Assembly (NCBI GenBank): GCA_902535975.1
Contig: CACAVP010000003.1
Location: 2,533 to 66,532 of the forward strand
Origin: an uncultured Gammaproteobacteria bacterium
GTDB lineage: Bacteria; Pseudomonadota; Gammaproteobacteria; GCA-002705445; GCA-002716945
Direction of reading: 5' to 3'
Length of the DNA stretch: 64,000 bases
Part shown: positions 1 through 64,000 of the stretch, one piece after another
Position numbering within the stretch: position 1 is the stretch's first letter
How the letters are laid out: the number at the start of each line of letters is the position of its first letter
Position numbers and translations under genes: made by a program
The notes under the pieces: model-generated
Databases searched by the model: none
The model's input: the letters and a program-made list of their open reading frames with translations, nothing else
What the model was told of the DNA's origin: nothing

Positions 1-876
1 AAAACACCAACGATGGGAGGTTTGATTATCATAATATCTATAGTAATTTCTACAGTACTCTGGTCTGACTTAGGCAATCACTACATTCTATTATTATTAT
101 TTGGGATTCTTAGTTTTGGCTTAATTGGTTTTTATGATGACTATAAAAAATTAGTAGAGGGCAAAAGTGATGGAATCAAAGGAAGGTTGAAACTTTTTTT
201 TCAGATTATTTCAGCATCACTGATTACTATTTATTTATATGTCTTTATGGATACAGGAGATACAAGTTCTGTAATGCCATTTTTAAAAGACAACAGCATC
301 TACCTTGGAATTCTCTTTATACCCTGGTCAATTTTTATTCTTGTTGGCTCATCAAACGCAGTGAATTTAACTGACGGTTTAGATGGGTTAGCCATACTAC
401 CATGTATATTAATTGCATCTGCTTTTGTGATATTTGCTTATGTTCATGGGAATATAAATATATCAGAGTATTTACTGATACCCTATTTGGAAGGATCAGG
501 AGAGGTCGCTGTATTTGCTGCATCTCTCGTTGGGGCAGGCCTAGGTTTTCTATGGTTTAATTCATATCCAGCAGAAATATTCATGGGTGATTGCGGATCA
601 TTATCTCTAGGAAGTTCACTTGGCTTGCTTGCAATTATTCTTAAGCAGGAGCTTGCCTTTGCCATCATGAGCGGAATATTCATTGCTGAGGTATTGTCTG
701 TAATTATTCAGGTTATGTCATTCAAAATGAGAAAGGGTAAACGAGTTTTTAAGATGGCACCACTTCATCATCATTATGAGCTTTCAGGATTGTCAGAACC
801 CAAGATTATTATGAGATTTTGGATAGTCACATTCATTCTAGTCCTAATAGCTCTATCGACACTTAAAATACGATGA
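1..876 (+). CDS. mraY: Phospho-N-acetylmuramoyl-pentapeptide transferase MraY (5' end truncated by window edge)
   Basis: The reading frame is open to the window edge, and the ATG at 13 is internal because full MraY is about 360 aa. It is a polytopic membrane protein with NAVNLTDGLDGLA and APLHHHYE motifs. It is the first member of the mraY-murD-ftsW-murG chain. Confidence 0.93.
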   Translation, partial: KTPTMGGLIIIISIVISTVLWSDLGNHYILLLLFGILSFGLIGFYDDYKKLVEGKSDGIKGRLKLFFQIISASLITIYLYVFMDTGDTSSVMPFLKDNSIYLGILFIPWSIFILVGSSNAVNLTDGLDGLAILPCILIASAFVIFAYVHGNINISEYLLIPYLEGSGEVAVFAASLVGAGLGFLWFNSYPAEIFMGDCGSLSLGSSLGLLAIILKQELAFAIMSGIFIAEVLSVIIQVMSFKMRKGKRVFKMAPLHHHYELSGLSEPKIIMRFWIVTFILVLIALSTLKIR

Positions 877-2159
877 ATGTTTTTAAATCTTCATTTCTCA
901 TCATAGGCGAAGGGTTAACATTTGAGCATTGTAGTAACTTTTTTAAAAAAAATGACATAATGTATTACTCCACTTCTACAAATGATATTGTTGATATAGA
1001 TAATCGTAGGATTATATGTAAAAAGAAAAAGATTGATCTAGATAAAATTGATTATGCTGTTATAAGTCCAGGAATTCCTCCAACAAATCATGCATTACAA
1101 AAGCTAGCTTCTCTAGGATGTAAATTCACTACTGATATAGAAATCATTCAAAATCTATCTCAATCAAAGTTTATCTGTATAACAGGAACGAATGGTAAAA
1201 CATCAACAGTCAATCTTATAGCTGATATATTAAATGACAACGATATTAGTGCGATTGCGTGTGGGAATAATGGCATATCTGTTTTTGCGTCTCTTGAGAA
1301 TTCATATGATTACATTTTATTAGAACTTTCAAGTTATCAGTTAGAATACATAAATAAACTCAACTCTTTTATTTCAATTGTATTAAATTTATCTGAGGAT
1401 CATCTTGAAAGACATGCATCATTAGAAAATTACTTGGAGATCAAGGAAAAAATATTCAATCGTGCAAAACATAAATTAATACATAAAAATTTAGATTATC
1501 TTGATAAGTATTCAACATTCGAAGTAAGAGATGAAATGTTTTTAATTAATGATAATATTATCGATGGCTTGACTATAACAGACGATAATCATATTTCATA
1601 TTCTTTAAAATCTTATCTTATTGATGGTAGGCATGATTTACATAATTTATGTGCATCTATCTCAGCGCTTAACATCATTGGCCTGTCTTTAGAGAACATT
1701 CTTAGTTCTTTTGATAAGCGTCAGAGGCTTGGTCATAGAGTTGAAAAATTTCTCACTTTCAATGATATAAAATTTATAAATGACTCTAAATCAACTAATG
1801 CAGACTCAACAAGAAATGCATTAATGTCACTGGGAAATAATATAATTCTTATTATGGGAGGTGACACTAAAAAAATGTCTTACAAGATTCTTACTAAGCT
1901 GATAAATGATAAAGTAAAAATATTAATCATGATCGGAGATAACAAAGATGAACTTAACAAACTATTATCTGTTGATACAATTAAAATTTGTCATGAGGAG
2001 CTTGAAGATGCAATTTCATATATCTTTTCTGTGATGTCGCCAGGTGATACTGTTCTTATGTCACCAGGAACATCAAGTTATTGCATGTATGATAATTATC
2101 AGCATCGCGGTAATCACTTTAAAGAACTTATTAAAAAGTATGTTAGCCAACAGAATTAG
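873..2159 (+). CDS. murD: UDP-N-acetylmuramoylalanine--D-glutamate ligase
   Basis: 428-aa ORF with the Mur-ligase P-loop GTNGKTST. It has an ATGA overlap with mraY and sits in the canonical dcw position. Confidence 0.92.
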   Translation: MNVFKSSFLIIGEGLTFEHCSNFFKKNDIMYYSTSTNDIVDIDNRRIICKKKKIDLDKIDYAVISPGIPPTNHALQKLASLGCKFTTDIEIIQNLSQSKFICITGTNGKTSTVNLIADILNDNDISAIACGNNGISVFASLENSYDYILLELSSYQLEYINKLNSFISIVLNLSEDHLERHASLENYLEIKEKIFNRAKHKLIHKNLDYLDKYSTFEVRDEMFLINDNIIDGLTITDDNHISYSLKSYLIDGRHDLHNLCASISALNIIGLSLENILSSFDKRQRLGHRVEKFLTFNDIKFINDSKSTNADSTRNALMSLGNNIILIMGGDTKKMSYKILTKLINDKVKILIMIGDNKDELNKLLSVDTIKICHEELEDAISYIFSVMSPGDTVLMSPGTSSYCMYDNYQHRGNHFKELIKKYVSQQN

Positions 2160-3294
2160 AAATATTGTAGAGTTTTTCGATAGTAGAGGCCTTGATTCAC
2201 TTTTTTTAGCATGTGTAACGAGTCTAATTTTAATTGGTTTAATAATGGTTGCATCATCAACTGTCGATTTTGCTGCGGCTAAATTTTCCAATCCCCTTTT
2301 CTTCTTAAAAAAACATTTTATTTTTATAATACTGGGATTACTTGTCCTTAGTATTGTCGTACGCATTAAAGTTAAATTTTATTATGATTATGGACAGTAT
2401 TTTTTAATTCTCGCGATCATATTGTCTCTTTTAGTTCATGTACCAGGGCTAGGTAAAACTGTCAACGGCGCAACAAGGTGGATAGATCTAGGATTTTTTA
2501 CTCTACAAATATCTGAGATATCACGCCTCTTCTTCTTCTTGTGGTTGTCCGGCTATATTACAAGAAATGACTTCGATAAAAACTATCTTAAAGTATTTAT
2601 TTTTTTATCAATTTTGATGTTAGTGATAGTATCTCAAAGAGATTTCGGAAGTATGATTTTACTTTTTCTAGTATTTATTTCATTTTCTTTTTTATCAAAT
2701 CTCAGGATCATGAATCTTATAAAAATATTATCAATTTCAGTTCTACCAATATTCTTATTAGTATTCCTTTATCCTTACAGAGTGCAACGTGTGTTGGCAT
2801 TTATTGATCCATGGAGCGATCCTCAGGGTAGCGGATATCAAATCATTGCTTCCCAAATAGCCTTGTCCTCAGGAGGTCTTCTTGGACAGGGGCTTGGCTC
2901 CAGTACCCAAAAGTTGTTTTATTTACCAGAGCAATACAATGATTTCATTCTAGCTATCATTGGTGAGGAATTAGGTTTTATTTTCTTAGCAATACTTTTA
3001 ATACTTTATTTTTTGTTGTTTTCGAGAATTTTTATTTTTTACAAAAAGACATCTAAGATATCAGAATTCTCATCAAATATTATTTTATCAATTGTACTTC
3101 TAATGTTTGTTCAGACAATGATTCATATTTTAGTCAACATTGGCTTATTCCCAACAAAAGGAATGGGGCTACCTTTCATCAGTTATGGAGGAACAAATCT
3201 GTTGCTTATGTTTACTTACATAGGCATCCTTATCAGGATACAAATTGAGAATAAACAGACATTTAGTCAAGCTGTGTCAAATAATCAAAAATGA
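2140..3294 (+). CDS. ftsW: Cell division / peptidoglycan polymerase FtsW (SEDS family)
   Basis: Multi-TM SEDS-like protein with GLPFISYGGT near the C-terminus. I prefer ATG 2140 (MLANRIRN...) over the track start at 2044, which lies deep inside murD. Confidence 0.88.
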   Translation: MLANRIRNIVEFFDSRGLDSLFLACVTSLILIGLIMVASSTVDFAAAKFSNPLFFLKKHFIFIILGLLVLSIVVRIKVKFYYDYGQYFLILAIILSLLVHVPGLGKTVNGATRWIDLGFFTLQISEISRLFFFLWLSGYITRNDFDKNYLKVFIFLSILMLVIVSQRDFGSMILLFLVFISFSFLSNLRIMNLIKILSISVLPIFLLVFLYPYRVQRVLAFIDPWSDPQGSGYQIIASQIALSSGGLLGQGLGSSTQKLFYLPEQYNDFILAIIGEELGFIFLAILLILYFLLFSRIFIFYKKTSKISEFSSNIILSIVLLMFVQTMIHILVNIGLFPTKGMGLPFISYGGTNLLLMFTYIGILIRIQIENKQTFSQAVSNNQK

Positions 3295-4388
3295 AGCAAG
3301 ATATATTTATAGTTGCAAGCGGAACCGGCGGTCATGTAATTCCAGCTAAAAATATAGCGAGTCTACTGATTGATTCAGATTATACAATTACATGGATCGG
3401 GACGAAACGTGGAATAGAAAATAAAATTGTAAATGATAAGAGAATTAGTTTTAAATATTTAAATTCATCTGGGATCAGAGGCAAAAGTATTTTTCATAAG
3501 ATAAAAGGATCTATTAATCTTTTTAGATCTATAATTCAGAGTCTAATTCATATAAAGAAGGAAAAACCAATTTTTATGATAGGTTTTGGAGGATATATAA
3601 CTGTTCCAGTATCTATTGCTGCTTTTATTATGAGAGTACCAGTCTATGCTCACGAGTCTAACTCTATACCGGGAACAGCTAATAAGATTAATAATTTGAT
3701 ATCAAAAAGAACATTTCAAACATTTCCGGAGACGTTTTCAAAGAACAAGAAAATTATACATTCTGGTAATCCAATCCAAGAAAGTTTTTCCAACATAACT
3801 CGACCAGAGACAAAATATAGGAATAGAAAAGAAATATTAAACATACTTATATTTGGTGGAAGTCAAGGAGCAAGATTTTTTAATCAGATGATTCCAAAAT
3901 GTCTTTTAGAATATAGTAATAAATTTAGAATCAAGCATATTTCAGGTAACAAAGATTATGATTTAGTCGAAAAAATATACGATGATCTGCATATCTCATG
4001 TGATGTTTTGGAATTCTCCAATGAGATGGATTTGTTGTATGACTGGTCAGATATAATTATCTCCAGAGCAGGCTCAATGACATTAAGTGAAATCTGTAAA
4101 GCAGGAAGAGCAGCTATACTTGTACCATACCGGTTTGCAACGGATAGACACCAATATTTCAACGCTAAATTCTTAGAATCAAGCTCAGCTGCTATTATTA
4201 TTGAGGAAAATAATAGTTTTTCTTCGGAGCTAGGTAATTCTCTAGGCAAGTTATACAGTGATCAGGGACTTTTATTGAAATTGTCTAAAAATAGTAAAAA
4301 TCTTTTTCCGGAGGATTCCAGTGCTATAATTCTAAAGAATATCCCTGAACTTAATGAAAAACTCAATAACACAACATCTCAAAAATAA
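3291..4388 (+). CDS. murG: UDP-N-acetylglucosamine--N-acetylmuramyl-(pentapeptide) pyrophosphoryl-undecaprenol GlcNAc transferase
   Basis: 365 aa with the N-terminal GTGGHV motif. It overlaps ftsW by 4 nt and is in the dcw position. Confidence 0.92.
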   Translation: MKQDIFIVASGTGGHVIPAKNIASLLIDSDYTITWIGTKRGIENKIVNDKRISFKYLNSSGIRGKSIFHKIKGSINLFRSIIQSLIHIKKEKPIFMIGFGGYITVPVSIAAFIMRVPVYAHESNSIPGTANKINNLISKRTFQTFPETFSKNKKIIHSGNPIQESFSNITRPETKYRNRKEILNILIFGGSQGARFFNQMIPKCLLEYSNKFRIKHISGNKDYDLVEKIYDDLHISCDVLEFSNEMDLLYDWSDIIISRAGSMTLSEICKAGRAAILVPYRFATDRHQYFNAKFLESSSAAIIIEENNSFSSELGNSLGKLYSDQGLLLKLSKNSKNLFPEDSSAIILKNIPELNEKLNNTTSQK

Positions 4389-5748
4389 ATCCTTCTTTTT
4401 AATAGGCATCGGTGGTTCAGGAATGATGGGTATTGCCGAACTACTTCATAACCTTGGATTCACAGTCAGAGGTTCCGATGTACAAGAGAATAATGCAATT
4501 AAGAGATTGCGGAAAATGAAAATAAAAATATTCATTGGTCACGACTCCAAGAATATAAATCTAAAGGATATAGTGGTATTTTCGAATGCTATCCAAAAAA
4601 GCAATATTGAGCTTAAGTTTTCTCGTAAAAATAACTTAACTGTTCTGAGCCGTATGCAGATTCTAGCGGAACTTATGAGACTAAAATATGGAATATCCAT
4701 TACGGGATCGCATGGCAAAACAACAACTACCAGTTTACTTAGTCACATTATGTATAAAAATAAATTAGATCCTACATATTTGATCGGGGGTAAATTAAAA
4801 ACCGATGATCCACATGTGAAACTAGGTAATAGTCACTATCTTGTCACCGAAACAGACGAGAGTGACCCAAGCTTTTCTAAATTGTCACCACACTTAGTTG
4901 TTCTGACAAACTTAGATAGGGAACACTTAGATAATTATAACAATAGCTATAGCAAACTCGAGTCTTCGATCTTAGAACTGATGAATTCTATTCCTTTCTA
5001 CGGAAAAGTGTTTATTAATGGTGATGACAAGAATTCGGTAAAGCTATTGAAAAAGATTAATCGAGGTGTTTGCACTTATGGACTTAAGAAAAAAAATAAT
5101 ATAGTAGCAGAATCTATAAAATATGTAGATGGAAAAAAAATGCAGTTTAATGTAATTTTTTCTAAAAGCACTTATAGAGTGTCTACTAATTTACTAGGTA
5201 AACATAATGTATATAACATTCTCTCTGCTATATCTGTTTGTCTACACCTTGGTATACCTATAGCTAAAACCATCAAATCATTAAACAGTTTTTTTGGTGC
5301 AAGTCGAAGATTTGATGTCTATGAGGATATTTCCATTAACAAATATAAGCCAACCATTGTTGATGATTACGGTCACCATCCAACAGAAATAAATTCTACT
5401 TTAGATACTATTAATAAATTATACCCAAATAAAAAAATAGTAATGATTTTCCAACCACACCGATTTTCAAGGACAAAAGCATATTGGCGATTATTTCTAG
5501 ATGTATTTAAATCACTGGATCGCATTATTTTACTCCCAACTTACGCAGCTGGTGAGAAAAATAATTCATATGATTCATCTTTTATTTTTCAGAAAATTAC
5601 AAATAAAAATAAAACTTTGCTTGAATCAATTGATCAAGTTAAAAATGTTTTAAAAAATATTAATTTTAATAATTCCGTATTAGTTCTTCAGGGAGCTGGT
5701 GATATAAAAGATATAATAAACATTCTCAAAAGAAAAGATGATTGTTAA
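4354..5748 (+). CDS. murC: UDP-N-acetylmuramate--L-alanine ligase
   Basis: 464 aa with GIGGSGMMGIAE and GSHGKTTTT motifs, in the dcw position. Confidence 0.93.
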   Translation: MKNSITQHLKNKSFFLIGIGGSGMMGIAELLHNLGFTVRGSDVQENNAIKRLRKMKIKIFIGHDSKNINLKDIVVFSNAIQKSNIELKFSRKNNLTVLSRMQILAELMRLKYGISITGSHGKTTTTSLLSHIMYKNKLDPTYLIGGKLKTDDPHVKLGNSHYLVTETDESDPSFSKLSPHLVVLTNLDREHLDNYNNSYSKLESSILELMNSIPFYGKVFINGDDKNSVKLLKKINRGVCTYGLKKKNNIVAESIKYVDGKKMQFNVIFSKSTYRVSTNLLGKHNVYNILSAISVCLHLGIPIAKTIKSLNSFFGASRRFDVYEDISINKYKPTIVDDYGHHPTEINSTLDTINKLYPNKKIVMIFQPHRFSRTKAYWRLFLDVFKSLDRIILLPTYAAGEKNNSYDSSFIFQKITNKNKTLLESIDQVKNVLKNINFNNSVLVLQGAGDIKDIINILKRKDDC

Positions 5749-6571
5749 AAAAATATACCCTTTAAAAAAAATTACTACTATCGGCCTTGGCGGTCATTGC
5801 AAAGAATTTATATGTCCAGAGGATGAGGCAGAGCTGATGCGGATTATCAGTAAAGATCCACTATTAATAGGCAATGGGTCTAATATATGTTTCATAACAG
5901 AATTCTATGATCGATCTATTGTAAGTCTAAAAAGAATGAAAAAATATATCCATCTTGATAATAAGTATATCTCTTGCTCTAGTAATGTTTCGTGTACAGG
6001 ATTAGCAAGATATCTCCATAATAACAGACAACCAGGCTATGAATTTTTATATGGTATCCCAGGTACAATTGCCGGAGCCGTATCAATGAATGCTGGTGCA
6101 TTTGAGAGAGAGATAATGCCTTATGTGTACAGTTTAGATTTATTAAATGAGAATGGAGAGATTTATACATTGAAGAACAACGATATGTCCTACTCATATA
6201 GGACATCAAACATTAACAAAAAGTCTATTATAATATCGGTTAAACTGCACAAACAAACAACAGATTTTGATATAAACCTTCTTAATTTGCTCAATCAAAA
6301 AAGAAAAATCAGTCAGCCAGTAAATCAGCTGTCGTGTGGCTGTATATTTAAAAATCCACCGGGAGATTATGCTGCTCGACTAATTGATAGCGCACAATTA
6401 AAGGGTTCTCGCGCTGGAGGAATATATATTTCTCACAAACATTCAAATTATTTTATTAACGATGGTGCAGGCACTTATGAGGATTTTCTAGTTTTATTAA
6501 GACGAGTCAAAGAGGTAATAGCATCTGAGTTTAGTATAAAACTTGATGAGGAAGTAATTCTTTTAAAATGA
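5738..6571 (+). CDS. murB: UDP-N-acetylenolpyruvoylglucosamine reductase
   Basis: 277 aa with the overall MurB pattern (N-terminal FAD-binding region, C-terminal GCIFKNP). It lies between murC and ddl. Confidence 0.88.
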   Translation: MIVKKIYPLKKITTIGLGGHCKEFICPEDEAELMRIISKDPLLIGNGSNICFITEFYDRSIVSLKRMKKYIHLDNKYISCSSNVSCTGLARYLHNNRQPGYEFLYGIPGTIAGAVSMNAGAFEREIMPYVYSLDLLNENGEIYTLKNNDMSYSYRTSNINKKSIIISVKLHKQTTDFDINLLNLLNQKRKISQPVNQLSCGCIFKNPPGDYAARLIDSAQLKGSRAGGIYISHKHSNYFINDGAGTYEDFLVLLRRVKEVIASEFSIKLDEEVILLK

Positions 6572-7470
6572 ATAAAGATTCTAATATTTGTGTTTTGGGA
6601 GGCGGCTGGTCTAATGAAAGAGAAATTTCTCTGAAAAGTTCTAAAGATGTATATAAAACTCTTTTGGAAAATAAACATAATGTTGTCTTATTTGATATAA
6701 AAAGAGATTCATATGATGATCTGAAATCCTTTTTACGAAATAACTCTATAGATCTAGTGTTTAACCTTGTTCATGGTGAGGGTGGTGAAGATGGAAAAAT
6801 ACAAAGTTATTTAGATGATATTGATATAAAGTACTGTGGCTCTAACTCTCACTCTTCATCCCTATCATTTAATAAGTACAAGACGAAGAAGATATGGAGA
6901 GAACATAATCTAATAACCCCAGATTTTGAGATTTACTCAGATCAGACTTATGAAGAGTTGACTAAATCTTATGGAAATACATTTTTCATAAAAGACACAT
7001 GTTCGGGCTCAAGTAATAACATTTTTCAAATTAAGAATAATGATGATTTCGATATTTTTATTAAAAACAAAAGTAATAGAGAGTTTATGATAGAGAAAAA
7101 AATATCATCTGATGAGTATACAGCTGCTATCCTAAATAATAAGGTTCTCCCAATTATAAAGATCGTTCCCTCTAATGAATTCTATGATTTTGATGCCAAA
7201 TATAAATCAGATGAAACAAAATTCTTATTTCCAGAACTAAATCAAGAGATACTTAGCCTAATTAGTGATCAAGTCATAAAGTCATTTAATGCTCTTGGAT
7301 GTGAGACATGGGCAAGAGTTGATTTTTTTATCAATAACAATTCCATAATTTTACTCGAGATTAACACAATACCGGGTATGACAGATCATAGCCTAGTACC
7401 TAAAGCAGCAAGCAAATATGGTCTGAGCTATTATCAACTAGTTCTGGAAATAATGGGTATCGATGCCTAA
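6568..7470 (+). CDS. ddl: D-alanine--D-alanine ligase
   Basis: 300-aa ATP-grasp protein (VLGGGWSNEREISL, EINTIPGMT) in the dcw position. Confidence 0.92.
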   Translation: MNKDSNICVLGGGWSNEREISLKSSKDVYKTLLENKHNVVLFDIKRDSYDDLKSFLRNNSIDLVFNLVHGEGGEDGKIQSYLDDIDIKYCGSNSHSSSLSFNKYKTKKIWREHNLITPDFEIYSDQTYEELTKSYGNTFFIKDTCSGSSNNIFQIKNNDDFDIFIKNKSNREFMIEKKISSDEYTAAILNNKVLPIIKIVPSNEFYDFDAKYKSDETKFLFPELNQEILSLISDQVIKSFNALGCETWARVDFFINNNSIILLEINTIPGMTDHSLVPKAASKYGLSYYQLVLEIMGIDA

Positions 7471-8107
7471 AATTATACTCATAACAATTTTTTTTCTTAT
7501 AAGTCTTATCTTGTATATATCAGACTACTTTGTTTTTCCCATTGAAAAAATTGAAATAACATCGACTAGCTCTAGTTACGACAATGAGAAAATTAACGAT
7601 ATAGTTCTCTCAATTCAAGGCCAAGATCTACTGTCACTTGACTTAAGTGATATAAAAAGAAAAATAAGGTCAGATGGCTGGATAAAAGATGTTGAAGTAA
7701 AAAAATCTTTTCCAGATAGACTAGAAATAATTATCATACCTCAAAAACCATATGCTATTTATAATGCAAAAATTTTGATGACAGATGGTGATCTTATAGA
7801 AGCCTCAACACTACCTCAAGACTTACCAATTATAATCGATCACACACATAATAGCTTAACCTCAATGAATATCATGGTCCTTACTAGTAAACTTTTACAA
7901 AAAATCGATCTAGATGTTAAAAAAATTGAAATTCATAATTCTCTAATTGAAGTTTTTACATCGACAAATATCTTAATATCTGACAGAGATAATTATGAGG
8001 AAAATCTTAATAGACTAGTAGTTTCATTTTCGGACCTTCAGAGGGTGTTTAAAAGAGATATTAAATCGATTGATATGAGATATTCCAATGGTTTTGCTAT
8101 CAAATAA
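7463..8107 (+). CDS. ftsQ: Cell division protein FtsQ
   Basis: 214 aa with a single N-terminal TM helix followed by a POTRA-like region. It lies between ddl and ftsA. Confidence 0.8.
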   Translation: MPKIILITIFFLISLILYISDYFVFPIEKIEITSTSSSYDNEKINDIVLSIQGQDLLSLDLSDIKRKIRSDGWIKDVEVKKSFPDRLEIIIIPQKPYAIYNAKILMTDGDLIEASTLPQDLPIIIDHTHNSLTSMNIMVLTSKLLQKIDLDVKKIEIHNSLIEVFTSTNILISDRDNYEENLNRLVVSFSDLQRVFKRDIKSIDMRYSNGFAIK

Positions 8108-8134
8108 GAGCTTAAATGAGATATAATATTTCTA

Positions 8135-9379
8135 ATGAGTAATGTTAAAAGCACGGACACTCTTGTTGCATTAGACATAGGTACATCTAAAGTATTATGT
8201 CTCGTGGCCGACATTGATGATAAGGGAGAATTAAGGATCATAGGTATCGGCAATGAGCCATGTAGCGGCCTGAATAAGGGTGTTATTTCTGAGATAGATG
8301 CAACTGTATCAAGTATTCGACGAGCAAAAGAGAAAGCTAGCTCAATGTCTACCTGTAATATTCAGTCTGTAACTACAGGAATTGCTGGTAATCATATACA
8401 AAGTTACAACGGAAACGGCGCAGTGAATATTCTTAACGATGAAGTCACCTCTGAAGATAAAGAAAAAGTTCTAAATAACGCACAAAATATTCAGATTCCT
8501 AAAGATCAAGAGATACTTCATTCCATAGAACAACACTATACTATTGATGGGCAGTCAGGCATAAGGGAGCCCCTAGGCATGGCAGGAGCAAGATTAGAGG
8601 CAAATGTTCATATTATTACTACATCATCTACTGCTAAAAGAAATTTAACTAAGTGTATAAATAACAGTTTATTAGAGATCGATGACTATGTTCTTCAACC
8701 GGTGGCCTCTAGTGAGGCTGTTCTGTCTAATGAAGAACGTGATTTAGGTGTTTGTCTCATTGATATCGGCTGCGGGACAACTGACATAGCCATTTTCACA
8801 GAAGGTACTATTAAACATACTGCAGTTATTCCAATTGGTAGTCAGATGATTACGAATGATATAAGAATAATATTATGTACATCATTAGATGCAGCTGAAG
8901 AGATCAAAATACAATACGGTTGTGTTTCATCAGATATTGATACGGATTTGAAAATTCCTGTCCCTTCAGTATCTGATAAGCCAGATACTGAAACAACAAG
9001 AACCATTCTGTCACAAATTATTTCAGCGAGAGTCAATGAAATATTTGATTCGATACAGAAAGAAATCACCAACAGTGGTTATTCAAGCAAGATAAGAGCC
9101 GGAATAGTCTTTACAGGGGGAGGAGCAAAACTCGAGGGATTAGACAGTTTTGCGGAATCCTATTTTCAAAAACCATCAAGAATAGGATCTCCAAAATCAA
9201 TAAAGGGTCTTGAGGATCTTCGTGGAAAAACTAGATATTCTACAGCTGTTGGACTACTTTTATACAGGCATAAGGAGCTTAGCTTAATGTCTGCAAAAAA
9301 TAAATATACTTCCAGGATTGGCTCTATGCTTGACAGATATGCTAAGAAGCTTTCTGATTACTTTCAAAAAGAACTTTAA
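8135..9379 (+). CDS. ftsA: Cell division protein FtsA
   Basis: 414-aa actin-fold protein with ALDIGTSK, DIGCGTTDIA and FTGGGAKLEG motifs. Confidence 0.93.
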   Translation: MSNVKSTDTLVALDIGTSKVLCLVADIDDKGELRIIGIGNEPCSGLNKGVISEIDATVSSIRRAKEKASSMSTCNIQSVTTGIAGNHIQSYNGNGAVNILNDEVTSEDKEKVLNNAQNIQIPKDQEILHSIEQHYTIDGQSGIREPLGMAGARLEANVHIITTSSTAKRNLTKCINNSLLEIDDYVLQPVASSEAVLSNEERDLGVCLIDIGCGTTDIAIFTEGTIKHTAVIPIGSQMITNDIRIILCTSLDAAEEIKIQYGCVSSDIDTDLKIPVPSVSDKPDTETTRTILSQIISARVNEIFDSIQKEITNSGYSSKIRAGIVFTGGGAKLEGLDSFAESYFQKPSRIGSPKSIKGLEDLRGKTRYSTAVGLLLYRHKELSLMSAKNKYTSRIGSMLDRYAKKLSDYFQKEL

Positions 9380-9408
9380 TCATTGTATTATTGTCTAATT
9401 ATTATGAT

Positions 9409-9437
9409 TTGTAAGATTTATGACATTTTGATAGAAT
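9409..9437 (+). promoter_or_regulatory. Candidate sigma70 promoter for lpxC: -35 TTGTAA (9409-9414), 17-nt spacer, -10 TAGAAT (9432-9437)
   Basis: The hexamers were read directly from the sequence. The -10 ends 6 nt before the lpxC ATG and no Shine-Dalgarno is visible. The AT-rich background makes chance matches possible. Confidence 0.35.
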
Positions 9438-9443
9438 TTCGGT

Positions 9444-10352
9444 ATGTTAAAGCAGAGAACATTATCTAGCAGCATAACCGCTACGGGCGTAGGTCTACAT
9501 ACCGGCAAAAAAATTAATTTGAGAATTAATCCTGGGCAACCAGATAGAGGGATAGTGTTTATCCGCACTGATGTGACAAGTGAGCCTATCACGGCATCTT
9601 TAAAAAATGTTCATGACACAAGACTTTCTACTACAATTTCAAATGGCAGTGCTTCTGTATCAACAGTAGAGCATTTATTATCTGCATTAGCTGGTTTAGG
9701 TATTGATAATGCTACTATTGAATTGGATGGACCAGAAGTTCCTATAATGGACGGTAGCTCGCGTCCATTTGTTTTTCTTATACAGTCAGCAGGTATTAGC
9801 GAACAAAATCACCCTAAGAAATTTATAAAAATTACAAAAGATATTCAAGTTAAGCAAAATGATAAATGGGCTAAAATTGAGCCGTTTGATGGATTCAAGG
9901 TTGCTTTTACTATCGACTTTGACCATCCTTCTTTTCCTAAAGAAACCCAAACTTCAACCATAGACTTTTCAACAATTTCCTATTTAAGCCAAGTAAGTCG
10001 AGCAAGAACTTTTGGCTTTGCAAAGGATATAGAGAATTTGAGAAAAAATAACTTAGCACTGGGTGGGAGTGTTAATAATGCAATCGTAATAGACGATTAT
10101 AAAATCGTTAATGAAGATGGACTGAGATACAAGGATGAGTTTGTAAAACATAAAATACTTGATGCAATTGGAGACTTATACCTTCTTGGACATAGCTTAA
10201 TCGGATCTTTCTCTGCATTTAAGTCAGGTCATCATCTGAATAACCTCTTGCTTCGTGAACTTGTCAATAATGAAAATGCATGGGAACAAGTAATCATTGA
10301 GGACGAAGATAAGACACCGATATTATTTACTCATGTTACTGAGTCTATTTGA
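9444..10352 (+). CDS. lpxC: UDP-3-O-acyl-N-acetylglucosamine deacetylase
   Basis: 302 aa, with the N-terminal MLKQRTL...GVGLHTG and [13 protein letters not shown] motifs typical of LpxC. Confidence 0.93.
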
Positions 10353-10611
10353 TCTTAATCTTTAAATCCTGAATATTATATAAACCATGATTTTTGAATA
10401 TTTCTAAATATTTCTCTCTCTCGAATTTAAGTATTGAACCAACAGAACTACTCTCACACTCAATAGTTATATAAGTCTCAGAATAGTTAATCACATGAAT
10501 TTTATGTTTCATATGATCATCAGATACATTGACAAGGATCTCATCTAACTCATCAATAATCTCTTTCTTCTTGAGTATTTTATTAGGTATATAATCGGAT
10601 ATCTTTTTCAT
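10345..10611 (-). CDS. Small DUF721/DciA-like protein (tentative)
   Basis: ORF of 88-98 aa, divergent from secA. Its overall pattern and its lpxC/secA neighbourhood recall DUF721 (DciA helicase-operator) proteins of DnaC-less gammaproteobacteria. I prefer the start at 10611 (MKKISDY) to 10641. Confidence 0.45.
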
Positions 10612-10660
10612 ATAGCATCCATTTATTGTATGATAAACCATATTTCATAATGTATAAAAT

Positions 10661-13240
10661 ATGATAGGAAATATCCTCAAAAAAGTGTTTGGTAGCAGAA
10701 ACTCTAGGCTAATTAAAGATTATGCTACAAGAGTAAAAAAGATTAATGATTTAGAGCAAATCTTTGAAAAAAAATCTGACCAGGAACTCAAATTATTTAC
10801 TCTTGAGCTTAAAAAAAGATACTTTAAGTCCCAAAATCTCAATGAGCTTCTAGAAGAGGCCTATGCTGCAGTTAGGGAAGCATCCAAGAGAACGCTCGGA
10901 CTAAGACATTTTGACGAACAATTACTTGGCGGTATTGCACTTCACGAAGGGAAAATAAGTGAGATGAAAACAGGGGAGGGTAAAACGCTCGTTAGCACAT
11001 TACCTGCATATCTTAATTCATTGAGTGGTAAACCTGTTTACATTGTTACAGTAAATGATTATCTTGCAGAGCGGGATTCAAAATGGATGGGATCTATTTA
11101 CGAATTTTTAGGCCTGACTGTTGGTTTCGTGAACAGTATGGTGGCACCTGATCAAAGGAAGAGTGTATACGATTCTGATATAATCTATGGTACAAATAAT
11201 GAGTTGGGCTTCGATTACTTAAGAGATAACATGGCATATAGTTCTAAGGAAAAATGCCAGACTAGCTTGAACTATGCAATCATTGATGAAGTTGACTCTG
11301 TTCTTATTGATGAAGCTAGAACTCCTCTAATAATATCTGGCTCTAATAACAAAACTAATAGCACTTATTCGGTTATAAATAAAATCATTAGGAAATTCTT
11401 ATCTGAAAATAATACGAATTATTATAATCTCGAAGAGAAACAAAAATCTGTATCATTGACAGAGGAGGGACAGTCCGTTATTGAAGATCTTTTGCTCTCA
11501 AGTAAGCTAATTCAATCATCATCTGATGTATATAATGTGAATAATATCCAATTATTTAGCCATATTGATTCAAGTCTTAAGGCACATTTGATTTACAAGA
11601 AGGATAAAGATTATGTCGTTGAGAATAATGAGATAGTTATTATTGATGAATTTACAGGGAGAAAAATGGCTGGCAGGAGATGGTCAGAAGGGCTCCATCA
11701 AGCAATTGAAGCGAAAGAAAATGTAAGTATAAAACAAGAAAATCAAACATATGCAGCCATTACATTTCAAAATTACTTTAGGATGTTTGATAAAATATGT
11801 GGTATGACGGGAACGGCTGACACAGAAGCAGAGGAGTTCTCACAAATCTATAACCTTGAGGTAGTGCAAATACCGCCTCATAAAAAAATGATTAGAGATG
11901 ATAAAGTAGATTTAGTTTTTCTTACTGAAAAAGAAAAATACGATAGGATAGTAAATGAAATTATAGAAATCAATAAAACAAAGCAACCCATACTTGTTGG
12001 AACTACTTCGGTTGAATCATCTGAATATATATCAAAAATACTTAAATCCAAAAAAATATCTCATAGCGTATTAAATGCAAAATACCATCAAAAAGAGGCT
12101 GAGATTATTCAAAATGCAGGAGCACTCGGATCAATTACAATTGCTACAAATATGGCTGGAAGAGGAACAGACATTGTTCTTGGTGGGAAAAAAGACCAAG
12201 GCACAGATGAATGGATAGTAAATAATAAGAAAGTGAAGGATCTTGGGGGCTTATATGTAGTAGGTACTGAGAGGCATGAGTCTCGACGTATTGATAATCA
12301 ATTGCGCGGTCGATCAGGAAGACAAGGAGATCCAGGTATTTCAAGGTTCTTTCTATCTTTAGAAGATAATTTGATGAGAATTTTTGCTTCTGACAAAGTC
12401 TCAGAAATCATGAAGAAACTTGGCATGGAAGACGGCGAGGCGATTGAACATAAGTGGGTTTCAAAATCTATCGAAAATGCTCAAAAAAGAGTTGAGGCAC
12501 ATAACTTTGACATACGTAAAACTCTTTTGGAGTATGACGATATTTCAAATGAGCAAAGAAAATTAATTTATCAACAAAGAGACTACATTTTGAGCAACAA
12601 CGGAAATACTCTAGTTTCAACAGTTTGTGATAATTATGTCCAAGACTTTATTGAAATTAATAGAGATGAACTTCTCAAGCATGACGTGGAGCTCACCGAC
12701 TTTAACGAGATGATCAAAACCGACTTTCTGCTTGAAATAGATTTTCGTAGCATGATTGAAGGGGATATATTCAACGAAAATAAATTAAAAGAATATCTCC
12801 AGAATCTTTTAATAGAAAAGATAAAAGATAATGTAAAGAGTATTTCAACTGCTGAGTATGACGAGCTGATCAAAAATATTTCACTTGCTGTTATTGATGA
12901 AGAATATAGAAATCATCTAAGCTCTATGGATTATTTGAGACAATCCATAGGATTGAGAGGTTATGCCCAAAAGAATCCAAAAAATGAGTATAAGAGAGAA
13001 TCATTTGAGATGTTTAATATTATGTTAACAGATATCACAAAAGAGATTTTAAAGATTTGTTGTAGAATTAAAATTGAAAATTACAATAGTAGTCCAGCTA
13101 CTGAAACGCTTGATGAGAAAATTATTAAAAAGTCTGATAATCCAGAATGCCTACTGAACACAAGCAGCGGTGATGTGCCGAGAAACAGAAGATGCCCTGT
13201 GACTAACATGAAATTCAAACAATGTTGCGGAAAATTATGA
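10661..13240 (+). CDS. secA: Preprotein translocase ATPase SecA
   Basis: 859 aa with MKTGEGKT and IDEVDSVLIDEARTPLIISG motifs and the C-terminal zinc motif CPVTNMKFKQCCG. Confidence 0.96.
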   Translation: MIGNILKKVFGSRNSRLIKDYATRVKKINDLEQIFEKKSDQELKLFTLELKKRYFKSQNLNELLEEAYAAVREASKRTLGLRHFDEQLLGGIALHEGKISEMKTGEGKTLVSTLPAYLNSLSGKPVYIVTVNDYLAERDSKWMGSIYEFLGLTVGFVNSMVAPDQRKSVYDSDIIYGTNNELGFDYLRDNMAYSSKEKCQTSLNYAIIDEVDSVLIDEARTPLIISGSNNKTNSTYSVINKIIRKFLSENNTNYYNLEEKQKSVSLTEEGQSVIEDLLLSSKLIQSSSDVYNVNNIQLFSHIDSSLKAHLIYKKDKDYVVENNEIVIIDEFTGRKMAGRRWSEGLHQAIEAKENVSIKQENQTYAAITFQNYFRMFDKICGMTGTADTEAEEFSQIYNLEVVQIPPHKKMIRDDKVDLVFLTEKEKYDRIVNEIIEINKTKQPILVGTTSVESSEYISKILKSKKISHSVLNAKYHQKEAEIIQNAGALGSITIATNMAGRGTDIVLGGKKDQGTDEWIVNNKKVKDLGGLYVVGTERHESRRIDNQLRGRSGRQGDPGISRFFLSLEDNLMRIFASDKVSEIMKKLGMEDGEAIEHKWVSKSIENAQKRVEAHNFDIRKTLLEYDDISNEQRKLIYQQRDYILSNNGNTLVSTVCDNYVQDFIEINRDELLKHDVELTDFNEMIKTDFLLEIDFRSMIEGDIFNENKLKEYLQNLLIEKIKDNVKSISTAEYDELIKNISLAVIDEEYRNHLSSMDYLRQSIGLRGYAQKNPKNEYKRESFEMFNIMLTDITKEILKICCRIKIENYNSSPATETLDEKIIKKSDNPECLLNTSSGDVPRNRRCPVTNMKFKQCCGKL

Positions 13241-14400
13241 TGTCTACTAAATTTGTTACCTTGAAGCTAGGAATAAAAAAAAATATATTTGATGGTCTTC
13301 TGATCCATGTTCCAGCAGGTAGTAAAACAGCTATGATCACAACTAAAAATAAGTTTGCTGCCTCACCAGTCGTTGTCTCGAGAGAAAATATCAAATCTGG
13401 AATAATAAAATATATATTTATAAATTCAGGAAATGCAAATGCATGCACTGGGATAGAGGGACATAAGAATACCAAACAAATACTTAGCGTATTATCGAAG
13501 AATCTTGACTGCTCTCCTGATCAGATTCTGATAATGTCTACTGGCATCATAGGAAGGCAACTCCCCATTAAAAAAATTATTGAATCTATAAATAACAGTA
13601 ATTTAAATGTTTACTCAAATATAAAAAAAGCAGCATCAGCAATTATGACTACTGATAAATTTCCGAAATATCTTACAAAGACATATAAAATTGGATCAAA
13701 AAATATTACTTTTAGAGGTATATGTAAGGGCGCTGGTATGATTGAACCAAATATGGCTACCATGCTTAGCTTCGTCGAGACAAACCTTGAATTATCAAAA
13801 ACTTTGCTGAAAAAATATTTAAACTATTGCGCAAATTTATCATTCAATAGCATATCTGTTGATGGTGATATGTCTACAAATGATACCGTAGTATTTTCAT
13901 CGACAGGAAATATAAAATTAAATATGAAGAATAAATCCACTGAAACTAAATTCTTATCATGTGCATCTAATTTTTTTATCAGACTATCATCACTTATAGT
14001 ACAAGATGGGGAGGGAGCAACAAAATTTATCAAGCTTAATGTTATAAATGCAAAAAGTTTAATACTTGCCCAAGAAGTATCAAAGAAATTATCTAGCTCG
14101 ATTCTAGTCAAAACTGCCATGTTTGGAGAGGACCCTAACTGGGGCAGAATAGTTGCCAGTATCGGGTCTATTGAATCCAGTAATATTAAACCTCTTAATG
14201 TTAGACTCATGATTAATAACATTTTATGTTTCAAGGACGGAATATCACTAGATAATGGATCGAAAAAGCTTGAGAAATCCATGCGGAAAAATACAATTGA
14301 AATTACAGTTGACTTGAATCATGGTAAACATAAACAAACTATGTATTTTTGTGATCTTTCACACGATTATGTTCGAATCAATTCAGAATACACAACATAA
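13237..14400 (+). CDS. argJ: Bifunctional ornithine acetyltransferase / N-acetylglutamate synthase ArgJ
   Basis: Contains the autoprocessing site PNMATMLSF. The likely start is ATG 13237, which overlaps the secA TGA (ATGATG). Confidence 0.9.
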   Translation: MMSTKFVTLKLGIKKNIFDGLLIHVPAGSKTAMITTKNKFAASPVVVSRENIKSGIIKYIFINSGNANACTGIEGHKNTKQILSVLSKNLDCSPDQILIMSTGIIGRQLPIKKIIESINNSNLNVYSNIKKAASAIMTTDKFPKYLTKTYKIGSKNITFRGICKGAGMIEPNMATMLSFVETNLELSKTLLKKYLNYCANLSFNSISVDGDMSTNDTVVFSSTGNIKLNMKNKSTETKFLSCASNFFIRLSSLIVQDGEGATKFIKLNVINAKSLILAQEVSKKLSSSILVKTAMFGEDPNWGRIVASIGSIESSNIKPLNVRLMINNILCFKDGISLDNGSKKLEKSMRKNTIEITVDLNHGKHKQTMYFCDLSHDYVRINSEYTT

Positions 14401-15299
14401 TGAGTTTTAAAAAAGTTGAAGTATCAATTGGTTTGATAAGGCTAAAATCATCATTTATTTGTCTCAAGAGACTCGAACAGCCCTATAAAGACTTTATTGA
14501 ATTTCCTGGAGGTAAGAAAAAAAGTAATGAAACAGCAACACAATGTCTCATAAGAGAGATAAAAGAAGAGTTAAATATAAAAATAGATAAGTTTAAGTTC
14601 ATTGCTTCCATAAAGCATCTTTATGATAATGTATTAATTACTATAAATATTTTTAACATCCATGAATACTCTGGAAGAATAGTCTCAAATGAAAATCGCG
14701 ACATTATTCTTTTCGATACAAAATGTACTTTAGATAAGCTTCCTACACATGATCGAATTTTGAGTTTGCTAACATTACCAAAACTATTAAAAATTATCAC
14801 ATTAGATAATCTGCATGAAGATACCTTCTGTAATATAAATTTATATAAATATATTAGATTGAGAGATATTTCCTATAAGATCTATAAATCTCATATTTTA
14901 TCAAAGCTAAAAAAATTTCATTTCAAAGGCAAACTTATAATCGATTATCCATATAATAAAGACTGGGATGATAAATACAGCGGAGTTCATTTTAAGAGCT
15001 GCTACCTTGAACAATTTATCGAAAGAGATAAGAGTAAAAAATACTTATACTCTGCCTCGTGTCACACCCTAAATGATATTAAAACATCTAATAAAAAACT
15101 TTTTGATTTTATAATGATATCTCCTATCCTTAGGTCTCATGATAATTTTAAGGCTATAGGCTGGGATAAGTTTAATATACTCTCCAAAGAATCATATCTA
15201 CCAACTTATGCCTTAGGCGGTGTAAGTTCAAAAGGATCTGACCTTATGAGTTGTACTGATAATCAGGGGTTTGGCTTGGCAGGTATTAGTTCAGTATAA
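14400..15299 (+). CDS. Nudix hydrolase (MutT-like) fused to a TenI/ThiE-like C-terminal domain
   Basis: The Nudix box GGKKKSNETATQCLIREIKEELNI fits Gx5Ex7REUxEExGU. The C-terminal ALGGV...GFGLAGIS resembles thiamine-phosphate-synthase-like domains. This fusion follows argJ in other gammaproteobacteria. Confidence 0.75.
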   Translation: MSFKKVEVSIGLIRLKSSFICLKRLEQPYKDFIEFPGGKKKSNETATQCLIREIKEELNIKIDKFKFIASIKHLYDNVLITINIFNIHEYSGRIVSNENRDIILFDTKCTLDKLPTHDRILSLLTLPKLLKIITLDNLHEDTFCNINLYKYIRLRDISYKIYKSHILSKLKKFHFKGKLIIDYPYNKDWDDKYSGVHFKSCYLEQFIERDKSKKYLYSASCHTLNDIKTSNKKLFDFIMISPILRSHDNFKAIGWDKFNILSKESYLPTYALGGVSSKGSDLMSCTDNQGFGLAGISSV

Positions 15300-16061
15300 T
15301 TATATATAACAGAGGTCAATGACGAATGTAATATCATCTTTGATTTGAATAAATTTATTTTCATCATTTAGAGTCATAAATGAAACTGTTGCTCTTTGTG
15401 GACCAACACTTATGCGAGGAAAAAAATAGTTATCAGAATGCATTGTAATTCTGAGCATCCTCACTTTTTTTTCTGTTTCTAGTTTAAATATGTACATTCC
15501 ATTTTTTGCACACTCTTCTCTAGTCTCTGAACTCTTTCTCAATATATCAAGGCAAAAATGAACAGAATTCTCTATCGGTTTGATTAATTCTAGCCACAAA
15601 TTTATCTGATTTTGCCGGTAGGCATGGTCTCTAGTTAACCAATAATCTAGTTCAGAACTTATAGTGTCACAATGCTTTACACAATGTTGGAATAGTTCAT
15701 CTACGTGAAGATCATTTAAGTAATTTGCTTTAAGATTATGTAATGTATTTAATATAACGGACTGTTTCTCCATGATCGAGTTTAATTTTATTTTATCTGA
15801 GCCCTCGATCTTTACGTACTCTGAGTATCTAGACTTATGAAAATCTATTTCTCTTATCAATTCTCTTTTAACTTCAGCTCTGGACATTGTTTGATATAAA
15901 GCTACGAGACTATTCAGAGCAGCAAATGAATCATAAATAGTATCAATCTCTTTATGCTTATTTATCTTTAAAAAATAATTTTCAAGTTTTAGAAACTTTC
16001 TTATACGCTCATCTACAGGCTCTTCATATATTGCTGCATGATTGTCTGAAAATGTATTCAT
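15300..16061 (-). CDS. zapD: Cell division protein ZapD (FtsZ-binding)
   Basis: 253 aa. The N-terminal IYEEPVDERIRKFLKLE and the C-terminal YFFPRISVG...FVIDLCYI follow the ZapD/YacF pattern. The coaE-zapD operon order matches E. coli. Confidence 0.8.
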   Translation of the reverse strand: MNTFSDNHAAIYEEPVDERIRKFLKLENYFLKINKHKEIDTIYDSFAALNSLVALYQTMSRAEVKRELIREIDFHKSRYSEYVKIEGSDKIKLNSIMEKQSVILNTLHNLKANYLNDLHVDELFQHCVKHCDTISSELDYWLTRDHAYRQNQINLWLELIKPIENSVHFCLDILRKSSETREECAKNGMYIFKLETEKKVRMLRITMHSDNYFFPRISVGPQRATVSFMTLNDENKFIQIKDDITFVIDLCYI

Positions 16062-16615
16062 TTTTTGATAATACCCTTGTCAAAATGTTTATTCAAAGCA
16101 TCAGCGTCATTATCATTACATATCACTAGATCGCACGCTTCCTTTATGAGCTCGAAGTCACGCTGTAAAGCATTTATTTCATCAAAATAGGTACTGTCAA
16201 TATTATTTCGTTTATTGAATCTTTTAATTCTAATTTCCTTTGTTGCATGAATATATATAGATTTATATTTTTGAAATAACTCATAATTATTTATTATAGG
16301 TGGGAGCTCGATCATAAGATTTTCATTTTTATCAAGACTTTTCTTAATGATTTCATGAACAATGGGGTGAAAAACAGCTTCGATAATTTCTCTATTTTTT
16401 TTCGACTTAAAAAATAGCTTTTTTACTATCGCTTCAAGATTATCTTGATCTGGATCTATATTAAGATGTTTTTCAATTTCATAAACTACAGATTCATCAC
16501 TATACAAATTGGAGACTATGTCATCAGATTTAATTATATTAAAGCTGTATTTTTTTGCTATATCAAGAAAAGTACTTTTTCCTGAGCATATCAATCCAGT
16601 TACGAGGTAATTCAT
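16058..16615 (-). CDS. coaE: Dephospho-CoA kinase
   Basis: 185 aa with the P-loop GLICSGKST. It overlaps zapD by 4 nt. Confidence 0.85.
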   Translation of the reverse strand: MNYLVTGLICSGKSTFLDIAKKYSFNIIKSDDIVSNLYSDESVVYEIEKHLNIDPDQDNLEAIVKKLFFKSKKNREIIEAVFHPIVHEIIKKSLDKNENLMIELPPIINNYELFQKYKSIYIHATKEIRIKRFNKRNNIDSTYFDEINALQRDFELIKEACDLVICNDNDADALNKHFDKGIIKK

Positions 16616-16691
16616 TATCGTAGTATTATGGTTAGGAGAATTCCCAAGACCAAGATTATAAGCAAAGTTAGCAGTAATGGTTGTCGTCTTG

Positions 16692-16880
16692 TCATTTTCT
16701 ATTAGGGCAGTGATTTATTTGCTCTTTCGAGGTGCATAAATTATTCTCTAGCACATGAAAACCACACTCATTGCAGATTACCATGCTATCTGGTTTTTCT
16801 TTTTTTTCTTGCGATTTCTTATTCCTTTTAATAAAGAAATAAGCCACAATTAACGATAATAATACGATAATAATTTTCAT
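16692..16880 (-). CDS. Small membrane-anchored Cys/His-cluster protein (PP0621-family-like, tentative)
   Basis: 62 aa with an N-terminal TM helix, a Lys-rich linker, and a C-terminal CNECGFH...C...HCP cluster. Confidence 0.5.
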   Translation of the reverse strand: MKIIIVLLSLIVAYFFIKRNKKSQEKKEKPDSMVICNECGFHVLENNLCTSKEQINHCPNRK

Positions 16881-16934
16881 ACTTTTTTTAATGAAATTAT
16901 TTCATATTAATTGTAATAATTAAACACATCGATT

Positions 16935-17681
16935 ATGAAGAACCAAGATAAAATTGATTTTATTGTAGGGTGGATCACTGATTATGTCAGTAAAATGCCC
17001 AATCCAGCTAAAAGCCTAGTAGTGGGAATCTCAGGTGGAATTGATTCGGCCCTAACAAGCACACTTGCAAGTATGACAGGGTTGAGAACCTTCGCGCTCT
17101 CGATGCCAATAACTACAAACTCCAATAACTCTAATTTGAGCTCTGTGCATGGAAAATGGCTTGAAGATAAATTCACTAACTCGACCTTTATGACGATTGA
17201 TCTGACATCGACCTATATGGAATTCAACTCACTTTTGACAAACTCAGCCCAGGCTTCTGACTTAGGTTTTGCAAATACTAAATCAAGACTTAGAATGGTA
17301 ACACTATATCAAGTTGCTGCAGCTCAAAGCGGTCTTGTAGTCGGAACTGGAAACAAGGTAGAGGATTTTGGAGTAGGATTCTATACTAAGTATGGTGATG
17401 GAGGTGTTGATATTTCACCTATCGCCGATCTTATGAAATCTGAAGTTGCTAGTATTGCAACTACACTTGGTGTCGATGAAAGAATTTTACATGCGCCTCC
17501 TACTGATGGACTCTGGGACGATGATAGAACAGATGAGGTTCAACTTGGTTTGTCATATAATGATTTAGAGGATGCTATGGAAAACGAGTCGTCTATTAAT
17601 AGGTCTAAATATAGCCAAATACGACGATTAAATTTACACAAGATGGAACCAATACCAGTATGCAAGATGCCTAAATCTTAA
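16935..17681 (+). CDS. nadE: NH3-dependent NAD+ synthetase
   Basis: 248 aa with the PP-loop motif SGGIDSA. Confidence 0.9.
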   Translation: MKNQDKIDFIVGWITDYVSKMPNPAKSLVVGISGGIDSALTSTLASMTGLRTFALSMPITTNSNNSNLSSVHGKWLEDKFTNSTFMTIDLTSTYMEFNSLLTNSAQASDLGFANTKSRLRMVTLYQVAAAQSGLVVGTGNKVEDFGVGFYTKYGDGGVDISPIADLMKSEVASIATTLGVDERILHAPPTDGLWDDDRTDEVQLGLSYNDLEDAMENESSINRSKYSQIRRLNLHKMEPIPVCKMPKS

Positions 17682-17686
17682 AATAG

Positions 17687-18526
17687 CTAAAATAAACCAA
17701 AATCAAAAAAAGAACTTTCCTCAATTACTTTTTCAACACTCATATCTTGTATAACCACTAAGTCATTTTTATCAATAGCATAAGTATAATTACTGAAGTT
17801 AGCAGTCAATACTTTTGCTGTTTCAATTGCTAAATTTGTTGATCCTAATTTATTGTAACTTTCTATAAGTATTATTAGTGCCTCCTTAGATGCAGGAGCA
17901 CCTGGATAAGTTTCAAGCATATATTTTGCTCTTTCACTTGATGCGATAAAGGCACCTCTTTTTAGATAGTATTCAGCGATGTACACTTCATGATTAGCCA
18001 TACTATTCCTTAGAAATACGAGTCTGTTCTCAGCGTCATTCGCGTATTTACTACCTTTAAATCTGTTGCTTATGAGCAAAAAATCGTTGTACGCCTTTTT
18101 TAGTCGCGTTACATCATATTTTGATATATCTTGCCCTAAGAATTCTTGAAAAAATGGTTGTTCCTTCTCAAGATTTGAGAGTGCACGAAGATAATATGCA
18201 TAATCTAAACTTTGATGATTTGGGTATAAATCTATGAAACGATCACATTCAGCAATTGCATCATCTTTTTGTCCAAAGTCATAGTATGCATATGCAAGAT
18301 CGAGTATTGATTGCTGTGCGTATGTAGAAAATGGATACCTAGCTTCCAGCATTTCAAACATAATAACTGCCTGAGGTATATCAGCATTTCCTAAAAAAGC
18401 TGAACCTTCATTATATAGTTCTACTTCGGTCATACCATCGTATGGATTCACTTTTGCTTTATCAAGAAAAGCACAGCCAGTAAGGGAAAATAATATGCAA
18501 ATTAAGGAAAGATAAAATATTTTCAT
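17687..18526 (-). CDS. bamD: Outer membrane protein assembly factor BamD
   Basis: Lipoprotein signal (LFSLTGC) followed by TPR-like repeats. The arrangement divergent from rluD matches E. coli. Confidence 0.85.
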   Translation of the reverse strand: MKIFYLSLICILFSLTGCAFLDKAKVNPYDGMTEVELYNEGSAFLGNADIPQAVIMFEMLEARYPFSTYAQQSILDLAYAYYDFGQKDDAIAECDRFIDLYPNHQSLDYAYYLRALSNLEKEQPFFQEFLGQDISKYDVTRLKKAYNDFLLISNRFKGSKYANDAENRLVFLRNSMANHEVYIAEYYLKRGAFIASSERAKYMLETYPGAPASKEALIILIESYNKLGSTNLAIETAKVLTANFSNYTYAIDKNDLVVIQDMSVEKVIEESSFFDFGLF

Positions 18527-18529
18527 CAG

Positions 18530-18541
18530 TATAATATTATA
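18530..18541. promoter_or_regulatory. 12-bp perfect palindrome TATAATATTATA: back-to-back -10 boxes for divergent bamD and rluD
   Basis: Read directly from the sequence. TATAAT on the + strand lies 8 nt before the rluD ATG, and TATAAT on the - strand lies 9 nt before the bamD ATG. The whole divergent spacer is only 17 bp. Confidence 0.4.
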
Positions 18542-18543
18542 AC

Positions 18544-19479
18544 ATGGAAGGAGATAATATTTATAATTTTACCCTTGAGGTAGAAAAAGAAGATAGAATT
18601 GATAAGCTTCTATCAAATTATTTTATAGAATATTCAAGATCTACCATACAAAAGTGGATAGCGAGCAAGAATGTAGAAATAAATGGCAACATATGCTCAC
18701 AAAAAGATAGAGTCAAAAATAATTGTTCTATATCGATTAATATTTCATCTGAACCTGAAGTTAACCTGGTAGGTGAAGATATTACAATTGATGTGATAGA
18801 TGAGACTGATGATTATATTGTAGTAAACAAGGCTTCAGGTATAGTGACACATATTGCACCAGGCAATTATACTGGAACACTTCAGAATGCATTATTCTAT
18901 AGATATCCTGAGCTGGCCAATGTCCCACGGACAGGAATTATCCATAGATTGGATAAAGATACCTCTGGGATATTAGTAGTTTCAAAGAACCTTAGATCGC
19001 ATAATTACTTAAGTAAGCAGCTACAGGAACAAAAGTTTAAGAAAATATATCATGCACTAGTGTATGGCTCATTTGATAAGTCTATGAGAATTGATGAACC
19101 TATTGGAAGACATCCTATTAATAGAAAAAAAATGGCAGTTTCATCCCATGGAAAATTAGCTTGCTCCATTGTAAAGCCACTTAAAATTAGAGAAAAGATT
19201 TCGCATCTACAAGTTCAGATTATAACTGGGAGAACACATCAAATCAGAGTCCACCTATCACATAAAAATTTTCCACTCATCGGTGATACGTTGTATGGAT
19301 TTAAAAAAAATAGCTTTTCTAAATCTCCAAAAATATTTGATTCTATAGTTACAGATTTCGGTCAGTACTTACATGCGTATTCTCTGTCATTTTATGATCC
19401 TCTATCTAATAAGATGAGAGAATATCGCGCAAATTATCCAGAAGAATACCAGGTATTACTTGATACGCTAAATGATTAA
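18544..19479 (+). CDS. rluD: 23S rRNA pseudouridine synthase RluD
   Basis: 311 aa with an S4 domain and the RluA-family catalytic motif HRLDKDTSG, followed by pgeF as in E. coli. Confidence 0.88.
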   Translation: MEGDNIYNFTLEVEKEDRIDKLLSNYFIEYSRSTIQKWIASKNVEINGNICSQKDRVKNNCSISINISSEPEVNLVGEDITIDVIDETDDYIVVNKASGIVTHIAPGNYTGTLQNALFYRYPELANVPRTGIIHRLDKDTSGILVVSKNLRSHNYLSKQLQEQKFKKIYHALVYGSFDKSMRIDEPIGRHPINRKKMAVSSHGKLACSIVKPLKIREKISHLQVQIITGRTHQIRVHLSHKNFPLIGDTLYGFKKNSFSKSPKIFDSIVTDFGQYLHAYSLSFYDPLSNKMREYRANYPEEYQVLLDTLND

Positions 19480-19485
19480 AATGAC

Positions 19486-20202
19486 ATGATAACTGAATAC
19501 GAAATAAATTGGGCTATACCTGGAAATATAGGGTACTTTATATCGACCAATGAAACAGGAAACAGCAAGGGGAAATACAAGTATGCAAACTTTTCTTACC
19601 AAGTGGGTGAGGATAGCAAAAACGTCGATTCCAACATTAATGAATTAAAAACTTTACATGGGATAGATGATATTACTTTTATGAATCAAACGCATTCCAA
19701 CACTGTTCGTAAGGCAAGTAAAAAGGGTAATTATTTAGATTGTGATGCGATGTTCACTGAGGATAAAACTATATCATGTGCAGTGTTGACAGCTGATTGT
19801 ATACCTATTTTGGTAACAGAAACATCTGGTAGTATGATAGGGTGTATTCATGCTGGGTGGAGAGGTCTACAATCTAAAATAATAGAGAATTTTTTTTCTA
19901 AGTTTACATCTATAAACAGATCTAATTTCAGAGTGCTTTTAGGTCCATGTATAAGTGCTGAGAGTTATGAGGTAAAAGATGAAATCCTTAGTCAATTTTC
20001 AAATCATCGCGACCGATTTAGAAAAAATAAATCCGGTAATTATTATATGGATTTAAGATATATTGCATGTGATATTTTAAATGAATTGGGTATCACTAAT
20101 GTTACAATATCAAAATCTTGTACCTACAATGATAATTTTTACTCATATAGAAAAGATAAAACTACAGGAAGATTTGTCTCACTTATTTGGTTTAAGAAAT
20201 GA
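19486..20202 (+). CDS. pgeF: YfiH/PgeF family protein (peptidoglycan editing factor / laccase-domain)
   Basis: 238 aa with HAGWRG and TADC motifs, downstream of rluD. Confidence 0.85.
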   Translation: MITEYEINWAIPGNIGYFISTNETGNSKGKYKYANFSYQVGEDSKNVDSNINELKTLHGIDDITFMNQTHSNTVRKASKKGNYLDCDAMFTEDKTISCAVLTADCIPILVTETSGSMIGCIHAGWRGLQSKIIENFFSKFTSINRSNFRVLLGPCISAESYEVKDEILSQFSNHRDRFRKNKSGNYYMDLRYIACDILNELGITNVTISKSCTYNDNFYSYRKDKTTGRFVSLIWFKK

Positions 20203-21107
20203 TTATTAATAAGTTAAAAAAGCTGAAGCCCTTTCATATAATTGGCATTGTAATACTTTTAGGGCTTTTATATGGCTCAGTTAATCTCTACAACAAAATA
20301 CAGTTCTTTAAATCATTTGCAAATCAGACTAGGATCACATCTGTAGTTGCTCAAAAAGCTGTAATTAGCTCGATAAATAAAATTTATCCCGCAACATCCG
20401 TGATAGAGTCAAATCAATCTTATGAAGTCATATCAAAAACAGAAGGTATATTAAATGATATTTACTTTAATGAGTCCTCATTTGTAAAAAAAGGAGATAG
20501 ACTCTTTTCTATTTTCTCTACAAGCTCTGTCGGTGAAATGGTTTTATCTGCACCTTTTGATGGTTACGTTGGTATTACTGATTACAAAGTTGGTGATAAA
20601 CTTAAAAATGGCGATTTACTTTTGACCTTAGATGATATGAGTACAATGAGAGCTTATCTGTATTTACCAGAAAAATTACTTCCTCAAATTAAAGGGCCAA
20701 TAAAATATACTGCATACTCTAAGTTATTTCCTGGTAAGTCTTACTCCGGAGAAATTACAAATATTAACCAAAGGGTTGACAGAGAGACAAGAACACTGAA
20801 GTCTTACGCCTTAATAAATAATAGTGATGGTTCTCTCAGACCAGGCATACTAATGAATGTTGATATAATTTTAGAGGAGATTGACTCAGCTATACTTGTT
20901 CCAGAGCAATCGATCTTAACGTCTAAGGATTTTAGTTATGTTTTTGTCATTGAGAATGATCAAGCTAAACTTAGAAAAATCATTAAAGGTATAAGTACTG
21001 ATGGGCAAACTCAGATATTGGAGGGTGTGAGTTCTGATGATCTAGTGGTTACGCTCGGCCATGAGAAATTAAAAGATGGTTCTAAAATTAAATTAATTGA
21101 TAAATAA
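20199..21107 (+). CDS. RND efflux periplasmic adaptor (membrane fusion protein)
   Basis: 302 aa with an N-terminal TM anchor and a lipoyl/beta-barrel-like pattern. Its last stop-codon base is the A of the RND pump start codon. Confidence 0.8.
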   Translation: MIINKLKKLKPFHIIGIVILLGLLYGSVNLYNKIQFFKSFANQTRITSVVAQKAVISSINKIYPATSVIESNQSYEVISKTEGILNDIYFNESSFVKKGDRLFSIFSTSSVGEMVLSAPFDGYVGITDYKVGDKLKNGDLLLTLDDMSTMRAYLYLPEKLLPQIKGPIKYTAYSKLFPGKSYSGEITNINQRVDRETRTLKSYALINNSDGSLRPGILMNVDIILEEIDSAILVPEQSILTSKDFSYVFVIENDQAKLRKIIKGISTDGQTQILEGVSSDDLVVTLGHEKLKDGSKIKLIDK

Positions 21108-24100
21108 TGCATATATCTGAAACTACTGTAAAAAGACCTGTACTCGCAGCTGTTCTAAGTTTATTTGTGATCCTCATAGGTTTAGCGTCATATGATAAGC
21201 TGACCATACGTGAATATCCTGATATTGATAGACCAGTTGTAACTGTAACGACTGTATACTTGGGAGCTTCCTCTAAAATCTTAGAAAGAGATGTAACAGA
21301 AATAATTGAAGATTCTTTGTCGGGAATCTCAGGAATAAGAGAAATTACATCTGAAAGCAGGGATGAATTATCAAAAATAAGAATAGAATTCACATTAGAA
21401 ACAGACCTAGATACGGCAGCAAATGATGTAAGAGATAAAGTCTCAAGAGTAGCTGCTTTATTGCCCGCAGACGCCGAATCTCCAAGAATTGCAAAATCTG
21501 ATTCTGATGCTAGAGCGATAATGTGGATTGGCTTTTCTAGTGATATTCTGACCTCAATTCAGCTGAATGATTATCTTGATAGAAATGTCGTGGATAGACT
21601 ATCAATTCAGCCGGGAGTTGCATCAATTACGATTGGTGGAGAGAGAAAATATTCTGTCAGAGTCTGGATGAATCCCGAGCAAATATCTTCGAGAGGCTTA
21701 ACGATTATCGATGTGATACAAGCTATTAAAAATGAGAATATTGAGCGGGGCGCCGGAAGGTTTGAATCTACTGATAGAGAGATAGGTTTGAAATTAGATT
21801 CAAAATTAAAAACTCTTAATGAGTATAACAAGATTGTTATTAAGCATTATGGTGACTCCAAAGTATATCTTTCTGATGTAGCGAAAATCGAAATAGGACC
21901 AGAGTCTGATCGGGGATTTCTCAGAGCTAATAATAAAAGCGCTATAGGATTAGGCATTGTCAGACAAACTAAGTCAAACGTACTTGATGTTGCTAATAAT
22001 ATAAAAGCTGAACTAGATTTAATTAGACCATCATTACCAGAAAGTATAAATATGACTATTGGCTATGATCAATCAAAATTTGTAAATGAGTCTATCAGTG
22101 AGATAAGGTTTGCTCTTACTGTTTCAATGATTCTTGTTATTTTAATTATTTATTATTTTTTGTCATCTAAAACAGCCACTATCATACCCGCGGTTACTAT
22201 TCCAATATCTATTATTGGAACATTTTTTATAATTTATATATTCGGGTACTCTCTGAATGTACTGACATTCCTAGCATTAGTATTAGCTATTGGCCTCATC
22301 GTTGATGACTCTATAGTTGTTGTGGAAAACATTAAAAGGAGAATAGAGAATGGAGAGGATAACTACACTGCATCTATTAATGGTGCTAAACAAATTACTT
22401 TTGTAGTAATAGCTACCACTCTTGTTCTGGTCAGTGTTTTTCTACCTTTATCTTTCATGGGAGGTAAGACTGGAAGATTATTTATCGAGTTTGGTGTGGT
22501 ATTATCTTTTGCTGTAATAATTTCGAGTTTTGTAGCTCTTACACTTACACCAATGATGTGTTCTAAAATCCTCGAGAAAAATCAGAAACACGAACAAAGA
22601 GAGTTATTTTTTAAATTCAAACAATTTTACGAATCATCCCTTCTTGCTTCTCAAAACAATACAAAGATAGTCTATAGTGTTACGATCATTTTTATAATAA
22701 TTTCATTCCTTTTGTTCAAATTTATACCAAAAGAACTAGCACCATCAGAGGATAGGGGAATATTCATTGTATCAGTTAACGGTCCAGAAGGCTCTTCACT
22801 AGATTATACGAATGGAATGGTGAAAAAAGTTGAAGATATATTATCTGATTATGTAGATAAAGGAGAAATAAAGACGGTTTTTGCAATTGTTGCCCCCGGC
22901 TTCTCTGGTGAGCCCGGTAATGTTAACTCAGCATTCATTTTTGCATCTCTAGTGCCCTGGGAAGACAGGTCAAGACATCAAAAGGATATAGTTCGTGAAA
23001 TTTTTCCTAAATTAATATCAATGCCAGGTGCCATGATATTTACTATTAATCCTCCTAGTCTTGGGCAAAGCCCATTCAAATCACCCGTAAGACTAGTCAT
23101 TAGTGGAACTGATTATGATCAAGTTGGAGAGTGGGGAGAGACTATCAAGAATATCTCTCAAGATGTAGGGCTTAGAAACGCTAGGATAGATTACAAAGTA
23201 GATAAACCAAGGCTTAATCTCAAGGTTGACAGAGATGCTGCTTCAAATCTGGGTGTTTCTGCTGATGATATTGCAACATCACTAGATGCGTTATATGGCT
23301 CAAGGAAAGTGACCAACTATTCATTAGATGGAATAACTTACAATGTAATTTTGAAGGCTGACGAGGACTATCTCGTTGACGAATCTAATCTTGATAATAT
23401 TTTTATCAAATCTAGCGCTACACAAAAGCTCATACCTCTGAGCAATCTGGTTAACAATAATCTTGAGGCTACCAGCAAAAGTCTAAAGAGAGTCAACAGG
23501 CTGCCATCAGTTACATTGTCTTCCTCAATTTCACCAGGTTCATCACTCGGAGACACTTTAAATAATCTCATCAACGAATCTAGTAAGGTGCTACCATCAA
23601 ATGCAAAAATATCTTTTGCAGGTGCATCTAAAGAGTATTTTGAGACTGGTTACAAGCTGGAGTTAACAATTCTAATGGCAATCTTGGTTGTCTATTTAGT
23701 ACTATCTGCACAATTTGAAAGTTTTAGAAATCCTTTAATTATAATTTTAACAGTTCCTATTACTATGACTGCCGGCATCTATTCCCTTTTTGTAACCGGG
23801 ACGTCGTTAAACGTTTACAGTCAAATAGGTTTCTTAATGCTAATTGGATTGATAGCAAAGAATGGCATACTTGTAGTTGAATTCGCAAATCAGTTAATTG
23901 AGGATGGTATGAAAAAATCTCAGGCTATTATTGAATCATCACTCATAAGATTCAGGCCTGTTATTATGACAACACTATCAACACTGCTCGGTGCAATACC
24001 ATTGATCTTGAGCACGGGAGCAGGAGCTGAGAGTCGCTTTGCAATGTCTGTAGTTGTTTTCGGAGGCATTGCATTAGCATCTTTTATTACTCTATATTTA

Positions 24101-24139
24101 ATTCCAGCGTTGTATCTGTTAATTGAAAAGGACGATTAA
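21107..24139 (+). CDS. RND family efflux transporter permease (AcrB/HAE1-like)
   Basis: 1010 aa with 12-TM architecture and two large periplasmic loops. The N-terminus (RPVLAAVLSL) and the VVENI motif are typical of the family. Confidence 0.92.
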   Translation: MHISETTVKRPVLAAVLSLFVILIGLASYDKLTIREYPDIDRPVVTVTTVYLGASSKILERDVTEIIEDSLSGISGIREITSESRDELSKIRIEFTLETDLDTAANDVRDKVSRVAALLPADAESPRIAKSDSDARAIMWIGFSSDILTSIQLNDYLDRNVVDRLSIQPGVASITIGGERKYSVRVWMNPEQISSRGLTIIDVIQAIKNENIERGAGRFESTDREIGLKLDSKLKTLNEYNKIVIKHYGDSKVYLSDVAKIEIGPESDRGFLRANNKSAIGLGIVRQTKSNVLDVANNIKAELDLIRPSLPESINMTIGYDQSKFVNESISEIRFALTVSMILVILIIYYFLSSKTATIIPAVTIPISIIGTFFIIYIFGYSLNVLTFLALVLAIGLIVDDSIVVVENIKRRIENGEDNYTASINGAKQITFVVIATTLVLVSVFLPLSFMGGKTGRLFIEFGVVLSFAVIISSFVALTLTPMMCSKILEKNQKHEQRELFFKFKQFYESSLLASQNNTKIVYSVTIIFIIISFLLFKFIPKELAPSEDRGIFIVSVNGPEGSSLDYTNGMVKKVEDILSDYVDKGEIKTVFAIVAPGFSGEPGNVNSAFIFASLVPWEDRSRHQKDIVREIFPKLISMPGAMIFTINPPSLGQSPFKSPVRLVISGTDYDQVGEWGETIKNISQDVGLRNARIDYKVDKPRLNLKVDRDAASNLGVSADDIATSLDALYGSRKVTNYSLDGITYNVILKADEDYLVDESNLDNIFIKSSATQKLIPLSNLVNNNLEATSKSLKRVNRLPSVTLSSSISPGSSLGDTLNNLINESSKVLPSNAKISFAGASKEYFETGYKLELTILMAILVVYLVLSAQFESFRNPLIIILTVPITMTAGIYSLFVTGTSLNVYSQIGFLMLIGLIAKNGILVVEFANQLIEDGMKKSQAIIESSLIRFRPVIMTTLSTLLGAIPLILSTGAGAESRFAMSVVVFGGIALASFITLYLIPALYLLIEKDD

Positions 24140-24462
24140 TTTTTAGGGATTATCTTTAAACCTTTCTGTTTAGAGTAATATGTTGATAAATCAATTATAT
24201 CTTGTTCTGATAGACCAGCTGCAAAACCACTCATTATTGCATTTTGTCTCTCACCACTTTTATATGCATTCAATGAATGAATAAGGTAATTTTTATATTG
24301 ACCAGCTAACCTTGGGTACAATTTATTTTCACTATTTCCATCACCACCATGACATGCGGAGCATGTAACAGATTTTTCTTTACCACGGTCATAGCTAGAA
24401 TCAGCAATGACTTGATTACTAAAGATAAAAGTTAAACATATGATAAAAAAGTATTTACTCAT
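24136..24462 (-). CDS. Monoheme class I c-type cytochrome (c4-half / c553-like)
   Basis: 108 aa with a signal peptide, a single CSACH haem site and a distal Met (AIMSG). Confidence 0.8.
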   Translation of the reverse strand: MSKYFFIICLTFIFSNQVIADSSYDRGKEKSVTCSACHGGDGNSENKLYPRLAGQYKNYLIHSLNAYKSGERQNAIMSGFAAGLSEQDIIDLSTYYSKQKGLKIIPKN

Positions 24463-24764
24463 TTCACTGATTCAAAATAGTTTGCTATATCAATGATATC
24501 CTGGTCAGATAATCCTGATGCATTTGCATGCATGGTGCCATGTTTTCTTTCTCCCTTTTGGTATGCTTTGAGCGCTGAGATTATATAGTCAGCATGTTGG
24601 CCCCCTAATTTTGGTACCTTGTAGGTAGGATATGTGTTGTTGTAACCCTCAATAGCATGACAACCAAGACATGTCTCTGATTTTTCTCTTCCTGTATATT
24701 CATCAGCGTGTGAAATCGAAACGGATATGGCTAATATAGCAATGCTTTTGAGTATAGCTTTCAT
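24459..24764 (-). CDS. Monoheme class I c-type cytochrome (c4-half / c553-like)
   Basis: 101 aa with a signal peptide, a single CLGCH haem site and a distal Met (GTMHA). It is a paralogue of the downstream gene and overlaps it by 4 nt. Confidence 0.8.
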   Translation of the reverse strand: MKAILKSIAILAISVSISHADEYTGREKSETCLGCHAIEGYNNTYPTYKVPKLGGQHADYIISALKAYQKGERKHGTMHANASGLSDQDIIDIANYFESVK

Positions 24765-24861
24765 AAAATTTGTGGCATTATAGCATTAAATTTAAAAGAG
24801 ATAAAATAAGATTTTTTTTGTATAATAATTTAGAACTCAAAATTAACTTAACTCAATAACA

Positions 24862-25074
24862 ATGCCAATATACGAATATAAATGTGAAGATTGCGATAAA
24901 GTTTTCGAAGTTATACAAAAAATCTCGGAAAAAAAGCTTACTAAATGTAAGTGTAGTAAAAATGGCACTGTTCATCGAATGGTATCGTCGTCTGGTTTTA
25001 GGCTAAAAGGGTCCGGTTGGTATGAAACTGATTTTAAAACAAAAAAATCTGATACAAAAAAAACGGAAACATAA
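24862..25074 (+). CDS. FmdB-family zinc-ribbon protein
   Basis: 70 aa, starting with the hallmark MPIYEYKCEDC and carrying a second Cys pair. Confidence 0.8.
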   Translation: MPIYEYKCEDCDKVFEVIQKISEKKLTKCKCSKNGTVHRMVSSSGFRLKGSGWYETDFKTKKSDTKKTET

Positions 25075-25077
25075 ACT

Positions 25078-26838
25078 ATGCAAAGATCTTATTGTGGTCT
25101 TATTGATCTCAAATCAGTTGAAGAAAATCTTGTAATAAAAGGTTGGGTCAATACTCGCAGAGACCATGGTGGAGTTATATTTATCGATTTAAGAGATCAC
25201 ACTGGACTAGTACAAGTAGTTTTCAATCCAGAAGAGAGGGAAATATTCGAAGCTGCGCAAGCTATACGTTCCGAATATGTGCTTGAGGTATGCGGCATAG
25301 TAAAAAAGAGACTAGATGGTACGGATAATCCTGAAATGTCTACCGGCAAGATTGAAATTGTTGCCAAGGACTTAACAATACTCAATACATCTAAAACCAC
25401 ACCCTTTAAAGTCAATGATGAGGCCACTAATGAAGACTTGAGATTACAATATAGGTATATCGACTTGAGAAGCACATACATGCAGGATAATTTAAGATTT
25501 AGATCAAAACTTTTTAGTACGATCAGAAATCATCTAAGTGACATGGAGTTTAATGAAATCGAAACACCTATTCTTACAAAACCCACACCTGAAGGGGCGA
25601 GAGATTATATTGTTCCAAGTAGAGTTCATAAAGGCAGTTTCTTTGCATTACCACAGTCACCACAACTATTTAAACAAATGCTAATGATGTCTGGATTAGA
25701 TAAATATTATCAAATAGCAAAATGTTTTCGCGATGAAGATTTGAGGGCAGATCGTCAGCCTGAATTTACACAGCTTGATATAGAGTGTTCATTTTATAAT
25801 GAAGAAGATATTATGCATTTATCTGAGTCATTGATGCAAAAGATATTTACGGAATTGATTGATAAGGATGTAACTTTAAAGTTTCCAAAAATTAGTTATA
25901 AGGAATCCATGGAACGATATGGTTGTGATAAACCCGACTTAAGAAATCCACTTCATCTAGTTGATATATCAGACTATCTTGTCAATACAGATTTCAAAGT
26001 ATTCAAAGATTGTGTGAATAATTCAAATAAGCGTATTGTTGCACTTAATATTCCAGATGGCTCTAAATTAACTAGAAAGAATATTGATGACTACACTGAC
26101 CTTGTTAAGACATTCGGAGCTAAAGGTTTAGCTTATTTTAAAGTTGAGGACTCAAATAACACTGATACAGGGATTAGCTCGCCAATCAAAAAGTTTTTAA
26201 GTTCTAAAGAAATAGATGCGATTATTAAATCCGTTCAACCATCTAGTGGCGACCTGATCTTTTTTTCCGCAGATACAGCAGATATTGTTAATAGCTCAAT
26301 GTCAGCTTTGATCTCAAAAGTTGGTTCTGATTTGAGTCTATTAAAAAGTGGTTTTGAGTTTGCATGGATTATCGATTATCCGATGTTTGAATATGAAAAG
26401 GGGACTACAAACTTAACTTCTCTTCATCATCCATTTACATCCCCGGTCTCAAATGATCAAGATTTTAATGATCAGACGCTCTCACGTGCGTATGATCTTA
26501 CACTTAATGGTAATGAAATTGGGGGTGGTTCAGTGCGTATTCATGAGAAGTCAGAACAACTCAAAGTTTTTCATGCACTTAAGCTTACTGATAGTGAGAT
26601 AGAGAGTAAATTCGGTTTTTTTCTTAAGTCTTTGGAATACGGGTGTCCACCTCATGCAGGTATTGCCTTTGGCTTGGATAGAATAGTTATGTTATTAAGA
26701 GGCTTAAGCTCTATTAGAGATACCATTGCTTTTCCTAAGACACAATCTTCATCATGCCTTCTAACGGAAGCACCAACTGAAATAGATTTAGAGCAACTAA
26801 AAGAACTTGCAATAAAAACGAATAAGCCAAAGACATGA
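25078..26838 (+). CDS. aspS: Aspartate--tRNA ligase
   Basis: 586-aa class IIb synthetase (FRDEDLRADRQPEFTQLD, GGGSVRIH, GLDRIVM). Confidence 0.95.
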   Translation: MQRSYCGLIDLKSVEENLVIKGWVNTRRDHGGVIFIDLRDHTGLVQVVFNPEEREIFEAAQAIRSEYVLEVCGIVKKRLDGTDNPEMSTGKIEIVAKDLTILNTSKTTPFKVNDEATNEDLRLQYRYIDLRSTYMQDNLRFRSKLFSTIRNHLSDMEFNEIETPILTKPTPEGARDYIVPSRVHKGSFFALPQSPQLFKQMLMMSGLDKYYQIAKCFRDEDLRADRQPEFTQLDIECSFYNEEDIMHLSESLMQKIFTELIDKDVTLKFPKISYKESMERYGCDKPDLRNPLHLVDISDYLVNTDFKVFKDCVNNSNKRIVALNIPDGSKLTRKNIDDYTDLVKTFGAKGLAYFKVEDSNNTDTGISSPIKKFLSSKEIDAIIKSVQPSSGDLIFFSADTADIVNSSMSALISKVGSDLSLLKSGFEFAWIIDYPMFEYEKGTTNLTSLHHPFTSPVSNDQDFNDQTLSRAYDLTLNGNEIGGGSVRIHEKSEQLKVFHALKLTDSEIESKFGFFLKSLEYGCPPHAGIAFGLDRIVMLLRGLSSIRDTIAFPKTQSSSCLLTEAPTEIDLEQLKELAIKTNKPKT

Positions 26839-27827
26839 ATGAAAGTAACTATAAAAAAAGATTAGAAGAAGTTAAAAAATTTCTTGATGTCAATGATGCC
26901 AAGCTCATATCACACTATTATGTAGATAGTGAAATTCAGAGGCTTACAGAAGATACTGGAGGATGTGTGGCGGACTCACTTCAAATGGCTAAATTTGGTA
27001 CCGAGCAAACAGAGAAAAATCTAATCATTGCAGGTGTTAGGTTCATGGGTGAGACAGCAAAAATACTTAATCCAGAAAAAAAAATATACGTCTTAGATAA
27101 AGATGCTACTTGTTCTCTTGATGACAGTTGTGGTGTAGATGATTTTAAAAACTTTTGTGATAAATACCCTGATCGGGATATTGTTGTATACGCTAATACA
27201 AGTGCTGAGGTAAAAGCTATGTCTGATTGGGTAGTTACATCAAGTATAGCGATTCCACTCGTTGAAAATTTAGCAAGTCGTGGTAAGAAAATCATTTGGG
27301 CACCTGATAAATACCTAGGATCCTATATCCAAGATCAAACAGGAGTAGACATGATTATGTGGGATGGTGCGTGTATAGTTCATGAAGAATACAAGACTAT
27401 AGAGCTTAAAAAACTCATTCAAGAGTTAGGAGACTGTGAAGTTTTAGTTCATCCTGAATCACCAAGGAGTATAATACAGCTCGCAGACGTTGTTGGGTCA
27501 ACAACAAAGTTAATAAATGCATCTAAAATTAGCAAATCAAAAAATATTATAGTAGCTACCGAAAAAGGAATTTTCTATCAAATGAAAAAATTATCTCCTG
27601 AAAAAAATTTTTTTGAGGCTCCTACTGAAGGAGAAGGCGCAACATGTAAGAGTTGTGGCAGGTGCCCATGGATGCACCTCAATACATTTGATAAACTCAT
27701 GAACGTAATTAACCAAAATAATGAGATACGTCTTGATGAGAAAACAGTGTCACATGCGAAAAAATCAATCAATAGAATGATCGAGTTTGAGGATAAGTAT
27801 TATCAAAAAAATAAGAGGGCATCATAA
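26835..27827 (+). CDS. nadA: Quinolinate synthase
   Basis: 330 aa with the NadA pattern (VRFMGETAKIL, VHPE, C-terminal CxxC...). Confidence 0.9.
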   Translation: MNESNYKKRLEEVKKFLDVNDAKLISHYYVDSEIQRLTEDTGGCVADSLQMAKFGTEQTEKNLIIAGVRFMGETAKILNPEKKIYVLDKDATCSLDDSCGVDDFKNFCDKYPDRDIVVYANTSAEVKAMSDWVVTSSIAIPLVENLASRGKKIIWAPDKYLGSYIQDQTGVDMIMWDGACIVHEEYKTIELKKLIQELGDCEVLVHPESPRSIIQLADVVGSTTKLINASKISKSKNIIVATEKGIFYQMKKLSPEKNFFEAPTEGEGATCKSCGRCPWMHLNTFDKLMNVINQNNEIRLDEKTVSHAKKSINRMIEFEDKYYQKNKRAS

Positions 27828-28540
27828 TGGCTGGTCATAGTAAATGGGCTAATATTCAACACCGAAAAAAAGCACAAGACAACAAAAGAGGAAAAGTTTT
27901 TACAAAGATAATTAGAGAGATTACCGTTGCTGTAAAACTTGCTGGCCCTGATATTAGTAGTAATTCAAGATTGAGACTTGCTATGACGAAGGCTAATAAG
28001 AACAGTGTGCCCAAAGATACAATTGAGAGGGCTATTAAAAAGGGCTCAGGACAGAGCGATAGTTCTTTCGAGGAAATAACATATGAGGGATATGGCCCAA
28101 AAGGAATAGCAGTCATTATCGAATGTCTAACGGATAATAAAAATCGCACTGTCTCTGAAGTCAGGCATGCTCTAACTAAATATAACGGTAGCCTTGGCAC
28201 CAAAGGGTCAGTCTCTCACTTATTCAAAAAAGTTGGGATTCTTACAGTTATTGACACAACAGAAGATGATCTAATAAATCTAATTGACGATGTGGAAATC
28301 CTAGATTATGAGCAAAACGGCAATGACTGTATTATTAATACTGAACCTACAAATTTATTTACAGTTAAAACCTTCTTTGAGTCTAAATCTATCAAAACTA
28401 AAGATGAGGAATTGATACTCGAACCAACAACAATGTGTGATATTGGTGAAAGCGACTTAGAGCAGGTTGAAATGTTTACAGATAATTTAGAGGATTTAGA
28501 TGATGTTCAGAATATATATACGAACATTAATATAATATAA
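27827..28540 (+). CDS. yebC: YebC/PmpR family DNA-binding transcriptional regulator
   Basis: 237 aa with the N-terminus MAGHSKWANIQHRK, upstream of ruvC as in many bacteria. Confidence 0.92.
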   Translation: MAGHSKWANIQHRKKAQDNKRGKVFTKIIREITVAVKLAGPDISSNSRLRLAMTKANKNSVPKDTIERAIKKGSGQSDSSFEEITYEGYGPKGIAVIIECLTDNKNRTVSEVRHALTKYNGSLGTKGSVSHLFKKVGILTVIDTTEDDLINLIDDVEILDYEQNGNDCIINTEPTNLFTVKTFFESKSIKTKDEELILEPTTMCDIGESDLEQVEMFTDNLEDLDDVQNIYTNINII

Positions 28541-28547
28541 AATAGTA

Positions 28548-29045
28548 ATGACAGTCATATTGGGAATTGATCCAGGAACAAACATCACAGGATACGGTAT
28601 TATTAAGTTAGACGAGTCTAAGCCTACCTATTTACATCATGAGATACTCAAAACTGGACTTAAAAATATGTACACACTTAAGTTATCATTGATTTACGAT
28701 AATACCAAAAGATTAATAGAACAATATAAACCAGATGACATTGCATTAGAGTCTGTCTTTTTTAGTGTCAATGCAGGCACGGCTATAAAATTAGGTCAAG
28801 CACGGGGAGCAGCGCTGTCTGCATGCAGCGGAGAGCATAGAAACATTTACGAGTACAGCCCGAGAAGAGTCAAAATGGTCATTACTGGCAACGGAGCCGC
28901 AGATAAGATGGAGGTCCAAAAGTTCGTCAAGAGAAAACTAAGATTAAGAAGGAAACTTGAAGAAGACGCCTCTGATGCTCTAGGAGTTGCACTGTGTCAT
29001 GGAGTAACATCAACTGATACTCCAGATGATATTAAACCAATATAG
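28548..29045 (+). CDS. ruvC: Holliday junction resolvase RuvC
   Basis: 165 aa (ILGIDPGTNITGYG, acidic catalytic residues). No ruvAB follows it. Confidence 0.9.
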   Translation: MTVILGIDPGTNITGYGIIKLDESKPTYLHHEILKTGLKNMYTLKLSLIYDNTKRLIEQYKPDDIALESVFFSVNAGTAIKLGQARGAALSACSGEHRNIYEYSPRRVKMVITGNGAADKMEVQKFVKRKLRLRRKLEEDASDALGVALCHGVTSTDTPDDIKPI

Positions 29046-29054
29046 TTATTTAGA

Positions 29055-29696
29055 ATGGATACACTCATAATTAACGAAATTTTTTATTCCATACAAGGAG
29101 AGACTTCTCGTTCAGGGTTTCCTACAACTTTCGTCAGACTCACAGGATGTCCACTTAGATGTTCATATTGTGACACTGAATATGCATTTAAAAATGGATC
29201 AAAAATGTCATTCAATGAAATAGGTTCTGCGATAAAAAAAAATGACTCTAAGTATATCACTGTGACTGGAGGAGAACCACTCGCTCAGAAGGATGTAATC
29301 CCATTCTTGAAATATTTATGTGATATGAATTATTCTGTGTCTATTGAGACAAGCAATGCATTTGATATTTCTGCTATTGATTCAAGGGTGTCAGTTATCT
29401 TAGATGTTAAAACTCCTGCCTCTCTTGAATCAGATAAAAATTTGATATCAAATTACAAAAAACTCAAACCTATTGATGAGATTAAATTTGTTATCTGTAA
29501 TCTAGATGACTTTAATTGGGCAAGAGATTATATATCATTACATAATCTTGATATTCTCTGTCCAATTTTATTTTCTCCATCATATGATGATATGCCAATA
29601 TCTGAACTTGCAGATCTTATCCTTAAATATTCTGTGAATGTCAGACTTCAAGCACAACTTCATAAAACTATTTGGGGACCAGTTAATGGAAAATAA
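29055..29696 (+). CDS. queE: 7-carboxy-7-deazaguanine synthase (radical SAM)
   Basis: 213 aa with FVRLTGCPLRCSYCDT (Cx3Cx2C-type cluster). Confidence 0.88.
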   Translation: MDTLIINEIFYSIQGETSRSGFPTTFVRLTGCPLRCSYCDTEYAFKNGSKMSFNEIGSAIKKNDSKYITVTGGEPLAQKDVIPFLKYLCDMNYSVSIETSNAFDISAIDSRVSVILDVKTPASLESDKNLISNYKKLKPIDEIKFVICNLDDFNWARDYISLHNLDILCPILFSPSYDDMPISELADLILKYSVNVRLQAQLHKTIWGPVNGK

Positions 29697-30360
29697 AAAA
29701 GCTCTGATATTATTCTCCGGAGGACTAGACTCTACGACTGTTCTTCATCATGCTCTATCCAAAGGTTATGATTGTACAGCTCTCACCATTGATTACAATC
29801 AAAGACATATTTATGAGGTCAAGTCTAGTCAAGAATATCTTAAAAAAGAAAACATAGATGGCTTAATTTTTAAAATAGATCTATCTCAAATAGGTGGTTC
29901 AGCATTAACTGACAATGAGGTCGAGGTGCCTATAGAATCTCAGCCTGGAATCCCAATAACATATGTTCCTGCTAGGAACACGATTTTTTTATCTATAGCA
30001 TCAGCTTATGCAGAGAAACTATCAATCACTGAGATCTTTATTGGTGTTAATCAAATAGATTATTCAGGTTATCCTGATTGCAGACCTGAGTTTGTAGATA
30101 GTATTCAAAATACTATTAATCTTGGCACTAAAGTTGGCGTAACAGGCGGTTCAATCTTAATAAATGCACCGCTTATAAATATGGCAAAGGGAGAAATTAT
30201 TCGTTACGGGATGGAATTGGGTATTGATTACTCCAGAACCGTGTCTTGCTATCAAGCGGACAGTGAGGGAAGAGCATGCGGGAAATGCGACTCGTGCAAA
30301 TTCCGAAAAGAAGGTTTTAAATTAGCAGGCATAAAGGACCCAACTAGATATAAAAATTGA
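29686..30360 (+). CDS. queC: 7-cyano-7-deazaguanine synthase
   Basis: Contains the PP-loop FSGGLDS and the C-terminal zinc Cys cluster CGKCDSC. I prefer the start at 29686 (MENKKAL) to the track start at 29638, which lies inside queE. Confidence 0.9.
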   Translation: MENKKALILFSGGLDSTTVLHHALSKGYDCTALTIDYNQRHIYEVKSSQEYLKKENIDGLIFKIDLSQIGGSALTDNEVEVPIESQPGIPITYVPARNTIFLSIASAYAEKLSITEIFIGVNQIDYSGYPDCRPEFVDSIQNTINLGTKVGVTGGSILINAPLINMAKGEIIRYGMELGIDYSRTVSCYQADSEGRACGKCDSCKFRKEGFKLAGIKDPTRYKN

Positions 30361-30396
30361 AAATTTATTAAAAATATATAAACTGTGATTTTGTAT

Positions 30397-31596
30397 ATGG
30401 AAATAGCTACAACAATATTAATTTACACTTCTGTACTAGGGTTTATTCTCGGTTATGTTGTCAATAAAACAAATTTCTGCACAATGGGTGCTGTATCGGA
30501 TTTAGTTAACATAGGCGACTCTTCACGATTAAAAGCCTGGTTTCTTGCAATTACAGTTGCAATACTAGGCGTCACTTTTCTAGAATATACTGGAACACTC
30601 AATGCAAATGATTCAAGAATACCCTATCGTAACTCAGTCTTTTTCTGGCCTAGATATATTATTGGTGGAGTAATGTTTGGCATAGGGATGACTCTAGCAA
30701 GCGGCTGTGGAAATAAAATTCTTATCAGAATAGGTGGTGGAAACATAAAATCTGTTTTTGTTTTACTAATAGCAGGGTTGATGGCACTTCTTATGACTAG
30801 AACTGATTTCTATGGGTTACTATTTCATAGTTGGATGAGTCCCATTAGTCCAGATCTAGCTAAAATCGGTATAAGTGATCAATCAATACAGACAATTATA
30901 GCTTCATTAATTGGTTTAGATAACAGTAGCATATTCATCTCATTGATAGTGCCATTATTGATCTGTGGAATCCTTCTTAAATATATTTTCTCATCTAATA
31001 AAAAACTTAGTAATGATAATCTCCTTTCTGGCATTGTCGTAGGATTAGTTGTGACGTTTGCCTGGTTGCTCACAGGAGGTGATCTTGGTCAATCATGGAT
31101 AGAAAATAATGACTTTTTAGATACTCCATATCCTGCTGTTGGTGTGCAATCATTTACTTTCATAAACCCCATGGGAGAGACACTTTTATTTACCAGTAAT
31201 ATATTCGACAATTTTTTCTTTACGTTTGGTGTAGCAGCATTATTATCAACAATCGCTGGTTCATTTGTGTACTCAATATTAAGTAATAATTTGAGAATAG
31301 AATGGTTCGCAAATAAACATGACTTTTTCAGACACATGATTGGTGGAATTTTGATTGGAATTGGCGGAGTACTCTCTTTGGGTTGCACTATTGGGCAAGG
31401 TGTTTCAGGTGTGTCTACGTTAGCAATTGGTTCTGTTATCACCTTAATTTCAATCATATTTGGTGCTTCACTAATGATGAAAATCGAGTATTATAAAGCA
31501 GTGTATGATGATAGTAGTTTCATTGAGCTTCTTAAAAATTCACTTATAGATTTAAGGGTTCTTCCAGAAACACTTAGAACTCTTGAAAAGATTTAA
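30397..31596 (+). CDS. yeeE: YeeE/YedE family sulfur-compound (thiosulfate) transporter
   Basis: Polytopic membrane protein with the three conserved Cys motifs (NFCTMG, SGCGNK, LGCTIGQG). The ATG at 30397 is preferred over the GTG at 30385. Confidence 0.85.
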   Translation: MEIATTILIYTSVLGFILGYVVNKTNFCTMGAVSDLVNIGDSSRLKAWFLAITVAILGVTFLEYTGTLNANDSRIPYRNSVFFWPRYIIGGVMFGIGMTLASGCGNKILIRIGGGNIKSVFVLLIAGLMALLMTRTDFYGLLFHSWMSPISPDLAKIGISDQSIQTIIASLIGLDNSSIFISLIVPLLICGILLKYIFSSNKKLSNDNLLSGIVVGLVVTFAWLLTGGDLGQSWIENNDFLDTPYPAVGVQSFTFINPMGETLLFTSNIFDNFFFTFGVAALLSTIAGSFVYSILSNNLRIEWFANKHDFFRHMIGGILIGIGGVLSLGCTIGQGVSGVSTLAIGSVITLISIIFGASLMMKIEYYKAVYDDSSFIELLKNSLIDLRVLPETLRTLEKI

Positions 31597-31603
31597 TATA
31601 TTT

Positions 31604-31676
31604 GGGGCGTTAGCTCAGTTGGTAGAGCAGTGGCCTTTTAAGCCATTTGTCACAGGTTCGAATCCTGTACGCCCTA
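31604..31676 (+). tRNA. tRNA-Lys (anticodon UUU)
   Basis: Hand-folded cloverleaf: acceptor GGGGCGT/ACGCCCT, anticodon loop CUUUUAA, T-loop GGTTCGAATCC. No CCA is encoded. Confidence 0.9.
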
Positions 31677-31702
31677 ACAAATTATACTGCCTTATTTTTT
31701 CA

Positions 31703-32560
31703 ATGGTTTGTCTAACAACAAACTCAGTATTAGCCAGTAGTCAAAGTGTCAAAATCCAAAGAGACGACGGCATAACACTAAATGCTAACTTGTCCAAAAA
31801 CTTAAAAAATGATTCTGTATACATGATCGTTCATGGCACACGAGGATTTAAGACCATGGAGATAATAAAATCATTGGAGCAAAGAATTTTAATTGAAGGC
31901 CATGATGTGCTAAGCATAAATTTGAGTTATGGTATCAACAACAGAAATGATAGCTTCCTATCTTGTGATATTAAACATACTCATAGCGAACATGAATCTG
32001 TGAGAGAAATTATAAATTGGTATGAATATCTATTGAGCAAAAACTACACAAAAATTTCACTGGTCGGACACTCTAGAGGAGGTTTTAATATCCTCCAAGC
32101 TGCTGAGTTAATAAACAACAGCGACCTCGAACTTCATATGCTAGCTCCAATAGTTGATACATATAATGGAACTAGAGATTATTATACAACTGAGCACAAT
32201 TTACCATATGACCAAATAATTCAGAATAATGATGAATATATAATCTCTGAAAGATATCCTTCAATTAATTTTTTATTTTGTGAGAACGCCCAAGTATCCT
32301 CAAATACTTTTAGATCATATTTAGATTTTAGTGAAAATAGAAATAAATATCCATTTACTTTCAGTATATTAAAATTACTTAATGAGAGTAATAATAATAT
32401 CTCCATTTATTCTGGCTCTTCAGATGAAATACTATTCGATAGTTATAAAATGTTCGAGTCTATTGATAAAAGAAATCTGACTCAATATATTATCGAGGAT
32501 GCAGATCATTTTTTCAGAGACATTTTTCTAGACGACGTAATTGATCTTATGTTCGACTAA
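31703..32560 (+). CDS. Alpha/beta hydrolase, probably exported
   Basis: Nucleophile elbow GHSRGG, with candidate Asp (SSDE) and His (DADHF). The first ATG after the tRNA is at 31703. The signal-peptide-like stretch extends upstream of it, so the start is uncertain. Confidence 0.7.
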   Translation: MVCLTTNSVLASSQSVKIQRDDGITLNANLSKNLKNDSVYMIVHGTRGFKTMEIIKSLEQRILIEGHDVLSINLSYGINNRNDSFLSCDIKHTHSEHESVREIINWYEYLLSKNYTKISLVGHSRGGFNILQAAELINNSDLELHMLAPIVDTYNGTRDYYTTEHNLPYDQIIQNNDEYIISERYPSINFLFCENAQVSSNTFRSYLDFSENRNKYPFTFSILKLLNESNNNISIYSGSSDEILFDSYKMFESIDKRNLTQYIIEDADHFFRDIFLDDVIDLMFD

Positions 32561-32561
32561 T

Positions 32562-33062
32562 TTACTGAACTATAAAAGGATCGTCAGACGTGTTGGTTGT
32601 ATCGCCATCTAGGCTTTTTTCCAACTGAGATGATGATTTTGGACCTATTGTTATTTCTGATTCAGAATTATCAAACATTCCTCTCATAACTTTGATGGTG
32701 GCAAATCTATTTTCCTTTTGATAATTGATTAAGATAAATCTTGATCTAACAATACCTATTTCAGACCAACCATCTGAAATCATATTTTTTCGATAAAAAC
32801 TCACAGTATCATCTGCAGTCTCATCATGTTGCAAGTATAATATTCCTGAAAACTTACTTCCTTCGCCAAAAATCACGGTTTTGTTGACTAAATATTTTGA
32901 ATTCTCTGGTAAGGGTATGGATACTTGTAATTTTTGTTCAACTGATATCTCTTTTTGCTCTTCTGCTTGGCTTTCTAACATAGCCTGCATATTAGCGCAC
33001 GATGATAAAAAGAGTGAAGTCAGTGTAATAGTCAAGAATCTAGTTACGATCTTTACCTGCAT
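32562..33062 (-). CDS. Hypothetical lipoprotein downstream of soxA
   Basis: 166 aa with a lipobox LFLSSC. It has no family I recognise. It is co-oriented with soxA and starts 25 bp after its end. Confidence 0.6.
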   Translation of the reverse strand: MQVKIVTRFLTITLTSLFLSSCANMQAMLESQAEEQKEISVEQKLQVSIPLPENSKYLVNKTVIFGEGSKFSGILYLQHDETADDTVSFYRKNMISDGWSEIGIVRSRFILINYQKENRFATIKVMRGMFDNSESEITIGPKSSSQLEKSLDGDTTNTSDDPFIVQ

Positions 33063-33087
33063 ATTTTAGAGTATATATTAAATTTAA

Positions 33088-33915
33088 TTATTTTCTAGAG
33101 CCAGGACCATTGACTTCAAGGCCATTACTCATAAATGTAGTAAAAAATTCAAGATTGTTAAGCTCATCACTACCACCCTTGAAACTTTTTGCTCTTATAC
33201 GATTGAGGCATCCAGCAAATCTCTCATGGAGTGTTACTAACCTACCCATCCCAGAGCGATATACTGGAAAATGTGTTGGGTGACCAATAGCTGGACTGGG
33301 GATATCAGCTCTGAGTTTTGTTCCTGTTTGATAGACATGACAGTCTGCACAAGAAAAATTCAACTGTCCTTTCTTCGTAAAATATAATCTCCTACCATCT
33401 TCGTAGGCATCTAAGGCTTCTTTTGTATTGGGGATCTGAATGTTAAATTTATTGCCCCTTGATGTATATGCCATGTAGGCAGAAACATGCGCTAATTCCT
33501 TACCTTTGAAATAACTAAGCGGCTTCTCCCCGTTTTTAACTCTGCAGTCATTGAGGGCTCCCTCTAATGTAACTACTTTATTTTTTTCATTATCGAAATA
33601 AGGATAGTTTTGTCTGATACCAATGCCATCATTTTCAAAACAAGATCCGTAAGTGTTACCGTTTTTAAATGGTCTGTTAAACAACTCTTCTCCTCTGTCG
33701 ACATTAAGTTCATACGGGGGGAATTCTTCCATAGCTTCCCATTGCTCCCTTGCAGACTTATCAATAGAATAAACGCCATTTTTATAATCCTCAAATGGTG
33801 TATCAGGGAATCTATTTTCAAAATAACTTACAAACTCATCGTAATCTCTTTCGGGGCTAGCAATTGCCGAAATTGAAGGAATTAAAAAAGCTAGTAGAAG
33901 TAGTTGTTTAAACAT
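33088..33915 (-). CDS. soxA: Sulfur-oxidation c-type cytochrome SoxA (monoheme type)
   Basis: 275 aa with a signal peptide, a single CADCH site and a conserved distal Cys (FAGCLNRIR). It follows soxXYZ. Confidence 0.88.
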   Translation of the reverse strand: MFKQLLLLAFLIPSISAIASPERDYDEFVSYFENRFPDTPFEDYKNGVYSIDKSAREQWEAMEEFPPYELNVDRGEELFNRPFKNGNTYGSCFENDGIGIRQNYPYFDNEKNKVVTLEGALNDCRVKNGEKPLSYFKGKELAHVSAYMAYTSRGNKFNIQIPNTKEALDAYEDGRRLYFTKKGQLNFSCADCHVYQTGTKLRADIPSPAIGHPTHFPVYRSGMGRLVTLHERFAGCLNRIRAKSFKGGSDELNNLEFFTTFMSNGLEVNGPGSRK

Positions 33916-34224
33916 TTATTTAACAGTGCCAGTTTTAGAGTCTCTATTACCTTGATTATCTACCCAAGATATCTCCAGATTATCTCCCTTATTGCCTTTG
34001 TATTTAAAGGTTAAGTAAGGATTCTTTGATACAGCAGGGCCCCAATAAATGGTTATAACATCTTTTCCGTTAGCTTTACTGTGTACTTCTTGAATGTAGT
34101 GAGCTGGTATAAGGTCACCTGTTTTTTTATCTTTTCTTTGCCCAGTCTCCATTGGATGTTTGATTAGTGCTTTGACTGTTACAACGCCATTGGATTCTTT
34201 TGATCTCATTTTTATAGTACTCAT
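33916..34224 (-). CDS. soxZ: Thiosulfate oxidation carrier complex protein SoxZ
   Basis: 102 aa, immediately after soxY, with the typical SoxZ beta-sandwich pattern (VKALIKHPMETG). Confidence 0.88.
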   Translation of the reverse strand: MSTIKMRSKESNGVVTVKALIKHPMETGQRKDKKTGDLIPAHYIQEVHSKANGKDVITIYWGPAVSKNPYLTFKYKGNKGDNLEISWVDNQGNRDSKTGTVK

Positions 34225-34226
34225 GA

Positions 34227-34688
34227 TTAACCTCCACAGCCTCCTATAGTTACTTTAACCTCTTGCGTTGAGGTATAAACTTTGTCGCCACTCTTAACAG
34301 CTGCCATCACATTTGATGTTTTACCCATTTTCAACCTTGTGCCTATAGAAGGCTCTGAGAGTGATGTTAATTTATATCCACTTGATAATGGTTGAGGATT
34401 ATTTTCTACGAATATCATAATTGACTCTACATTATCCAATGTTGTTGATACATTGATTGGAACGATAGCCCCGTTCTCTGCGATCTCTGGAGCTTTAAGT
34501 TTTACCTTTGATGACTCCTCTAAGTTACTGTGACCATAGACACTACTTACAGATTCAGTTAAATCTTTAATATCAAAAGATTTTTTAGGCCATGCTGCAT
34601 ACGCTTTCTTACTAACAATTAGTGAAGGTATAGCGACTAATGAACCTGCGAATAACATACTATTTTTTATAAAGTTTCTTCTGTTCAT
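34227..34688 (-). CDS. soxY: Thiosulfate oxidation carrier protein SoxY
   Basis: 153 aa with a Tat-like signal (MNRRNFIK) and the diagnostic C-terminal swinging-arm motif GGCGG. Confidence 0.93.
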   Translation of the reverse strand: MNRRNFIKNSMLFAGSLVAIPSLIVSKKAYAAWPKKSFDIKDLTESVSSVYGHSNLEESSKVKLKAPEIAENGAIVPINVSTTLDNVESIMIFVENNPQPLSSGYKLTSLSEPSIGTRLKMGKTSNVMAAVKSGDKVYTSTQEVKVTIGGCGG

Positions 34689-34696
34689 ATTTCTCC

Positions 34697-35032
34697 TTAA
34701 AGTGTGTATAAATAATCAATTATTTTGTTAATCTCATTTCTAGTTAGAGCACCATGTTTTCCAAATGGCGGCATAAATGAATATGGATCTTTTTCAGTTG
34801 GATCCCAGATTTGTTGAAAAAGTATTTCTCTGTCAGGAAACCTTGCTTTCATAGCAAGCAAAGGCGGACCATTATTTCCTGCTAATTCCCCATCTTCAAT
34901 CATGTGACATGCAAGGCAATTACCTTTTTTTCTGTCAAATGTAAGTTTTTTTCCTTCAGCAATAGTGTCAGGAAATGATGCAATTGGCATCAATATTATT
35001 ACAAAAAGTAATGATTTTATAAGGCTTTTCAT
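34697..35032 (-). CDS. soxX: Sulfur-oxidation c-type cytochrome SoxX (monoheme)
   Basis: 111 aa with a signal peptide and a CLACH haem site. It is the first gene of soxXYZA. Confidence 0.85.
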   Translation of the reverse strand: MKSLIKSLLFVIILMPIASFPDTIAEGKKLTFDRKKGNCLACHMIEDGELAGNNGPPLLAMKARFPDREILFQQIWDPTEKDPYSFMPPFGKHGALTRNEINKIIDYLYTL

Positions 35033-35073
35033 GACAGTATTATATATATGAATGACCTTTATTAAAACATTTT

Positions 35074-36495
35074 TTAATCACAGGTTTTATTACCAAATAT
35101 AGGCTCAAGCGGTGGATTTCCCTCGCATAGGATAGCGGTCCTTATGCTTTTGAGGTTTTTCTTTTGAACTTCGTTGAGTTCATTAGAGGTTAAACCATCA
35201 TCTATAACTCTGAATGCCATTGGCACATTTCCTTTGATGTTATAAAAGTTAATTAAGGCTAACTTTGAATTGTATTTTTCTTGAATCTTTTCATACCCCT
35301 CGGCTAATAATTTATAAGCTACTGGATTATTTTTATTATTCTCCAAAATTTCATTTAATTTTTTCATACTCTGAACAAGCTTAAGCGAATCTTTGATGTT
35401 ATATTTCAACAACTGAAATGTAATAGCATTATTATTAGGATATACCTCCAAAATACTATCAAGTATATTCTTCGCCTCTTTTTTTTCTCCCATAGTCCAA
35501 AGGATATCTGACATCAAAGATGCTAAATATATATTGAACTTATCTTTACTATAACTTTTTTCTAGAATACCTTTAGCTGAAGAGAGATTTCCTTTTGAAT
35601 ATTCAATTAATGCAAGTTGATGATTTTGAACTGAATCATCATTATTAATATTTATAGTTTGATTAGCATTAGTATTTGATATCTTCAAAATATTTTTAAT
35701 ATATAAATAATCTTCGGTACTATTAACGATAGGATCGACTTGATATTTCCCTTGATTTTTAATATTACTAATACGATTAGAATATAAAGGGTGAGTCATA
35801 AAATATTCATTTATATTTGACTGGTTATTAGAATCACCTTGCATTAGTCTAAAAAAGTTTGCCATCTCACCTAGATCAAAATCACTTTTTAAAATAAGTC
35901 TTGCCGCAAATGCATCTGCTTCAATCTCATTTTCTCTTATAAGATTTATATTTTTTTGAACAGATAGGCCAATACCTGATTTGATTGATGCAATGCTTGC
36001 TTCAGTTTGTCCAGCTAACATGCCAGCAAATATCCCAATCCACATTGGAATTGAATTCACATTGCTGTTAGCCATCATTTCAGCAGAGTGCCTCAAAACA
36101 ACATGTGCTAATTCATGAGCAACCACCCCTGCGAGCTGCGCTTCATTCTCTGTCAAGGTAATTAGTCCAGCATTCAGGCCAATATATCCTCCGGGGACTG
36201 CGAAAGCATTCACAGACTCAGATTTAGTTACAAAGAAAACATAATTTCTATCCTTCGATATATTCCTGCTTAATTTGTTCCCTAAATATGAAATATAGTC
36301 ACTGACTAAAATATCATTAATTATATAGTTACTTTTTTGGAGGTTTTTATAAATGTTACCTCCAATTCTTTCTTCGTCAGTTAATGTGATGGTCTTATTT
36401 AGAGAATCGCCAAGTAGAGGAGAGGGGTACTCTTGATTAGACTCTGCCTCAGATATAAAAAATAATGTTATTATAAGAAATATAAACTTAAACAT
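35074..36495 (-). CDS. M48 family metalloprotease with TPR domain (BepA/YfgC-like)
   Basis: 473 aa with a signal peptide, the HELAHV zinc motif and C-terminal TPR-like repeats. Confidence 0.85.
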   Translation of the reverse strand: MFKFIFLIITLFFISEAESNQEYPSPLLGDSLNKTITLTDEERIGGNIYKNLQKSNYIINDILVSDYISYLGNKLSRNISKDRNYVFFVTKSESVNAFAVPGGYIGLNAGLITLTENEAQLAGVVAHELAHVVLRHSAEMMANSNVNSIPMWIGIFAGMLAGQTEASIASIKSGIGLSVQKNINLIRENEIEADAFAARLILKSDFDLGEMANFFRLMQGDSNNQSNINEYFMTHPLYSNRISNIKNQGKYQVDPIVNSTEDYLYIKNILKISNTNANQTININNDDSVQNHQLALIEYSKGNLSSAKGILEKSYSKDKFNIYLASLMSDILWTMGEKKEAKNILDSILEVYPNNNAITFQLLKYNIKDSLKLVQSMKKLNEILENNKNNPVAYKLLAEGYEKIQEKYNSKLALINFYNIKGNVPMAFRVIDDGLTSNELNEVQKKNLKSIRTAILCEGNPPLEPIFGNKTCD

Positions 36496-36587
36496 TTATC
36501 TACTCATTAGCTATCTTTTCCTATATTAAATAATCTAAATGTACTAATATAGTTGCATTATATTATAACTCAAGAGGTACCATAAAG

Positions 36588-36818
36588 ATGAGTGATTTTG
36601 ATAAAGAACTAGATACAAGCGGACTAAATTGTCCGTTGCCAATTATAAAAGCAAAAAAGGAGATAAACACCATGGAGTCTGGTCAAATACTTCATGTTAT
36701 ATCTACTGACCCAGGTGCAGTGATGGATTTTGAATCATTTGCAGGACAGACAGGGAATGAGTTACTCTCTTCTGAATCTAAAGATAATAAATTTTTCTTC
36801 CTTATCAAAAAAAATTAA
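36588..36818 (+). CDS. tusA: TusA/SirA-family sulfur carrier protein
   Basis: 76 aa with the active-site motif GLNCPLPIIKAKK. Confidence 0.88.
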   Translation: MSDFDKELDTSGLNCPLPIIKAKKEINTMESGQILHVISTDPGAVMDFESFAGQTGNELLSSESKDNKFFFLIKKN

Positions 36819-36820
36819 AA

Positions 36821-38551
36821 ATGAAGTTAAGTGGCTCAGAGATAATAATTGAATCCCTAAAGAAAGAGGGAGTAGATTATATATTTGGATATCCGGGTGG
36901 AGCAGTATTGCATATTTATGATGCTTTATTCGCTGCTAAAGATATTAAGCATGTCCTTGTGAGACATGAACAAGGAGCCACTCATGCGGCCGATGGATAC
37001 GCTAGAGCTTGTAACAAGCCTGGTGTAGTCTTAGTAACATCGGGTCCTGGTATTACAAATTGTGTTACAGGAATTGCTACAGCACATATGGATTCTATTC
37101 CAATGATCGTGATATCGGGTCAAGTTTCGCGTCAATATGTCGGAAGCGATGCTTTTCAAGAGGCTGATGCCACCGGAATAACACGACCAATATGCAAGCA
37201 TAATTTTTTGATAAATGACAGAGAATCGATTGCAGATACGTTCAGAAAGGCATTTATTATTGCAACTACAGGTCGACCTGGTCCTGTAATAATTGATATT
37301 CCCAAGGACTTAACCGATCCAAATGTAAAAATTGATTTTGAGTACAAAAAAAACATTAAAATTCGATCTTATAAGATAAAAACTAATGAAGATGAAAACA
37401 AAATTGAAGAGGCAGCAAAAATATTATGCTCAGCTAAAAAACCAATGATATATTCAGGCGGAGGAGTCATTCTTAGTAAGGCTAGTAAAGAGTTGATCAA
37501 ATTAACTAAGCTATTGAACTACCCGATTACAAATACACTCATGGGTTTGGGTGCATATCCATCATCTGACGATCAATTTCTTGGTATGCTAGGAATGCAT
37601 GGTACTTATGAGGCAAACATGGCTATGCATGATTGTGATGTTCTTCTTGCTGTTGGTGCAAGATTCGATGATAGAGTAACGGGAGATACAAAGCAATTCT
37701 GTCCCAAAGCTAAAATTATTCATATAGACATTGATCCATCATCTATATCTAAAATTATTGAAGTTGATCACTCACTGATAGGTGATACAAAAAAGATTCT
37801 AAGAAAACTTACATCATTTTCCTCTAAATACAAAAAAAATATAAATAGAACTGCTATTGAAAAATGGTGGAAAAAAATAAAATCCTGGCAAAGAAAAAAT
37901 TGCTTATCATATAAAAAATCTAAAGAAGTTATTAAGCCGCAGTCAGTTATTGAGACTCTTCATACATTATCTAAAGGAAAGTCGTTTGTGACATCAGATG
38001 TTGGTCAGCATCAAATGTGGGTAGCTCAATATTATAAATTTGATAAACCTAACAGATGGATCAACTCTGGAGGACTAGGCACAATGGGGTTTGGCCTACC
38101 TGCCGCGATAGGCGCGCAGCTAGCTTATCCAAAAGAGCAAGTTATTTGTGTGACAGGTGAGGCAAGTATTTTAATGTGTATACAGGAATTATCGACATGC
38201 TTACAATATGGTTTACCAATAAAAATCATTAACTTAAATAATAGATACATGGGGATGGTAAGACAATGGCAAGAATTCTTTTATGAGGGCAGGTATGCAA
38301 TGTCGTACATGGATGCTATCCCAAATTTTGCAAAGCTTGCTGAGAGCTTTGGTCACATAGGGATGGTAATTGACAAACCAGAAAATCTTGAAAATGATCT
38401 GAAAACTGCACTTAACCATAAGAATAGGTTAGTTTTTGTAGACGTCATAACAGATCAAACAGAGAATGTATATCCGATGATAGTAAGTGGCAAGGGACAC
38501 CATGAAATGCATCTTGCTCCATCTGCGAATGAGGATATTGAATTAGCATGA
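36821..38551 (+). CDS. ilvI: Acetolactate synthase large subunit
   Basis: 576-aa ThDP enzyme (GYPGGAVL, GGLGTMGFGLPAA), followed by the small subunit and ilvC. Confidence 0.94.
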   Translation: MKLSGSEIIIESLKKEGVDYIFGYPGGAVLHIYDALFAAKDIKHVLVRHEQGATHAADGYARACNKPGVVLVTSGPGITNCVTGIATAHMDSIPMIVISGQVSRQYVGSDAFQEADATGITRPICKHNFLINDRESIADTFRKAFIIATTGRPGPVIIDIPKDLTDPNVKIDFEYKKNIKIRSYKIKTNEDENKIEEAAKILCSAKKPMIYSGGGVILSKASKELIKLTKLLNYPITNTLMGLGAYPSSDDQFLGMLGMHGTYEANMAMHDCDVLLAVGARFDDRVTGDTKQFCPKAKIIHIDIDPSSISKIIEVDHSLIGDTKKILRKLTSFSSKYKKNINRTAIEKWWKKIKSWQRKNCLSYKKSKEVIKPQSVIETLHTLSKGKSFVTSDVGQHQMWVAQYYKFDKPNRWINSGGLGTMGFGLPAAIGAQLAYPKEQVICVTGEASILMCIQELSTCLQYGLPIKIINLNNRYMGMVRQWQEFFYEGRYAMSYMDAIPNFAKLAESFGHIGMVIDKPENLENDLKTALNHKNRLVFVDVITDQTENVYPMIVSGKGHHEMHLAPSANEDIELA

Positions 38552-39057
38552 ATGAAGATAAAAGGCACATTGTTTCTCTGCTCGTAGAAAATGAATTTGG
38601 ATCTCTTTCACGTATAGCAGGATTATTCTCTGCAAGAGGCTACAACATTCATTGCCTGAGTGTTGCTCCAACCTCAGATGATTCTATATCAAGAATGACA
38701 CTTGTTACATATTGCACAGATGCAAAATCATCACAACTAATGAAACAATTAGATAAATTGGTAGACGTTATTAATGTAAAAGACTTAACAGATGAGACTC
38801 ATATAGAGAGGGAGATGTTGCTTTTGAAAGTTAAATCTACTCTCAAGCAACGAGATGAATTGAAAAGATTGACAGATATTTTTAGAGCCAGGATAATCGA
38901 TGTTACGGATACTACATATACAATAGAGCTTACTGGGCCAACAGAGAAAATTCTTGCATTTATTGATTCACTGGGAAAAATTAAAATTGTTGAACAGGTA
39001 AGATCGGGCGCGTTAGGTATAAGTAGAGGCTCAGAATCACTAGAAATAAAAAAATAG
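38548..39057 (+). CDS. ilvH: Acetolactate synthase small (regulatory) subunit
   Basis: 169 aa with an ACT domain (HIVSLLVENEFGSLSRIAGLFSARGYNI). Confidence 0.92.
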   Translation: MNEDKRHIVSLLVENEFGSLSRIAGLFSARGYNIHCLSVAPTSDDSISRMTLVTYCTDAKSSQLMKQLDKLVDVINVKDLTDETHIEREMLLLKVKSTLKQRDELKRLTDIFRARIIDVTDTTYTIELTGPTEKILAFIDSLGKIKIVEQVRSGALGISRGSESLEIKK

Positions 39058-40032
<975 letters not shown>

Positions 40033-40078
40033 CATGATGTCATGGATGGATAAGGAGAAATTGGTAGGTAACAAATAA

Positions 40079-40852
40079 GTGAGAAAAAAAAAGAATAAAG
40101 TTTCTGCAGTATATCTTCTACCTAATTTAGTAACACTAGGAGCTATGTTTTGTGGTTTTTACTCAATAGTAAGCGCAATAAATGCCCTATATATCCAATC
40201 TGCCATATTTATTCTTTTTGCTATGCTTCTTGATGGACTAGATGGAAGGGTTGCTAGGTTGACTAATACACAGACCTCTTTTGGTGAGCATTTTGACAGT
40301 CTTTCAGATTTACTATGTTTCGGAATAGCTCCTGCTTTACTGATTTATTTATCTAGTCTCTCTATGATGACTTTTGGTTACTTAGCAAAACTATCATATA
40401 TAGCATGTTTTGTATATATTGCTTCAGCTGCTATTAGGCTTGCAAGATTCAATTCAAGAAACCAAACAACAGATAAAAAATATTTTGTTGGGTTAGCAAG
40501 CCCAGCGGCAGCAGCTATCATTATATGTTATGTGTGGTTACTAAGTGATGTTAATGCAGACATGTCTTCGTATTCGACTTTAACTTTTCTACTGATTATT
40601 TCTCTGTCGCTTTTGATGGTGAGTAATATTGCTTACTTGAGTTTTAAAGATGTTAATATCAAACAAAAAGTTCCACATCTTATGCTTTTTGGAATTTCTC
40701 TCATTGTATCTTTCATTTCTTTTGATCCACCTAAAGTTTTGTTTATTTTCTTTCTACTCTACGGACTATCAGGCCCAACTATGTTTTTGACTCGCAGATT
40801 AAGAAGAAATGGACTTTATGAATCAAGCTCAACCTCAAATGCTGAGGATTAA
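40079..40852 (+). CDS. pssA: CDP-diacylglycerol--serine O-phosphatidyltransferase (type II)
   Basis: 257 aa with the CDP-alcohol phosphotransferase motif DGLDGRVAR...SLSD. The GTG start directly follows the restored ilvC stop. Confidence 0.88.
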   Translation: MRKKKNKVSAVYLLPNLVTLGAMFCGFYSIVSAINALYIQSAIFILFAMLLDGLDGRVARLTNTQTSFGEHFDSLSDLLCFGIAPALLIYLSSLSMMTFGYLAKLSYIACFVYIASAAIRLARFNSRNQTTDKKYFVGLASPAAAAIIICYVWLLSDVNADMSSYSTLTFLLIISLSLLMVSNIAYLSFKDVNIKQKVPHLMLFGISLIVSFISFDPPKVLFIFFLLYGLSGPTMFLTRRLRRNGLYESSSTSNAED

Positions 40853-40942
40853 GAAAAACCCTATACCTAAGGTCATTTTTTCTGTTTAACCTTAAATCTC
40901 ATGGGTTATAATGCACCATATAATTTAATATCTTAGAAGTAT

Positions 40943-42484
40943 ATGAATAAAGATCATTTAATAATATTTGATACTACATTGAGAGACGGTGAGCAAAGTC
41001 CTGGAGCTTCAATGGATATCGAAGAGAAAATACAAATTGCTAATGCATTGAGTGATCTTAATGTCGATGTCATTGAAGCTGGTTTTCCAATTGCAAGTAA
41101 TGGAGATTATAGTGCCGTCAAAGAAATAGCTGACAGCATATCTAATTCAAGAATTTGCGCGCTTGCAAGAGCTCTGGAGAAGGATATTCTCAGAGCAGCC
41201 GATGCATTAAAGAATGCCAAATACTCAAGAATACATACTTTCATTGCAACTTCGCCAATACATATGGAAATGAAATTAAAAATGTCTCCAGAAGAAGTTA
41301 TCAAGAATGCCGTTAATGCAGTTAAGATGGCTAGGGATCATGTTGAAGACGTTGAATTTTCTCCCGAAGATGCCGGGAGATCAGATTTTAATTTTCTTTG
41401 TAAAATTATAGAGAAAGTTATTGATGCAGGAGCTTCTACAATTAATATACCTGATACTGTGGGTTATAATCTTCCACATCAGTTTGGTGATCTCATATCA
41501 AGAATTATTGATAATGTTCCCAATTCAAATGATGCAATTTTTTCAGTCCACTGTCACAACGATCTTGGATTAGCAGTTTCCAATTCTCTATCATCGGTAT
41601 TGAATGGCGCAAGGCAAGTTGAATGCACTATCAATGGGTTAGGTGAAAGAGCGGGTAATGCTGCACTTGAGGAGATAGTTATGACTGTGAAAACTCGCAG
41701 AGATATTTTTTCATGCGATACTAGGATAAATACAAAAAAGATTATGAATTGCTCAAGGCTTGTATCAAGCATAACAGGTTTTCCTGTCCAGCCAAATAAA
41801 GCAATTGTTGGTAAGAATGCTTTTGCGCATGAATCAGGAATTCATCAAGATGGAATAATTAAATCAAGAGAAACTTATGAAATCATGAAAGCTGAAGATA
41901 TCGGACTGCTAAGTAATTCATTAGTCCTGGGCAAACACTCAGGCCGTAATGCCTTTAAGCAGAAACTTGATGAACTTAACATTCAATATACATCTGATGA
42001 TGCATTCAATGATTTATTCACCAGGTTCAAGGAGCTTGCAGATAAAAAACATGAAATATATGATGAGGACATAATCCGACTATCCAATAATATCCCTCTA
42101 ACAGGTGACGATATACAATTGAGTTACATGTCGGTTGTTTGTGATTCACACAAAAAACCAAATGCTAAGATTAAGCTAAGTATCAAAGGCGAAGAAAGAG
42201 AGGCTACAGCTGAGGGTGACGGTGCTGTGGATGCTGCTTTTAATGCAATCAAAGCAATTATAGATCTTAAGGTAGACCTTAGGTTATATTCAGTGAATAA
42301 TATAACTTCAGGCACTGATGCACAGGGTGAAGTAACAGTTAGAGTTGTAAAAGATGAGCTTATTGTTAACGGGCATGGCGCTGATACGGATATTGTGAAA
42401 GCATCTGTTTTAGCTTACCTAAATGCAATAAACAAAATTTATCAGAATCCTGATCTTGCTACAAAAAAATTGTCGGGTATATAA
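40943..42484 (+). CDS. leuA: 2-isopropylmalate synthase
   Basis: 513 aa (FDTTLRDGEQSPG, HCHNDLGLA, C-terminal LeuA dimerisation/regulatory domain). Confidence 0.95.
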   Translation: MNKDHLIIFDTTLRDGEQSPGASMDIEEKIQIANALSDLNVDVIEAGFPIASNGDYSAVKEIADSISNSRICALARALEKDILRAADALKNAKYSRIHTFIATSPIHMEMKLKMSPEEVIKNAVNAVKMARDHVEDVEFSPEDAGRSDFNFLCKIIEKVIDAGASTINIPDTVGYNLPHQFGDLISRIIDNVPNSNDAIFSVHCHNDLGLAVSNSLSSVLNGARQVECTINGLGERAGNAALEEIVMTVKTRRDIFSCDTRINTKKIMNCSRLVSSITGFPVQPNKAIVGKNAFAHESGIHQDGIIKSRETYEIMKAEDIGLLSNSLVLGKHSGRNAFKQKLDELNIQYTSDDAFNDLFTRFKELADKKHEIYDEDIIRLSNNIPLTGDDIQLSYMSVVCDSHKKPNAKIKLSIKGEEREATAEGDGAVDAAFNAIKAIIDLKVDLRLYSVNNITSGTDAQGEVTVRVVKDELIVNGHGADTDIVKASVLAYLNAINKIYQNPDLATKKLSGI

Positions 42485-43122
42485 TGTCACGGAAGCATGA
42501 GTTATTAAACCTTATGAATATCGATACTTCATGGATGAAAAACATACCTAATGGCAAAATGAATTTGTTAAGCTTTAACAACCTTGAATTGGAAGCTAAA
42601 AACTGTGATGCATGCTCATTATCGAATACAAGGAATAATGTAGTTTTCGGTAAAGGCGACCAAAAAGCTAAAGTGCTTATAATTGGTGAAGCTCCTGGGA
42701 AAGATGAAGACCTGAGCGGTGAACCTTTTGTTGGAAGGGCTGGTAAACTTCTTAACGAAATACTGTTCTCAATGAAACTTTCAAGAGACAATGTTTATAT
42801 CACGAATACTGTTAAATGCAGACCGCCAGAGAACAGAAATCCTAATAGTGATGAAATCAATTCGTGCTCAAGATTCTTGGATGGACAGATTAGTTTAATT
42901 TCCCCCTCTATTATTATCCTTTTGGGTAAAGTTGCTGCTGAGAGACTCATGAATACATCTGAACCAATGTCCTTCTTAAGAGGCAAAGTGCATTATTATA
43001 AAAACACTGATATACCTATGTTGGTATTTTATCATCCGGCATATTTATTGAGAAGTCCTTCAGAAAAAAGTAAAGTTTGGGATGATATCTTGTTAATGAA
43101 AAGCATTACCCATGGCAGTTAA
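42484..43122 (+). CDS. udg: Uracil-DNA glycosylase, family 4
   Basis: Contains the GEAPG motif and Cys residues for a 4Fe-4S cluster (CDAC...VKCRPP...C). The start could be an internal Met. Confidence 0.8.
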   Translation: MSRKHELLNLMNIDTSWMKNIPNGKMNLLSFNNLELEAKNCDACSLSNTRNNVVFGKGDQKAKVLIIGEAPGKDEDLSGEPFVGRAGKLLNEILFSMKLSRDNVYITNTVKCRPPENRNPNSDEINSCSRFLDGQISLISPSIIILLGKVAAERLMNTSEPMSFLRGKVHYYKNTDIPMLVFYHPAYLLRSPSEKSKVWDDILLMKSITHGS

Positions 43123-43573
43123 AAGTTCAGAACTATATAGATTCATTCCAATGAGAGTGAAGGACTTAGATATGATTTATGAGCTCGAGATAAAATCATA
43201 TGATTTTCCTTGGACCAAGGAAATTTTAAGAGACTGTATTCTTTACAACTATGATTCATATTCCGTTTTCTTTGGAGATGAGATTGTAGGTTACATAATT
43301 TCAAAGATTTCATATCCTGAGACTCATATCCTTAATCTTACTGTCAACTCGCAATTTAGAAACAATGGCATTGGAGGCTCTTTGGTACAACTCATCATAA
43401 ATGATGCTCGAATAAGGAATTCTCAAGATATAATCCTTGAAGTAAGGTCTAGTAATAAAATAGCTCAATCACTATATAAAAAACTGTTATTTAAACAAAT
43501 TGGAGTCAGAAAGGATTATTACGATTGTAATGAAGGCAGAGAAGATGCCTATGTACTCAAATTAGAGTTATAG
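43112..43573 (+). CDS. rimI: Ribosomal-protein-alanine N-acetyltransferase
   Basis: 153-aa GNAT fold (QFRNNGIGGSL). Confidence 0.8.
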   Translation: MAVKSSELYRFIPMRVKDLDMIYELEIKSYDFPWTKEILRDCILYNYDSYSVFFGDEIVGYIISKISYPETHILNLTVNSQFRNNGIGGSLVQLIINDARIRNSQDIILEVRSSNKIAQSLYKKLLFKQIGVRKDYYDCNEGREDAYVLKLEL

Positions 43574-43834
43574 CTCATTGGGAGACTTTGCAGTTATCGA
43601 AAGTGCATGGATTTCAGTTTTCATCAACTTGTCTAATGTCTTGTAAATTAATTTATGCCTGTTAATCACACTCATATTGTCAAAAAACTTAGATACGATA
43701 TATAGCTTAAAATGCCCGCCAGATTTCGCTCCGGCGTGGCCGACATGTAGATGGCCCTCATCTTCGATATCTATCTTTGATGGCTCGAGACACGATAAAT
43801 CATGTTTTATCATTTTAATTCTTTCTTCGGTCAT
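43568..43834 (-). CDS. BolA family protein
   Basis: 88 aa with HVGHAG...HF and RHKLIY motifs typical of BolA/IbaG. Confidence 0.82.
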   Translation of the reverse strand: MTEERIKMIKHDLSCLEPSKIDIEDEGHLHVGHAGAKSGGHFKLYIVSKFFDNMSVINRHKLIYKTLDKLMKTEIHALSITAKSPNEL

Positions 43835-43877
43835 ATTTGTATTATATGTTAAAATATTAATATGACAGATAGAAAAT

Positions 43878-44882
43878 ATGTCTAAAGATATTGTTTTTTC
43901 GGGGGTACAACCTACAGGGGAAATTCACCTAGGCAACTATTTAGGTGCAATCAAACAGTTTCTTAACTTTCAAAATGATTGCGATTCAATTTTTTGTATT
44001 GTCGACCAACATGCTATAACTATCTTTCAGGATCCAAATGAACTAAAAGAAAATGTTTTGAGTGTATTGGCTATATTTCTGGCTTCAGGCTTAGATCCAA
44101 AAAAATGTATCATCTTCAACCAGGCATCAGTTAGAGAACACAGTGTTCTGTCATGGTATCTAAGTTGTACTGCTCGAGTTGGATGGCTGAATCGTATGAC
44201 TCAGTTCAAAGATAAAGCCGGAAAGAATAGAGATAACGCATCACTTGGCCTATACGCATATCCAGTGTTAATGGCTGCTGATATTCTGCTTTATCACGCA
44301 GATAAAGTGCCTGTCGGAGATGATCAAAAACAGCACTTAGAGCTCACAAGAGACATTGCTCATAAATTCAATACTGACTACAATCATGAATACTTTAAAC
44401 TCCCCGATCCAATTATAAATAAAGATGCGCCAAGAATTATGAGCTTAAGAGATGCAAATAATAAAATGAGTAAGTCCGATGTATCAAAATATTCAAGGAT
44501 TCTTCTAACAGATTCTAACGATGAGATATCAACTAAAATCAGCAAAGCAAAATCTGATTCACTAAAGATGCCTTCATCTAGCGATGAACTCTCTGAGAGA
44601 CCTGAAATTAACAATTTAATTACAATATATAGCTCTATATCAAATATTGATAAAGACAGTGTTATTAATCTCTTCTGTGGTAAAGAGATATCTTTCTTCA
44701 AATCTGAACTAAAAGACATTGTTATAAGTTTGGTTGAGCCAATTTCAAGCAATATAAATGAAATTAAATCTGACATATCATTTTTGAAAACTACTTTAGA
44801 GGACGGAGCTATGCAAGCAACGGAGAGAGCAAGGAAAACAATTGATGAAGTAAATAAATTAATAGGATTTAGTATTGACTGA
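43878..44882 (+). CDS. trpS: Tryptophan--tRNA ligase
   Basis: 334-aa class I synthetase (GEIHLGNYLG for HIGH, KMSKS present). Confidence 0.95.
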   Translation: MSKDIVFSGVQPTGEIHLGNYLGAIKQFLNFQNDCDSIFCIVDQHAITIFQDPNELKENVLSVLAIFLASGLDPKKCIIFNQASVREHSVLSWYLSCTARVGWLNRMTQFKDKAGKNRDNASLGLYAYPVLMAADILLYHADKVPVGDDQKQHLELTRDIAHKFNTDYNHEYFKLPDPIINKDAPRIMSLRDANNKMSKSDVSKYSRILLTDSNDEISTKISKAKSDSLKMPSSSDELSERPEINNLITIYSSISNIDKDSVINLFCGKEISFFKSELKDIVISLVEPISSNINEIKSDISFLKTTLEDGAMQATERARKTIDEVNKLIGFSID

Positions 44883-45645
44883 TATAACTGCAATATATAA
44901 TGGTAAGAAGATTTCTCAATTACCCGAGGACCTATTTATTCCACCAGAATATCTTCGAATTATTTTAGAGGAATTTGAGGGTCCGTTGGATCTCTTATTA
45001 TACCTTATAAAAAAACAAAATATTGACATCACTGATTTACCTATTTTTCCTATCACAGAACAATATATGAGCTACATATCTATTATGGAAGAAATGCATT
45101 TTGAACTTGCTTCAGATTACCTTGTTATGGCATCCACATTAACAGAGATTAAATCCAGACTCTTGTTACCAGCTGATGCAGAGGATGAGGAAGAGGATGA
45201 TCCGAGAGCTAGCCTTATCAAAAGACTCTTGGAGTATCAGAAATACAAAAATGCCTCTGAAAAACTTGAGACTCTACCCAGAAATTATAGGGATTTTTAT
45301 GTAGTTACTAATGGTGTTGATTCAGTTAAATCAAAAGTTATTGAGACACCAGACTTTAAAATTGAACAATTAAAATCAGCATTCATTGAGGTCTTAAAAA
45401 GGGCAGAGATATTTTCCACACATAATATACAGTCGGAGACTCTATCTGTCAGAGAGAGGATGTCTTCAATATTATCAGGCTTAAAATTAAATGATAACAT
45501 TCTGTTTGGCGAACTCTTCAATGTGAAAGAGGGACGATTAGGAGTGATAGTTACATTCTTAGCTATATTAGAACTAGTGAAAGAATCACTTATCGATATC
45601 ACTCAAAATGAATCGATGTCTAATATATACATTGGGTTAAAATAA
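44875..45645 (+). CDS. scpA: Segregation and condensation protein A
   Basis: 256 aa (FEGPLDLLLYLIKKQNIDI), followed by scpB. Confidence 0.88.
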   Translation: MTDITAIYNGKKISQLPEDLFIPPEYLRIILEEFEGPLDLLLYLIKKQNIDITDLPIFPITEQYMSYISIMEEMHFELASDYLVMASTLTEIKSRLLLPADAEDEEEDDPRASLIKRLLEYQKYKNASEKLETLPRNYRDFYVVTNGVDSVKSKVIETPDFKIEQLKSAFIEVLKRAEIFSTHNIQSETLSVRERMSSILSGLKLNDNILFGELFNVKEGRLGVIVTFLAILELVKESLIDITQNESMSNIYIGLK

Positions 45646-46166
45646 TGAGCTATTCTCTAGAGAATATAATTGAGTGCCTGCTGTTAGTCAGCGATGAGCC
45701 TCTTACTGTGAATCAAATACTAAAAATACTTGATGATAAAAAAATCACCAAAAAGAAAATTGAATTGAGCATTAGTAATCTGAATGAAAGATATATAGAT
45801 AGAGCTATCCATATCAAACAAGTTGCAAGTGGTTATCGGTTTCAAGCAAAGACTGGCTTAGAAGCATACATTTCAAAGCTCAAAGATAAAGGAACTAACA
45901 GATTTTCAAAAGCATTTCTTGAGACAACCGCGATAATTGCTTATAAGCAGCCAGTAACAAGAGGAGATATTGAGGATATCAGAGGTATATCTATCAATTC
46001 AAATATTATTAGGACATTATTGGAGCTAGAGTGGATTAAAGTTGTTGGACACAGAGAAACACCTGGTAAACCTGAGTTATTCGCAACTACTTCGAAATTT
46101 TTAGACTACTTTGATAAAAATACGCTATCAGATTTACCTGAGATTTCTGATGTGGATTCTCTTTAG
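45645..46166 (+). CDS. scpB: Segregation and condensation protein B
   Basis: 173 aa with tandem winged-helix pattern (ETTAIIAYKQPVTRGDIEDIRG). Confidence 0.88.
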   Translation: MSYSLENIIECLLLVSDEPLTVNQILKILDDKKITKKKIELSISNLNERYIDRAIHIKQVASGYRFQAKTGLEAYISKLKDKGTNRFSKAFLETTAIIAYKQPVTRGDIEDIRGISINSNIIRTLLELEWIKVVGHRETPGKPELFATTSKFLDYFDKNTLSDLPEISDVDSL

Positions 46167-46667
46167 TTACTCATTCAGTCTAGGCATTAGCATTACAAGA
46201 TTACAAGGTTTTGTATCACTATTTAGTTGATGAGTTATTATATCTTGCCATGCAGTTATACATGCATCCACTGATCCAGGCAGTACAAAAATGAATGTTT
46301 TGTTCGCAACACCTGCAAGTGCCCTTGACTGAAGAGAAGAGGTTTTAATCTTTTCAAAAGACTTTTGTCTAAATAGTTCACCAAAACCATCTATAGTCTT
46401 ATCCATCAATGGTATTACTGCTTCAGGTGTTCCATCTGAGCCAGTTATACCAGTTCCCCCGCTCAGTATTATTACATCAACCTTATTATCAATAATATTG
46501 TCAGATACAACTTTCCTGATTTCATAAATATTATCTCTAACAATAGTTTTATCTAAAACGACATGCCCATCATTTTCTATGAGATGTTTGAGTTTTTTAC
46601 CTGACTTATCTGTATCATCTGTCCTGGTATCAGATACAATTACAATTACAATATTAAGTTTTTTCAT
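46167..46667 (-). CDS. Molybdenum cofactor biosynthesis protein (MogA/MoaB family)
   Basis: 166 aa with an MoCF-biosynthesis domain (SGGTGITGSDGTPEA). Confidence 0.82.
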   Translation of the reverse strand: MKKLNIVIVIVSDTRTDDTDKSGKKLKHLIENDGHVVLDKTIVRDNIYEIRKVVSDNIIDNKVDVIILSGGTGITGSDGTPEAVIPLMDKTIDGFGELFRQKSFEKIKTSSLQSRALAGVANKTFIFVLPGSVDACITAWQDIITHQLNSDTKPCNLVMLMPRLNE

Positions 46668-46697
46668 GATTTATTAATATAATCAATTATTAAGAAT

Positions 46698-47402
46698 ATG
46701 TATAGGGTACAAAAATTACTTTCCAAGATTGGCTACTGTTCAAGAAGATCTGCGGAACAACTTATTGAATCTGGTAAAATAAAGATCAATGACAAAATAG
46801 TGTCTCTGGGCGATAAATGGTATCGAGGAGATATAGTTAAGGTCAATGAAAAGCAGATTGATTTGACATTAGCATTAGACCAAGTCGTTGAAATCATAAA
46901 ATATTATAAGCCAATTGGGGAAGTTGTAAGCATGAGAGATTCACATAATTCAAACAGTGTATTTGATCATTTACCTGATGTTAAAGGAAAGTGGATAAAT
47001 ATCGGCAGATTAGATTTAAATACTTCAGGTTTAATTTTGTTTACAAACAATGGTGATCTTGCAAACAAAATAATGCATCCATCTAATAATTTCGATAGAG
47101 AATACCTTGTAGAAACTGATAAACCTATTCCGCACGACTCTATGAGTGCCTTACTAAAGGGGGTTCCTATAAATGATGGTCAGATCGGTAAATTTAATCA
47201 CATATCAAAAAAGAGAACTAAGATATATAGCGTTATCTTATCAACAGGTAAAAACAGAGAAATACGAAATTCTCTAACACAAGTTAGAATAAAGACCATA
47301 TCTTTACATAGAATTAGATATTCACAAATTTTGCTAGGAGATCTAGAACCAGGAGAGTATAGAAATTTAAATATTTCAGAAAGAGCTAGTTTTTCAATTT
47401 AA
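46698..47402 (+). CDS. rluB: rRNA pseudouridine synthase, RsuA/RluB family
   Basis: 234 aa with an N-terminal S4 domain (KLLSKIGYCSRR) and the catalytic GRLDLNTSGL motif. Assignment to rluB rather than rsuA or rluF is uncertain. Confidence 0.75.
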   Translation: MYRVQKLLSKIGYCSRRSAEQLIESGKIKINDKIVSLGDKWYRGDIVKVNEKQIDLTLALDQVVEIIKYYKPIGEVVSMRDSHNSNSVFDHLPDVKGKWINIGRLDLNTSGLILFTNNGDLANKIMHPSNNFDREYLVETDKPIPHDSMSALLKGVPINDGQIGKFNHISKKRTKIYSVILSTGKNREIRNSLTQVRIKTISLHRIRYSQILLGDLEPGEYRNLNISERASFSI

Positions 47403-47880
47403 CTTTTAGAACACCTATCCCTCCATCCCTGTCTATAGCAGTACATGCAGCGTTTACAATATTACAAGTTTTTATAAATGCCTGAGCCGTGATTTTTATT
47501 TTGGGTATTTTATCAATACTATTCTTTCCTTTTCCACAAATGATCTTTATAAATTTGATATCATGTGTGTATGCATATGAGAAAAAGTCGTTCAACTTAC
47601 TAATAGAATCTCTTATTGTCTCTCCATGTAAATCTATCTGAGTTTTAATATCTGCTATACTTTTCTTTTTTAGCTTGTTCAGCACATAATCTTGCACACC
47701 ATTACTTTTATATTCAAACTCTCCTAAACTATTATCAATAGTTGAAATATAGTCAAAATCACTATCTAAAGTGACCTCTTCATAATCCTTTATGACATCA
47801 TCAGAATTATCATTAAACTCTGTATCTTTTGAATTATTAAGCCATTCCTCTAATTCTTTAATTTTTTTGCCTTTTTTCAT
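47386..47880 (-). CDS. Smr-domain protein (SmrA/SmrB-like endonuclease)
   Basis: 164 aa with a C-terminal Smr domain (IDLHGETI...IICGKGKNS). Confidence 0.75.
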   Translation of the reverse strand: MKKGKKIKELEEWLNNSKDTEFNDNSDDVIKDYEEVTLDSDFDYISTIDNSLGEFEYKSNGVQDYVLNKLKKKSIADIKTQIDLHGETIRDSISKLNDFFSYAYTHDIKFIKIICGKGKNSIDKIPKIKITAQAFIKTCNIVNAACTAIDRDGGIGVLKVKLKN

Positions 47881-47931
47881 ACCAAATAGAGATATACTAT
47901 GATTTTCATCATATCTATATATGGAGTATTT

Positions 47932-48663
47932 GTGAATATATTGTTGTCAAATGATGACGGTTATAAATCTCTTGGACTAAAAGTTTTGAGAAGTGCTTTA
48001 GGTAATTTTGGAAATGTTCTTACAGTTTCACCCCACAAAGATATTAGCGCTTCAAGTAGCTGTCTTAGTGTTCATCGTCCTGTCAAAACCGTGATGATTT
48101 CTAAAAAATTATATAAGGTCTATGGCACCCCTGCTGATTGTGTTCACATAGGTAGCAGAGGTATATTAAAAAAGTATCCAGATGTCGTATTCAGTGGTAT
48201 AAATTTTGGTTCAAACATGGGTGATGATGTCGTTTATTCCGGCACTGTAGGTGCAGCTATTGAGGGTAGACATGCAAAACTAGGAAGCTATGCAATTTCC
48301 ATTAATTCGAGAGAACCTAAATATATAGATGATCTTCCGCTGAAGACTCAGTATGTATTAGATTATGTATTTACTAAACTAAAAACACTCAAGACAGTGT
48401 TTAATATTAATATTCCTGATATACCTTTTTCAAAAATAAAAGGTGTAAGAATCTCCAGGCTTGGCAAAAGAAAGATATCTAGAAAAGCAAAAAAAACTTT
48501 GATTAATAAAAATACCTTTTATGAAATTGGAGATGTTGGCATGGGTCTGTATAAGAAAGGTACTGATTTTCATAATACAAAAGAAGGTTATATCTCAGTT
48601 ACACCTATAATGATCGATATGACAGATATTGCGGTTTATAAGAAATTACAAAAATTAATATGA
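47932..48663 (+). CDS. surE: 5'/3'-nucleotidase SurE
   Basis: NILLSNDDG motif. The GTG at 47932 is preceded by GGAG and gives the canonical N-terminus, whereas the track start at 47899 adds an atypical extension. Confidence 0.88.
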   Translation: MNILLSNDDGYKSLGLKVLRSALGNFGNVLTVSPHKDISASSSCLSVHRPVKTVMISKKLYKVYGTPADCVHIGSRGILKKYPDVVFSGINFGSNMGDDVVYSGTVGAAIEGRHAKLGSYAISINSREPKYIDDLPLKTQYVLDYVFTKLKTLKTVFNINIPDIPFSKIKGVRISRLGKRKISRKAKKTLINKNTFYEIGDVGMGLYKKGTDFHNTKEGYISVTPIMIDMTDIAVYKKLQKLI

Positions 48664-49331
48664 ACATAAATGAAGTAAAAGGCGCAGGACTTACCTCCGA
48701 AGCAGTTAGAAGAAAATTAGGTGATGAATTAAAAACTTTAGGCATAAAAAATAATGAGGTAATAGATTTAGTATCAAGTATGCCGAGACATTTGTTCATT
48801 GATTCTGCATTAACAAATAGGGCATATGAGAATGTATCTTTACCAATAGGCTTTAGGCAGACAATATCTCAGCCCTATATAGTTGCAAAAATGACAGAAT
48901 TAATTCACGAAATGACTTCAATGAAAAATGTGTTAGAAATTGGAACAGGCTCAGGCTATCAAACATCAATTCTATCAATGCTGTTTGATAAAGTCACAAC
49001 TATTGAAAGAATAAAATCATTACATGATAAATCCAAAGAGAGATTATCAAAATTAGGTTTTAAAAATATATCTTATAAATTAGGAGATGGTCATCTAGGA
49101 CATAAAAATAATGCCCCATATGATGCAATTATTGTAACAGCTGCCGCGTCTAGCATTCCCTCATTGTTGGTCGAGCAACTATCAGTATCCGGACGAATTG
49201 TTCTGCCTATGAAAATGAATGATGGTCAGAGATTAATTAAACTTAAAAATACTAAGAGCGGATTGGTAAAGAAAATTATCGAAGAGGTAGTTTTTGTTCC
49301 TATGCTTGATGGCATTGAGAGTGATGAATAA
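48660..49331 (+). CDS. pcm: Protein-L-isoaspartate O-methyltransferase
   Basis: 223 aa with the SAM motif VLEIGTGSGYQT. The surE-pcm order matches E. coli. Confidence 0.92.
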   Translation: MNINEVKGAGLTSEAVRRKLGDELKTLGIKNNEVIDLVSSMPRHLFIDSALTNRAYENVSLPIGFRQTISQPYIVAKMTELIHEMTSMKNVLEIGTGSGYQTSILSMLFDKVTTIERIKSLHDKSKERLSKLGFKNISYKLGDGHLGHKNNAPYDAIIVTAAASSIPSLLVEQLSVSGRIVLPMKMNDGQRLIKLKNTKSGLVKKIIEEVVFVPMLDGIESDE

Positions 49332-49884
49332 GTATTTAGAATCTATTATCAATACATGCGGGTCTGTAAAAGCAATTTTGTATCTTAGGCTATTGAGTTT
49401 TACGGAGTCTATCTTTTTCCCAATTCCAACTGATGCACTCTTAGCACCGATGGTTATATCAGGTAAACATAATTGGATCAGTATATCTATTACAGCTACA
49501 ATTTGGTCAGTATTAGGGGGAATCGTTGGATACTACTTAGGCTATTATCTATACGATGTTATAGAGCCATATATATATAATCTTGGGAAATACGAGCAGT
49601 ATTTAATTGCTAAAAATTACTTTCAAACATATGGAATCGTTTTTCTATTCATAGCTGCGTTCACACCGATACCATACAAAGTTTTTACTATCTCAGCTGG
49701 AGTATTAGATTATAATATCATTCTGTTTATATTAATTTCAGTTATTGGTAGAGGAGCAAGATTTTTCCTTGTCTCAATTATCTGCTTCAAATATGGTCAA
49801 TATATGCTGATGGTTATTAATAAATATCTTTTATTGATTGGCACTATAATAATCATATTATTTGCTATTACGCTATGGATATAA
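49324..49884 (+). CDS. YqaA/DedA-type (SNARE-associated) membrane protein
   Basis: Contains ESIFFPIPTDALLAP and four or more TM helices. I prefer the start at 49324 (MNKYLES) to the track start inside pcm. Confidence 0.7.
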   Translation: MNKYLESIINTCGSVKAILYLRLLSFTESIFFPIPTDALLAPMVISGKHNWISISITATIWSVLGGIVGYYLGYYLYDVIEPYIYNLGKYEQYLIAKNYFQTYGIVFLFIAAFTPIPYKVFTISAGVLDYNIILFILISVIGRGARFFLVSIICFKYGQYMLMVINKYLLLIGTIIIILFAITLWI

Positions 49885-50247
49885 AATTGAGACAAAGGAT
49901 CTTTTTTCTGACAGTAATAGATTATGTGTTTTACAAGCAGACTCTGTGTTCATGAACTCTAGTCCTTTATTGAGTTTATGCATATGTTTTATTAGCTCCT
50001 GACTTAATATGATGTTTTTTTCACCTGTGCCAATCAGCACAAGATTCACTGATGCAAAATAATTCTGTAAATCTTTAATTGTTATAGATTCAGGTTTAAG
50101 AACAGAAAAAGTTGAAATATTATCCTGATGAAAAACTATTGGCTCAATATAGTTAGAATTTGAAAAATAAATAGTCTTATCTGAATATTTTTTTATATTA
50201 AAGTTATTATTATTCTTATCTTCAACGAGTTCCATAATACCAAGCAT
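49873..50247 (-). CDS. Mth938-like (DUF498) domain protein
   Basis: 124 aa. The LVLIGTGEK...GLEFMNTESACKTHNLL pattern is typical of Mth938/NDUFAF3-like proteins. Confidence 0.55.
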   Translation of the reverse strand: MLGIMELVEDKNNNNFNIKKYSDKTIYFSNSNYIEPIVFHQDNISTFSVLKPESITIKDLQNYFASVNLVLIGTGEKNIILSQELIKHMHKLNKGLEFMNTESACKTHNLLLSEKRSFVSILYP

Positions 50248-50293
50248 TTAAGATTTATTAGTGATATTATATCCTCATTATAGAGGAGTATGA

Positions 50294-51577
50294 ATGATTA
50301 AAATAGGCGTATGTGGATTTGGAACAGTCGGCCAGAGTTTTGTAAATCATGTTCTTGCTTACAAAGAAAAAATAATTAAAAACTGTGGCAGAGATATATG
50401 TATATCAATTATTGCAGACAGATCAATTGAGAGAAAAAAATTTAAGACCGAAAGCATTGAGTTCACCTCAGATATTTTGAGCGTTTTAGATTCAGATTGC
50501 GATTTAGTCGTCGAGCTAATAGGTGGTACCGATTTAGCCTATGACCTTGTTAAAGGAGCAATTAGTAAAAAAAAGTCAGTCATAACAGCTAATAAAGCCC
50601 TAATTGCAGAGAAAGGTGAAGATCTTTTTGAATTGTCAAATAAGCAAAATAGTTATATTGGTTACGAGGCTTCAGTTGCAGGAGCTATCCCAGTTATAAG
50701 CACTTTAAAACATAATATGCTAAATGAAAATATCATATCAATCAGCGGTATTATCAATGGTACATCTAATTATATCCTTGATCAGATGTCATCTGCGAAA
50801 AAGAGCTTTAAAGACGCGTTGCACAATGCCCAGGAACTTGGATATGCTGAGGCTGACCCAACATTTGATATCGGGGGATTCGATGCTGCCCATAAGATTT
50901 CCATACTTGCAAATATTGCTTTTGACATAAAATCTCCATATAAAAATATGCATATAGAGGGCATTGATTCGATTGAAAGCATGGATATTGATTATGCTAG
51001 CGAGCTTGGTTACAAAATCAAACATATTGCAACAGCGCGATCGAATGATTCTCAAATTGAATGCAAAGTTCATCCTGCTTTGGTAAATAAAAAAAATATC
51101 CTATCAAAAATTGATGGTGTGATGAATGCTGTCAAAATTATAGGAGATAAGTTTGGAACATCCATGTTATACGGGCATGGTGCAGGGGGTGCTGCCACAG
51201 CGTCTGCGGTTGTATCAAATATTATTGACTACAGCATTCATTTAGATAGAAAAGTAAAAAGTAAACCTGATCCCATTGGTTCTGGCTCTAGAGAATTAGT
51301 AGATATTCAAAATATCTCTAATCAATATTATCTTAGGATGTTTGCTAATGATGTACCCGGAGTAATGGCTGACATTACTTCCACACTAGCGAAGCATCAA
51401 ATTAGTATTGAAGCAGTCACTCAGCATGAACCTTTTGAAAACGAAAAATTAATTCCAGTTGTAATGATTACAAATTCAGTAAGATATAAAGATATTTTAT
51501 CTGCTATTAACAAAATTGAGACTATGGATAACATAATCGGAGACGTTAATCTTATTAGGGTGTTCAATGACGACTGA
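50294..51577 (+). CDS. hom: Homoserine dehydrogenase
   Basis: 427 aa (GVCGFGTVG, C-terminal ACT domain), upstream of thrC. Confidence 0.93.
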   Translation: MIKIGVCGFGTVGQSFVNHVLAYKEKIIKNCGRDICISIIADRSIERKKFKTESIEFTSDILSVLDSDCDLVVELIGGTDLAYDLVKGAISKKKSVITANKALIAEKGEDLFELSNKQNSYIGYEASVAGAIPVISTLKHNMLNENIISISGIINGTSNYILDQMSSAKKSFKDALHNAQELGYAEADPTFDIGGFDAAHKISILANIAFDIKSPYKNMHIEGIDSIESMDIDYASELGYKIKHIATARSNDSQIECKVHPALVNKKNILSKIDGVMNAVKIIGDKFGTSMLYGHGAGGAATASAVVSNIIDYSIHLDRKVKSKPDPIGSGSRELVDIQNISNQYYLRMFANDVPGVMADITSTLAKHQISIEAVTQHEPFENEKLIPVVMITNSVRYKDILSAINKIETMDNIIGDVNLIRVFNDD

Positions 51578-52973
51578 CAACATACAACCACTTATTTATA
51601 AGAGTACAAGAGGGCAAGCGAAAGAACTTTATTTTAAAGATGTAATTTTCGAAGGACTAGCCAGTGACGGTGGCTTGTATATTCCATCTGTTTGGCCAAA
51701 GCTAGACAATGATCTCATTACTGAATTTAAAAACATGTCTTATCAAGATATAGCTTTCCATATATTTAAGCCTTACATCGACACATCAATATCTGATGAT
51801 AAGCTGAGAGAAATAATATTTGAGTCTTATAACAAGTTCACTAATGATGAAATAACTCCTTTAAATCAAATAGAAGAAAAAGAGTATCTGCTTGAATTGT
51901 TTCATGGACCTACTTACGCATTCAAGGATATAGCAATGCAATTTATATCTAGGCTAATGGATTACTATCTTACTGCAGATAATAAAAAAATTAATATATT
52001 AGGTGCAACATCAGGGGATACTGGATCAGCAGCGATATATGGATTTGAATCTGTACAGTCATCGAATGTTTTTATTCTTCATCCACATAACCTAATATCA
52101 CCTACGCAAAGGAAGTTTATGACTACAGTGTCATCAAAAAATATTATTAATATTGCAATAAAAGGAAACTTTGATGATTGTCAGAATCTTATCAAAGAGG
52201 TATTTTCAGACGAAGAGTATAAGAAATCAAAGAACTTAGGTGCGATAAATTCTATTAACTGGGCTAGAATTATGTGCCAAATTACTTACTATTTTTACGC
52301 AGCAAGCAGAATCTCGGATATTGAAAACGTTGTATTTTCAGTTCCAACAGGAAACTTCGGGGATATACTAGCTGGATATATCTCAAAAAAAATGGGACTT
52401 AATTTTAGGAAACTTATAATTGGAACTAATGAAAATAATATTCTCGATCGTACTCTGAAAACAGGAGAACATGCTGTGAAAGATGTTATAAGCACATCAT
52501 CTCCGAGCATTGATATTCAGATATCTAGTAATTTTGAGAGATTAATATATGATGCCTGTAAGGATTCAAATGTTGTCTCAGAGTTAATGGAAAATTTAAA
52601 GAATAAAAGGTCATACAAATTATCTAATGAAATGAGAGAGTACATAGGTACCTATTTTTCATCTGATACTGCAAATAAAAAAGAAGTTGAAGAAATAATT
52701 TTAAGCTATTTTAAAAAATATAATATTACCTTAGATCCACATACTGCTGTCGGAGTCATGTGTGGAAAAAAACAAAAATTATCTGAAGATATTCTGGTAA
52801 CTTTGTCTACAGCTCATCCAGCAAAATTTAAGGAAACAGTATCAGAAATTATATCTGATAACTCTTTTATTACTGATAAAGTGAAATCCCTAGACACACT
52901 TGAGGAACATATGATTATTGCCAACAAGAATGCTAACGATATTAAAAAACTGATCGACAATCACGTAGCATGA
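51567..52973 (+). CDS. thrC: Threonine synthase (long form)
   Basis: 468 aa with the PLP-lysine region HGPTYAFKD. Confidence 0.93.
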   Translation: MTTDNIQPLIYKSTRGQAKELYFKDVIFEGLASDGGLYIPSVWPKLDNDLITEFKNMSYQDIAFHIFKPYIDTSISDDKLREIIFESYNKFTNDEITPLNQIEEKEYLLELFHGPTYAFKDIAMQFISRLMDYYLTADNKKINILGATSGDTGSAAIYGFESVQSSNVFILHPHNLISPTQRKFMTTVSSKNIINIAIKGNFDDCQNLIKEVFSDEEYKKSKNLGAINSINWARIMCQITYYFYAASRISDIENVVFSVPTGNFGDILAGYISKKMGLNFRKLIIGTNENNILDRTLKTGEHAVKDVISTSSPSIDIQISSNFERLIYDACKDSNVVSELMENLKNKRSYKLSNEMREYIGTYFSSDTANKKEVEEIILSYFKKYNITLDPHTAVGVMCGKKQKLSEDILVTLSTAHPAKFKETVSEIISDNSFITDKVKSLDTLEEHMIIANKNANDIKKLIDNHVA

Positions 52974-53140
52974 GAGTTCTTTTAATATTATTTTTCGCGA
53001 TATTAGCCCTAGGCTTTTTGAGAAAAAAAATTGATGAAAGATTTGAATTTATTCATTATCTATTACAATTAACTTTTTATGCACTGATAATTTTATTTGT
53101 ATATATATTAGGAATGCACTTCTTGGGAAATAGTATTTAA
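52970..53140 (+). CDS. Unannotated 56-aa two-TM small membrane protein (candidate)
   Basis: My own translation is MRVLLILFFAILALGFLRKKIDERFEFIHYLLQLTFYALIILFVYILGMHFLGNSI*. Its ATG overlaps the thrC TGA (ATGA). The ORF exactly fills the thrC-trxB gap and falls below the ORF-track length cut-off. Confidence 0.45.
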   Translation: MRVLLILFFAILALGFLRKKIDERFEFIHYLLQLTFYALIILFVYILGMHFLGNSI

Positions 53141-54109
<969 letters not shown>

Positions 54110-54202
54110 TCAACCAAGTCATTATACACAATAATTTGTTATCGTTATATATGTATATATTATGATAAAAAATTTGTATAATTCTTATTAAATGAGGTAC
54201 AT

Positions 54203-56401
54203 TTGTCTCAGATAAAAAGAAATAAAAAGCTTTCTAAATCAAAGTTTGATTATCTGCCAAAAGAGATTTTTAATTTCTTTTTACTAACTTTTTCACTTCT
54301 TTTCACTTTATCGATAATTTCTCACGATCCATCTGACCCAAATTTTTTCCAAACAGGCTTAGGGAGTACTGTTAATAATTATATTGGCATATTAGGATCA
54401 TACATCTCACACATGACTTTTATGATTCTAGGTAAAACATCATACTTACTAGCTGCTTTCTTGATATTCTATTCACTCTCAAAATATCGTATATTTGTTC
54501 CTACCAGGAGCGCAGCAATAACTAATTTCTTGCTGCTTATTATTTTCTTCTCAAGTTTATCTACTGTTTTTGAATATATTGCCCCAAGCTCTGGCGGATA
54601 TATTGGTCATATAATTTTTAACCATTCTTCAAGTTACATTGGTTCATATGGCGTTATAGTAGCCTCATTATTAACGCTTCTCTATTCATATGTGTATTAT
54701 TTTGATATATCCGTCAGTAGTGTGTCTAGAAATACTATTAAAGTATCAACTTATCTTTATTTGAAAGCCAAATACAAATTAGGAATCTTATATGAAAAGG
54801 CTAATCTTAAAATTAGACTACTTGAACAGAAGAATGTTGACTCAAGCAGCATCACTAAGAAGAAACCCAATGATACAAAAGTTGATATAGTCAAACTAAA
54901 ACCACAGGAGAGCAAGAGAGCTTTTAAAGAGAAACAACAAACCTTATTTTCTGACACCAATAGCAAACTTCCGTTGCTAGAATTCCTTGATAAACATGAT
55001 TCAGAAATTGTTAATCATGATGAGAGCTCTCTAAAGCTTATGTCAGAGATGCTTGAACAAAATTTGGGTCATTATGGAATAACAGCAAAAGTCAAAGCTG
55101 TAAGACCTGGCCCTATTGTAACATTATTTGAAATTGAGCCTGTGGCTGGCACAAAGGCTGCAACTATCAATACTATCAGTAAGGATTTAGCTCGAACTAT
55201 GACAGTACCAAGCTTAAGAGTAGTTGAGACTGTCCCAGGAACTGCCCACATAGGAATTGAAATACCAAACGATGATAGAGAGACGGTGTCTCTTAAAGAT
55301 ATAATTTGTTCTAAGGAGTTTGAAAGTTCAAAAGCTTCTCTAACAATGGCCCTAGGAAAAGATATTCAGGGAAATCCGATTTGTGTAGATCTTCATAAGC
55401 TTCCACATTTATTAGTTGCTGGAACAACTGGCTCAGGTAAGTCAGTTGCGGTACATTCTATGATTATAAGCTTACTTTATAAACACGACATTGATCATCT
55501 AAAATTTTTAATGATCGATCCAAAGATGTTGGAGTTGAGCGCTTATGAGGGATTACCTCACCTTTTACATCCCGTTGTTACTGATATGAATGAGGCTAAA
55601 AGCGTCTTACATTGGTGTGTTCAGGAAATGGAGAGAAGGTATAGATATATGATGGATCTAAATGTAAGAAATATTCAATCATATAATAAAGAGATCAAAA
55701 AAAATGATGAGTCGGGCGTCAGTAAAATATATACACCAACAGAGGGGAATACTGAAAAGTATCATCAAAAACTTCCGTATATTGTTGTTGTCGTAGATGA
55801 ATTTGCAGATATGATGCAAACCGTTGGAAAGAAAGTCGAAGATTTAATTATTCGTTTATCACAAAAGGCTAGAGCTGCAGGTATTCATCTTATTCTAGCT
55901 ACCCAGCGACCTTCAGTTAATGTTATCACTGGATTAATAAAAGCTAATATACCAACTCGTTTGGGTTTGAAGGTATCGTCTAATATTGACTCACGAACAA
56001 TACTTGACTCTATGGGTGCAGAGCAACTCCTCGGGCTTGGTGATATGTTATATAGGGGATCAGGCACTCATGTGCTCCAGAGAATACATGGTGCGTTTGT
56101 TAACGAAACTGAGATAAATAAAGTTGCAGATTATTTAAGGGAACAGAAAATTAATAATGACATCGAATCAATACTCCTTGAGGATGATGAAATGGATGAC
56201 GATGTCGAGATTAACGAAACCTCTGATGAGCTTTATAGTGAAGCTGTTCAGATTGTGAAAGAGACAAAAAAAACATCTATATCTTTTTTACAAAGAAAAC
56301 TTAAAATTGGTTATAATCGTGCAGCGAATCTTATAGAAGCCATGGAGGCAAAAGGAATCTTATCTGAGCCTCAGAGTAATGGAAATAGAGAAATTTTGTA
56401 A
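54203..56401 (+). CDS. ftsK: DNA translocase FtsK
   Basis: 732 aa with N-terminal TM helices, the Walker A GTTGSGKS, and a C-terminal gamma winged-helix. The TTG start is preceded by GAGG. Confidence 0.93.
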   Translation: MSQIKRNKKLSKSKFDYLPKEIFNFFLLTFSLLFTLSIISHDPSDPNFFQTGLGSTVNNYIGILGSYISHMTFMILGKTSYLLAAFLIFYSLSKYRIFVPTRSAAITNFLLLIIFFSSLSTVFEYIAPSSGGYIGHIIFNHSSSYIGSYGVIVASLLTLLYSYVYYFDISVSSVSRNTIKVSTYLYLKAKYKLGILYEKANLKIRLLEQKNVDSSSITKKKPNDTKVDIVKLKPQESKRAFKEKQQTLFSDTNSKLPLLEFLDKHDSEIVNHDESSLKLMSEMLEQNLGHYGITAKVKAVRPGPIVTLFEIEPVAGTKAATINTISKDLARTMTVPSLRVVETVPGTAHIGIEIPNDDRETVSLKDIICSKEFESSKASLTMALGKDIQGNPICVDLHKLPHLLVAGTTGSGKSVAVHSMIISLLYKHDIDHLKFLMIDPKMLELSAYEGLPHLLHPVVTDMNEAKSVLHWCVQEMERRYRYMMDLNVRNIQSYNKEIKKNDESGVSKIYTPTEGNTEKYHQKLPYIVVVVDEFADMMQTVGKKVEDLIIRLSQKARAAGIHLILATQRPSVNVITGLIKANIPTRLGLKVSSNIDSRTILDSMGAEQLLGLGDMLYRGSGTHVLQRIHGAFVNETEINKVADYLREQKINNDIESILLEDDEMDDDVEINETSDELYSEAVQIVKETKKTSISFLQRKLKIGYNRAANLIEAMEAKGILSEPQSNGNREIL

Positions 56402-56407
56402 AATAAA

Positions 56408-57658
56408 ATGAATGATTTAAAAAATATGCTTACCAACACCGATGAAGTTGCAAGAAAACTATCAACACGTGGCTTTAGTCTTGATTCGGTATTTATAAAC
56501 GAAAACTCAAATATCAGAAAGAAGCTCATACAAGAGAAGGAAGATCTGGCAAGTGAAAAAAATAAAATATCTGATTCTTTTAGAAAAGTATCTAGTGATT
56601 CAGAAAAAAATGCTCTTATGGAGAAATCAAAGTCTATTGAAGTACGAGTGGCAGATCTGAAAAAAAAATTATATGAGGTTGAGGATAAATTAAACAATCA
56701 CCTACTTGAAATTCCAAATATTCCACATCATACATGTCCAATTGGAGATACCGAAGAGGGAAATAAACTGATCGAAAAGCATGGCGAGATAACTAATACA
56801 AATGCAGATGAGCACTCTGATATCCTTGATAAGCTGCATATGTTAAGTTTTGAGGATGCCGTAAAGATAACTCAGAATCGATTTGTTGTACTCAAAGGAC
56901 AAGTTGCATCTCTTCATAGGGCACTTATAAACTTTATGTTAGGTAAACAGGTTAAAAATGGTTATCAGGAGTATAACGTTCCATATATTTGTAACTCTGA
57001 AAGTCTGACTGGAACTGGCCAACTACCTAAATTTGAAGAAGATTTATTCAAACTTTCAAACGCTAATCTTTATTTAATACCCACCGCAGAGGTTCCTCTG
57101 ACTAATATCTACCGAGATGTGACATTACTCTCAGAAGATCTCCCAATAATGATGACCGCACACACTCCATGTTTTAGATCGGAGGCCGGTTCCTATGGTC
57201 TCGATACAAAAGGATTAATAAGACAACATCAGTTTGAAAAAATTGAATTAGTCCAGTTAGTCCATCCAAAATACTCAAATAAAGCTTTAGATGAAATCAC
57301 TCTCCATGCCAGGTCTATACTTGATGATCTAGAGCTCCCATATCAAATTGTTGAGCTATGCACTGGAGATTTAGGCTTCTCCTCTCAAAAAACCTATGAT
57401 CTCGAGGTTTGGTTTCCGAGCCAAAAAAAATATAGAGAAGTCTCCTCATGTAGTAATTTCGGTGATTTTCAAGCTAGGCGACTCAATATCAAGTTTAAAG
57501 AGGATAAACAAAAGAATTTTGTTCATACCTTGAATGGCTCCGGACTTGCTGTCGGGAGAACTTTAGCAGCATTAGTTGAAAATAATTTTGATGGCAAACA
57601 AATTAATATTCCAAACTGTCTTCATAAATATTTAGATTTTAAGACCATTGAATTGTAA
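56408..57658 (+). CDS. serS: Serine--tRNA ligase
   Basis: 416 aa with an N-terminal coiled-coil arm and class II motifs (FRSEAGS, GSGLAVGRT). Confidence 0.95.
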   Translation: MNDLKNMLTNTDEVARKLSTRGFSLDSVFINENSNIRKKLIQEKEDLASEKNKISDSFRKVSSDSEKNALMEKSKSIEVRVADLKKKLYEVEDKLNNHLLEIPNIPHHTCPIGDTEEGNKLIEKHGEITNTNADEHSDILDKLHMLSFEDAVKITQNRFVVLKGQVASLHRALINFMLGKQVKNGYQEYNVPYICNSESLTGTGQLPKFEEDLFKLSNANLYLIPTAEVPLTNIYRDVTLLSEDLPIMMTAHTPCFRSEAGSYGLDTKGLIRQHQFEKIELVQLVHPKYSNKALDEITLHARSILDDLELPYQIVELCTGDLGFSSQKTYDLEVWFPSQKKYREVSSCSNFGDFQARRLNIKFKEDKQKNFVHTLNGSGLAVGRTLAALVENNFDGKQINIPNCLHKYLDFKTIEL

Positions 57659-57682
57659 TAGTTATTATTTTTCATCTATAAT
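57653..57682 (+). promoter_or_regulatory. Candidate sigma70 promoter for tRNA-Ser(UGA): -35 TTGTAA (57653-57658), 18-nt spacer, -10 TATAAT (57677-57682)
   Basis: Read directly from the sequence. The -10 ends 10 nt before the mature tRNA 5' end, and the -35 overlaps the serS stop codon. Confidence 0.45.
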
Positions 57683-57692
57683 GACGGCTTAC

Positions 57693-57779
57693 GGAGACGT
57701 GCCAGAGTGGTTGAATGGGCCGGTCTTGAAAACCGTTAGGGTGTCAAAGCCCTCGTGGGTTCGAATCCCACCGTCTCCT
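57693..57779 (+). tRNA. tRNA-Ser (anticodon UGA)
   Basis: Hand-folded: acceptor GGAGACG/CGTCTCC, anticodon loop CUUGAAA, long variable arm, T-loop GGTTCGAATCC. No CCA is encoded. Confidence 0.9.
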
Positions 57780-57789
57780 GAAAAGAATT

Positions 57790-58986
57790 TTGGAATCTAA
57801 AAAATACTATAGTTGGGTGTTATATGATTGGGCAAACTCAGCTTATGCGACAATCGTTTTAGCAGGATTTTTTCCGATCATTTATGCAGAGTATTTTGCC
57901 TCTTCTATTATCGATTCAGAGCGTACACTATATCTCGGAGTGTCAAATTCTATTGCAAGTATAATATTAATACTTATTGCACCTATATTCGGTCTTCTTT
58001 CTGATAAATTTTCCAACAAAAAAATATTTCTGATCATTTTTGCTCTTTTGAGTATTTTATCAACATCTTTACTGTCAATTATTTCCCAAGATAGCTATGT
58101 TATTGCTTCAATATTTTTTTCTATTTCCCTTCTAGGTTTCATGATGTCAAATGTATTTTATGATTCTATGTTGTTAAATTTTAATTCTCAAAAATATGAT
58201 TCTATCTCATCTGTTGGTTATGCATTGGGTTATTTAGGGGGAGGTCTTGCCTTTGTAATCTCATTACTATTTCTATATTTCCAAAGCGACTCTACTTTAG
58301 AATTAATATATTCTAAAAAAATTGTCTTCTTGTTTGCCAGCTTTTGGTGGTTATTATTTATGATACCGCTTTTGTTATTTTGGGAAGAAGATAAGCGTAT
58401 TCCCCATACAACAACTTTATTTGACACATTCAATGAGATTAAACTAGATAAAACTATATTTTATTTCCTCATTGCTTATTGGATTTATATCGATGGTGTA
58501 GACACTGTAATTCGTATGGCAATTAATTATGGATTAACGATTGGATTTGACTCAACTGATTTATTGATAGCACTCTTAGTGACTCAGTTCGTCGCTTTTC
58601 CAGGAACACTATTGATTAGCTGGCTCTCATCAATTTATTCTTGTGAGAGAGCTATAGTTGGATGTTTAATAACATACCTTATAATCTCAGTTTTAGCTTA
58701 TTATCTTGACACAATTTTAGAATTTTATTTAATTGCATCATTAATTGGGTTAGTACAGGGTGGCATTCAGGCTTTAAGTAGATCATATTTTGCAAGACTT
58801 ATACCTAATAACAAGCATTCAGAATATTTTGGGATCTATAATATGCTAGGAAAATTTGCCGCTCTCCTGGGACCTCTGTTAGTTGGCTTGATAACCTTTT
58901 TAACAAATGACCCCAGGATTGGGATGCTCAGCATTAGTATTTTCTTTATTCTTGGAATTATTCTTTTTGTTCACTCTAAAAAGTAA
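57790..58986 (+). CDS. MFS transporter (UMF1/Atg22-like family)
   Basis: 398 aa with about 12 TM helices and the N-terminal YSWVLYDWANSAY typical of UMF1. It has a TTG start. Confidence 0.8.
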   Translation: MESKKYYSWVLYDWANSAYATIVLAGFFPIIYAEYFASSIIDSERTLYLGVSNSIASIILILIAPIFGLLSDKFSNKKIFLIIFALLSILSTSLLSIISQDSYVIASIFFSISLLGFMMSNVFYDSMLLNFNSQKYDSISSVGYALGYLGGGLAFVISLLFLYFQSDSTLELIYSKKIVFLFASFWWLLFMIPLLLFWEEDKRIPHTTTLFDTFNEIKLDKTIFYFLIAYWIYIDGVDTVIRMAINYGLTIGFDSTDLLIALLVTQFVAFPGTLLISWLSSIYSCERAIVGCLITYLIISVLAYYLDTILEFYLIASLIGLVQGGIQALSRSYFARLIPNNKHSEYFGIYNMLGKFAALLGPLLVGLITFLTNDPRIGMLSISIFFILGIILFVHSKK

Positions 58987-59013
58987 TATGATCTATCATT
59001 GAGAATTATTGTT

Positions 59014-59100
59014 GGTAGGTTGGCAGAGTGGTCGAATGCGCCACCTTGGAAAGGTGGTTAACGAGTAATCGTTACAAGGGTTCGAATCCCTTACCTACCT
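59014..59100 (+). tRNA. tRNA-Ser (anticodon GGA)
   Basis: Hand-folded: acceptor GGTAGGT/ACCTACC, anticodon stem CCACC/GGTGG with loop UUGGAAA, long variable arm. No CCA is encoded. Confidence 0.9.
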
Positions 59101-59175
59101 AAGACTAGATATATTATTTCAATAAATAATTATAATACCCATGCAAGTAATGCATGATAGTATATAAGACTACTC

Positions 59176-59634
59176 ATGAACCAAACAGAAGCGAAACTGA
59201 CAGATGTTGAAAGAATGAATGTAACATCTGCTATTGATTTCTTGGTACCTTATGTTCACTCTATTGTTAAGATATCTTCAGAAGTAGATCTCCCGATAGA
59301 TGATTTCAAAAAAGAGATAATTGGTCTTTACTTTAGTATCAATTCTGATGACAACGGAAGGATAGAGGCATCAGCTAAGCATAACAATTTTGAATTTTCA
59401 CTACTTTACACAGGGACACGGAGTTTTGTACTCAAAGTAGACGGTTTCCATACATTCTCTGGCTTTACTTTTATGGAGACTAATAAAGGCATGAATATAC
59501 ATGATGATCTAAATTCTGATAACGAACACATTAGCAATATCCTAATGAAGCAGTTTTTGAAATACTATAAGAGTCCATATCTAGTGACTGAGGTTTATAA
59601 AAAATTCATTTTAGAAGGTAAAAGTTTTATATGA
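59176..59634 (+). CDS. Hypothetical protein (no family recognised)
   Basis: 152-aa soluble acidic ORF. It has an ATGA overlap with ugd, which suggests real, coupled translation. Confidence 0.55.
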   Translation: MNQTEAKLTDVERMNVTSAIDFLVPYVHSIVKISSEVDLPIDDFKKEIIGLYFSINSDDNGRIEASAKHNNFEFSLLYTGTRSFVLKVDGFHTFSGFTFMETNKGMNIHDDLNSDNEHISNILMKQFLKYYKSPYLVTEVYKKFILEGKSFI

Positions 59635-60800
59635 AAATATCAGTATTAGGAATGGGTTATGTAGGATTATCAAATGCAATTATGCTATCTACGAAGTATG
59701 ACGTCATTTGTCATGATATAGATGAATCTAAATTAGAATCAATTGAAAAAAGACAATCACCAATTAAAGATAAATTAGTATCTGAATTTTTCAAGAACAA
59801 AAAACTTAAACTAAAAACAAGTATCAAAATAAATTCTGAGATATTGGAATCAGATTTTATTATAATTTCTACTCCAACTAACTTTCAGACATCGACTAAA
59901 ATGTTCGATACCAGTTCAATTGACATAATTTTAAGAAAATTATCTAAGATGAAATCAACTGCAATAATTATCATAAAATCAACTTTGCCTGTTGGTTATA
60001 CAGCTCAGGTTAACGATAGATTTAAGAATCTAAAAATATATTTTTCACCTGAATTTCTTCGAGAAGGACGAGCACTCTATGATAATCTCTTCCCATCAAG
60101 GATTATTATTGGCAATAAAGATAAATATTCACTGAAATTTGTCACTATCATTAAAAGTGTTGTACGAAAAAGAAATATAAAAATAGTCTATATGCCAAGT
60201 ACAGAAGCTGAATCTGTTAAATTATTCTCTAACAGTTATCTTGCTGCACGTGTAGCATTTTTTAATGAACTTGATTCTTATTGTCTTGGAAATTATTTGG
60301 ATCCTAAGTCAATTATTATGGGACTATCATCTGACCCAAGAATAGGTGAGGGTTATAATAATCCATCGTTTGGATTTGGCGGTTATTGTTTACCAAAAGA
60401 CACTAAACAGTTGCACTCAAGCTTCGGACAGATACCCAATGCACTTGTAAAATCATTAACATTGTCTAATCTTCAAAGAAAGCAATTCATCGTTAATGAT
60501 ATCCTGAAGAACAAAGAAAAAAATATTGGTATATATATGTTGGCAATGAAGAAAGATTCAGATAACTTTAGAGAATCAAGTATTATTGATATAATCAGGC
60601 TACTTAAGAAAAATGGGAGAAACGTTTTCATACATGAACCTCTTATAAATAATAAAAAATCTATATTTGGGTGTCCAATAATTAATAACTTTGATTTATT
60701 TATCAAGAAAACAAAACTGATTGTTACGAATAGAGCCTCAAAAAAACTTAATAAAGTTTCAAATAAGGTCTATACACGAGATATTTTTGGAGAAAATTGA
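59631..60800 (+). CDS. ugd: UDP-glucose 6-dehydrogenase
   Basis: 389 aa, collinear by eye with E. coli Ugd along its whole length (GMGYVGLSNA, FSPEFLREG, NPSFGFGGYCLPKDTKQL, YTRDIFG). Confidence 0.9.
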   Translation: MKISVLGMGYVGLSNAIMLSTKYDVICHDIDESKLESIEKRQSPIKDKLVSEFFKNKKLKLKTSIKINSEILESDFIIISTPTNFQTSTKMFDTSSIDIILRKLSKMKSTAIIIIKSTLPVGYTAQVNDRFKNLKIYFSPEFLREGRALYDNLFPSRIIIGNKDKYSLKFVTIIKSVVRKRNIKIVYMPSTEAESVKLFSNSYLAARVAFFNELDSYCLGNYLDPKSIIMGLSSDPRIGEGYNNPSFGFGGYCLPKDTKQLHSSFGQIPNALVKSLTLSNLQRKQFIVNDILKNKEKNIGIYMLAMKKDSDNFRESSIIDIIRLLKKNGRNVFIHEPLINNKKSIFGCPIINNFDLFIKKTKLIVTNRASKKLNKVSNKVYTRDIFGEN

Positions 60801-61135
60801 TGTCTATTAAAATAAATTTTGTCAGGGGTGATGAGATACTAACTACCACAATGAGTGTTGGACGGACGATGCTGGATGCAGCAAAGAAGCTTAAAATTCC
60901 GGAGATACCAGCGATATGTAACGGATCATGCAATTGTGGGACTTGTCATGTTCACATAGATCCTGAATGGGTTGATAAAATTGAACCGATGGACCCTGGT
61001 TCAATGGAATTATTTATGCTTGAAAGGTCCGACCACTTTGACGAAAACCGAAGCAGGTTATGCTGTCAGATGGATATATATGATGTTTATGAGGGCCTGA
61101 CTGTTCATTTAGTTGATAACAGACAAGACAAATAA
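60800..61135 (+). CDS. [2Fe-2S] ferredoxin, adrenodoxin/putidaredoxin type
   Basis: About 111 aa with Cx5Cx2C (CNGSCNCGTCH) plus a distal Cys (SRLCCQ). The ATG at 60800 shares one base with the ugd TGA. Confidence 0.82.
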   Translation: MSIKINFVRGDEILTTTMSVGRTMLDAAKKLKIPEIPAICNGSCNCGTCHVHIDPEWVDKIEPMDPGSMELFMLERSDHFDENRSRLCCQMDIYDVYEGLTVHLVDNRQDK

Positions 61136-61137
61136 TC

Positions 61138-61809
61138 ATGCTTAATCAAAATTATAATGAAAAAGTAGTCATGCATTCGTCATGTTTAGAATCAATCTCG
61201 TCGCCATGCTCAGGTGTAAAGAGGACTTTGCTTGAAAGAAGTGAAGATAGTGAATATGCAGTTTCTACAACATTGGTAGAATTTAAAGCCGATTCTTTTT
61301 TTGATGAGCATATTCACGACTATGGAGAGGAACTTTTTGTGCTAGAGGGAACTTTTTCTGATGAGTCAGGTGATTATACAGCTGGTACATATATTAGAAA
61401 TCCTCACAACTCGAGACACAAACCATTCAGTAGGGAAGGCTGTAAGCTTTTTGTAAAGTTAAGACAGTTTGATAAATCAGATAGTAAGAGAGTTATTGTT
61501 AATACTGAAAATAAAACATGGTTGCCTGGATTAGTAAAAGGACTGGAAGTTTTACCTCTCCATAACTTTGAGCATGAAAACACTGCACTAGTGAAATGGG
61601 ATGCTAACACTCAGTTTAATTTACATCGTCACTATGGTGGCGAGGAAATTTTTGTAATCGAAGGAACATTTTATGACGAGCATGGCAGTTATCCAAAGTA
61701 TACTTGGATTAGAAGTCCACACATGAGCCAGCACGCGCCATATACACTTAATGATGGTGCTGTCATATTTGTTAAAACTGGTCATCTACTTAAGAAGATA
61801 AATGAATAA
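61138..61809 (+). CDS. Bicupin protein (ChrR-type cupin domains, no anti-sigma N-domain)
   Basis: 223 aa with two internal repeats of H.H..GEE.FV.EG.F.DE.G.Y......R.P..S.H.P. It has no zinc-binding anti-sigma domain. Confidence 0.7.
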   Translation: MLNQNYNEKVVMHSSCLESISSPCSGVKRTLLERSEDSEYAVSTTLVEFKADSFFDEHIHDYGEELFVLEGTFSDESGDYTAGTYIRNPHNSRHKPFSREGCKLFVKLRQFDKSDSKRVIVNTENKTWLPGLVKGLEVLPLHNFEHENTALVKWDANTQFNLHRHYGGEEIFVIEGTFYDEHGSYPKYTWIRSPHMSQHAPYTLNDGAVIFVKTGHLLKKINE

Positions 61810-63376
61810 TAAAATACTCGCTCTTAAATATCGTCCTAAGTTCTTTAATGAAGTTATTGGACAAGATTTTTGTGTTCAATCTTTAGCTAACTCAATTAAT
61901 TTGAATAAATTGCATAATGCATATTTATTTTCTGGTACCAGGGGTGTTGGTAAGACAACTATAGCAAGGATATTTGCAAAATCCTTATTATGCAAAGAGG
62001 GTATTTCTGAGAGTCCATGTGGAAAATGTGAGTCTTGCCTAGCAATAGACAATAACAATAATCTTGATTTGATAGAAATCGATGCTGCATCTAGAACAAA
62101 GGTAGAGGACACAAGAACACTGATGGAAAATGTTCAATATGCACCGACATCTTCAAGATTCAAGATTTATCTAATAGACGAGGTTCATATGCTGTCTACA
62201 AAAAGTTTTAATGCACTACTTAAAACGATTGAGGAACCTCCTGCGCATGTAAAGTTTCTTCTAGCAACTACAGATCCGGATAAACTTCCAGAGACAGTTA
62301 TATCAAGATGTCTACATTTTAAGCTTGAGTCAATTACAAATGATACTCTCTCTAATCACATCAAGAAAACTCTCGAAAAAGAAAATGTTAAATTTGAAGC
62401 TGAGGTACCAGACATGATTGCTGAGTGCGCAAGAGGTAGCGCACGAGATTCAATGAGTATTCTTGAACAATGTATCTCATACGCCAATGAAAACCTAACA
62501 ACTGATAAAATCTCACACCTTCTGGGTATAATTGATGAAAAAATAATCGATGAGATTGTCAGAAATCTCCTTATTAAACGACTAGATAATATAACAGACC
62601 TTATGGCAACAAATGAGATTCATGATTACTCTAAACTCCTAGACCGCATAACTGAACGAATATTTCAAATCTCAATATCTCGTCAAACAAATAAAAACGC
62701 ATATAACTTACCTGAGCTTTTTCTGGAATGTGTAATTAAGCTTGAGGATTTACAATTATGGTATTCATTACTTCTTCAAGCCAAGGAGGATTTTTATAGC
62801 GCACCATCAAAAGCTGATCATCTTCTTATGATTTTTCTTAGAATAATGCTATTCACAGAGTATCCAAATTCTGATGATATAAAACCTATACTTGAAGAAA
62901 CAACAAGTATAGATAGGATTAAAAAAGAAGAAACAACAGGTGAAGATAAGATTAAAAAAAAAGATGAACTTTTCAATGATATAGGTAACAAAGAGCTCAA
63001 TATATCTTTTGAATCCTGGGCTGCTTTTGTAAATGCACAAGATCTAAAAGGCCTTATGTTAGATTTAGCACAAAATTCATTTATTGAAGTGACGACTGAT
63101 TCCGCAATCCTTTTAGTTGATATTTCGAAAAAAAATATGTATCCAAAAAAATGTGTTGCTGATTTCCTTAATCTTTTATGTAAACACTTTGGAATTGATG
63201 TCGATGTATTAATAGAACATACAGAACAAGTTTCAACGATCTATAAAAAATCTGTTGATGAAAATATCAAATCAAAAGAAGATATGTACGATTCAATTAA
63301 AGATAACAATATTATTAAGGATATTGAAGATATATTTGATGCTAAGATAGATAAAGATAACATAAGTAAATTATAA
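61802..63376 (+). CDS. dnaX: DNA polymerase III subunit tau (with candidate gamma recoding site)
   Basis: 524 aa with an AAA+ clamp-loader core (GTRGVGKTT, zinc module CGKCESC, DEVHML, SRC motif). Confidence 0.94.
   Translation: MNNKILALKYRPKFFNEVIGQDFCVQSLANSINLNKLHNAYLFSGTRGVGKTTIARIFAKSLLCKEGISESPCGKCESCLAIDNNNNLDLIEIDAASRTKVEDTRTLMENVQYAPTSSRFKIYLIDEVHMLSTKSFNALLKTIEEPPAHVKFLLATTDPDKLPETVISRCLHFKLESITNDTLSNHIKKTLEKENVKFEAEVPDMIAECARGSARDSMSILEQCISYANENLTTDKISHLLGIIDEKIIDEIVRNLLIKRLDNITDLMATNEIHDYSKLLDRITERIFQISISRQTNKNAYNLPELFLECVIKLEDLQLWYSLLLQAKEDFYSAPSKADHLLMIFLRIMLFTEYPNSDDIKPILEETTSIDRIKKEETTGEDKIKKKDELFNDIGNKELNISFESWAAFVNAQDLKGLMLDLAQNSFIEVTTDSAILLVDISKKNMYPKKCVADFLNLLCKHFGIDVDVLIEHTEQVSTIYKKSVDENIKSKEDMYDSIKDNNIIKDIEDIFDAKIDKDNISKL
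62894..62959 (+). repeat. Two tandem imperfect 33-bp copies inside dnaX (EETTSIDRIKK / EETTGEDKIKK)
   Basis: Copy 1 (62894-62926) is gaagaaacaacaagtatagataggattaaaaaa. Copy 2 (62927-62959) is gaagaaacaacaggtgaagataagattaaaaaa. Confidence 0.85.
62954..62962 (+). promoter_or_regulatory. A9 slippery tract in dnaX (candidate -1 frameshift / transcriptional slippage site)
   Basis: The A AAA AAA heptamer is in the X XXY YYZ phase. The -1 frame reads AGA UGA immediately afterwards. An SD-like AGGUGA ends 10 nt upstream. Confidence 0.45.
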
Positions 63377-63387
63377 CGGAGAGCAAG

Positions 63388-63696
63388 ATGGGCATGTTTG
63401 ATAAAATGAAAGAGGCTAAAAATATGTATAGTAATATTAAGAAGGCTCAAAACGAAATAAATAAAATCCAAGTTGAAGGAGTATCTGGCGCAGGTGCAGT
63501 AAAGGTAGTAGTGAAGGGTAATCATCAAATCGTAAGTATTTCTATTGATGAGGAAGTATCAAAAGGAAATAAAAAAATACTCGAGGATTACATTGTTGCA
63601 GCGTGTAATGATGCGATGAATAAATTAGAAAAAGAAACTAAAGAAAAAATGGGAAGCGTAATGAATTTACCTGGAGGTATGAAGCTCCCATTCTAA
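63388..63696 (+). CDS. ybaB: YbaB/EbfC nucleoid-associated protein
   Basis: 102 aa. The dnaX-ybaB-recR order is conserved, and the sequence shows the typical coiled pattern (VKVVVKGNHQIVSISID). Confidence 0.88.
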   Translation: MGMFDKMKEAKNMYSNIKKAQNEINKIQVEGVSGAGAVKVVVKGNHQIVSISIDEEVSKGNKKILEDYIVAACNDAMNKLEKETKEKMGSVMNLPGGMKLPF

Positions 63697-63701
63697 GTGA
63701 A

Positions 63702-64000
63702 ATGATCAAATCGAAATATCTTGAGAATCTTGTTGATGCCTTAACCATCCTTCCAGGAATAGGAAGAAAAAGTGCTCAACGTATGGCATACGAACTTCTA
63801 AATTCTAATCCAGAAAAATCATTGTATCTATCACAAGAATTACAAAATATAGATACTAGAATTTCAAAATGTAAAATTTGTGGCTTATACATGGATTTTG
63901 AAGAGGTCGAAAAACAAAGTGAAGATTCGTGCCATGTGTGCGAAAGGCAAAATCGAGATACATCTATAGTCTGCGTGGTTGGATCTGCGAGCGATGTTTA
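63702..64000 (+). CDS. recR: Recombination protein RecR (3' end truncated by window edge)
   Basis: My own translation from ATG 63702 is MIKSKYLENLVDALTILPGIGRKSAQRMAYELL...C4 zinc finger CKICG...CHVC. It is absent from the ORF track because there is no stop codon inside the window. Confidence 0.88.
   Translation, partial: MIKSKYLENLVDALTILPGIGRKSAQRMAYELLNSNPEKSLYLSQELQNIDTRISKCKICGLYMDFEEVEKQSEDSCHVCERQNRDTSIVCVVGSASDV

What the first reader, a model, noticed from the sequence alone, without database searches (positions are those of the whole stretch)
8122..43846. Recurrent TATAAT boxes 6-12 nt upstream of SD-less start codons: candidate leaderless or near-leaderless transcripts
Read directly from the sequence, as -10 hexamer, spacing, then start codon:
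- ftsA: TATAAT (8122-8127), 7 nt, ATG.
- lpxC: TAGAAT (9432-9437), 6 nt, ATG, with -35 TTGTAA at 17-bp spacing.
- secA: CATAAT (10646-10651), 9 nt, ATG.
- rluD: TATAAT (18530-18535), 8 nt, ATG.
- bamD: TATAAT (minus strand, 18536-18541), 9 nt, ATG.
- Upstream cytochrome c: TATAAT (minus, 24777-24782), 12 nt, ATG.
- soxX: TATAAT (minus, 35039-35044), 6 nt, ATG.
- bolA: TATAAT (minus, 43841-43846), 6 nt, ATG.

Supporting contrast:
- None of these starts has a recognisable Shine-Dalgarno.
- Other genes in the same window (ilvC AGGAG, hom GAGGAG, tusA AGAGG, ftsK GAGG, trxB AAGGA) clearly do.

Interpretation:
- With transcription starting about 7 nt after a -10 box, these mRNAs would begin at or within a few nt of the AUG.
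- Six exact TATAAT hexamers in such a narrow positional window seems more than AT-richness alone should give, but I cannot compute the background.
- Leaderless initiation is rare in well-studied gammaproteobacteria.
- An alternative is that these A/U-rich blocks act as S1-dependent translation enhancers rather than promoters.
Basis: partly seen in the sequence, partly recalled or inferred. Interest (0 to 1): 0.6.

Follow-up and report, generated by a model that had tools for sequence, protein, structure and literature searches.

The report
Promoter boxes abutting start codons
In this small-genome marine bacterium about one gene in twenty has its promoter "-10 box" placed so close to the start codon that the mRNA should begin at the ATG itself. 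This is a real, conserved signal, but of a kind already predicted in other bacteria.

Summary
For seven named genes the N-termini line up with curated protein profiles.

Genome-wide (819 kb, 841 usable genes), exact TATAAT lies 5-9 nt before the start codon in 34 genes. Position-preserving shuffles give 7.7±2.8, and the 19 other A3T3 hexamers average about 9. The only other enriched hexamers at that position are Shine-Dalgarno (SD) type.

The boxes sit at heads of transcription units and are under selection. A same-genus genome keeps 16 of 19, against 31% for composition-matched hexamers.

By gene:
- **bolA:** box at 5-6 nt in 28 of 30 family genomes.
- **soxX:** same box in every genus, but 6 nt from the ATG only in this genus.
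- **lpxC:** conserved -35, 17-bp spacer and TG.
- **Cytochrome c (12 nt):** conserved promoter with a short leader.
- **secA (CATAAT):** not conserved.

Best reading: sigma-70 -10 elements producing leaderless or near-leaderless mRNAs, for about 5% of genes and about 13% of unit heads. No RNA data could be consulted. This is a new member of a known kind (TA-led genes, GeneMarkS-2 group C).

The parts
8122..8127 (+). TATAAT, 7 nt before the ftsA ATG (8135). Candidate internal promoter of the dcw cluster giving a leaderless ftsA mRNA.
   Evidence: Sequence read. The hexamer is invariant in all 9 genus genomes while the 7-8 nt spacer varies in sequence; other genera have TATTAT at 5 nt. The ftsA N-terminus is in register with its profile.
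9409..9437 (+). Complete sigma-70 promoter of lpxC: TTGTAA (9409-9414), 17-bp spacer ending in TG (9429-9430), TAGAAT (9432-9437), then 6 nt to the ATG at 9444.
   Evidence: It is the only one of the five sites in the scanned stretch (8000-19000) that the two-hexamer scan picks up, and it is flagged with TG. The -35, spacer length, TG and -10 are conserved in all 9 genus genomes, while the sequence just after the ftsA stop varies. lpxC residue 2 = profile position 1.
10646..10651 (+). CATAAT, 9 nt before the secA ATG (10661). Not supported as a functional box.
   Evidence: Replaced by unrelated sequence in 5 of 9 genus genomes. The conserved block lies further upstream, at about 10612-10637.
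18527..18543 (.). 17-bp bamD-rluD junction. TATAAT for rluD is at 18530-18535 (+), 8 nt from the ATG at 18544. TATAAT for bamD is at 18536-18541 (-), 9 nt from the ATG at 18526, and is preceded by TGT. The two start-codon A's are 18 bp apart.
   Evidence: The 17-bp length, both ATGs and bamD's TATAAT are kept in 8 relatives down to 66% protein identity. 18533 (A) and 18537 (T) are invariant; they serve as -11A/-7T for rluD and -7T/-11A for bamD if the start sites are the two ATGs. That is the geometry described for bidirectional promoters (PMC10268837).
24777..24785 (-). TGcTATAAT extended -10 box, 12 nt before the ATG (24764) of the first of two cytochrome c genes. A conserved promoter with a leader of about 5 nt, so not leaderless.
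   Evidence: The promoter block TTTTATCTC...TGcTATAAT is conserved across the family, at 12 nt spacing in this genus and about 17 nt in other genera. Pfam identifies the product as cytochrome c.
35039..35044 (-). TATAAT, 6 nt before the soxX ATG (35032). Promoter of the soxXYZA string.
   Evidence: It is invariant at 6 nt in all 12 genus genomes, with variable spacer sequence. In most of the other-genus genomes retrieved the same box lies 11-19 nt from the ATG, in some with a GAGG SD in between.
43841..43846 (-). TATAAT, 6 nt before the bolA ATG (43834). Divergent from trpS.
   Evidence: TATAAT or TATACT is found at 5-6 nt in 28 of 30 family genomes across five genera, while the spacer and upstream sequences vary.
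33070..33075 (-). Additional one-mismatch candidate: TATACT, 7 nt before the ATG (33062) of the lipoprotein gene after soxA.
   Evidence: Not tested for conservation, and boxes of this class are frequent by chance.
46676..46681 (-). Additional one-mismatch candidate: TATATT, 8 nt before the ATG (46667) of a divergent gene with a 30-bp spacer.
   Evidence: Not tested for conservation.

Best explanation
The hexamers are sigma-70 promoter -10 elements.

In this genus of streamlined marine gammaproteobacteria (genomes about 1 Mb, 94% coding, median gene spacer 3 nt), a minority of promoters sit with the -10 box ending 5-9 nt before the start codon. RNA polymerase would then start at the A of the ATG or 1-3 nt before it. 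The mRNA would have no room for a Shine-Dalgarno sequence and would have to be translated as a leaderless message, with the ribosome binding a 5'-terminal AUG.

- **Affected genes in the window:** ftsA, lpxC, rluD, bamD, soxX and bolA.
- **Affected genes elsewhere:** about 40 in total, including iscR, dnaN, dnaB, rpoD, purF, nuoA and mrdA.
- **Scale:** about 5% of genes and about 13% of transcription-unit heads.
- **Shown:** the positional, hexamer-specific enrichment; the link to unit heads; purifying selection on the box and on spacer length but not spacer sequence; correct start codons.
- **Inferred:** the transcription start position and leaderless translation.
For: **Enrichment**
- TATAAT at 5-9 nt: 34 observed against 7.7±2.8 in column shuffles. 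The other A3T3 hexamers average about 9.
- The spacing profile has sharp edges. Counts at 4, 5, 6, 7, 8, 9 and 10 nt are 1, 4, 8, 7, 9, 6 and 1.
- This matches the 6-8 nt distance reported for leaderless genes (PMC6028130).
- The same peak is seen in a second genome of the genus, 42 against 12.4±3.3.

**Link to transcription-unit heads**
- Exact boxes occur before 8.5% of divergent genes and 7.7% of co-directional genes with a spacer of 25 nt or more.
- They occur before 0 of 323 overlapping genes.
- With a 12-24 nt spacer, the counts are 4 of 18 divergent against 1 of 37 co-directional.

**Selection**
- 16 of 19 boxes are kept in a same-genus orthologue, against 22 of 72 control hexamers (Fisher p = 3.8e-5). 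The surrounding 20 nt are only 64% identical.

**Promoter nature**
- lpxC has a conserved TTGTAA, 17-bp spacer, TG and TAGAAT.
- The soxX and cytochrome c boxes are conserved family-wide at varying distance from the ATG.
- bolA keeps a box at 5-6 nt in 28 of 30 genomes.

**Start codons**
- N-termini are in register with curated profiles. Examples: lpxC, iscR, dnaN, fdx, and purF with its obligatory Met-Cys start.
Against: - No transcript 5' ends were seen.
- The set as a whole has no -35 consensus and only a mild TG excess, 15% against 5%. A two-hexamer promoter scan of the region finds no more sites than shuffles do.
- For spacings of 8-9 nt, polymerase may start 1-3 nt before the ATG. In E. 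coli such stubs are translated worse than a true 5'-AUG (own knowledge).
- Several of the genes are essential and co-directional with upstream genes (ftsA, lpxC, soxX). Read-through transcripts could therefore be the main templates.
- 3 of the 34 genes have TTG or GTG as the first start, which does not suit leaderless initiation.
- My gene calls use a home-made ORF picker with the first-start rule.
Confidence: 0.72

Rival explanations
1. The boxes are genuine promoters, but the leaderless or stub-leader RNAs contribute little protein. Most translation would come from longer transcripts that start further upstream: read-through from the preceding gene, or promoters inside the neighbouring gene. 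Those transcripts would be translated by the same SD-independent route as the 82% of genes without an SD core.
For: - ftsA, lpxC and soxX follow co-directional genes after 27-64 nt, and no terminator-like site was found in the ftsA and lpxC spacers (the soxX spacer was not scanned).
- Only 18% of genes have an SD core although the 16S tail is intact, so SD-less internal initiation must be routine here.
- In other genera the same soxX promoter works with an 11-19 nt leader.
Against: - Divergent genes with 17-43 bp spacers (bamD, rluD, bolA) have no co-directional upstream gene.
- Spacer length is held at 5-9 nt across species. This is unexplained if the position relative to the ATG did not matter.
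Confidence: 0.14
2. UAUAAU acts at the RNA level, as an A/U-rich, S1-dependent translation enhancer occupying the place of the SD sequence in a leadered mRNA.
For: The box occupies the same 5-9 nt window as SD sequences and almost never co-occurs with them. The set shows no -35 consensus.
Against: - Enrichment is specific to TATAAT and its shifted frames. Equally A/U-rich hexamers are not enriched: AAATTT 10, TTTAAA 4, ATTTAA 4, TAAATT 3.
- There are none before 323 overlapping operon-internal genes, and divergent genes are favoured over co-directional ones at equal spacer length.
- The soxX and cytochrome c boxes keep their sequence but not their distance to the ATG across genera.
- lpxC has a -35 and TG in register.
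Confidence: 0.05
3. The pattern is a by-product of AT-rich spacers, of the stop codon inside TATAAT, or of mis-called start codons.
For: - The genome has 34% G+C and holds 1513 TATAAT hexamers.
- TA-TAA-T contains a stop codon that can define the first ATG. It is in frame for lpxC's TAG and rluD's TAA.
- One-mismatch boxes are largely chance, 64 expected of 106 seen.
Against: - Column shuffles and composition-matched hexamers, several of which also contain TAA, give 3-21 against 34.
- The spacings show no 3-nt periodicity.
- Orthologue retention is 84% against 31%.
- N-termini match curated profiles.
Confidence: 0.04

Closest known systems
TA-led (leaderless) genes of Zheng et al. 2011 (PMC3160421) and GeneMarkS-2 group C genomes (PMC6028130), e.g. 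Mycobacterium tuberculosis and Deinococcus radiodurans (PMC12340547)
   Same: - A -10-like box (TANNNT or TATAAT) sits 6-8 nt before the start codon of first genes in operons.
- It occupies the same position as the SD sequence in other genes.
- Two competing motifs (Pribnow box and SD) are found upstream of starts.
- The share of genes, about 4-5%, equals the 3.0-5.7% reported for the gammaproteobacteria that showed the signal.
   Different: - The share of transcription-unit heads is about 13%, below the 25-50% of group C.
- The lineage is an uncultured, streamlined marine gammaproteobacterial family, not Actinobacteria, Deinococcus-Thermus, Xanthomonadales or Legionellales.
- The box here is the full TATAAT rather than TANNNT.
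- In the known cases the 5' ends were mapped. Here they are not.
Classical leaderless mRNAs of E. coli elements: lambda cI from PRM and Tn1721 tetR (own knowledge)
   Same: Gammaproteobacterial sigma-70 promoters whose start site is the A of the AUG. Translation proceeds without an SD sequence.
   Different: Those are isolated regulatory genes of mobile elements. Here the set comprises dozens of chromosomal housekeeping genes (lpxC, ftsA, bamD, dnaN, dnaB, rpoD, purF, iscR).
Bidirectional promoters with divergent start sites 18 bp apart (Warman et al. 2021, as described in PMC10268837 and PMC12825309)
   Same: At bamD/rluD the two start-codon A's are 18 bp apart. -7T and -11A of one strand pair with -11A and -7T of the other. 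Each +1 A supplies the other promoter's -18T.
   Different: - In the described cases one of the two RNAs is often non-coding or antisense, and both carry leaders.
- Here both products would be leaderless mRNAs of conserved genes, and the whole spacer is 17 bp.
- An alternative register exists, with two adjacent exact TATAAT boxes at 8 and 9 nt spacing.
- The start sites are not mapped.

Membership tests
Leaderless (TA-led) gene architecture, Zheng 2011 / GeneMarkS-2 group C | A -10-like motif localised about 6-8 nt upstream of translation starts, above shuffled background | tested here: met
   34 observed against 7.7±2.8 at 5-9 nt, with sharp edges at 4 and 10 nt. Repeated in a second genus genome, 42 against 12.4.
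Leaderless (TA-led) gene architecture, Zheng 2011 / GeneMarkS-2 group C | The motif is tied to first genes in operons, not to internal genes | tested here: met
   Boxes occur before 8.5% of divergent genes and 0 of 323 overlapping genes. At equal spacer length (12-24 nt), 4 of 18 divergent against 1 of 37 co-directional.
Leaderless (TA-led) gene architecture, Zheng 2011 / GeneMarkS-2 group C | A large share of operons is leaderless (25-50% in group C) | tested here: not met
   The excess is about 42 of 330 unit heads, or about 13%. The genome has a TA-led minority class, as in Zheng's gammaproteobacteria, and is not a group C genome.
Leaderless (TA-led) gene architecture, Zheng 2011 / GeneMarkS-2 group C | The primary transcript 5' end coincides with the start codon | not testable with these tools
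Leaderless (TA-led) gene architecture, Zheng 2011 / GeneMarkS-2 group C | The start codon is AUG (or GUG) and is correctly placed | tested here: met
   31 of 34 genes start with ATG. N-termini are in register with curated profiles for lpxC, ftsA, bamD, rluD, bolA, iscR, dnaN, purF and fdx.
Sigma-70 promoter | -10 hexamer with A at position 2 and T at position 6, under selection | tested here: met
   16 of 19 boxes are retained in orthologues against 31% for controls. bolA, soxX and cytochrome c boxes are conserved family-wide.
Sigma-70 promoter | -35 hexamer at 16-18 bp, or an extended -10 TG | tested here: inconclusive
   Present and conserved for lpxC (-35 plus TG) and for bamD and cytochrome c (TG). 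The 34-gene set has no -35 consensus, and TG is found in 15% against 5% of controls.
Symmetric bidirectional promoter (Warman et al. 2021) | Divergent start sites 18 bp apart, with reciprocal -7T/-11A and -18T | tested here: inconclusive
   The sequence geometry fits exactly at 18526/18544 if the start sites are the two ATGs, and it is conserved in 8 relatives. The start sites are unmapped. Genome-wide there is no sharp peak at 17-bp spacers, only a cluster at 17-22 bp.
S1-dependent A/U-rich translation enhancer | Low-specificity A/U-rich tract in the 5' UTR that acts independently of promoter position | tested here: not met
   The enrichment is hexamer-specific, the box is absent from operon-internal genes, and its distance to the ATG varies across genera.

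The most novel reading that the evidence does not exclude
The 17-bp bamD-rluD junction is a single symmetric bidirectional promoter. Its two transcription start sites are the A's of the two start codons, 18 bp apart. One RNA-polymerase binding site would then produce two leaderless mRNAs in opposite directions, with each gene's start codon forming part of the other gene's promoter.

More broadly, genome streamlining in this genus would have eroded short leaders down to zero, as in the soxX series: 19, 14, 11 and 6 nt. Leaderless initiation would then be a regular mode of expression for essential genes in a gammaproteobacterium that keeps an intact anti-SD but uses SD at only about 18% of genes.
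Probability: 0.35. Interest if true: 0.6.

Novelty: new member of a known kind. Interest (0 to 1): 0.4.

Why it matters
**Practical value**
- The result improves start-codon and operon annotation for an abundant uncultured marine lineage.
- It identifies roughly 40 genes whose promoters can be read straight off the sequence.

**Conceptual value**
- It adds a streamlined free-living gammaproteobacterium to the organisms that combine weak SD use with a leaderless minority.
- It provides a natural evolutionary series in which the same soxX promoter has 19, 14, 11 or 6 nt leaders in sister genera. This series can test whether leader loss accompanies genome compaction.
- It offers a compact 17-bp test object for the idea that symmetric bidirectional promoters can serve two coding genes at once.

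It does not reveal a new mechanism.

Tried and rejected
- **RNA evidence:** No 5' ends could be examined.
- **Two-hexamer sigma-70 scan** of 8000-19000: 49 sites against 57±8 in shuffles, so uninformative. Only lpxC is recovered.
- **-35 consensus** in the 34-gene set: none found.
- **In-frame stop artefact** (the TAA inside TATAAT defining the first ATG): rejected. Spacings show no 3-nt periodicity, and TAA-containing control hexamers are not enriched.
- **Pyrimidine at -1 and an ATG excess** as extra leaderless marks: both trends are weak and not significant.
- **Sharp genome-wide peak of divergent gene pairs at a 17-bp spacer:** not found, only a loose cluster at 17-22 bp.
- **Trough at 10-16 nt spacing:** in this genome boxes fall to background there and rise again at 20-24 nt. 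The trough is much less clear in the second genus genome, so I do not build on it.
- **Naming the lineage:** record titles say only uncultured or MAG gammaproteobacterium, with one labelled Ectothiorhodospiraceae.
- **Literature on leaderless genes in streamlined marine bacteria:** nothing specific to this lineage.

Full report
**1. The observation**

Each ATG is the first possible start after an in-frame stop.

NCBIfam profiles identify ftsA, lpxC, secA, rluD, bamD, soxX and bolA. Their N-termini are in register with the profiles: lpxC residue 2 = position 1, ftsA 5 = 5, bamD 4 = 3, rluD 16 = 17, bolA 14 = 13. The starts therefore cannot lie further upstream, and homology leaves no room for them to lie much further downstream.

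None of the eight has a GGAG, GAGG or AGGA core upstream.

**2. The genome**

- The window is part of a 30-contig, 819-kb assembly with 34% G+C, estimated 75% complete.
- Relatives are uncultured marine gammaproteobacteria (single-cell and metagenome bins from open ocean and the Black Sea) with genomes of about 1.0-1.1 Mb.
- With a simple ORF caller of my own I obtained 867 genes, 94% coding density and a median spacer of 3 nt.
- The 3' end of the 16S rRNA reads GGATCACCTCCTA, so the anti-SD is intact.
- Only 18% of genes have a 4-nt SD core at -18 to -4. Lacking an SD is thus the rule here, not a special mark of the eight genes.

**3. Is it more than chance?**

Exact TATAAT with 5-9 nt to the start codon occurs before 34 of 841 genes.

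- The counts at 4, 5, 6, 7, 8, 9 and 10 nt are 1, 4, 8, 7, 9, 6 and 1. Other positions hold 0-5 each.
- The 19 other hexamers made of three A and three T give 3-21 in the same window, mean about 9. The highest are frame-shifted readings of TATAAT itself.
- Shuffling each upstream column among genes keeps position-specific composition. It gives 7.7±2.8 (z 9.5).
- The only other hexamers enriched at this place are SD-type: TAGGAG, AGGAGA, GAGGAG. Two signals therefore compete for the same position, as described for genomes with leaderless genes (PMC6028130, PMC12340547).
- The window's 5 exact boxes at 5-9 nt compare with about 0.65 expected.
- One-mismatch boxes are mostly noise, 106 seen against 64 expected. 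The lpxC TAGAAT and secA CATAAT needed separate evidence.

**4. Promoter element or RNA element?**

*Position in transcription units*
- Exact boxes precede 8.5% of divergent genes and 7.7% of co-directional genes with a spacer of 25 nt or more.
- They precede 3.5% of those with a 0-24 nt spacer and none of 323 overlapping genes.
- At equal spacer length (12-24 nt) the counts are 4 of 18 divergent against 1 of 37 co-directional.

*Selection*
- I compared 404 orthologue pairs with a same-genus genome. Median protein identity was 79%, and the 20 nt before starts were 64% identical.
- TATAAT stays at 5-9 nt in 16 of 19 cases, against 22 of 72 for the other A3T3 hexamers (Fisher p = 3.8e-5).
- Spacer sequences change freely, while spacer length stays in range.

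*Individual loci*
- **lpxC** has TTGTAA, a 17-bp spacer ending in TG, TAGAAT, then 6 nt to the ATG. This is conserved in all nine genus genomes, while the sequence just upstream is variable.
- **soxX** has TATAAT 6 nt before the ATG in all twelve genus genomes. In most of the other-genus genomes retrieved the same box, with its conserved upstream context, lies 11-19 nt from the ATG, sometimes with a GAGG in between.
- **Cytochrome c** has a TGcTATAAT box conserved family-wide, at 12 nt here and about 17 nt elsewhere.
- **bolA** keeps TATAAT or TATACT at 5-6 nt in 28 of 30 family genomes across five genera.
- **ftsA** has an invariant TATAAT in the genus, with a 7-8 nt variable spacer.
- **secA**'s CATAAT is not conserved.

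A sequence that keeps its identity while its distance to the ATG varies behaves as a promoter, not as a ribosome-binding enhancer. An S1-type A/U-rich enhancer would also not single out one hexamer among equally A/U-rich ones.

**5. What follows for the transcripts**

- The 5-9 nt window corresponds to the sixth to tenth base after the -10 element. This is the range in which sigma-70 RNA polymerase chooses its start, with the seventh preferred (own knowledge). It also matches the 6-8 nt reported for predicted leaderless genes (PMC6028130).
- At 6 nt (lpxC, soxX, bolA) the A of the ATG is the expected +1.
- At 7-9 nt (ftsA, rluD, bamD) the start could be the A, or a base 1-3 nt before it.
- The cytochrome c gene would have a leader of about 5 nt.
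- Counting the excess over shuffles, about 42 genes carry a proximal box. That is about 5% of genes and about 13% of 330 putative transcription-unit heads.
- Outside the window the set consists of ordinary housekeeping genes: iscR, fdx, dnaN, dnaB, rpoD, purF, purM, guaB, ispG, fabG, mrdA, murJ, lptD, mlaA, nuoA, rbfA, queA, bioC and a Fur-family regulator.
- Several of these have N-termini matching profiles residue for residue.

**6. Distribution among relatives**

| Genome | TATAAT at 5-9 nt | Shuffle expectation | Positional peak |
|---|---|---|---|
| Second genus genome (937 kb) | 42 | 12.4±3.3 | yes |
| Sister-genus genome | 21 | 8.6 | no; spread evenly from 5 to 30 nt |
| Outgroup, 42% G+C (400 kb sample) | 2 | 1.7±1.2 | none |
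| Outgroup, 51% G+C (400 kb sample) | 3 | 0.6±0.8 | none (too few to judge) |

In the sister genus the pattern implies short leaders of all lengths. The preference for the leaderless position therefore looks like a trait of this genus, with single genes such as bolA sharing it family-wide.

**7. The bamD-rluD junction**

- The spacer is 17 bp. Its length, both ATGs and bamD's TATAAT are kept in eight relatives down to 66% protein identity.
- The two start-codon A's (18526 on the minus strand, 18544 on the plus strand) are 18 bp apart.
- 18537 is T and 18533 is A. These are -7T/-11A for rluD and, on the other strand, -11A/-7T for bamD. Each A also supplies the other's -18T.
- This is the geometry described for symmetric bidirectional promoters (PMC10268837, citing Warman et al. 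2021).
- An alternative register uses the two adjacent exact TATAAT boxes with 8 and 9 nt spacers. The sequence cannot decide between the two.
- Genome-wide there is a loose cluster of divergent pairs with 17-22 bp spacers but no sharp peak at 17.

**8. Comparison with what is known**

- A -10 box about 10 nt before translation starts is the established computational mark of bacterial leaderless genes.
- Zheng et al. found it in 15 of 239 gammaproteobacterial genomes at 3.0-5.7% of genes, mainly in Xanthomonadales and Legionellales (PMC3160421).
- GeneMarkS-2 places 5.6% of Proteobacteria in its leaderless group C, where 25-50% of operons are affected (PMC6028130).
- The role of the motif has been shown experimentally in Deinococcus (PMC12340547).
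- The present genome matches the first description. It falls short of group C in the share of operons.
- I found no paper on this lineage.

**9. Limits**

- No RNA data could be used.
- Gene calls come from a simple first-start ORF picker.
- The comparison genomes were sampled, not complete.
- The second genus genome looks fragmented, with 1184 ORFs in 937 kb.
- The -35 evidence is locus-specific.

**10. Verdict**

The leaderless or near-leaderless reading is the best-supported explanation for six of the eight genes: ftsA, lpxC, rluD, bamD, soxX and bolA. The cytochrome c gene has a short leader, and secA is not supported. The phenomenon is a new member of a known kind, of moderate interest. 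The bidirectional bamD-rluD junction and the soxX leader series are the parts most worth an experiment.

Noticed in passing
window 9380-9443; relatives G004:C2:421926-422957 and G009:C3:27890-28876: ftsZ is absent from the slot between ftsA and lpxC, but it is not lost from the lineage. 31 of 37 family genomes have a full ftsZ, which lies about 15 kb upstream of lpxC on the same contig. In this assembly that position falls beyond the start of contig C3.
   Followed up: partly
whole genome; 16S 3' end on contig C2, minus strand: Only 18% of genes have a 4-nt Shine-Dalgarno core, although the 16S rRNA tail (GGATCACCTCCTA) is intact. Most translation starts here must be SD-independent.
   Followed up: partly
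window 35033-35073 and loci L041-L070: The soxX promoter forms an evolutionary series. The same TATAAT box lies 6 nt from the ATG in this genus and 11, 14 or 18-19 nt from it in sister genera. The longest leaders carry a GAGG.
   Followed up: yes
window 24765-24830, minus strand: The promoter region of the two-gene cytochrome c unit (TTTTATCTC...TGcTATAAT) is almost invariant across six genera, far more conserved than other spacers. This suggests a regulator site or very strong constraint.
   Followed up: partly
window 10345-10641, minus strand, and 10612-10637: A 98-aa ORF with no Pfam or NCBIfam match sits between lpxC and secA, where E. coli has secM, but on the opposite strand. The block TTATTGTATGATAAACCATAT upstream of secA is conserved in the genus; it may be that ORF's 5' coding end or the real secA promoter.
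   Followed up: no
window 43835-43877: In the 43-bp bolA-trpS spacer the minus-strand TATAAT of bolA abuts a plus-strand TGtTAAAAT, 22 nt before the trpS ATG. This is back-to-back promoters again, but trpS would have a leader of about 15 nt without an SD.
   Followed up: partly
whole genome, divergent gene pairs: Ten of 100 divergent gene pairs have spacers of only 11-22 bp. Each promoter must therefore overlap the partner's start codon or coding sequence.
   Followed up: partly
whole genome, upstream regions: In this genome TATAAT boxes are at background level 10-16 nt before starts and rise again at 20-24 nt, hinting that leaders of 4-10 nt are avoided. The trough is much weaker in the second genus genome.
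   Followed up: partly
locus G010:C3:54612-55519: In one same-genus bin the lpxC match is split into three pieces by a TAA, a TAG and frame changes. This is probably an assembly error rather than a pseudogene of an essential gene.
   Followed up: no

Follow-up and report, generated by a model that had tools for sequence, protein, structure and literature searches.

In Escherichia coli, the dcw cluster has the order mraZ-rsmH-ftsL-ftsI-murE-murF-mraY-murD-ftsW-murG-murC-ddlB-ftsQ-ftsA-ftsZ-lpxC, and in this species as in most gammaproteobacteria ftsZ is located between ftsA and lpxC. The proximal ftsZ promoters of E. coli sit inside ddlB-ftsA, and the FtsZ:FtsA ratio is critical for its division. 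Tamames and colleagues are said to have linked, in 2001, a disrupted dcw order to cell shape. Chlamydiae and Planctomycetes are counted among the FtsZ-less bacteria. Closer to the present case, SUP05, 'Ca. Ruthia magnifica' and 'Ca. Vesicomyosocius okutanii' were reported to be FtsZ-less (PMC6509183, PMC4164004, PMC1974822), and V. okutanii is devoid of ftsZ, ftsA, ftsL, ftsN and ftsX (PMC1974822). 'Ca. Thioglobus autotrophicus' EF1 was also reported to lack ftsZ (PMC6509183) and expresses FtsA (PMC6509183, Dataset S1).

The window, namely the whole stretch of 64,000 nucleotides (64 kb) that was analysed, has a GC content of 33.3%. Its dcw chain was verified by an ORF map and Pfam scans (Table 1), which bear out the near-unbroken succession mraY-murD-ftsW-murG-murC-murB-ddl-ftsQ-ftsA given in a preliminary description of this DNA, as well as the retention of ftsA, ftsQ, ftsW, ftsK and zapD (Pfam/NCBIfam matches). 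On the 3' side of lpxC, the window encodes secA, argJ, a nudix gene, zapD and coaE. In the window and in its relatives, the dcw genes are co-oriented in a single cluster, and lpxC shares 85-98% identity among relatives of the same family (hereafter family 1).

The preliminary description had pointed out that ftsZ is missing between ftsA and lpxC, and this is the case. Indeed (i) the ORF map and the Pfam scan place the ftsA stop (9379) and the lpxC start (9444) on either side of a gap of 64 bp, (ii) a six-frame search with the regular expression G[GA]G[TS]G[STAG]G gave zero matches in the 64 kb, in agreement with the reported lack of a tubulin signature, (iii) the best hit of E. coli FtsZ in a tblastn search of the 64-kb window has an E value of 1.7, (iv) a Pfam scan of the otherwise unannotated ORFs of the window returned no tubulin or FtsZ match, and (v) a tblastn search of the family-1 loci for FtsZ gave no match even at E <= 10. 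The spacer contains no ftsZ remnant and does contain the promoter-like TTGTAA-17-TAGAAT that had been described there. Sites of this type number 11 in this AT-rich DNA, versus 9.0 +/- 3.2 expected, and a single promoter-like match is not above chance in such DNA. Across 12 genomes, the -35-like TTGTAA, a -10-like TAGAAT or TAATAT and their spacing are all conserved and the rest of the spacer is variable, and this element is likely the lpxC promoter. A GTCTAA hexamer located ~20 nt after the ftsA stop is also invariant in 12 genomes, with variable flanks.

Table 1. Features of the window and of related contigs, and dcw gene orders found in other AT-rich lineages.
Feature	Sequence	Position	Strand	Evidence or remark
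mraY (3' part)	window	13-876, from the 5' edge of the window (feature 1..876)	+	Pfam Glycos_transf_4
murD	window	873-2159	+	ORF map, Pfam
ftsW	window	2140-3294	+	Pfam FTSW_RODA_SPOVE, E = 9e-89
murG	window	3291-4388	+	ORF map, Pfam
murC	window	4354-5748	+	ORF map, Pfam
murB	window	5738-6571	+	ORF map, Pfam
ddl	window	6568-7470	+	ORF map, Pfam
ftsQ, 214 aa	window	7463-8107	+	Pfam POTRA_1, E = 1.6e-12
ftsA	window	8135-9379	+	Pfam FtsA and SHS2_FTSA
ftsA-lpxC spacer, 64 bp	window	9380-9443	.	slot of ftsZ in other Gammaproteobacteria
promoter-like TTGTAA-17-TAGAAT	window	9409-9437	+	consensus scan; TG just upstream of the -10
lpxC	window	9444-10352	+	Pfam LpxC, E = 9e-111
antisense ORF	window	10345-10641	-	between lpxC and secA
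zapD	window	15300-16061	-	Pfam ZapD PF07072, 116 bits (cut-off 27)
two small cytochrome c genes	window	24136-24764	-	
TsuA/YeeE-like thiosulfate transporter gene	window	30385-31596	+	
soxX-soxY-soxZ-soxA	window	33088-35032	-	
ftsK	window	54203-56401	+	NCBIfam DNA translocase FtsK, E = 4e-168 over the C-terminal 480 residues
J-domain ORF	L153	6117-6311	-	Pfam DnaJ
J-domain ORF	L181	8592-8789	+	Pfam DnaJ
ftsZ	ena:ERZ27237579:k141_195789 (641,379 bp)	490,444-491,598		sister family
ftsA	ena:ERZ27237579:k141_195789 (641,379 bp)	503,171-504,421		sister family
mraZ-rsmH-ftsZ-ftsI-murE	L063, L097, L132, L143, L149, L155			
mraZ-rsmH-ftsI-ftsZ-murE	L091, L120, L164, L086			
rsmH-ftsZ	L156			38-nt gap
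mraZ-ftsZ-rsmH-ftsI	L061			

Other genes of the window deserve a brief mention. FtsQ is the fastest-evolving protein of the cluster, sharing 44-83% identity among members of the family and 28% across families, with a dN/dS of 0.15-0.33; POTRA_1 is the sole domain detected in the FtsQ of the window, and outgroup FtsQ also has FtsQ_DivIB_C. The antisense ORF between lpxC and secA is conserved (89-101 aa) with a dN/dS of ~0.1, and therefore is a real gene. The copy in the window has no Pfam match at E <= 1e-3 and those of relatives match DciA (PF05258) weakly; its product could possibly be a short DciA-like helicase-loading factor. Lastly, the thiosulfate transporter, sox and cytochrome c genes point to a predicted capacity for sulfur oxidation in a genome of ~1.1 Mb.

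The lineage of the window is the marine order GCA-002705445, an assignment that rests on the published GTDB classification of one relative. This relative, MAG BS301-5m-G69 (L005), has an FtsA 85% identical to that of the window and the same synteny, and is classified in its authors' table as o__GCA-002705445; f__GCA-002716945, its GC content being 31% and its size estimated at ~1.27 Mb (Black Sea MAG paper supplement). The order is described as a basal gammaproteobacterial one, of common origin with SAR86 and PIVX01, with genomes of ~1.1 Mb and ~30% GC, and 34 circular MAGs are available. Circular genomes of GCA-002705445 and SAR86 score ~75-85% 'complete' in CheckM1 and CheckM2 (10.1101/2025.05.13.653689), and therefore absence calls based on MAG completeness are unreliable for both groups. 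In an exhaustive search of FtsA representatives at 50% identity, the whole group falls into one cluster, whose representative is 64% identical to the FtsA of the window, the next match being at 47%. The 64% group is a second clade, probably the family GCA-002705445; its GC content is 29-30%, it keeps zapD intact, and both its ddl-bamD synteny and its ftsA-lpxC adjacency are those of the window. FtsA homologues of the order are found on contigs of 0.9-1.07 Mb. A vesicomyid/SUP05-type lineage had been guessed in the preliminary description because the window carries soxXYZA. This guess fails, as L005 belongs to o__GCA-002705445 and Thioglobaceae are listed as a separate clade from this order in the same kind of source; the likeness to vesicomyids fails as well, since V. 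okutanii has no ftsA (PMC1974822) while the ftsA of the window is highly conserved. Two AT-rich 50%-identity representatives considered as Thioglobaceae FtsA (P0169, P0214) proved to come from unrelated organisms with ftsA-ftsZ. Although dcw genes are routinely annotated in public MAGs of the order, a literature search found no mention of an ftsL-ftsZ-ftsI order or of the status of ftsZ in GCA-002705445.

An exact look-up of the FtsA of the window matched no recorded sequence. Comparison of this FtsA with species-representative genomes yielded 48 loci. ftsA is directly followed by lpxC in 9/9 close species-level relatives (FtsA identity 83-99%), which include genomes from single cells, MAGs from TARA and the Black Sea, and one 937-kb long-read contig, and in 4 further contigs. 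Among the more distant FtsA loci (<=47% identity) with sufficient flank, ftsZ comes right after ftsA in 35/35. The three nearest outgroup loci (47%, 45% and 43% FtsA identity) have the canonical ftsA-ftsZ, and therefore the move of ftsZ is derived and common to the order.

The gene itself was found upstream in the same cluster. A metagenome collection was scanned with a DNA pattern obtained by back-translating the FtsZ tail DIPAFLR into AT-rich codons, which gave at least 120 loci. Contig MDTE01037735.1 (75 kb; L129), whose MraY and FtsA are 86% and 94% identical to those of the window, encodes on one strand the 3' part of ftsZ, ftsI, murE, murF and mraY, followed by murD, ftsW, murG, murC, murB, ddl, ftsQ and ftsA, with ftsZ ~12.7 kb upstream of ftsA. 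In 12 further contigs, with 78-85% identity to L129 over the C-terminal part of FtsZ, ftsZ is followed by ftsI and, where the contig is long enough, by murE, murF and mraY; 5/12 also show mraZ-DnaJ-rsmH-ftsL upstream of ftsZ. Overall, ftsZ is directly upstream of ftsI in all contigs of the order that cover the region (13 of family 1, and L181 and L182 of family 2), and ftsL precedes it wherever the upstream flank is covered. In the sister family, a single contig (ena:ERZ27237579:k141_195789) carries ftsZ 11.6 kb upstream of ftsA (Table 1), and therefore this family has the same order. The Pfam neighbours of ftsZ on L153 are FtsL, MraW, MraZ and a PBP transpeptidase. Likewise, several FtsZ homologues have a longest contig of exactly the same length as that of FtsA homologues of the order (946100, 65758, 641379, 177146 and 36954). 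The ftsL-ftsZ gap is 10-14 bp long and contains GGAGG, the ftsZ-ftsI gap is 43-97 bp long, and the synteny from mraY to bamD is identical in the window and its relatives. The cluster thus reads mraZ-(J-domain ORF)-rsmH-ftsL-ftsZ-ftsI-murE-murF-mraY-murD-ftsW-murG-murC-murB-ddl-ftsQ-ftsA-lpxC.

Two peculiarities of the cluster were observed in addition. A J-domain-only ORF of 64-65 aa (Pfam DnaJ, E = 1.6e-16) lies between mraZ and rsmH in both families and is an unusual dcw insert. One sublineage of the sister family has murB directly after murG, with no murC between them (L051-L053, ~6444-8390; L181 and L182, 19171-21117); murC is present between these genes in the window, L055, L056, L129 and another contig of the sister family.

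The FtsZ of the order is full length and canonical, as shown by the following features. The protein of L153 (381 aa) matches Pfam Tubulin (PF00091, 1e-47) and FtsZ_C (PF12327, 3e-29) and is 57% identical to E. coli FtsZ. A protein search with the FtsZ of the order returned at least 120 homologues, and both GGGTGTG and the T7 loop NxDFADV (NVDFADV in the order) are present in 120/120 of the homologues listed. The conserved C-terminal peptide of FtsZ (DIPAFLR) is the binding site of FtsA, ZipA and ZapD. The C-terminal tail DIPAFL(R/K)Q(Q/N)AD is likewise present in 120/120 of those listed, nearly all of them having DIPAFLRQQAD preceded by I/V/L; the contigs found with the DNA pattern were preselected for the DIPAFLR motif, whereas these homologues were not.

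Taken together, these comparisons show that the shift of ftsZ, by ~12 kb and inside the dcw cluster, dates back at least to the ancestor of the order GCA-002705445. For the window we consider with high confidence that ftsZ moved within the cluster from the ftsA-lpxC slot to the position between ftsL and ftsI, in a member of this order that divides with an ordinary Z ring. The preliminary description had left the choice between a moved and a lost ftsZ. The first alternative stands, ftsZ being located between ftsL and ftsI on the same contigs as the ftsA of the lineage, and the second falls for the lineage; an intact ftsZ elsewhere, which was said to reduce the case to a relocation, is precisely what the dcw contigs contain.

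As the window starts inside mraY, the position of ftsZ in this very genome is read from relatives, the closest linked one having 94% FtsA identity; the flank used for a 99% identical relative (L009) is too short to reach the ftsZ region. Going by synteny and by the gene lengths of L129, the ftsZ stop should lie ~4.7 kb before base 1 of the window, with ftsI, murE and murF in between. It could be argued that this genome has its ftsZ in a slot other than ftsL-ftsI, following a second, strain-specific move, because the ftsL-ftsI region is outside the window and because AT-rich marine lineages with ftsZ at several 5' dcw slots imply that the gene moved more than once. Such a second move is improbable, however, since every contig of the order that spans the region, in both families, has ftsZ directly before ftsI, and since the mraY-bamD synteny is the same in the window and in those relatives.

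These other lineages were encountered in a sample of 120 AT-rich contigs matching the FtsZ-tail pattern, a sample that is AT-biased and without phylogenetic control. In 28 contigs of this sample, ftsZ is located among the 5' genes of the dcw cluster; these contigs represent at least 7 FtsZ clusters (mutual identity <70%) and at least 4 slots, including ftsL|ftsZ|ftsI, rsmH|ftsZ, ftsI|ftsZ|murE and mraZ|ftsZ|rsmH. All of them (28/28) have a GC content below 0.36, and none of the contigs with GC >= 0.38 in the same sample (18-26) has ftsZ in the 5' dcw. The other AT-rich, mostly marine lineages concerned (Table 1) have an FtsZ ~41-54% identical to that of the order. It is conceivable, but rather doubtful, that ftsZ was shifted to the promoter-proximal part of the cluster repeatedly, and not just once, among AT-rich streamlined marine bacterioplankton. 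If the moves were independent, they would suggest that minimal genomes are selected for a simpler control of FtsZ dosage by a single promoter (Pmra/MraZ).

FtsA and ZapD, as partners of FtsZ, bear on whether the gene was lost. Relaxed selection on the two genes, a possibility raised in the preliminary description, is contradicted by the dN/dS values of 0.015-0.026 for ftsA, the lowest of the region, and of ~0.05 for zapD, with saturated dS; both are under strong purifying selection, which the retention of a canonical FtsZ would explain. Conservation in the region is highest for two genes, of which ftsA is one. FtsA proteins combine an actin-like fold, including the SHS2 1C subdomain, with an amphipathic C-terminal tail and FtsZ-tail contacts in subdomain 2B. 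The FtsA of the window matches the structures of E. coli, Xenorhabdus and Vibrio FtsA with E values of ~1e-85 (7e-86 for E. coli FtsA, 7q6d), and its C-terminus ...YFQKEL is conserved in both families. All 238 sequences compared from the two clades of the order have R299 and E302; these residues correspond to R300 and E303 of E. coli, which we take to be FtsZ-tail contacts in subdomain 2B, a role reportedly established by Pichoff and Lutkenhaus in 2007 and by Szwedziak in 2012. The ZapD of the window is 85%, 71% and 43% identical to its orthologues in L055, L056 and L051, respectively, a conservation that exceeds that of the products of murB, ddl, argJ and coaE. It matches the ZapD structures 5koa, 5dko and 5imj, E. 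coli among them, with E ~4e-17 over residues 10-245. Among R56, R221 and R225 (E. coli numbering), which are presumably implicated in binding of the FtsZ tail, the first two are kept and R225 is replaced by S. In the putative FtsZ cleft, for which E8, E22, R176 and H140 are candidates for tail binding (PMC5125937), E8, E22 and R176 are kept and H140 is replaced by D. H140 is strictly conserved in enterobacterial and Vibrio ZapD. The constraint on zapD and ftsA and the kept FtsZ-contact residues pointed towards a retained FtsZ; this was not decisive alone, because the reportedly FtsZ-less EF1 keeps FtsA.

A true loss of ftsZ, with a division without Z ring as in SUP05 and vesicomyids and with FtsA and ZapD repurposed, would fit the 64 kb without FtsZ, the precise excision between ftsA and lpxC, the streamlined genome of ~1.1 Mb and the precedent of EF1, reported as FtsZ-less (PMC6509183) yet expressing FtsA (Dataset S1). 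A SUP05-like FtsZ-less case was indeed the first likely answer, and was ruled out by the different order and by the finding of ftsZ. Loss is highly improbable, given that an intact canonical ftsZ is found on the same contigs as the ftsA of the lineage in both families, that the GTP-binding, T7-loop and tail motifs are kept in all the FtsZ homologues listed, that zapD is strongly conserved, as are the FtsZ-contact residues in FtsA, and that the lineage lies outside Thioglobaceae.

That ftsZ was dropped by an error of assembly or binning, for which nothing speaks except the unusual gene order, is hardly credible: the single-cell genomes AG-894-P10 and AG-390-N19, TARA and Black Sea MAGs assembled from short reads, and long-read contigs 0.9-1.07 Mb in length all show the same junction with a spacer of 63-65 bp. 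The ftsA-lpxC spacer measures 63-65 bp in 12 independently assembled family-1 genomes, and therefore a mis-assembly at 9380-9443, which the preliminary description had named as a way to remove the observation, is excluded; the junction is real and the arrangement is old. In the sister family, the gap is ~100-110 bp long.

With ftsZ relocated within the cluster, division would rely on an ordinary Z ring, in which FtsZ would be anchored to the membrane through its tail by FtsA and cross-linked by ZapD; these roles would account for both genes being intact and constrained. Judging from spacing and sequence conservation, ftsZ would be co-transcribed with the promoter-proximal genes mraZ-rsmH-ftsL, its position 10-14 bp after ftsL behind GGAGG suggesting a strong ribosome-binding site, and lpxC would be expressed from the conserved promoter in the short interval that separates it from ftsA. 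As to the move, the original copy could have been lost after a duplication, or ftsZ could have been transposed precisely; both routes fit. The FtsZ:FtsA ratio must here be set differently, without ftsZ-proximal promoters inside ddlB-ftsA.

This is an order-wide clean break of the ftsA-ftsZ pair, among the most conserved adjacencies in bacteria, in an abundant uncultured marine group, and the ftsL-ftsZ-ftsI arrangement provides a simple synteny marker for the order and possibly for its relatives. The analysis also removes the tempting but wrong claim of a second free-living FtsZ-less proteobacterial lineage, and illustrates that the edge of a window can mimic gene loss.

Compared with known systems, the locus resembles the dcw cluster of E. 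coli in its gene set, its location on one strand, its tight packing and its frequent ORF overlaps, in having lpxC, secA, a mutT-like nudix gene, zapD and coaE downstream, and in the canonical sequences of FtsZ, FtsA and ZapD. Unlike in E. coli, ftsZ separates ftsL from ftsI instead of following ftsA, whose neighbour, 64 bp away, is lpxC; the ftsA-ftsZ pair is split, a J-domain ORF of 64 aa lies between mraZ and rsmH, and promoters inside ddlB-ftsA cannot act on the relocated ftsZ. As in the rearranged or split dcw clusters known elsewhere, an otherwise highly conserved order is altered; unlike in those, the cluster is whole and compact, a single gene having moved by ~12 kb, cleanly at both ends. 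With SUP05, Ruthia and V. okutanii, the lineage shares the features of an AT-rich marine gammaproteobacterium with a small genome, sox genes and no ftsZ after ftsA. It differs from them in belonging to another order and in having an intact ftsZ elsewhere in the cluster, and from V. okutanii, which lacks ftsA, ftsL, ftsN and ftsX, in the presence of ftsA in the window and of ftsL in relatives. The locus is thus a dcw cluster with one gene displaced, and not a member of the FtsZ-less group.

Follow-up and report, generated by a model that had tools for sequence, protein, structure and literature searches.

The dnaX gene of Escherichia coli contains a −1 programmed ribosomal frameshift (PRF) site composed of the heptamer A_AAA_AAG, an upstream Shine-Dalgarno-like (SD-like) AGGGAG and a downstream stem-loop. 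In Thermus thermophilus the gamma subunit is produced from dnaX when transcription slips on a stretch of A9 (Larsen et al. 2000, summarized in PMC1088944 and PMC5009743), with stops placed in both of the other frames (PMC1088944, PMC5009743). Another arrangement is formed by two-ORF dnaX genes, which carry A7-A10 runs, nine of them with A10, and in which tau is reached only through a shift (Antonov et al. 2013, PMC3711429). Poly-A tracts are also present in genes of the endosymbionts Blochmannia and Buchnera, Blochmannia dnaX included (PMC3017870).

The dnaX gene described here lies in a window of 64,000 nucleotides (the whole stretch of DNA that was analyzed) from an uncultured marine gammaproteobacterium with a roughly 1-Mb genome of 33% GC. 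It is a single ORF (61802-63376, plus strand, from the ORF list) encoding a tau-like full-length product of 524 amino acids and is followed by ybaB (63388-63696) and recR (63702 onward). Pfam matches are DNA_pol3_delta2 at residues 21-178, the ATPase lid at 184-229 and DNA_pol3_tau_5 at 403-521, the last marking the coding region of the Pol III alpha-binding tau domain V (63002-63367, plus strand). The PDB alignment matches residues 2-351 to E. coli DnaX 2-359 (domains I-III) and residues 401-522 to E. coli tau 518-641 (domain V). An exact-protein look-up returned no record of an identical DnaX protein in independent assemblies. The A9 run proposed as the slip site (62954-62962, plus strand) forms dnaX codons 385-387, AAA AAA AAA (KKK). 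The domain III alignment ends 34 residues before this site and domain V begins 14 residues after it, so that a slipped product would be gamma-like and without domain V. Minus-strand ORFs of 60-63 amino acids over the site were set aside as AT-rich noise.

Positions 62956-62962 form A_AAA_AAA, the single perfect in-phase heptamer at the dnaX run, and as in an E. coli-type cassette it is followed in the −1 frame by AGA (62962-62964) and then by the stop TGA (62965-62967, plus strand), one sense codon after the run. The predicted −1 frame product is gamma-like with 388 amino acids and ends in ...IKKKR. The +1 frame is closed 7 codons after the run by TAG (62982-62984, plus strand), which would terminate products of mRNAs one A shorter or two A's longer (...KKKMNFSMI). 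The zero frame continues uninterrupted to 63376 with domain V in it, and the layout is thus not that of a two-ORF dnaX. Local nulls give a chance of 0.22-0.28, or about 23%, for a −1 stop within at most one sense codon and of 0.46-0.52 for a +1 stop within at most 7 codons; the run and stops within this one AT-rich genome are mostly not exceptional compared with chance, and the window holds six A9 runs. A sequence-only reading of the window had located the dnaX start, the A9 run, the heptamer, the −1 and +1 stops, an AGGTGA and a pair of hairpin arms, and all of these coordinates were confirmed. Homopolymer lengths in this metagenome-assembled genome may contain errors, as ilvC, which also lies in the window, is disrupted at an A8.

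Conservation of the A run and of the near −1 stop in relatives had been set as a test by the sequence-only reading, and both are conserved. A run of A9-A12 occupies the site in 12/12 further GTDB species of the genus with an identified dnaX and is present in 24/25 genus-level metagenome contigs. In the exception, a contig with 64% identity, the run is lost and an A6 is found within an in-phase A_AAA_AAC. The 31 distinct contexts comprise nine A9, 16 A10, four A11 and two A12 runs and are phylogenetically non-independent, representing about 5-10 deep lineages. The phase of the run differs among the genus sequences, and its length is never below 9 outside the run-less contig (A6). For a ribosomal shift 7 in-phase A's would suffice, yet the genus runs have at least 9 in all but that one contig. 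The −1 stop within at most one sense codon is present in 25/31 contexts, a three-fold enrichment over the null of 0.22-0.28, and the +1 stop within at most 7 codons in 30/31, a two-fold enrichment over 0.46-0.52.

The nucleotide identity of the linker on the two flanks of the run is 0.28 and 0.40 compared with 0.74 and 0.69 in the domains, and apart from the run nothing in the linker is conserved and it is otherwise unalignable. Lengths of A10-A12 are reached by extension of the run into adjacent non-Lys codons, and AAG is avoided inside the run. AAA makes up 76% of Lys codons genome-wide, yet the run stays uninterrupted. Only the species termed G008 and G010 have a heptamer with a final G, and G008 has the exact A_AAA_AAG; in G008 the terminal AAG is offset by the A of the preceding GTA codon, so that the run is still A9. 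As a control, none of the four other alignable coding A9 runs of the window is kept at 9 or longer in all relatives, where the aligned runs are mostly 2-7 long with a single A9. Taken across the genus, these comparisons indicate that the A run is kept by selection at the nucleotide level in a freely drifting linker. Together with the near −1 stop and the position between domains I-III and domain V, the genus-wide run supports the tau/gamma-type recoding site proposed in the earlier reading.

Beyond the genus, no run of at least 9 A's is present in the dnaX linker of the other five genera of the family, which argues that the second product is not indispensable. Runs of A7 near codons 334 and 343 in the family were rejected as an equivalent site, being ordinary Lys pairs inside domain III. 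Runs of A9-A10 are found at the same place in dnaX genes of 47% and 57% GC from other families, for which AT bias is no explanation. A class-level relative (G057) has a two-ORF dnaX in which the zero frame stops 3 codons past an A9 and the −1 frame encodes domain V. True E. coli-type cassettes are present in Neptuniibacter, Amphritea, Motiliproteus, Porticoccus and Halieaceae relatives, where a G-rich SD-like element is conserved and no canonical relative lacks an SD core; these distant gammaproteobacterial cassettes have A_AAA_AAG with a stop after one codon and differ in look from the present site.

Run length was compared with expectation from synonymous shuffling of coding sequence genome-wide. 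Coding A9 runs number 47 compared with 55 expected (ratio 0.86), coding A10 runs 2 compared with 18.4 (ratio 0.11) and coding runs of A11 and longer 0 compared with about 12. Length avoidance begins at A10, not A9, a pattern into which the A10-A12 runs of the relatives fit, whereas the A9 of this species is borderline. Since A9 is not avoided in coding sequence, slippage at A9 is probably modest, as otherwise 46 other genes would be harmed, and this species stands at the weak end of the run-length range of the genus. A/T runs of at least 10, both strands together, number 2-7 per genus genome (13 in one nanopore assembly), and dnaX holds one of these rare runs in 8 species of the genus. A KKK motif becomes A9 by codon usage alone with a probability of about 0.44.

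Upstream of the run, the SD-like AGGTGA (62938-62943, plus strand) is a 6-nt complement of the anti-SD, with a spacing of 10 nt to the run and 12 nt to the in-phase heptamer; its role is uncertain. A 6-mer of this kind has a probability of about 1.4% of arising by chance at any of 7 positions, which makes it the one element of the site that is somewhat unlikely within this genome. The motif is absent at this position from all relatives and confined to this species, and any SD core occurs in 2/31 contexts, which is about background; a conserved SD-like stimulator is thus not supported. The motif is contained in a 33-bp tandem duplication (62894-62964, plus strand; 2.2 copies, period 33, 86% matches by TRF) encoding EETTSIDRIKK / EETTGEDKIKK. 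Copy 1 ends in A6 and copy 2 has the SD-like motif and ends in A9. The duplication is private to this species, the closest relative G008 having a single copy. An origin of the slip site in the duplication was ruled out, the run being older and genus-wide.

Downstream, the arms of the weak AU-rich hairpin (62972-63013, plus strand) at 62972-62983 and 63001-63013 are present in the minimum free energy (MFE) fold. Its energy of −7.1 kcal/mol corresponds to z = +0.76, with 154/200 shuffles folding at least as well, and a role as stimulator is not supported. No consistent downstream structure is seen in 13 genus sequences folded in 45- and 60-nt windows, where MFEs range from −1.3 to −9.5 kcal/mol and the z-scores lack consistency. 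A comparable stem is found only in G008 and G010 (9-bp AU, z −1.0 to −2.1), in which the protein is also conserved. The folding test is crude and weak, as z-scores are mixed in the canonical relatives too, and absolute stabilities here are very low. The Rfam DnaX frameshifting element searched at permissive E-values gives no match here or in six relatives with the canonical heptamer, the model being too narrow. Of the earlier reading, the tau/gamma-type recoding site is supported, and the E. coli-like cassette, with the SD-like motif and the hairpin as its two stimulators, is not.

The explanation put forward is that the dnaX A9 is a conserved, selected recoding site giving tau and a gamma-like product, most likely by Thermus-type length-dependent slippage, and on balance this is considered probable. 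One dnaX gene would give full-length tau (524 amino acids) and a truncated gamma-like subunit of about 388 amino acids in which domains I-III are retained and the polymerase-binding domain V is missing. RNA polymerase would insert or omit an A on the homopolymer, and the altered mRNAs would be translated normally, ending at the nearby out-of-frame stops. One A more would produce ...KKKR with an end at TGA 62965, and one A fewer or two more would produce ...KKK(K)MNFSMI with an end at TAG 62982. The same ...KKKR product would result if ribosomes shifted by −1 on A_AAA_AAA (62956-62962). Such shifting may contribute, and its share could be larger in this species, the run being only A9. The Thermus analogy, raised alongside the E. 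coli one in the earlier reading, is favored because the run has at least 9 A's (bar one contig), its phase is variable and both other frames are closed. On these features length-dependent slippage appears to be a better fit than stimulated ribosomal frameshifting. What is observed directly is the A run with its stops, the conservation of both and their place relative to the domains; slippage, with its level and efficiency, is predicted from these.

An E. coli-type −1 PRF on A_AAA_AAA, aided by AGGTGA and the weak hairpin and ending at TGA 62965, is unlikely as the main route. Such a route would use the in-phase heptamer, the −1 stop at the E. coli distance of one codon, and the AGGTGA at 10-12 nt, an anti-SD 6-mer complement that would be there by chance only about 1.4% of the time. 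The single tRNA-Lys(UUU) required by the mechanism is present (one ttt and no ctt, ARAGORN, 75%-complete genome), A_AAA_AAG itself occurs in the sister species G008, both G008 and G010 retain an AU stem of 9 bp downstream, and the cassette is clearly used by more distant gammaproteobacteria. The unavoided A9 genome-wide means that RNA polymerase slippage at this length may be weak, and a bare dnaX heptamer shifts about 14-16% in vitro (bioRxiv 10.1101/2025.10.02.679949). The A_AAA_AAA form is less shift-prone than A_AAA_AAG in E. coli (PMC5009743). The stimulators argue the other way, the SD-like motif being absent in relatives and born within a private duplication, and the hairpin (z = +0.76 at −7.1 kcal/mol) having no conserved structure. 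Nor does this route account for the lack of runs of 7-8, for the closed +1 frame in 30/31 contexts or for the persistence of A10-A12 lengths. The preference for long runs and the closure of both frames would fit ribosome pausing and sliding on poly(A), a length-dependent process that can move in either direction before reaching the out-of-frame stops. As the main route it is nevertheless highly improbable, as little product was seen at A9 or A10 in the study of that process, and A9/A10 account for 25/31 contexts, this window included.

The absence of any recoding, with the run being a conserved KKK motif or an inherited feature of an AT-rich genome and the near stops arising by chance, is distinctly unlikely. 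Codon usage converts KKK to A9 with a probability of about 0.44, other coding A9 runs of this genome occur at near-expected frequency, and −1 stops lie within one codon at 22-28% of positions. Other conserved Lys pairs also give rise to conserved A7-A9 runs, for example at dnaX codon 443 and in zapD, and other genera of the family do without such a run. A motif kept for its lysines does not, however, account for a linker whose remainder is not conserved, for runs that exceed three Lys codons (A10-A12) at lengths near-absent from other coding sequence, or for the shunning of AAG within the run. Off-frame stops exceed the local nulls three-fold (−1) and two-fold (+1), and A9-A10 runs occupy the same place in the 47% and 57% GC dnaX genes of other families. 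A further proposal, regarded as very doubtful, is that the A9-A12 length acts as an evolutionary tau:gamma dial, with the A9 subclade (this genome, G008 and G010) shifting from polymerase slippage to ribosomal frameshifting. The ingredients for that shift are the A_AAA_AAG acquired by G008 and the SD-like stimulator gained via the 33-bp duplication here, and if the proposal is true the site would illustrate a live interconversion of two recoding mechanisms.

The site is a new example of a trick known from Thermus and E. coli and not a new mechanism. The few lineages with an inferred poly-A tau/gamma dnaX are joined by a free-living marine genus of Gammaproteobacteria with streamlined genomes. 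Three known layouts coexist within one class, namely the E. coli-type cassette, the single ORF with an A run and the two ORFs with an A run. The run is also a clear instance of a homopolymer under selection amid an otherwise free-drifting linker. For the annotation of such genomes a rule follows, in that coding A runs of at least 10 are nearly purged and the survivors are candidates for use.

Compared with the endosymbionts, this dnaX shares an AT-rich, reduced gammaproteobacterial genome and a homopolymer for which slippage is invoked. The endosymbiont tracts are associated with frameshift mutations that slippage may rescue, that is with erosion, and the Blochmannia dnaX tract lies downstream of the gamma site (PMC3017870), whereas this dnaX has an unbroken frame and a tract that appears conserved under selection. 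The two-ORF dnaX genes likewise carry 7-10 A's where tau and gamma part, and for them too slippage was deduced from the sequence only; the difference is that here the zero frame is tau and slippage would give gamma. With E. coli the locus has in common the gene, the purpose and a location beyond domain III, as well as the A-rich heptamer in phase, the one codon before the −1 stop and the single tRNA-Lys(UUU); an SD-like motif 10 nt upstream is shared by this species only. It differs in having A_AAA_AAA within a run of at least 9, an SD-like motif that is not conserved and no significant stem-loop. With Thermus it shares a single tau ORF, a sense-strand run of 9 A's, near stops in both alternative frames and a predicted short product without the C-terminal tau domains, for which neither an SD-like motif nor a hairpin is required. 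Differences from Thermus occur in the setting, a marine gammaproteobacterium with an AT-rich genome of roughly 1 Mb (33% GC) whose genes commonly contain A9 and for which slippage is predicted, in the A10-A12 runs of the relatives, and in the placement of the site about three-quarters through a short 524-amino acid tau with essentially no domain IV.

The dnaX ORF (61802-63376, + strand) encodes 524 amino acids, with Pfam placing DNA_pol3_delta2 at residues 21-178, the clamp-loader ATPase lid at 184-229 and DNA_pol3_tau_5 at 403-521, and is followed downstream by ybaB and recR. Residues 2-351 align with E. coli DnaX 2-359 (domains I-III, as crystallised in gamma) and residues 401-522 with domain V of E. 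coli tau (518-641). The linker between them holds an A9 run, read as AAA AAA AAA at codons 385-387 (62954-62962, + strand), in which the sole perfect in-phase heptamer is at 62956-62962. On the same strand the -1 frame reads AGA TGA (62962-62967), the +1 frame meets TAG at 62982-84, and an SD-like AGGTGA (62938-43) ends 10 nt upstream of the run; the sequence-only reading had placed all of these correctly. A slip at the A9 would yield a 388-aa protein retaining the entire clamp-loader core and lacking domain V. A 33-bp tandem duplication in the linker (62894-62964, + strand), private to the source species, has a first copy ending in an out-of-phase AAAAAAG and a second ending in the A9.

Judged from the source genome alone (a 75%-complete MAG whose 30 contigs total 0.82 Mb; window GC 33%), the features of the site are mostly no more than chance. 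The 787 long ORFs contain 47 sense-strand A9 runs where synonymous-codon shuffling expects 55.0 (ratio 0.86), so an A9 is not unusual. The length limit on coding runs is abrupt, with A6-A9 about at or above shuffle expectation (A9 at 0.86), A10 observed twice against 18.4 expected (ratio 0.11), and A11 and longer absent against about 12 (ratio 0); T9 is depleted too (5 observed, 14 expected). A 6-mer complementary to the anti-SD is expected by chance in ∼1.4% of 7-position windows and is present upstream of 3 of the 47 coding runs of at least A9. The assembly cannot be fully trusted on homopolymer length: ilvC (39067-40032) is truncated where the frame shifts within an A8 run (affected stretch 40017-40078). 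Five relatives have A6-A7 at this place and encode the conserved tail, which in the source genome runs on in the +1 frame to TAA at 40076-78; this is either a MAG homopolymer error or a genuine indel, for which slippage might compensate.

The comparison with relatives, which are uncultured marine Gammaproteobacteria MAGs and SAGs (13 GTDB species in the genus and 37 in the family, whose genomes are ∼1 Mb), is more informative. The run occupies the same linker place in 12/12 other genus species with dnaX found, as A9 in relatives G008, G010 and G011, A10 in G003, G002 (two copies), G007, G006 and G012, A11 in G005 and G004, and A12 in G001. A metagenome contig scan adds 25 genus-level sequences (at least 61% identity) spanning the linker, and 24 carry A9-A12, the exception (L167) having only A6 inside an in-phase A_AAA_AAC. 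In all there are 31 distinct sequence contexts (nine A9, 16 A10, four A11 and two A12), and the run is present in all of at least five deep lineages of the DnaX tree. Overall identity of the genus DnaX proteins is 62-86%, and the linker is essentially unalignable, with nucleotide identity falling from 0.74 and 0.69 in the domains on either side to 0.28 before the run and 0.40 after it. Two genus assemblies have dnaX broken by extra frameshifts, G004 (L022/L078, G004:C2:489571-491125; a nanopore assembly polished with Pilon) at residue 265/266 and G010 (G010:C3:106952-108484) in three places; these are probably homopolymer errors, and the frame arguments leave both split genes out.

Control runs were followed in the syntenic regions of seven relatives. 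None of the four other alignable coding A9 runs of the window is kept at A9 or longer in all relatives, where the aligned lengths are 2-7, plus one A9. Across the A8/A9 runs of window genes, both dnaX runs left out, just five run-relative pairs reach at least 9, three of them in zapD. The zapD run (A8 at codon 197, 15465-15472, - strand; LETEKKVRM) is the only control staying long across species (A9 in three relatives, A7 in one) and lies where the ZapD domain is conserved. A second dnaX run, at codon 443 (A7-A9), is conserved because it encodes the conserved KK of domain V, and its distance to a -1 stop ranges from 2 to 23 codons. With AAA making up 76% of Lys codons, each independent lineage would be expected to spell KKK as A9 in only ∼44% of cases. 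The sole AAG is at the 3' edge of the G008 run (GTA AAA AAA AAG), where the A of GTA compensates and the run is still A9; many runs gain A's from adjoining Ile, Leu, Ser, Val or Asn codons. A/T runs of at least 10 number only 2-7 per genus genome with both strands counted (13 in one nanopore assembly), and dnaX supplies one of them in eight species.

The -1 frame closes after at most one sense codon in 25/31 contexts and the +1 frame after at most seven codons in 30/31, ∼3 and ∼2 times the respective nulls (for the -1 stop, 22-24% of positions across the genome and 28% of those in dnaX linkers; for the +1 stop, 46-52%), although shared ancestry means that these are not 31 independent trials. 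The stops arise from differing codons (GAT GAA, GAT AAG, AAT GAA, ATT GAA and AAT AAA). Run and near -1 stop are both conserved, so that the site passes the check which the sequence-only reading had set for it, and some form of tau/gamma recoding at this site is likely, being well supported by this conservation.

The E. coli-like stimulators proposed for the site fare differently. AGGTGA is found in the source species only, in copy 2 of the duplication, absent from the closest relative, and any SD core occurs in 2/31 contexts. The hairpin (arms 62972-62983 and 63001-63013) does form in the MFE fold, yet 154/200 shuffles match or better its -7.1 kcal/mol (z = +0.76), and folding found no consistent or stable structure downstream of the run. 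The description as an E. coli-like cassette is thus not supported. The site is unlike the E. coli-type cassettes in dnaX of Neptuniibacter, Amphritea, Motiliproteus, Porticoccus and Halieaceae, which combine A_AAA_AAG with a G-rich upstream SD-like motif and, with few exceptions, a -1 stop one codon later. A locus in another genus of the family (L020, G028) has AAA AAA AAG at codons 358-360 of the linker, an in-phase A_AAA_AAG within A8G with a -1 stop one codon after it; a comparable site is not seen in other members of its genus, and this one may have arisen independently as an E. coli-type site.

None of the family's five other genera has a linker run of at least A9. In other families of the class, runs directly follow domain III in G049 (L052; A10, codon 367, 47% GC), G054 (L058; A9, codon 373, 57% GC) and marine 'Legionellales' MAGs (L081, L089, L206-L208 and L213; A9, codon 368), chance origin being very unlikely at the GC of the first two. 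Both other frames are closed at all these sites, the -1 frame within 2 codons (G049, G054) or 6 (marine MAGs) and the +1 frame within 2-11. G057 has a two-ORF dnaX (L065, G057:C2:210400-212386) with A9 at codon 441 and a zero-frame stop 3 codons later, giving a 445-aa gamma-like ORF; domain V is encoded in the -1 frame, and making tau would there depend on slippage. Antonov et al. (PMC3711429) describe this layout.

A run of at least nine rather than seven, free in phase, with both other frames closed and such lengths purged elsewhere, points to a length-dependent bidirectional process. Ribosome sliding on poly(A) would also depend on run length and offers an alternative route; E. coli extracts showed it robustly at A11 but weakly at A9-A10 (PMC4363877). 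The A9 of the source species is just under its own genome's avoidance threshold, and slippage there may be modest, in which case a -1 ribosomal shift on A_AAA_AAA could contribute; the source genome has a single tRNA-Lys(UUU), and the SD-like AGGTGA may aid such a shift in this species. In Thermus dnaX the length-dependent process is RNA polymerase slippage (PMC1088944, PMC5009743). The likeness to it lies in the conserved features (run of at least nine, free phase, both frames closed), making Thermus-like slippage the best-fitting candidate mechanism; the site would be a further example of an already known type of recoding.
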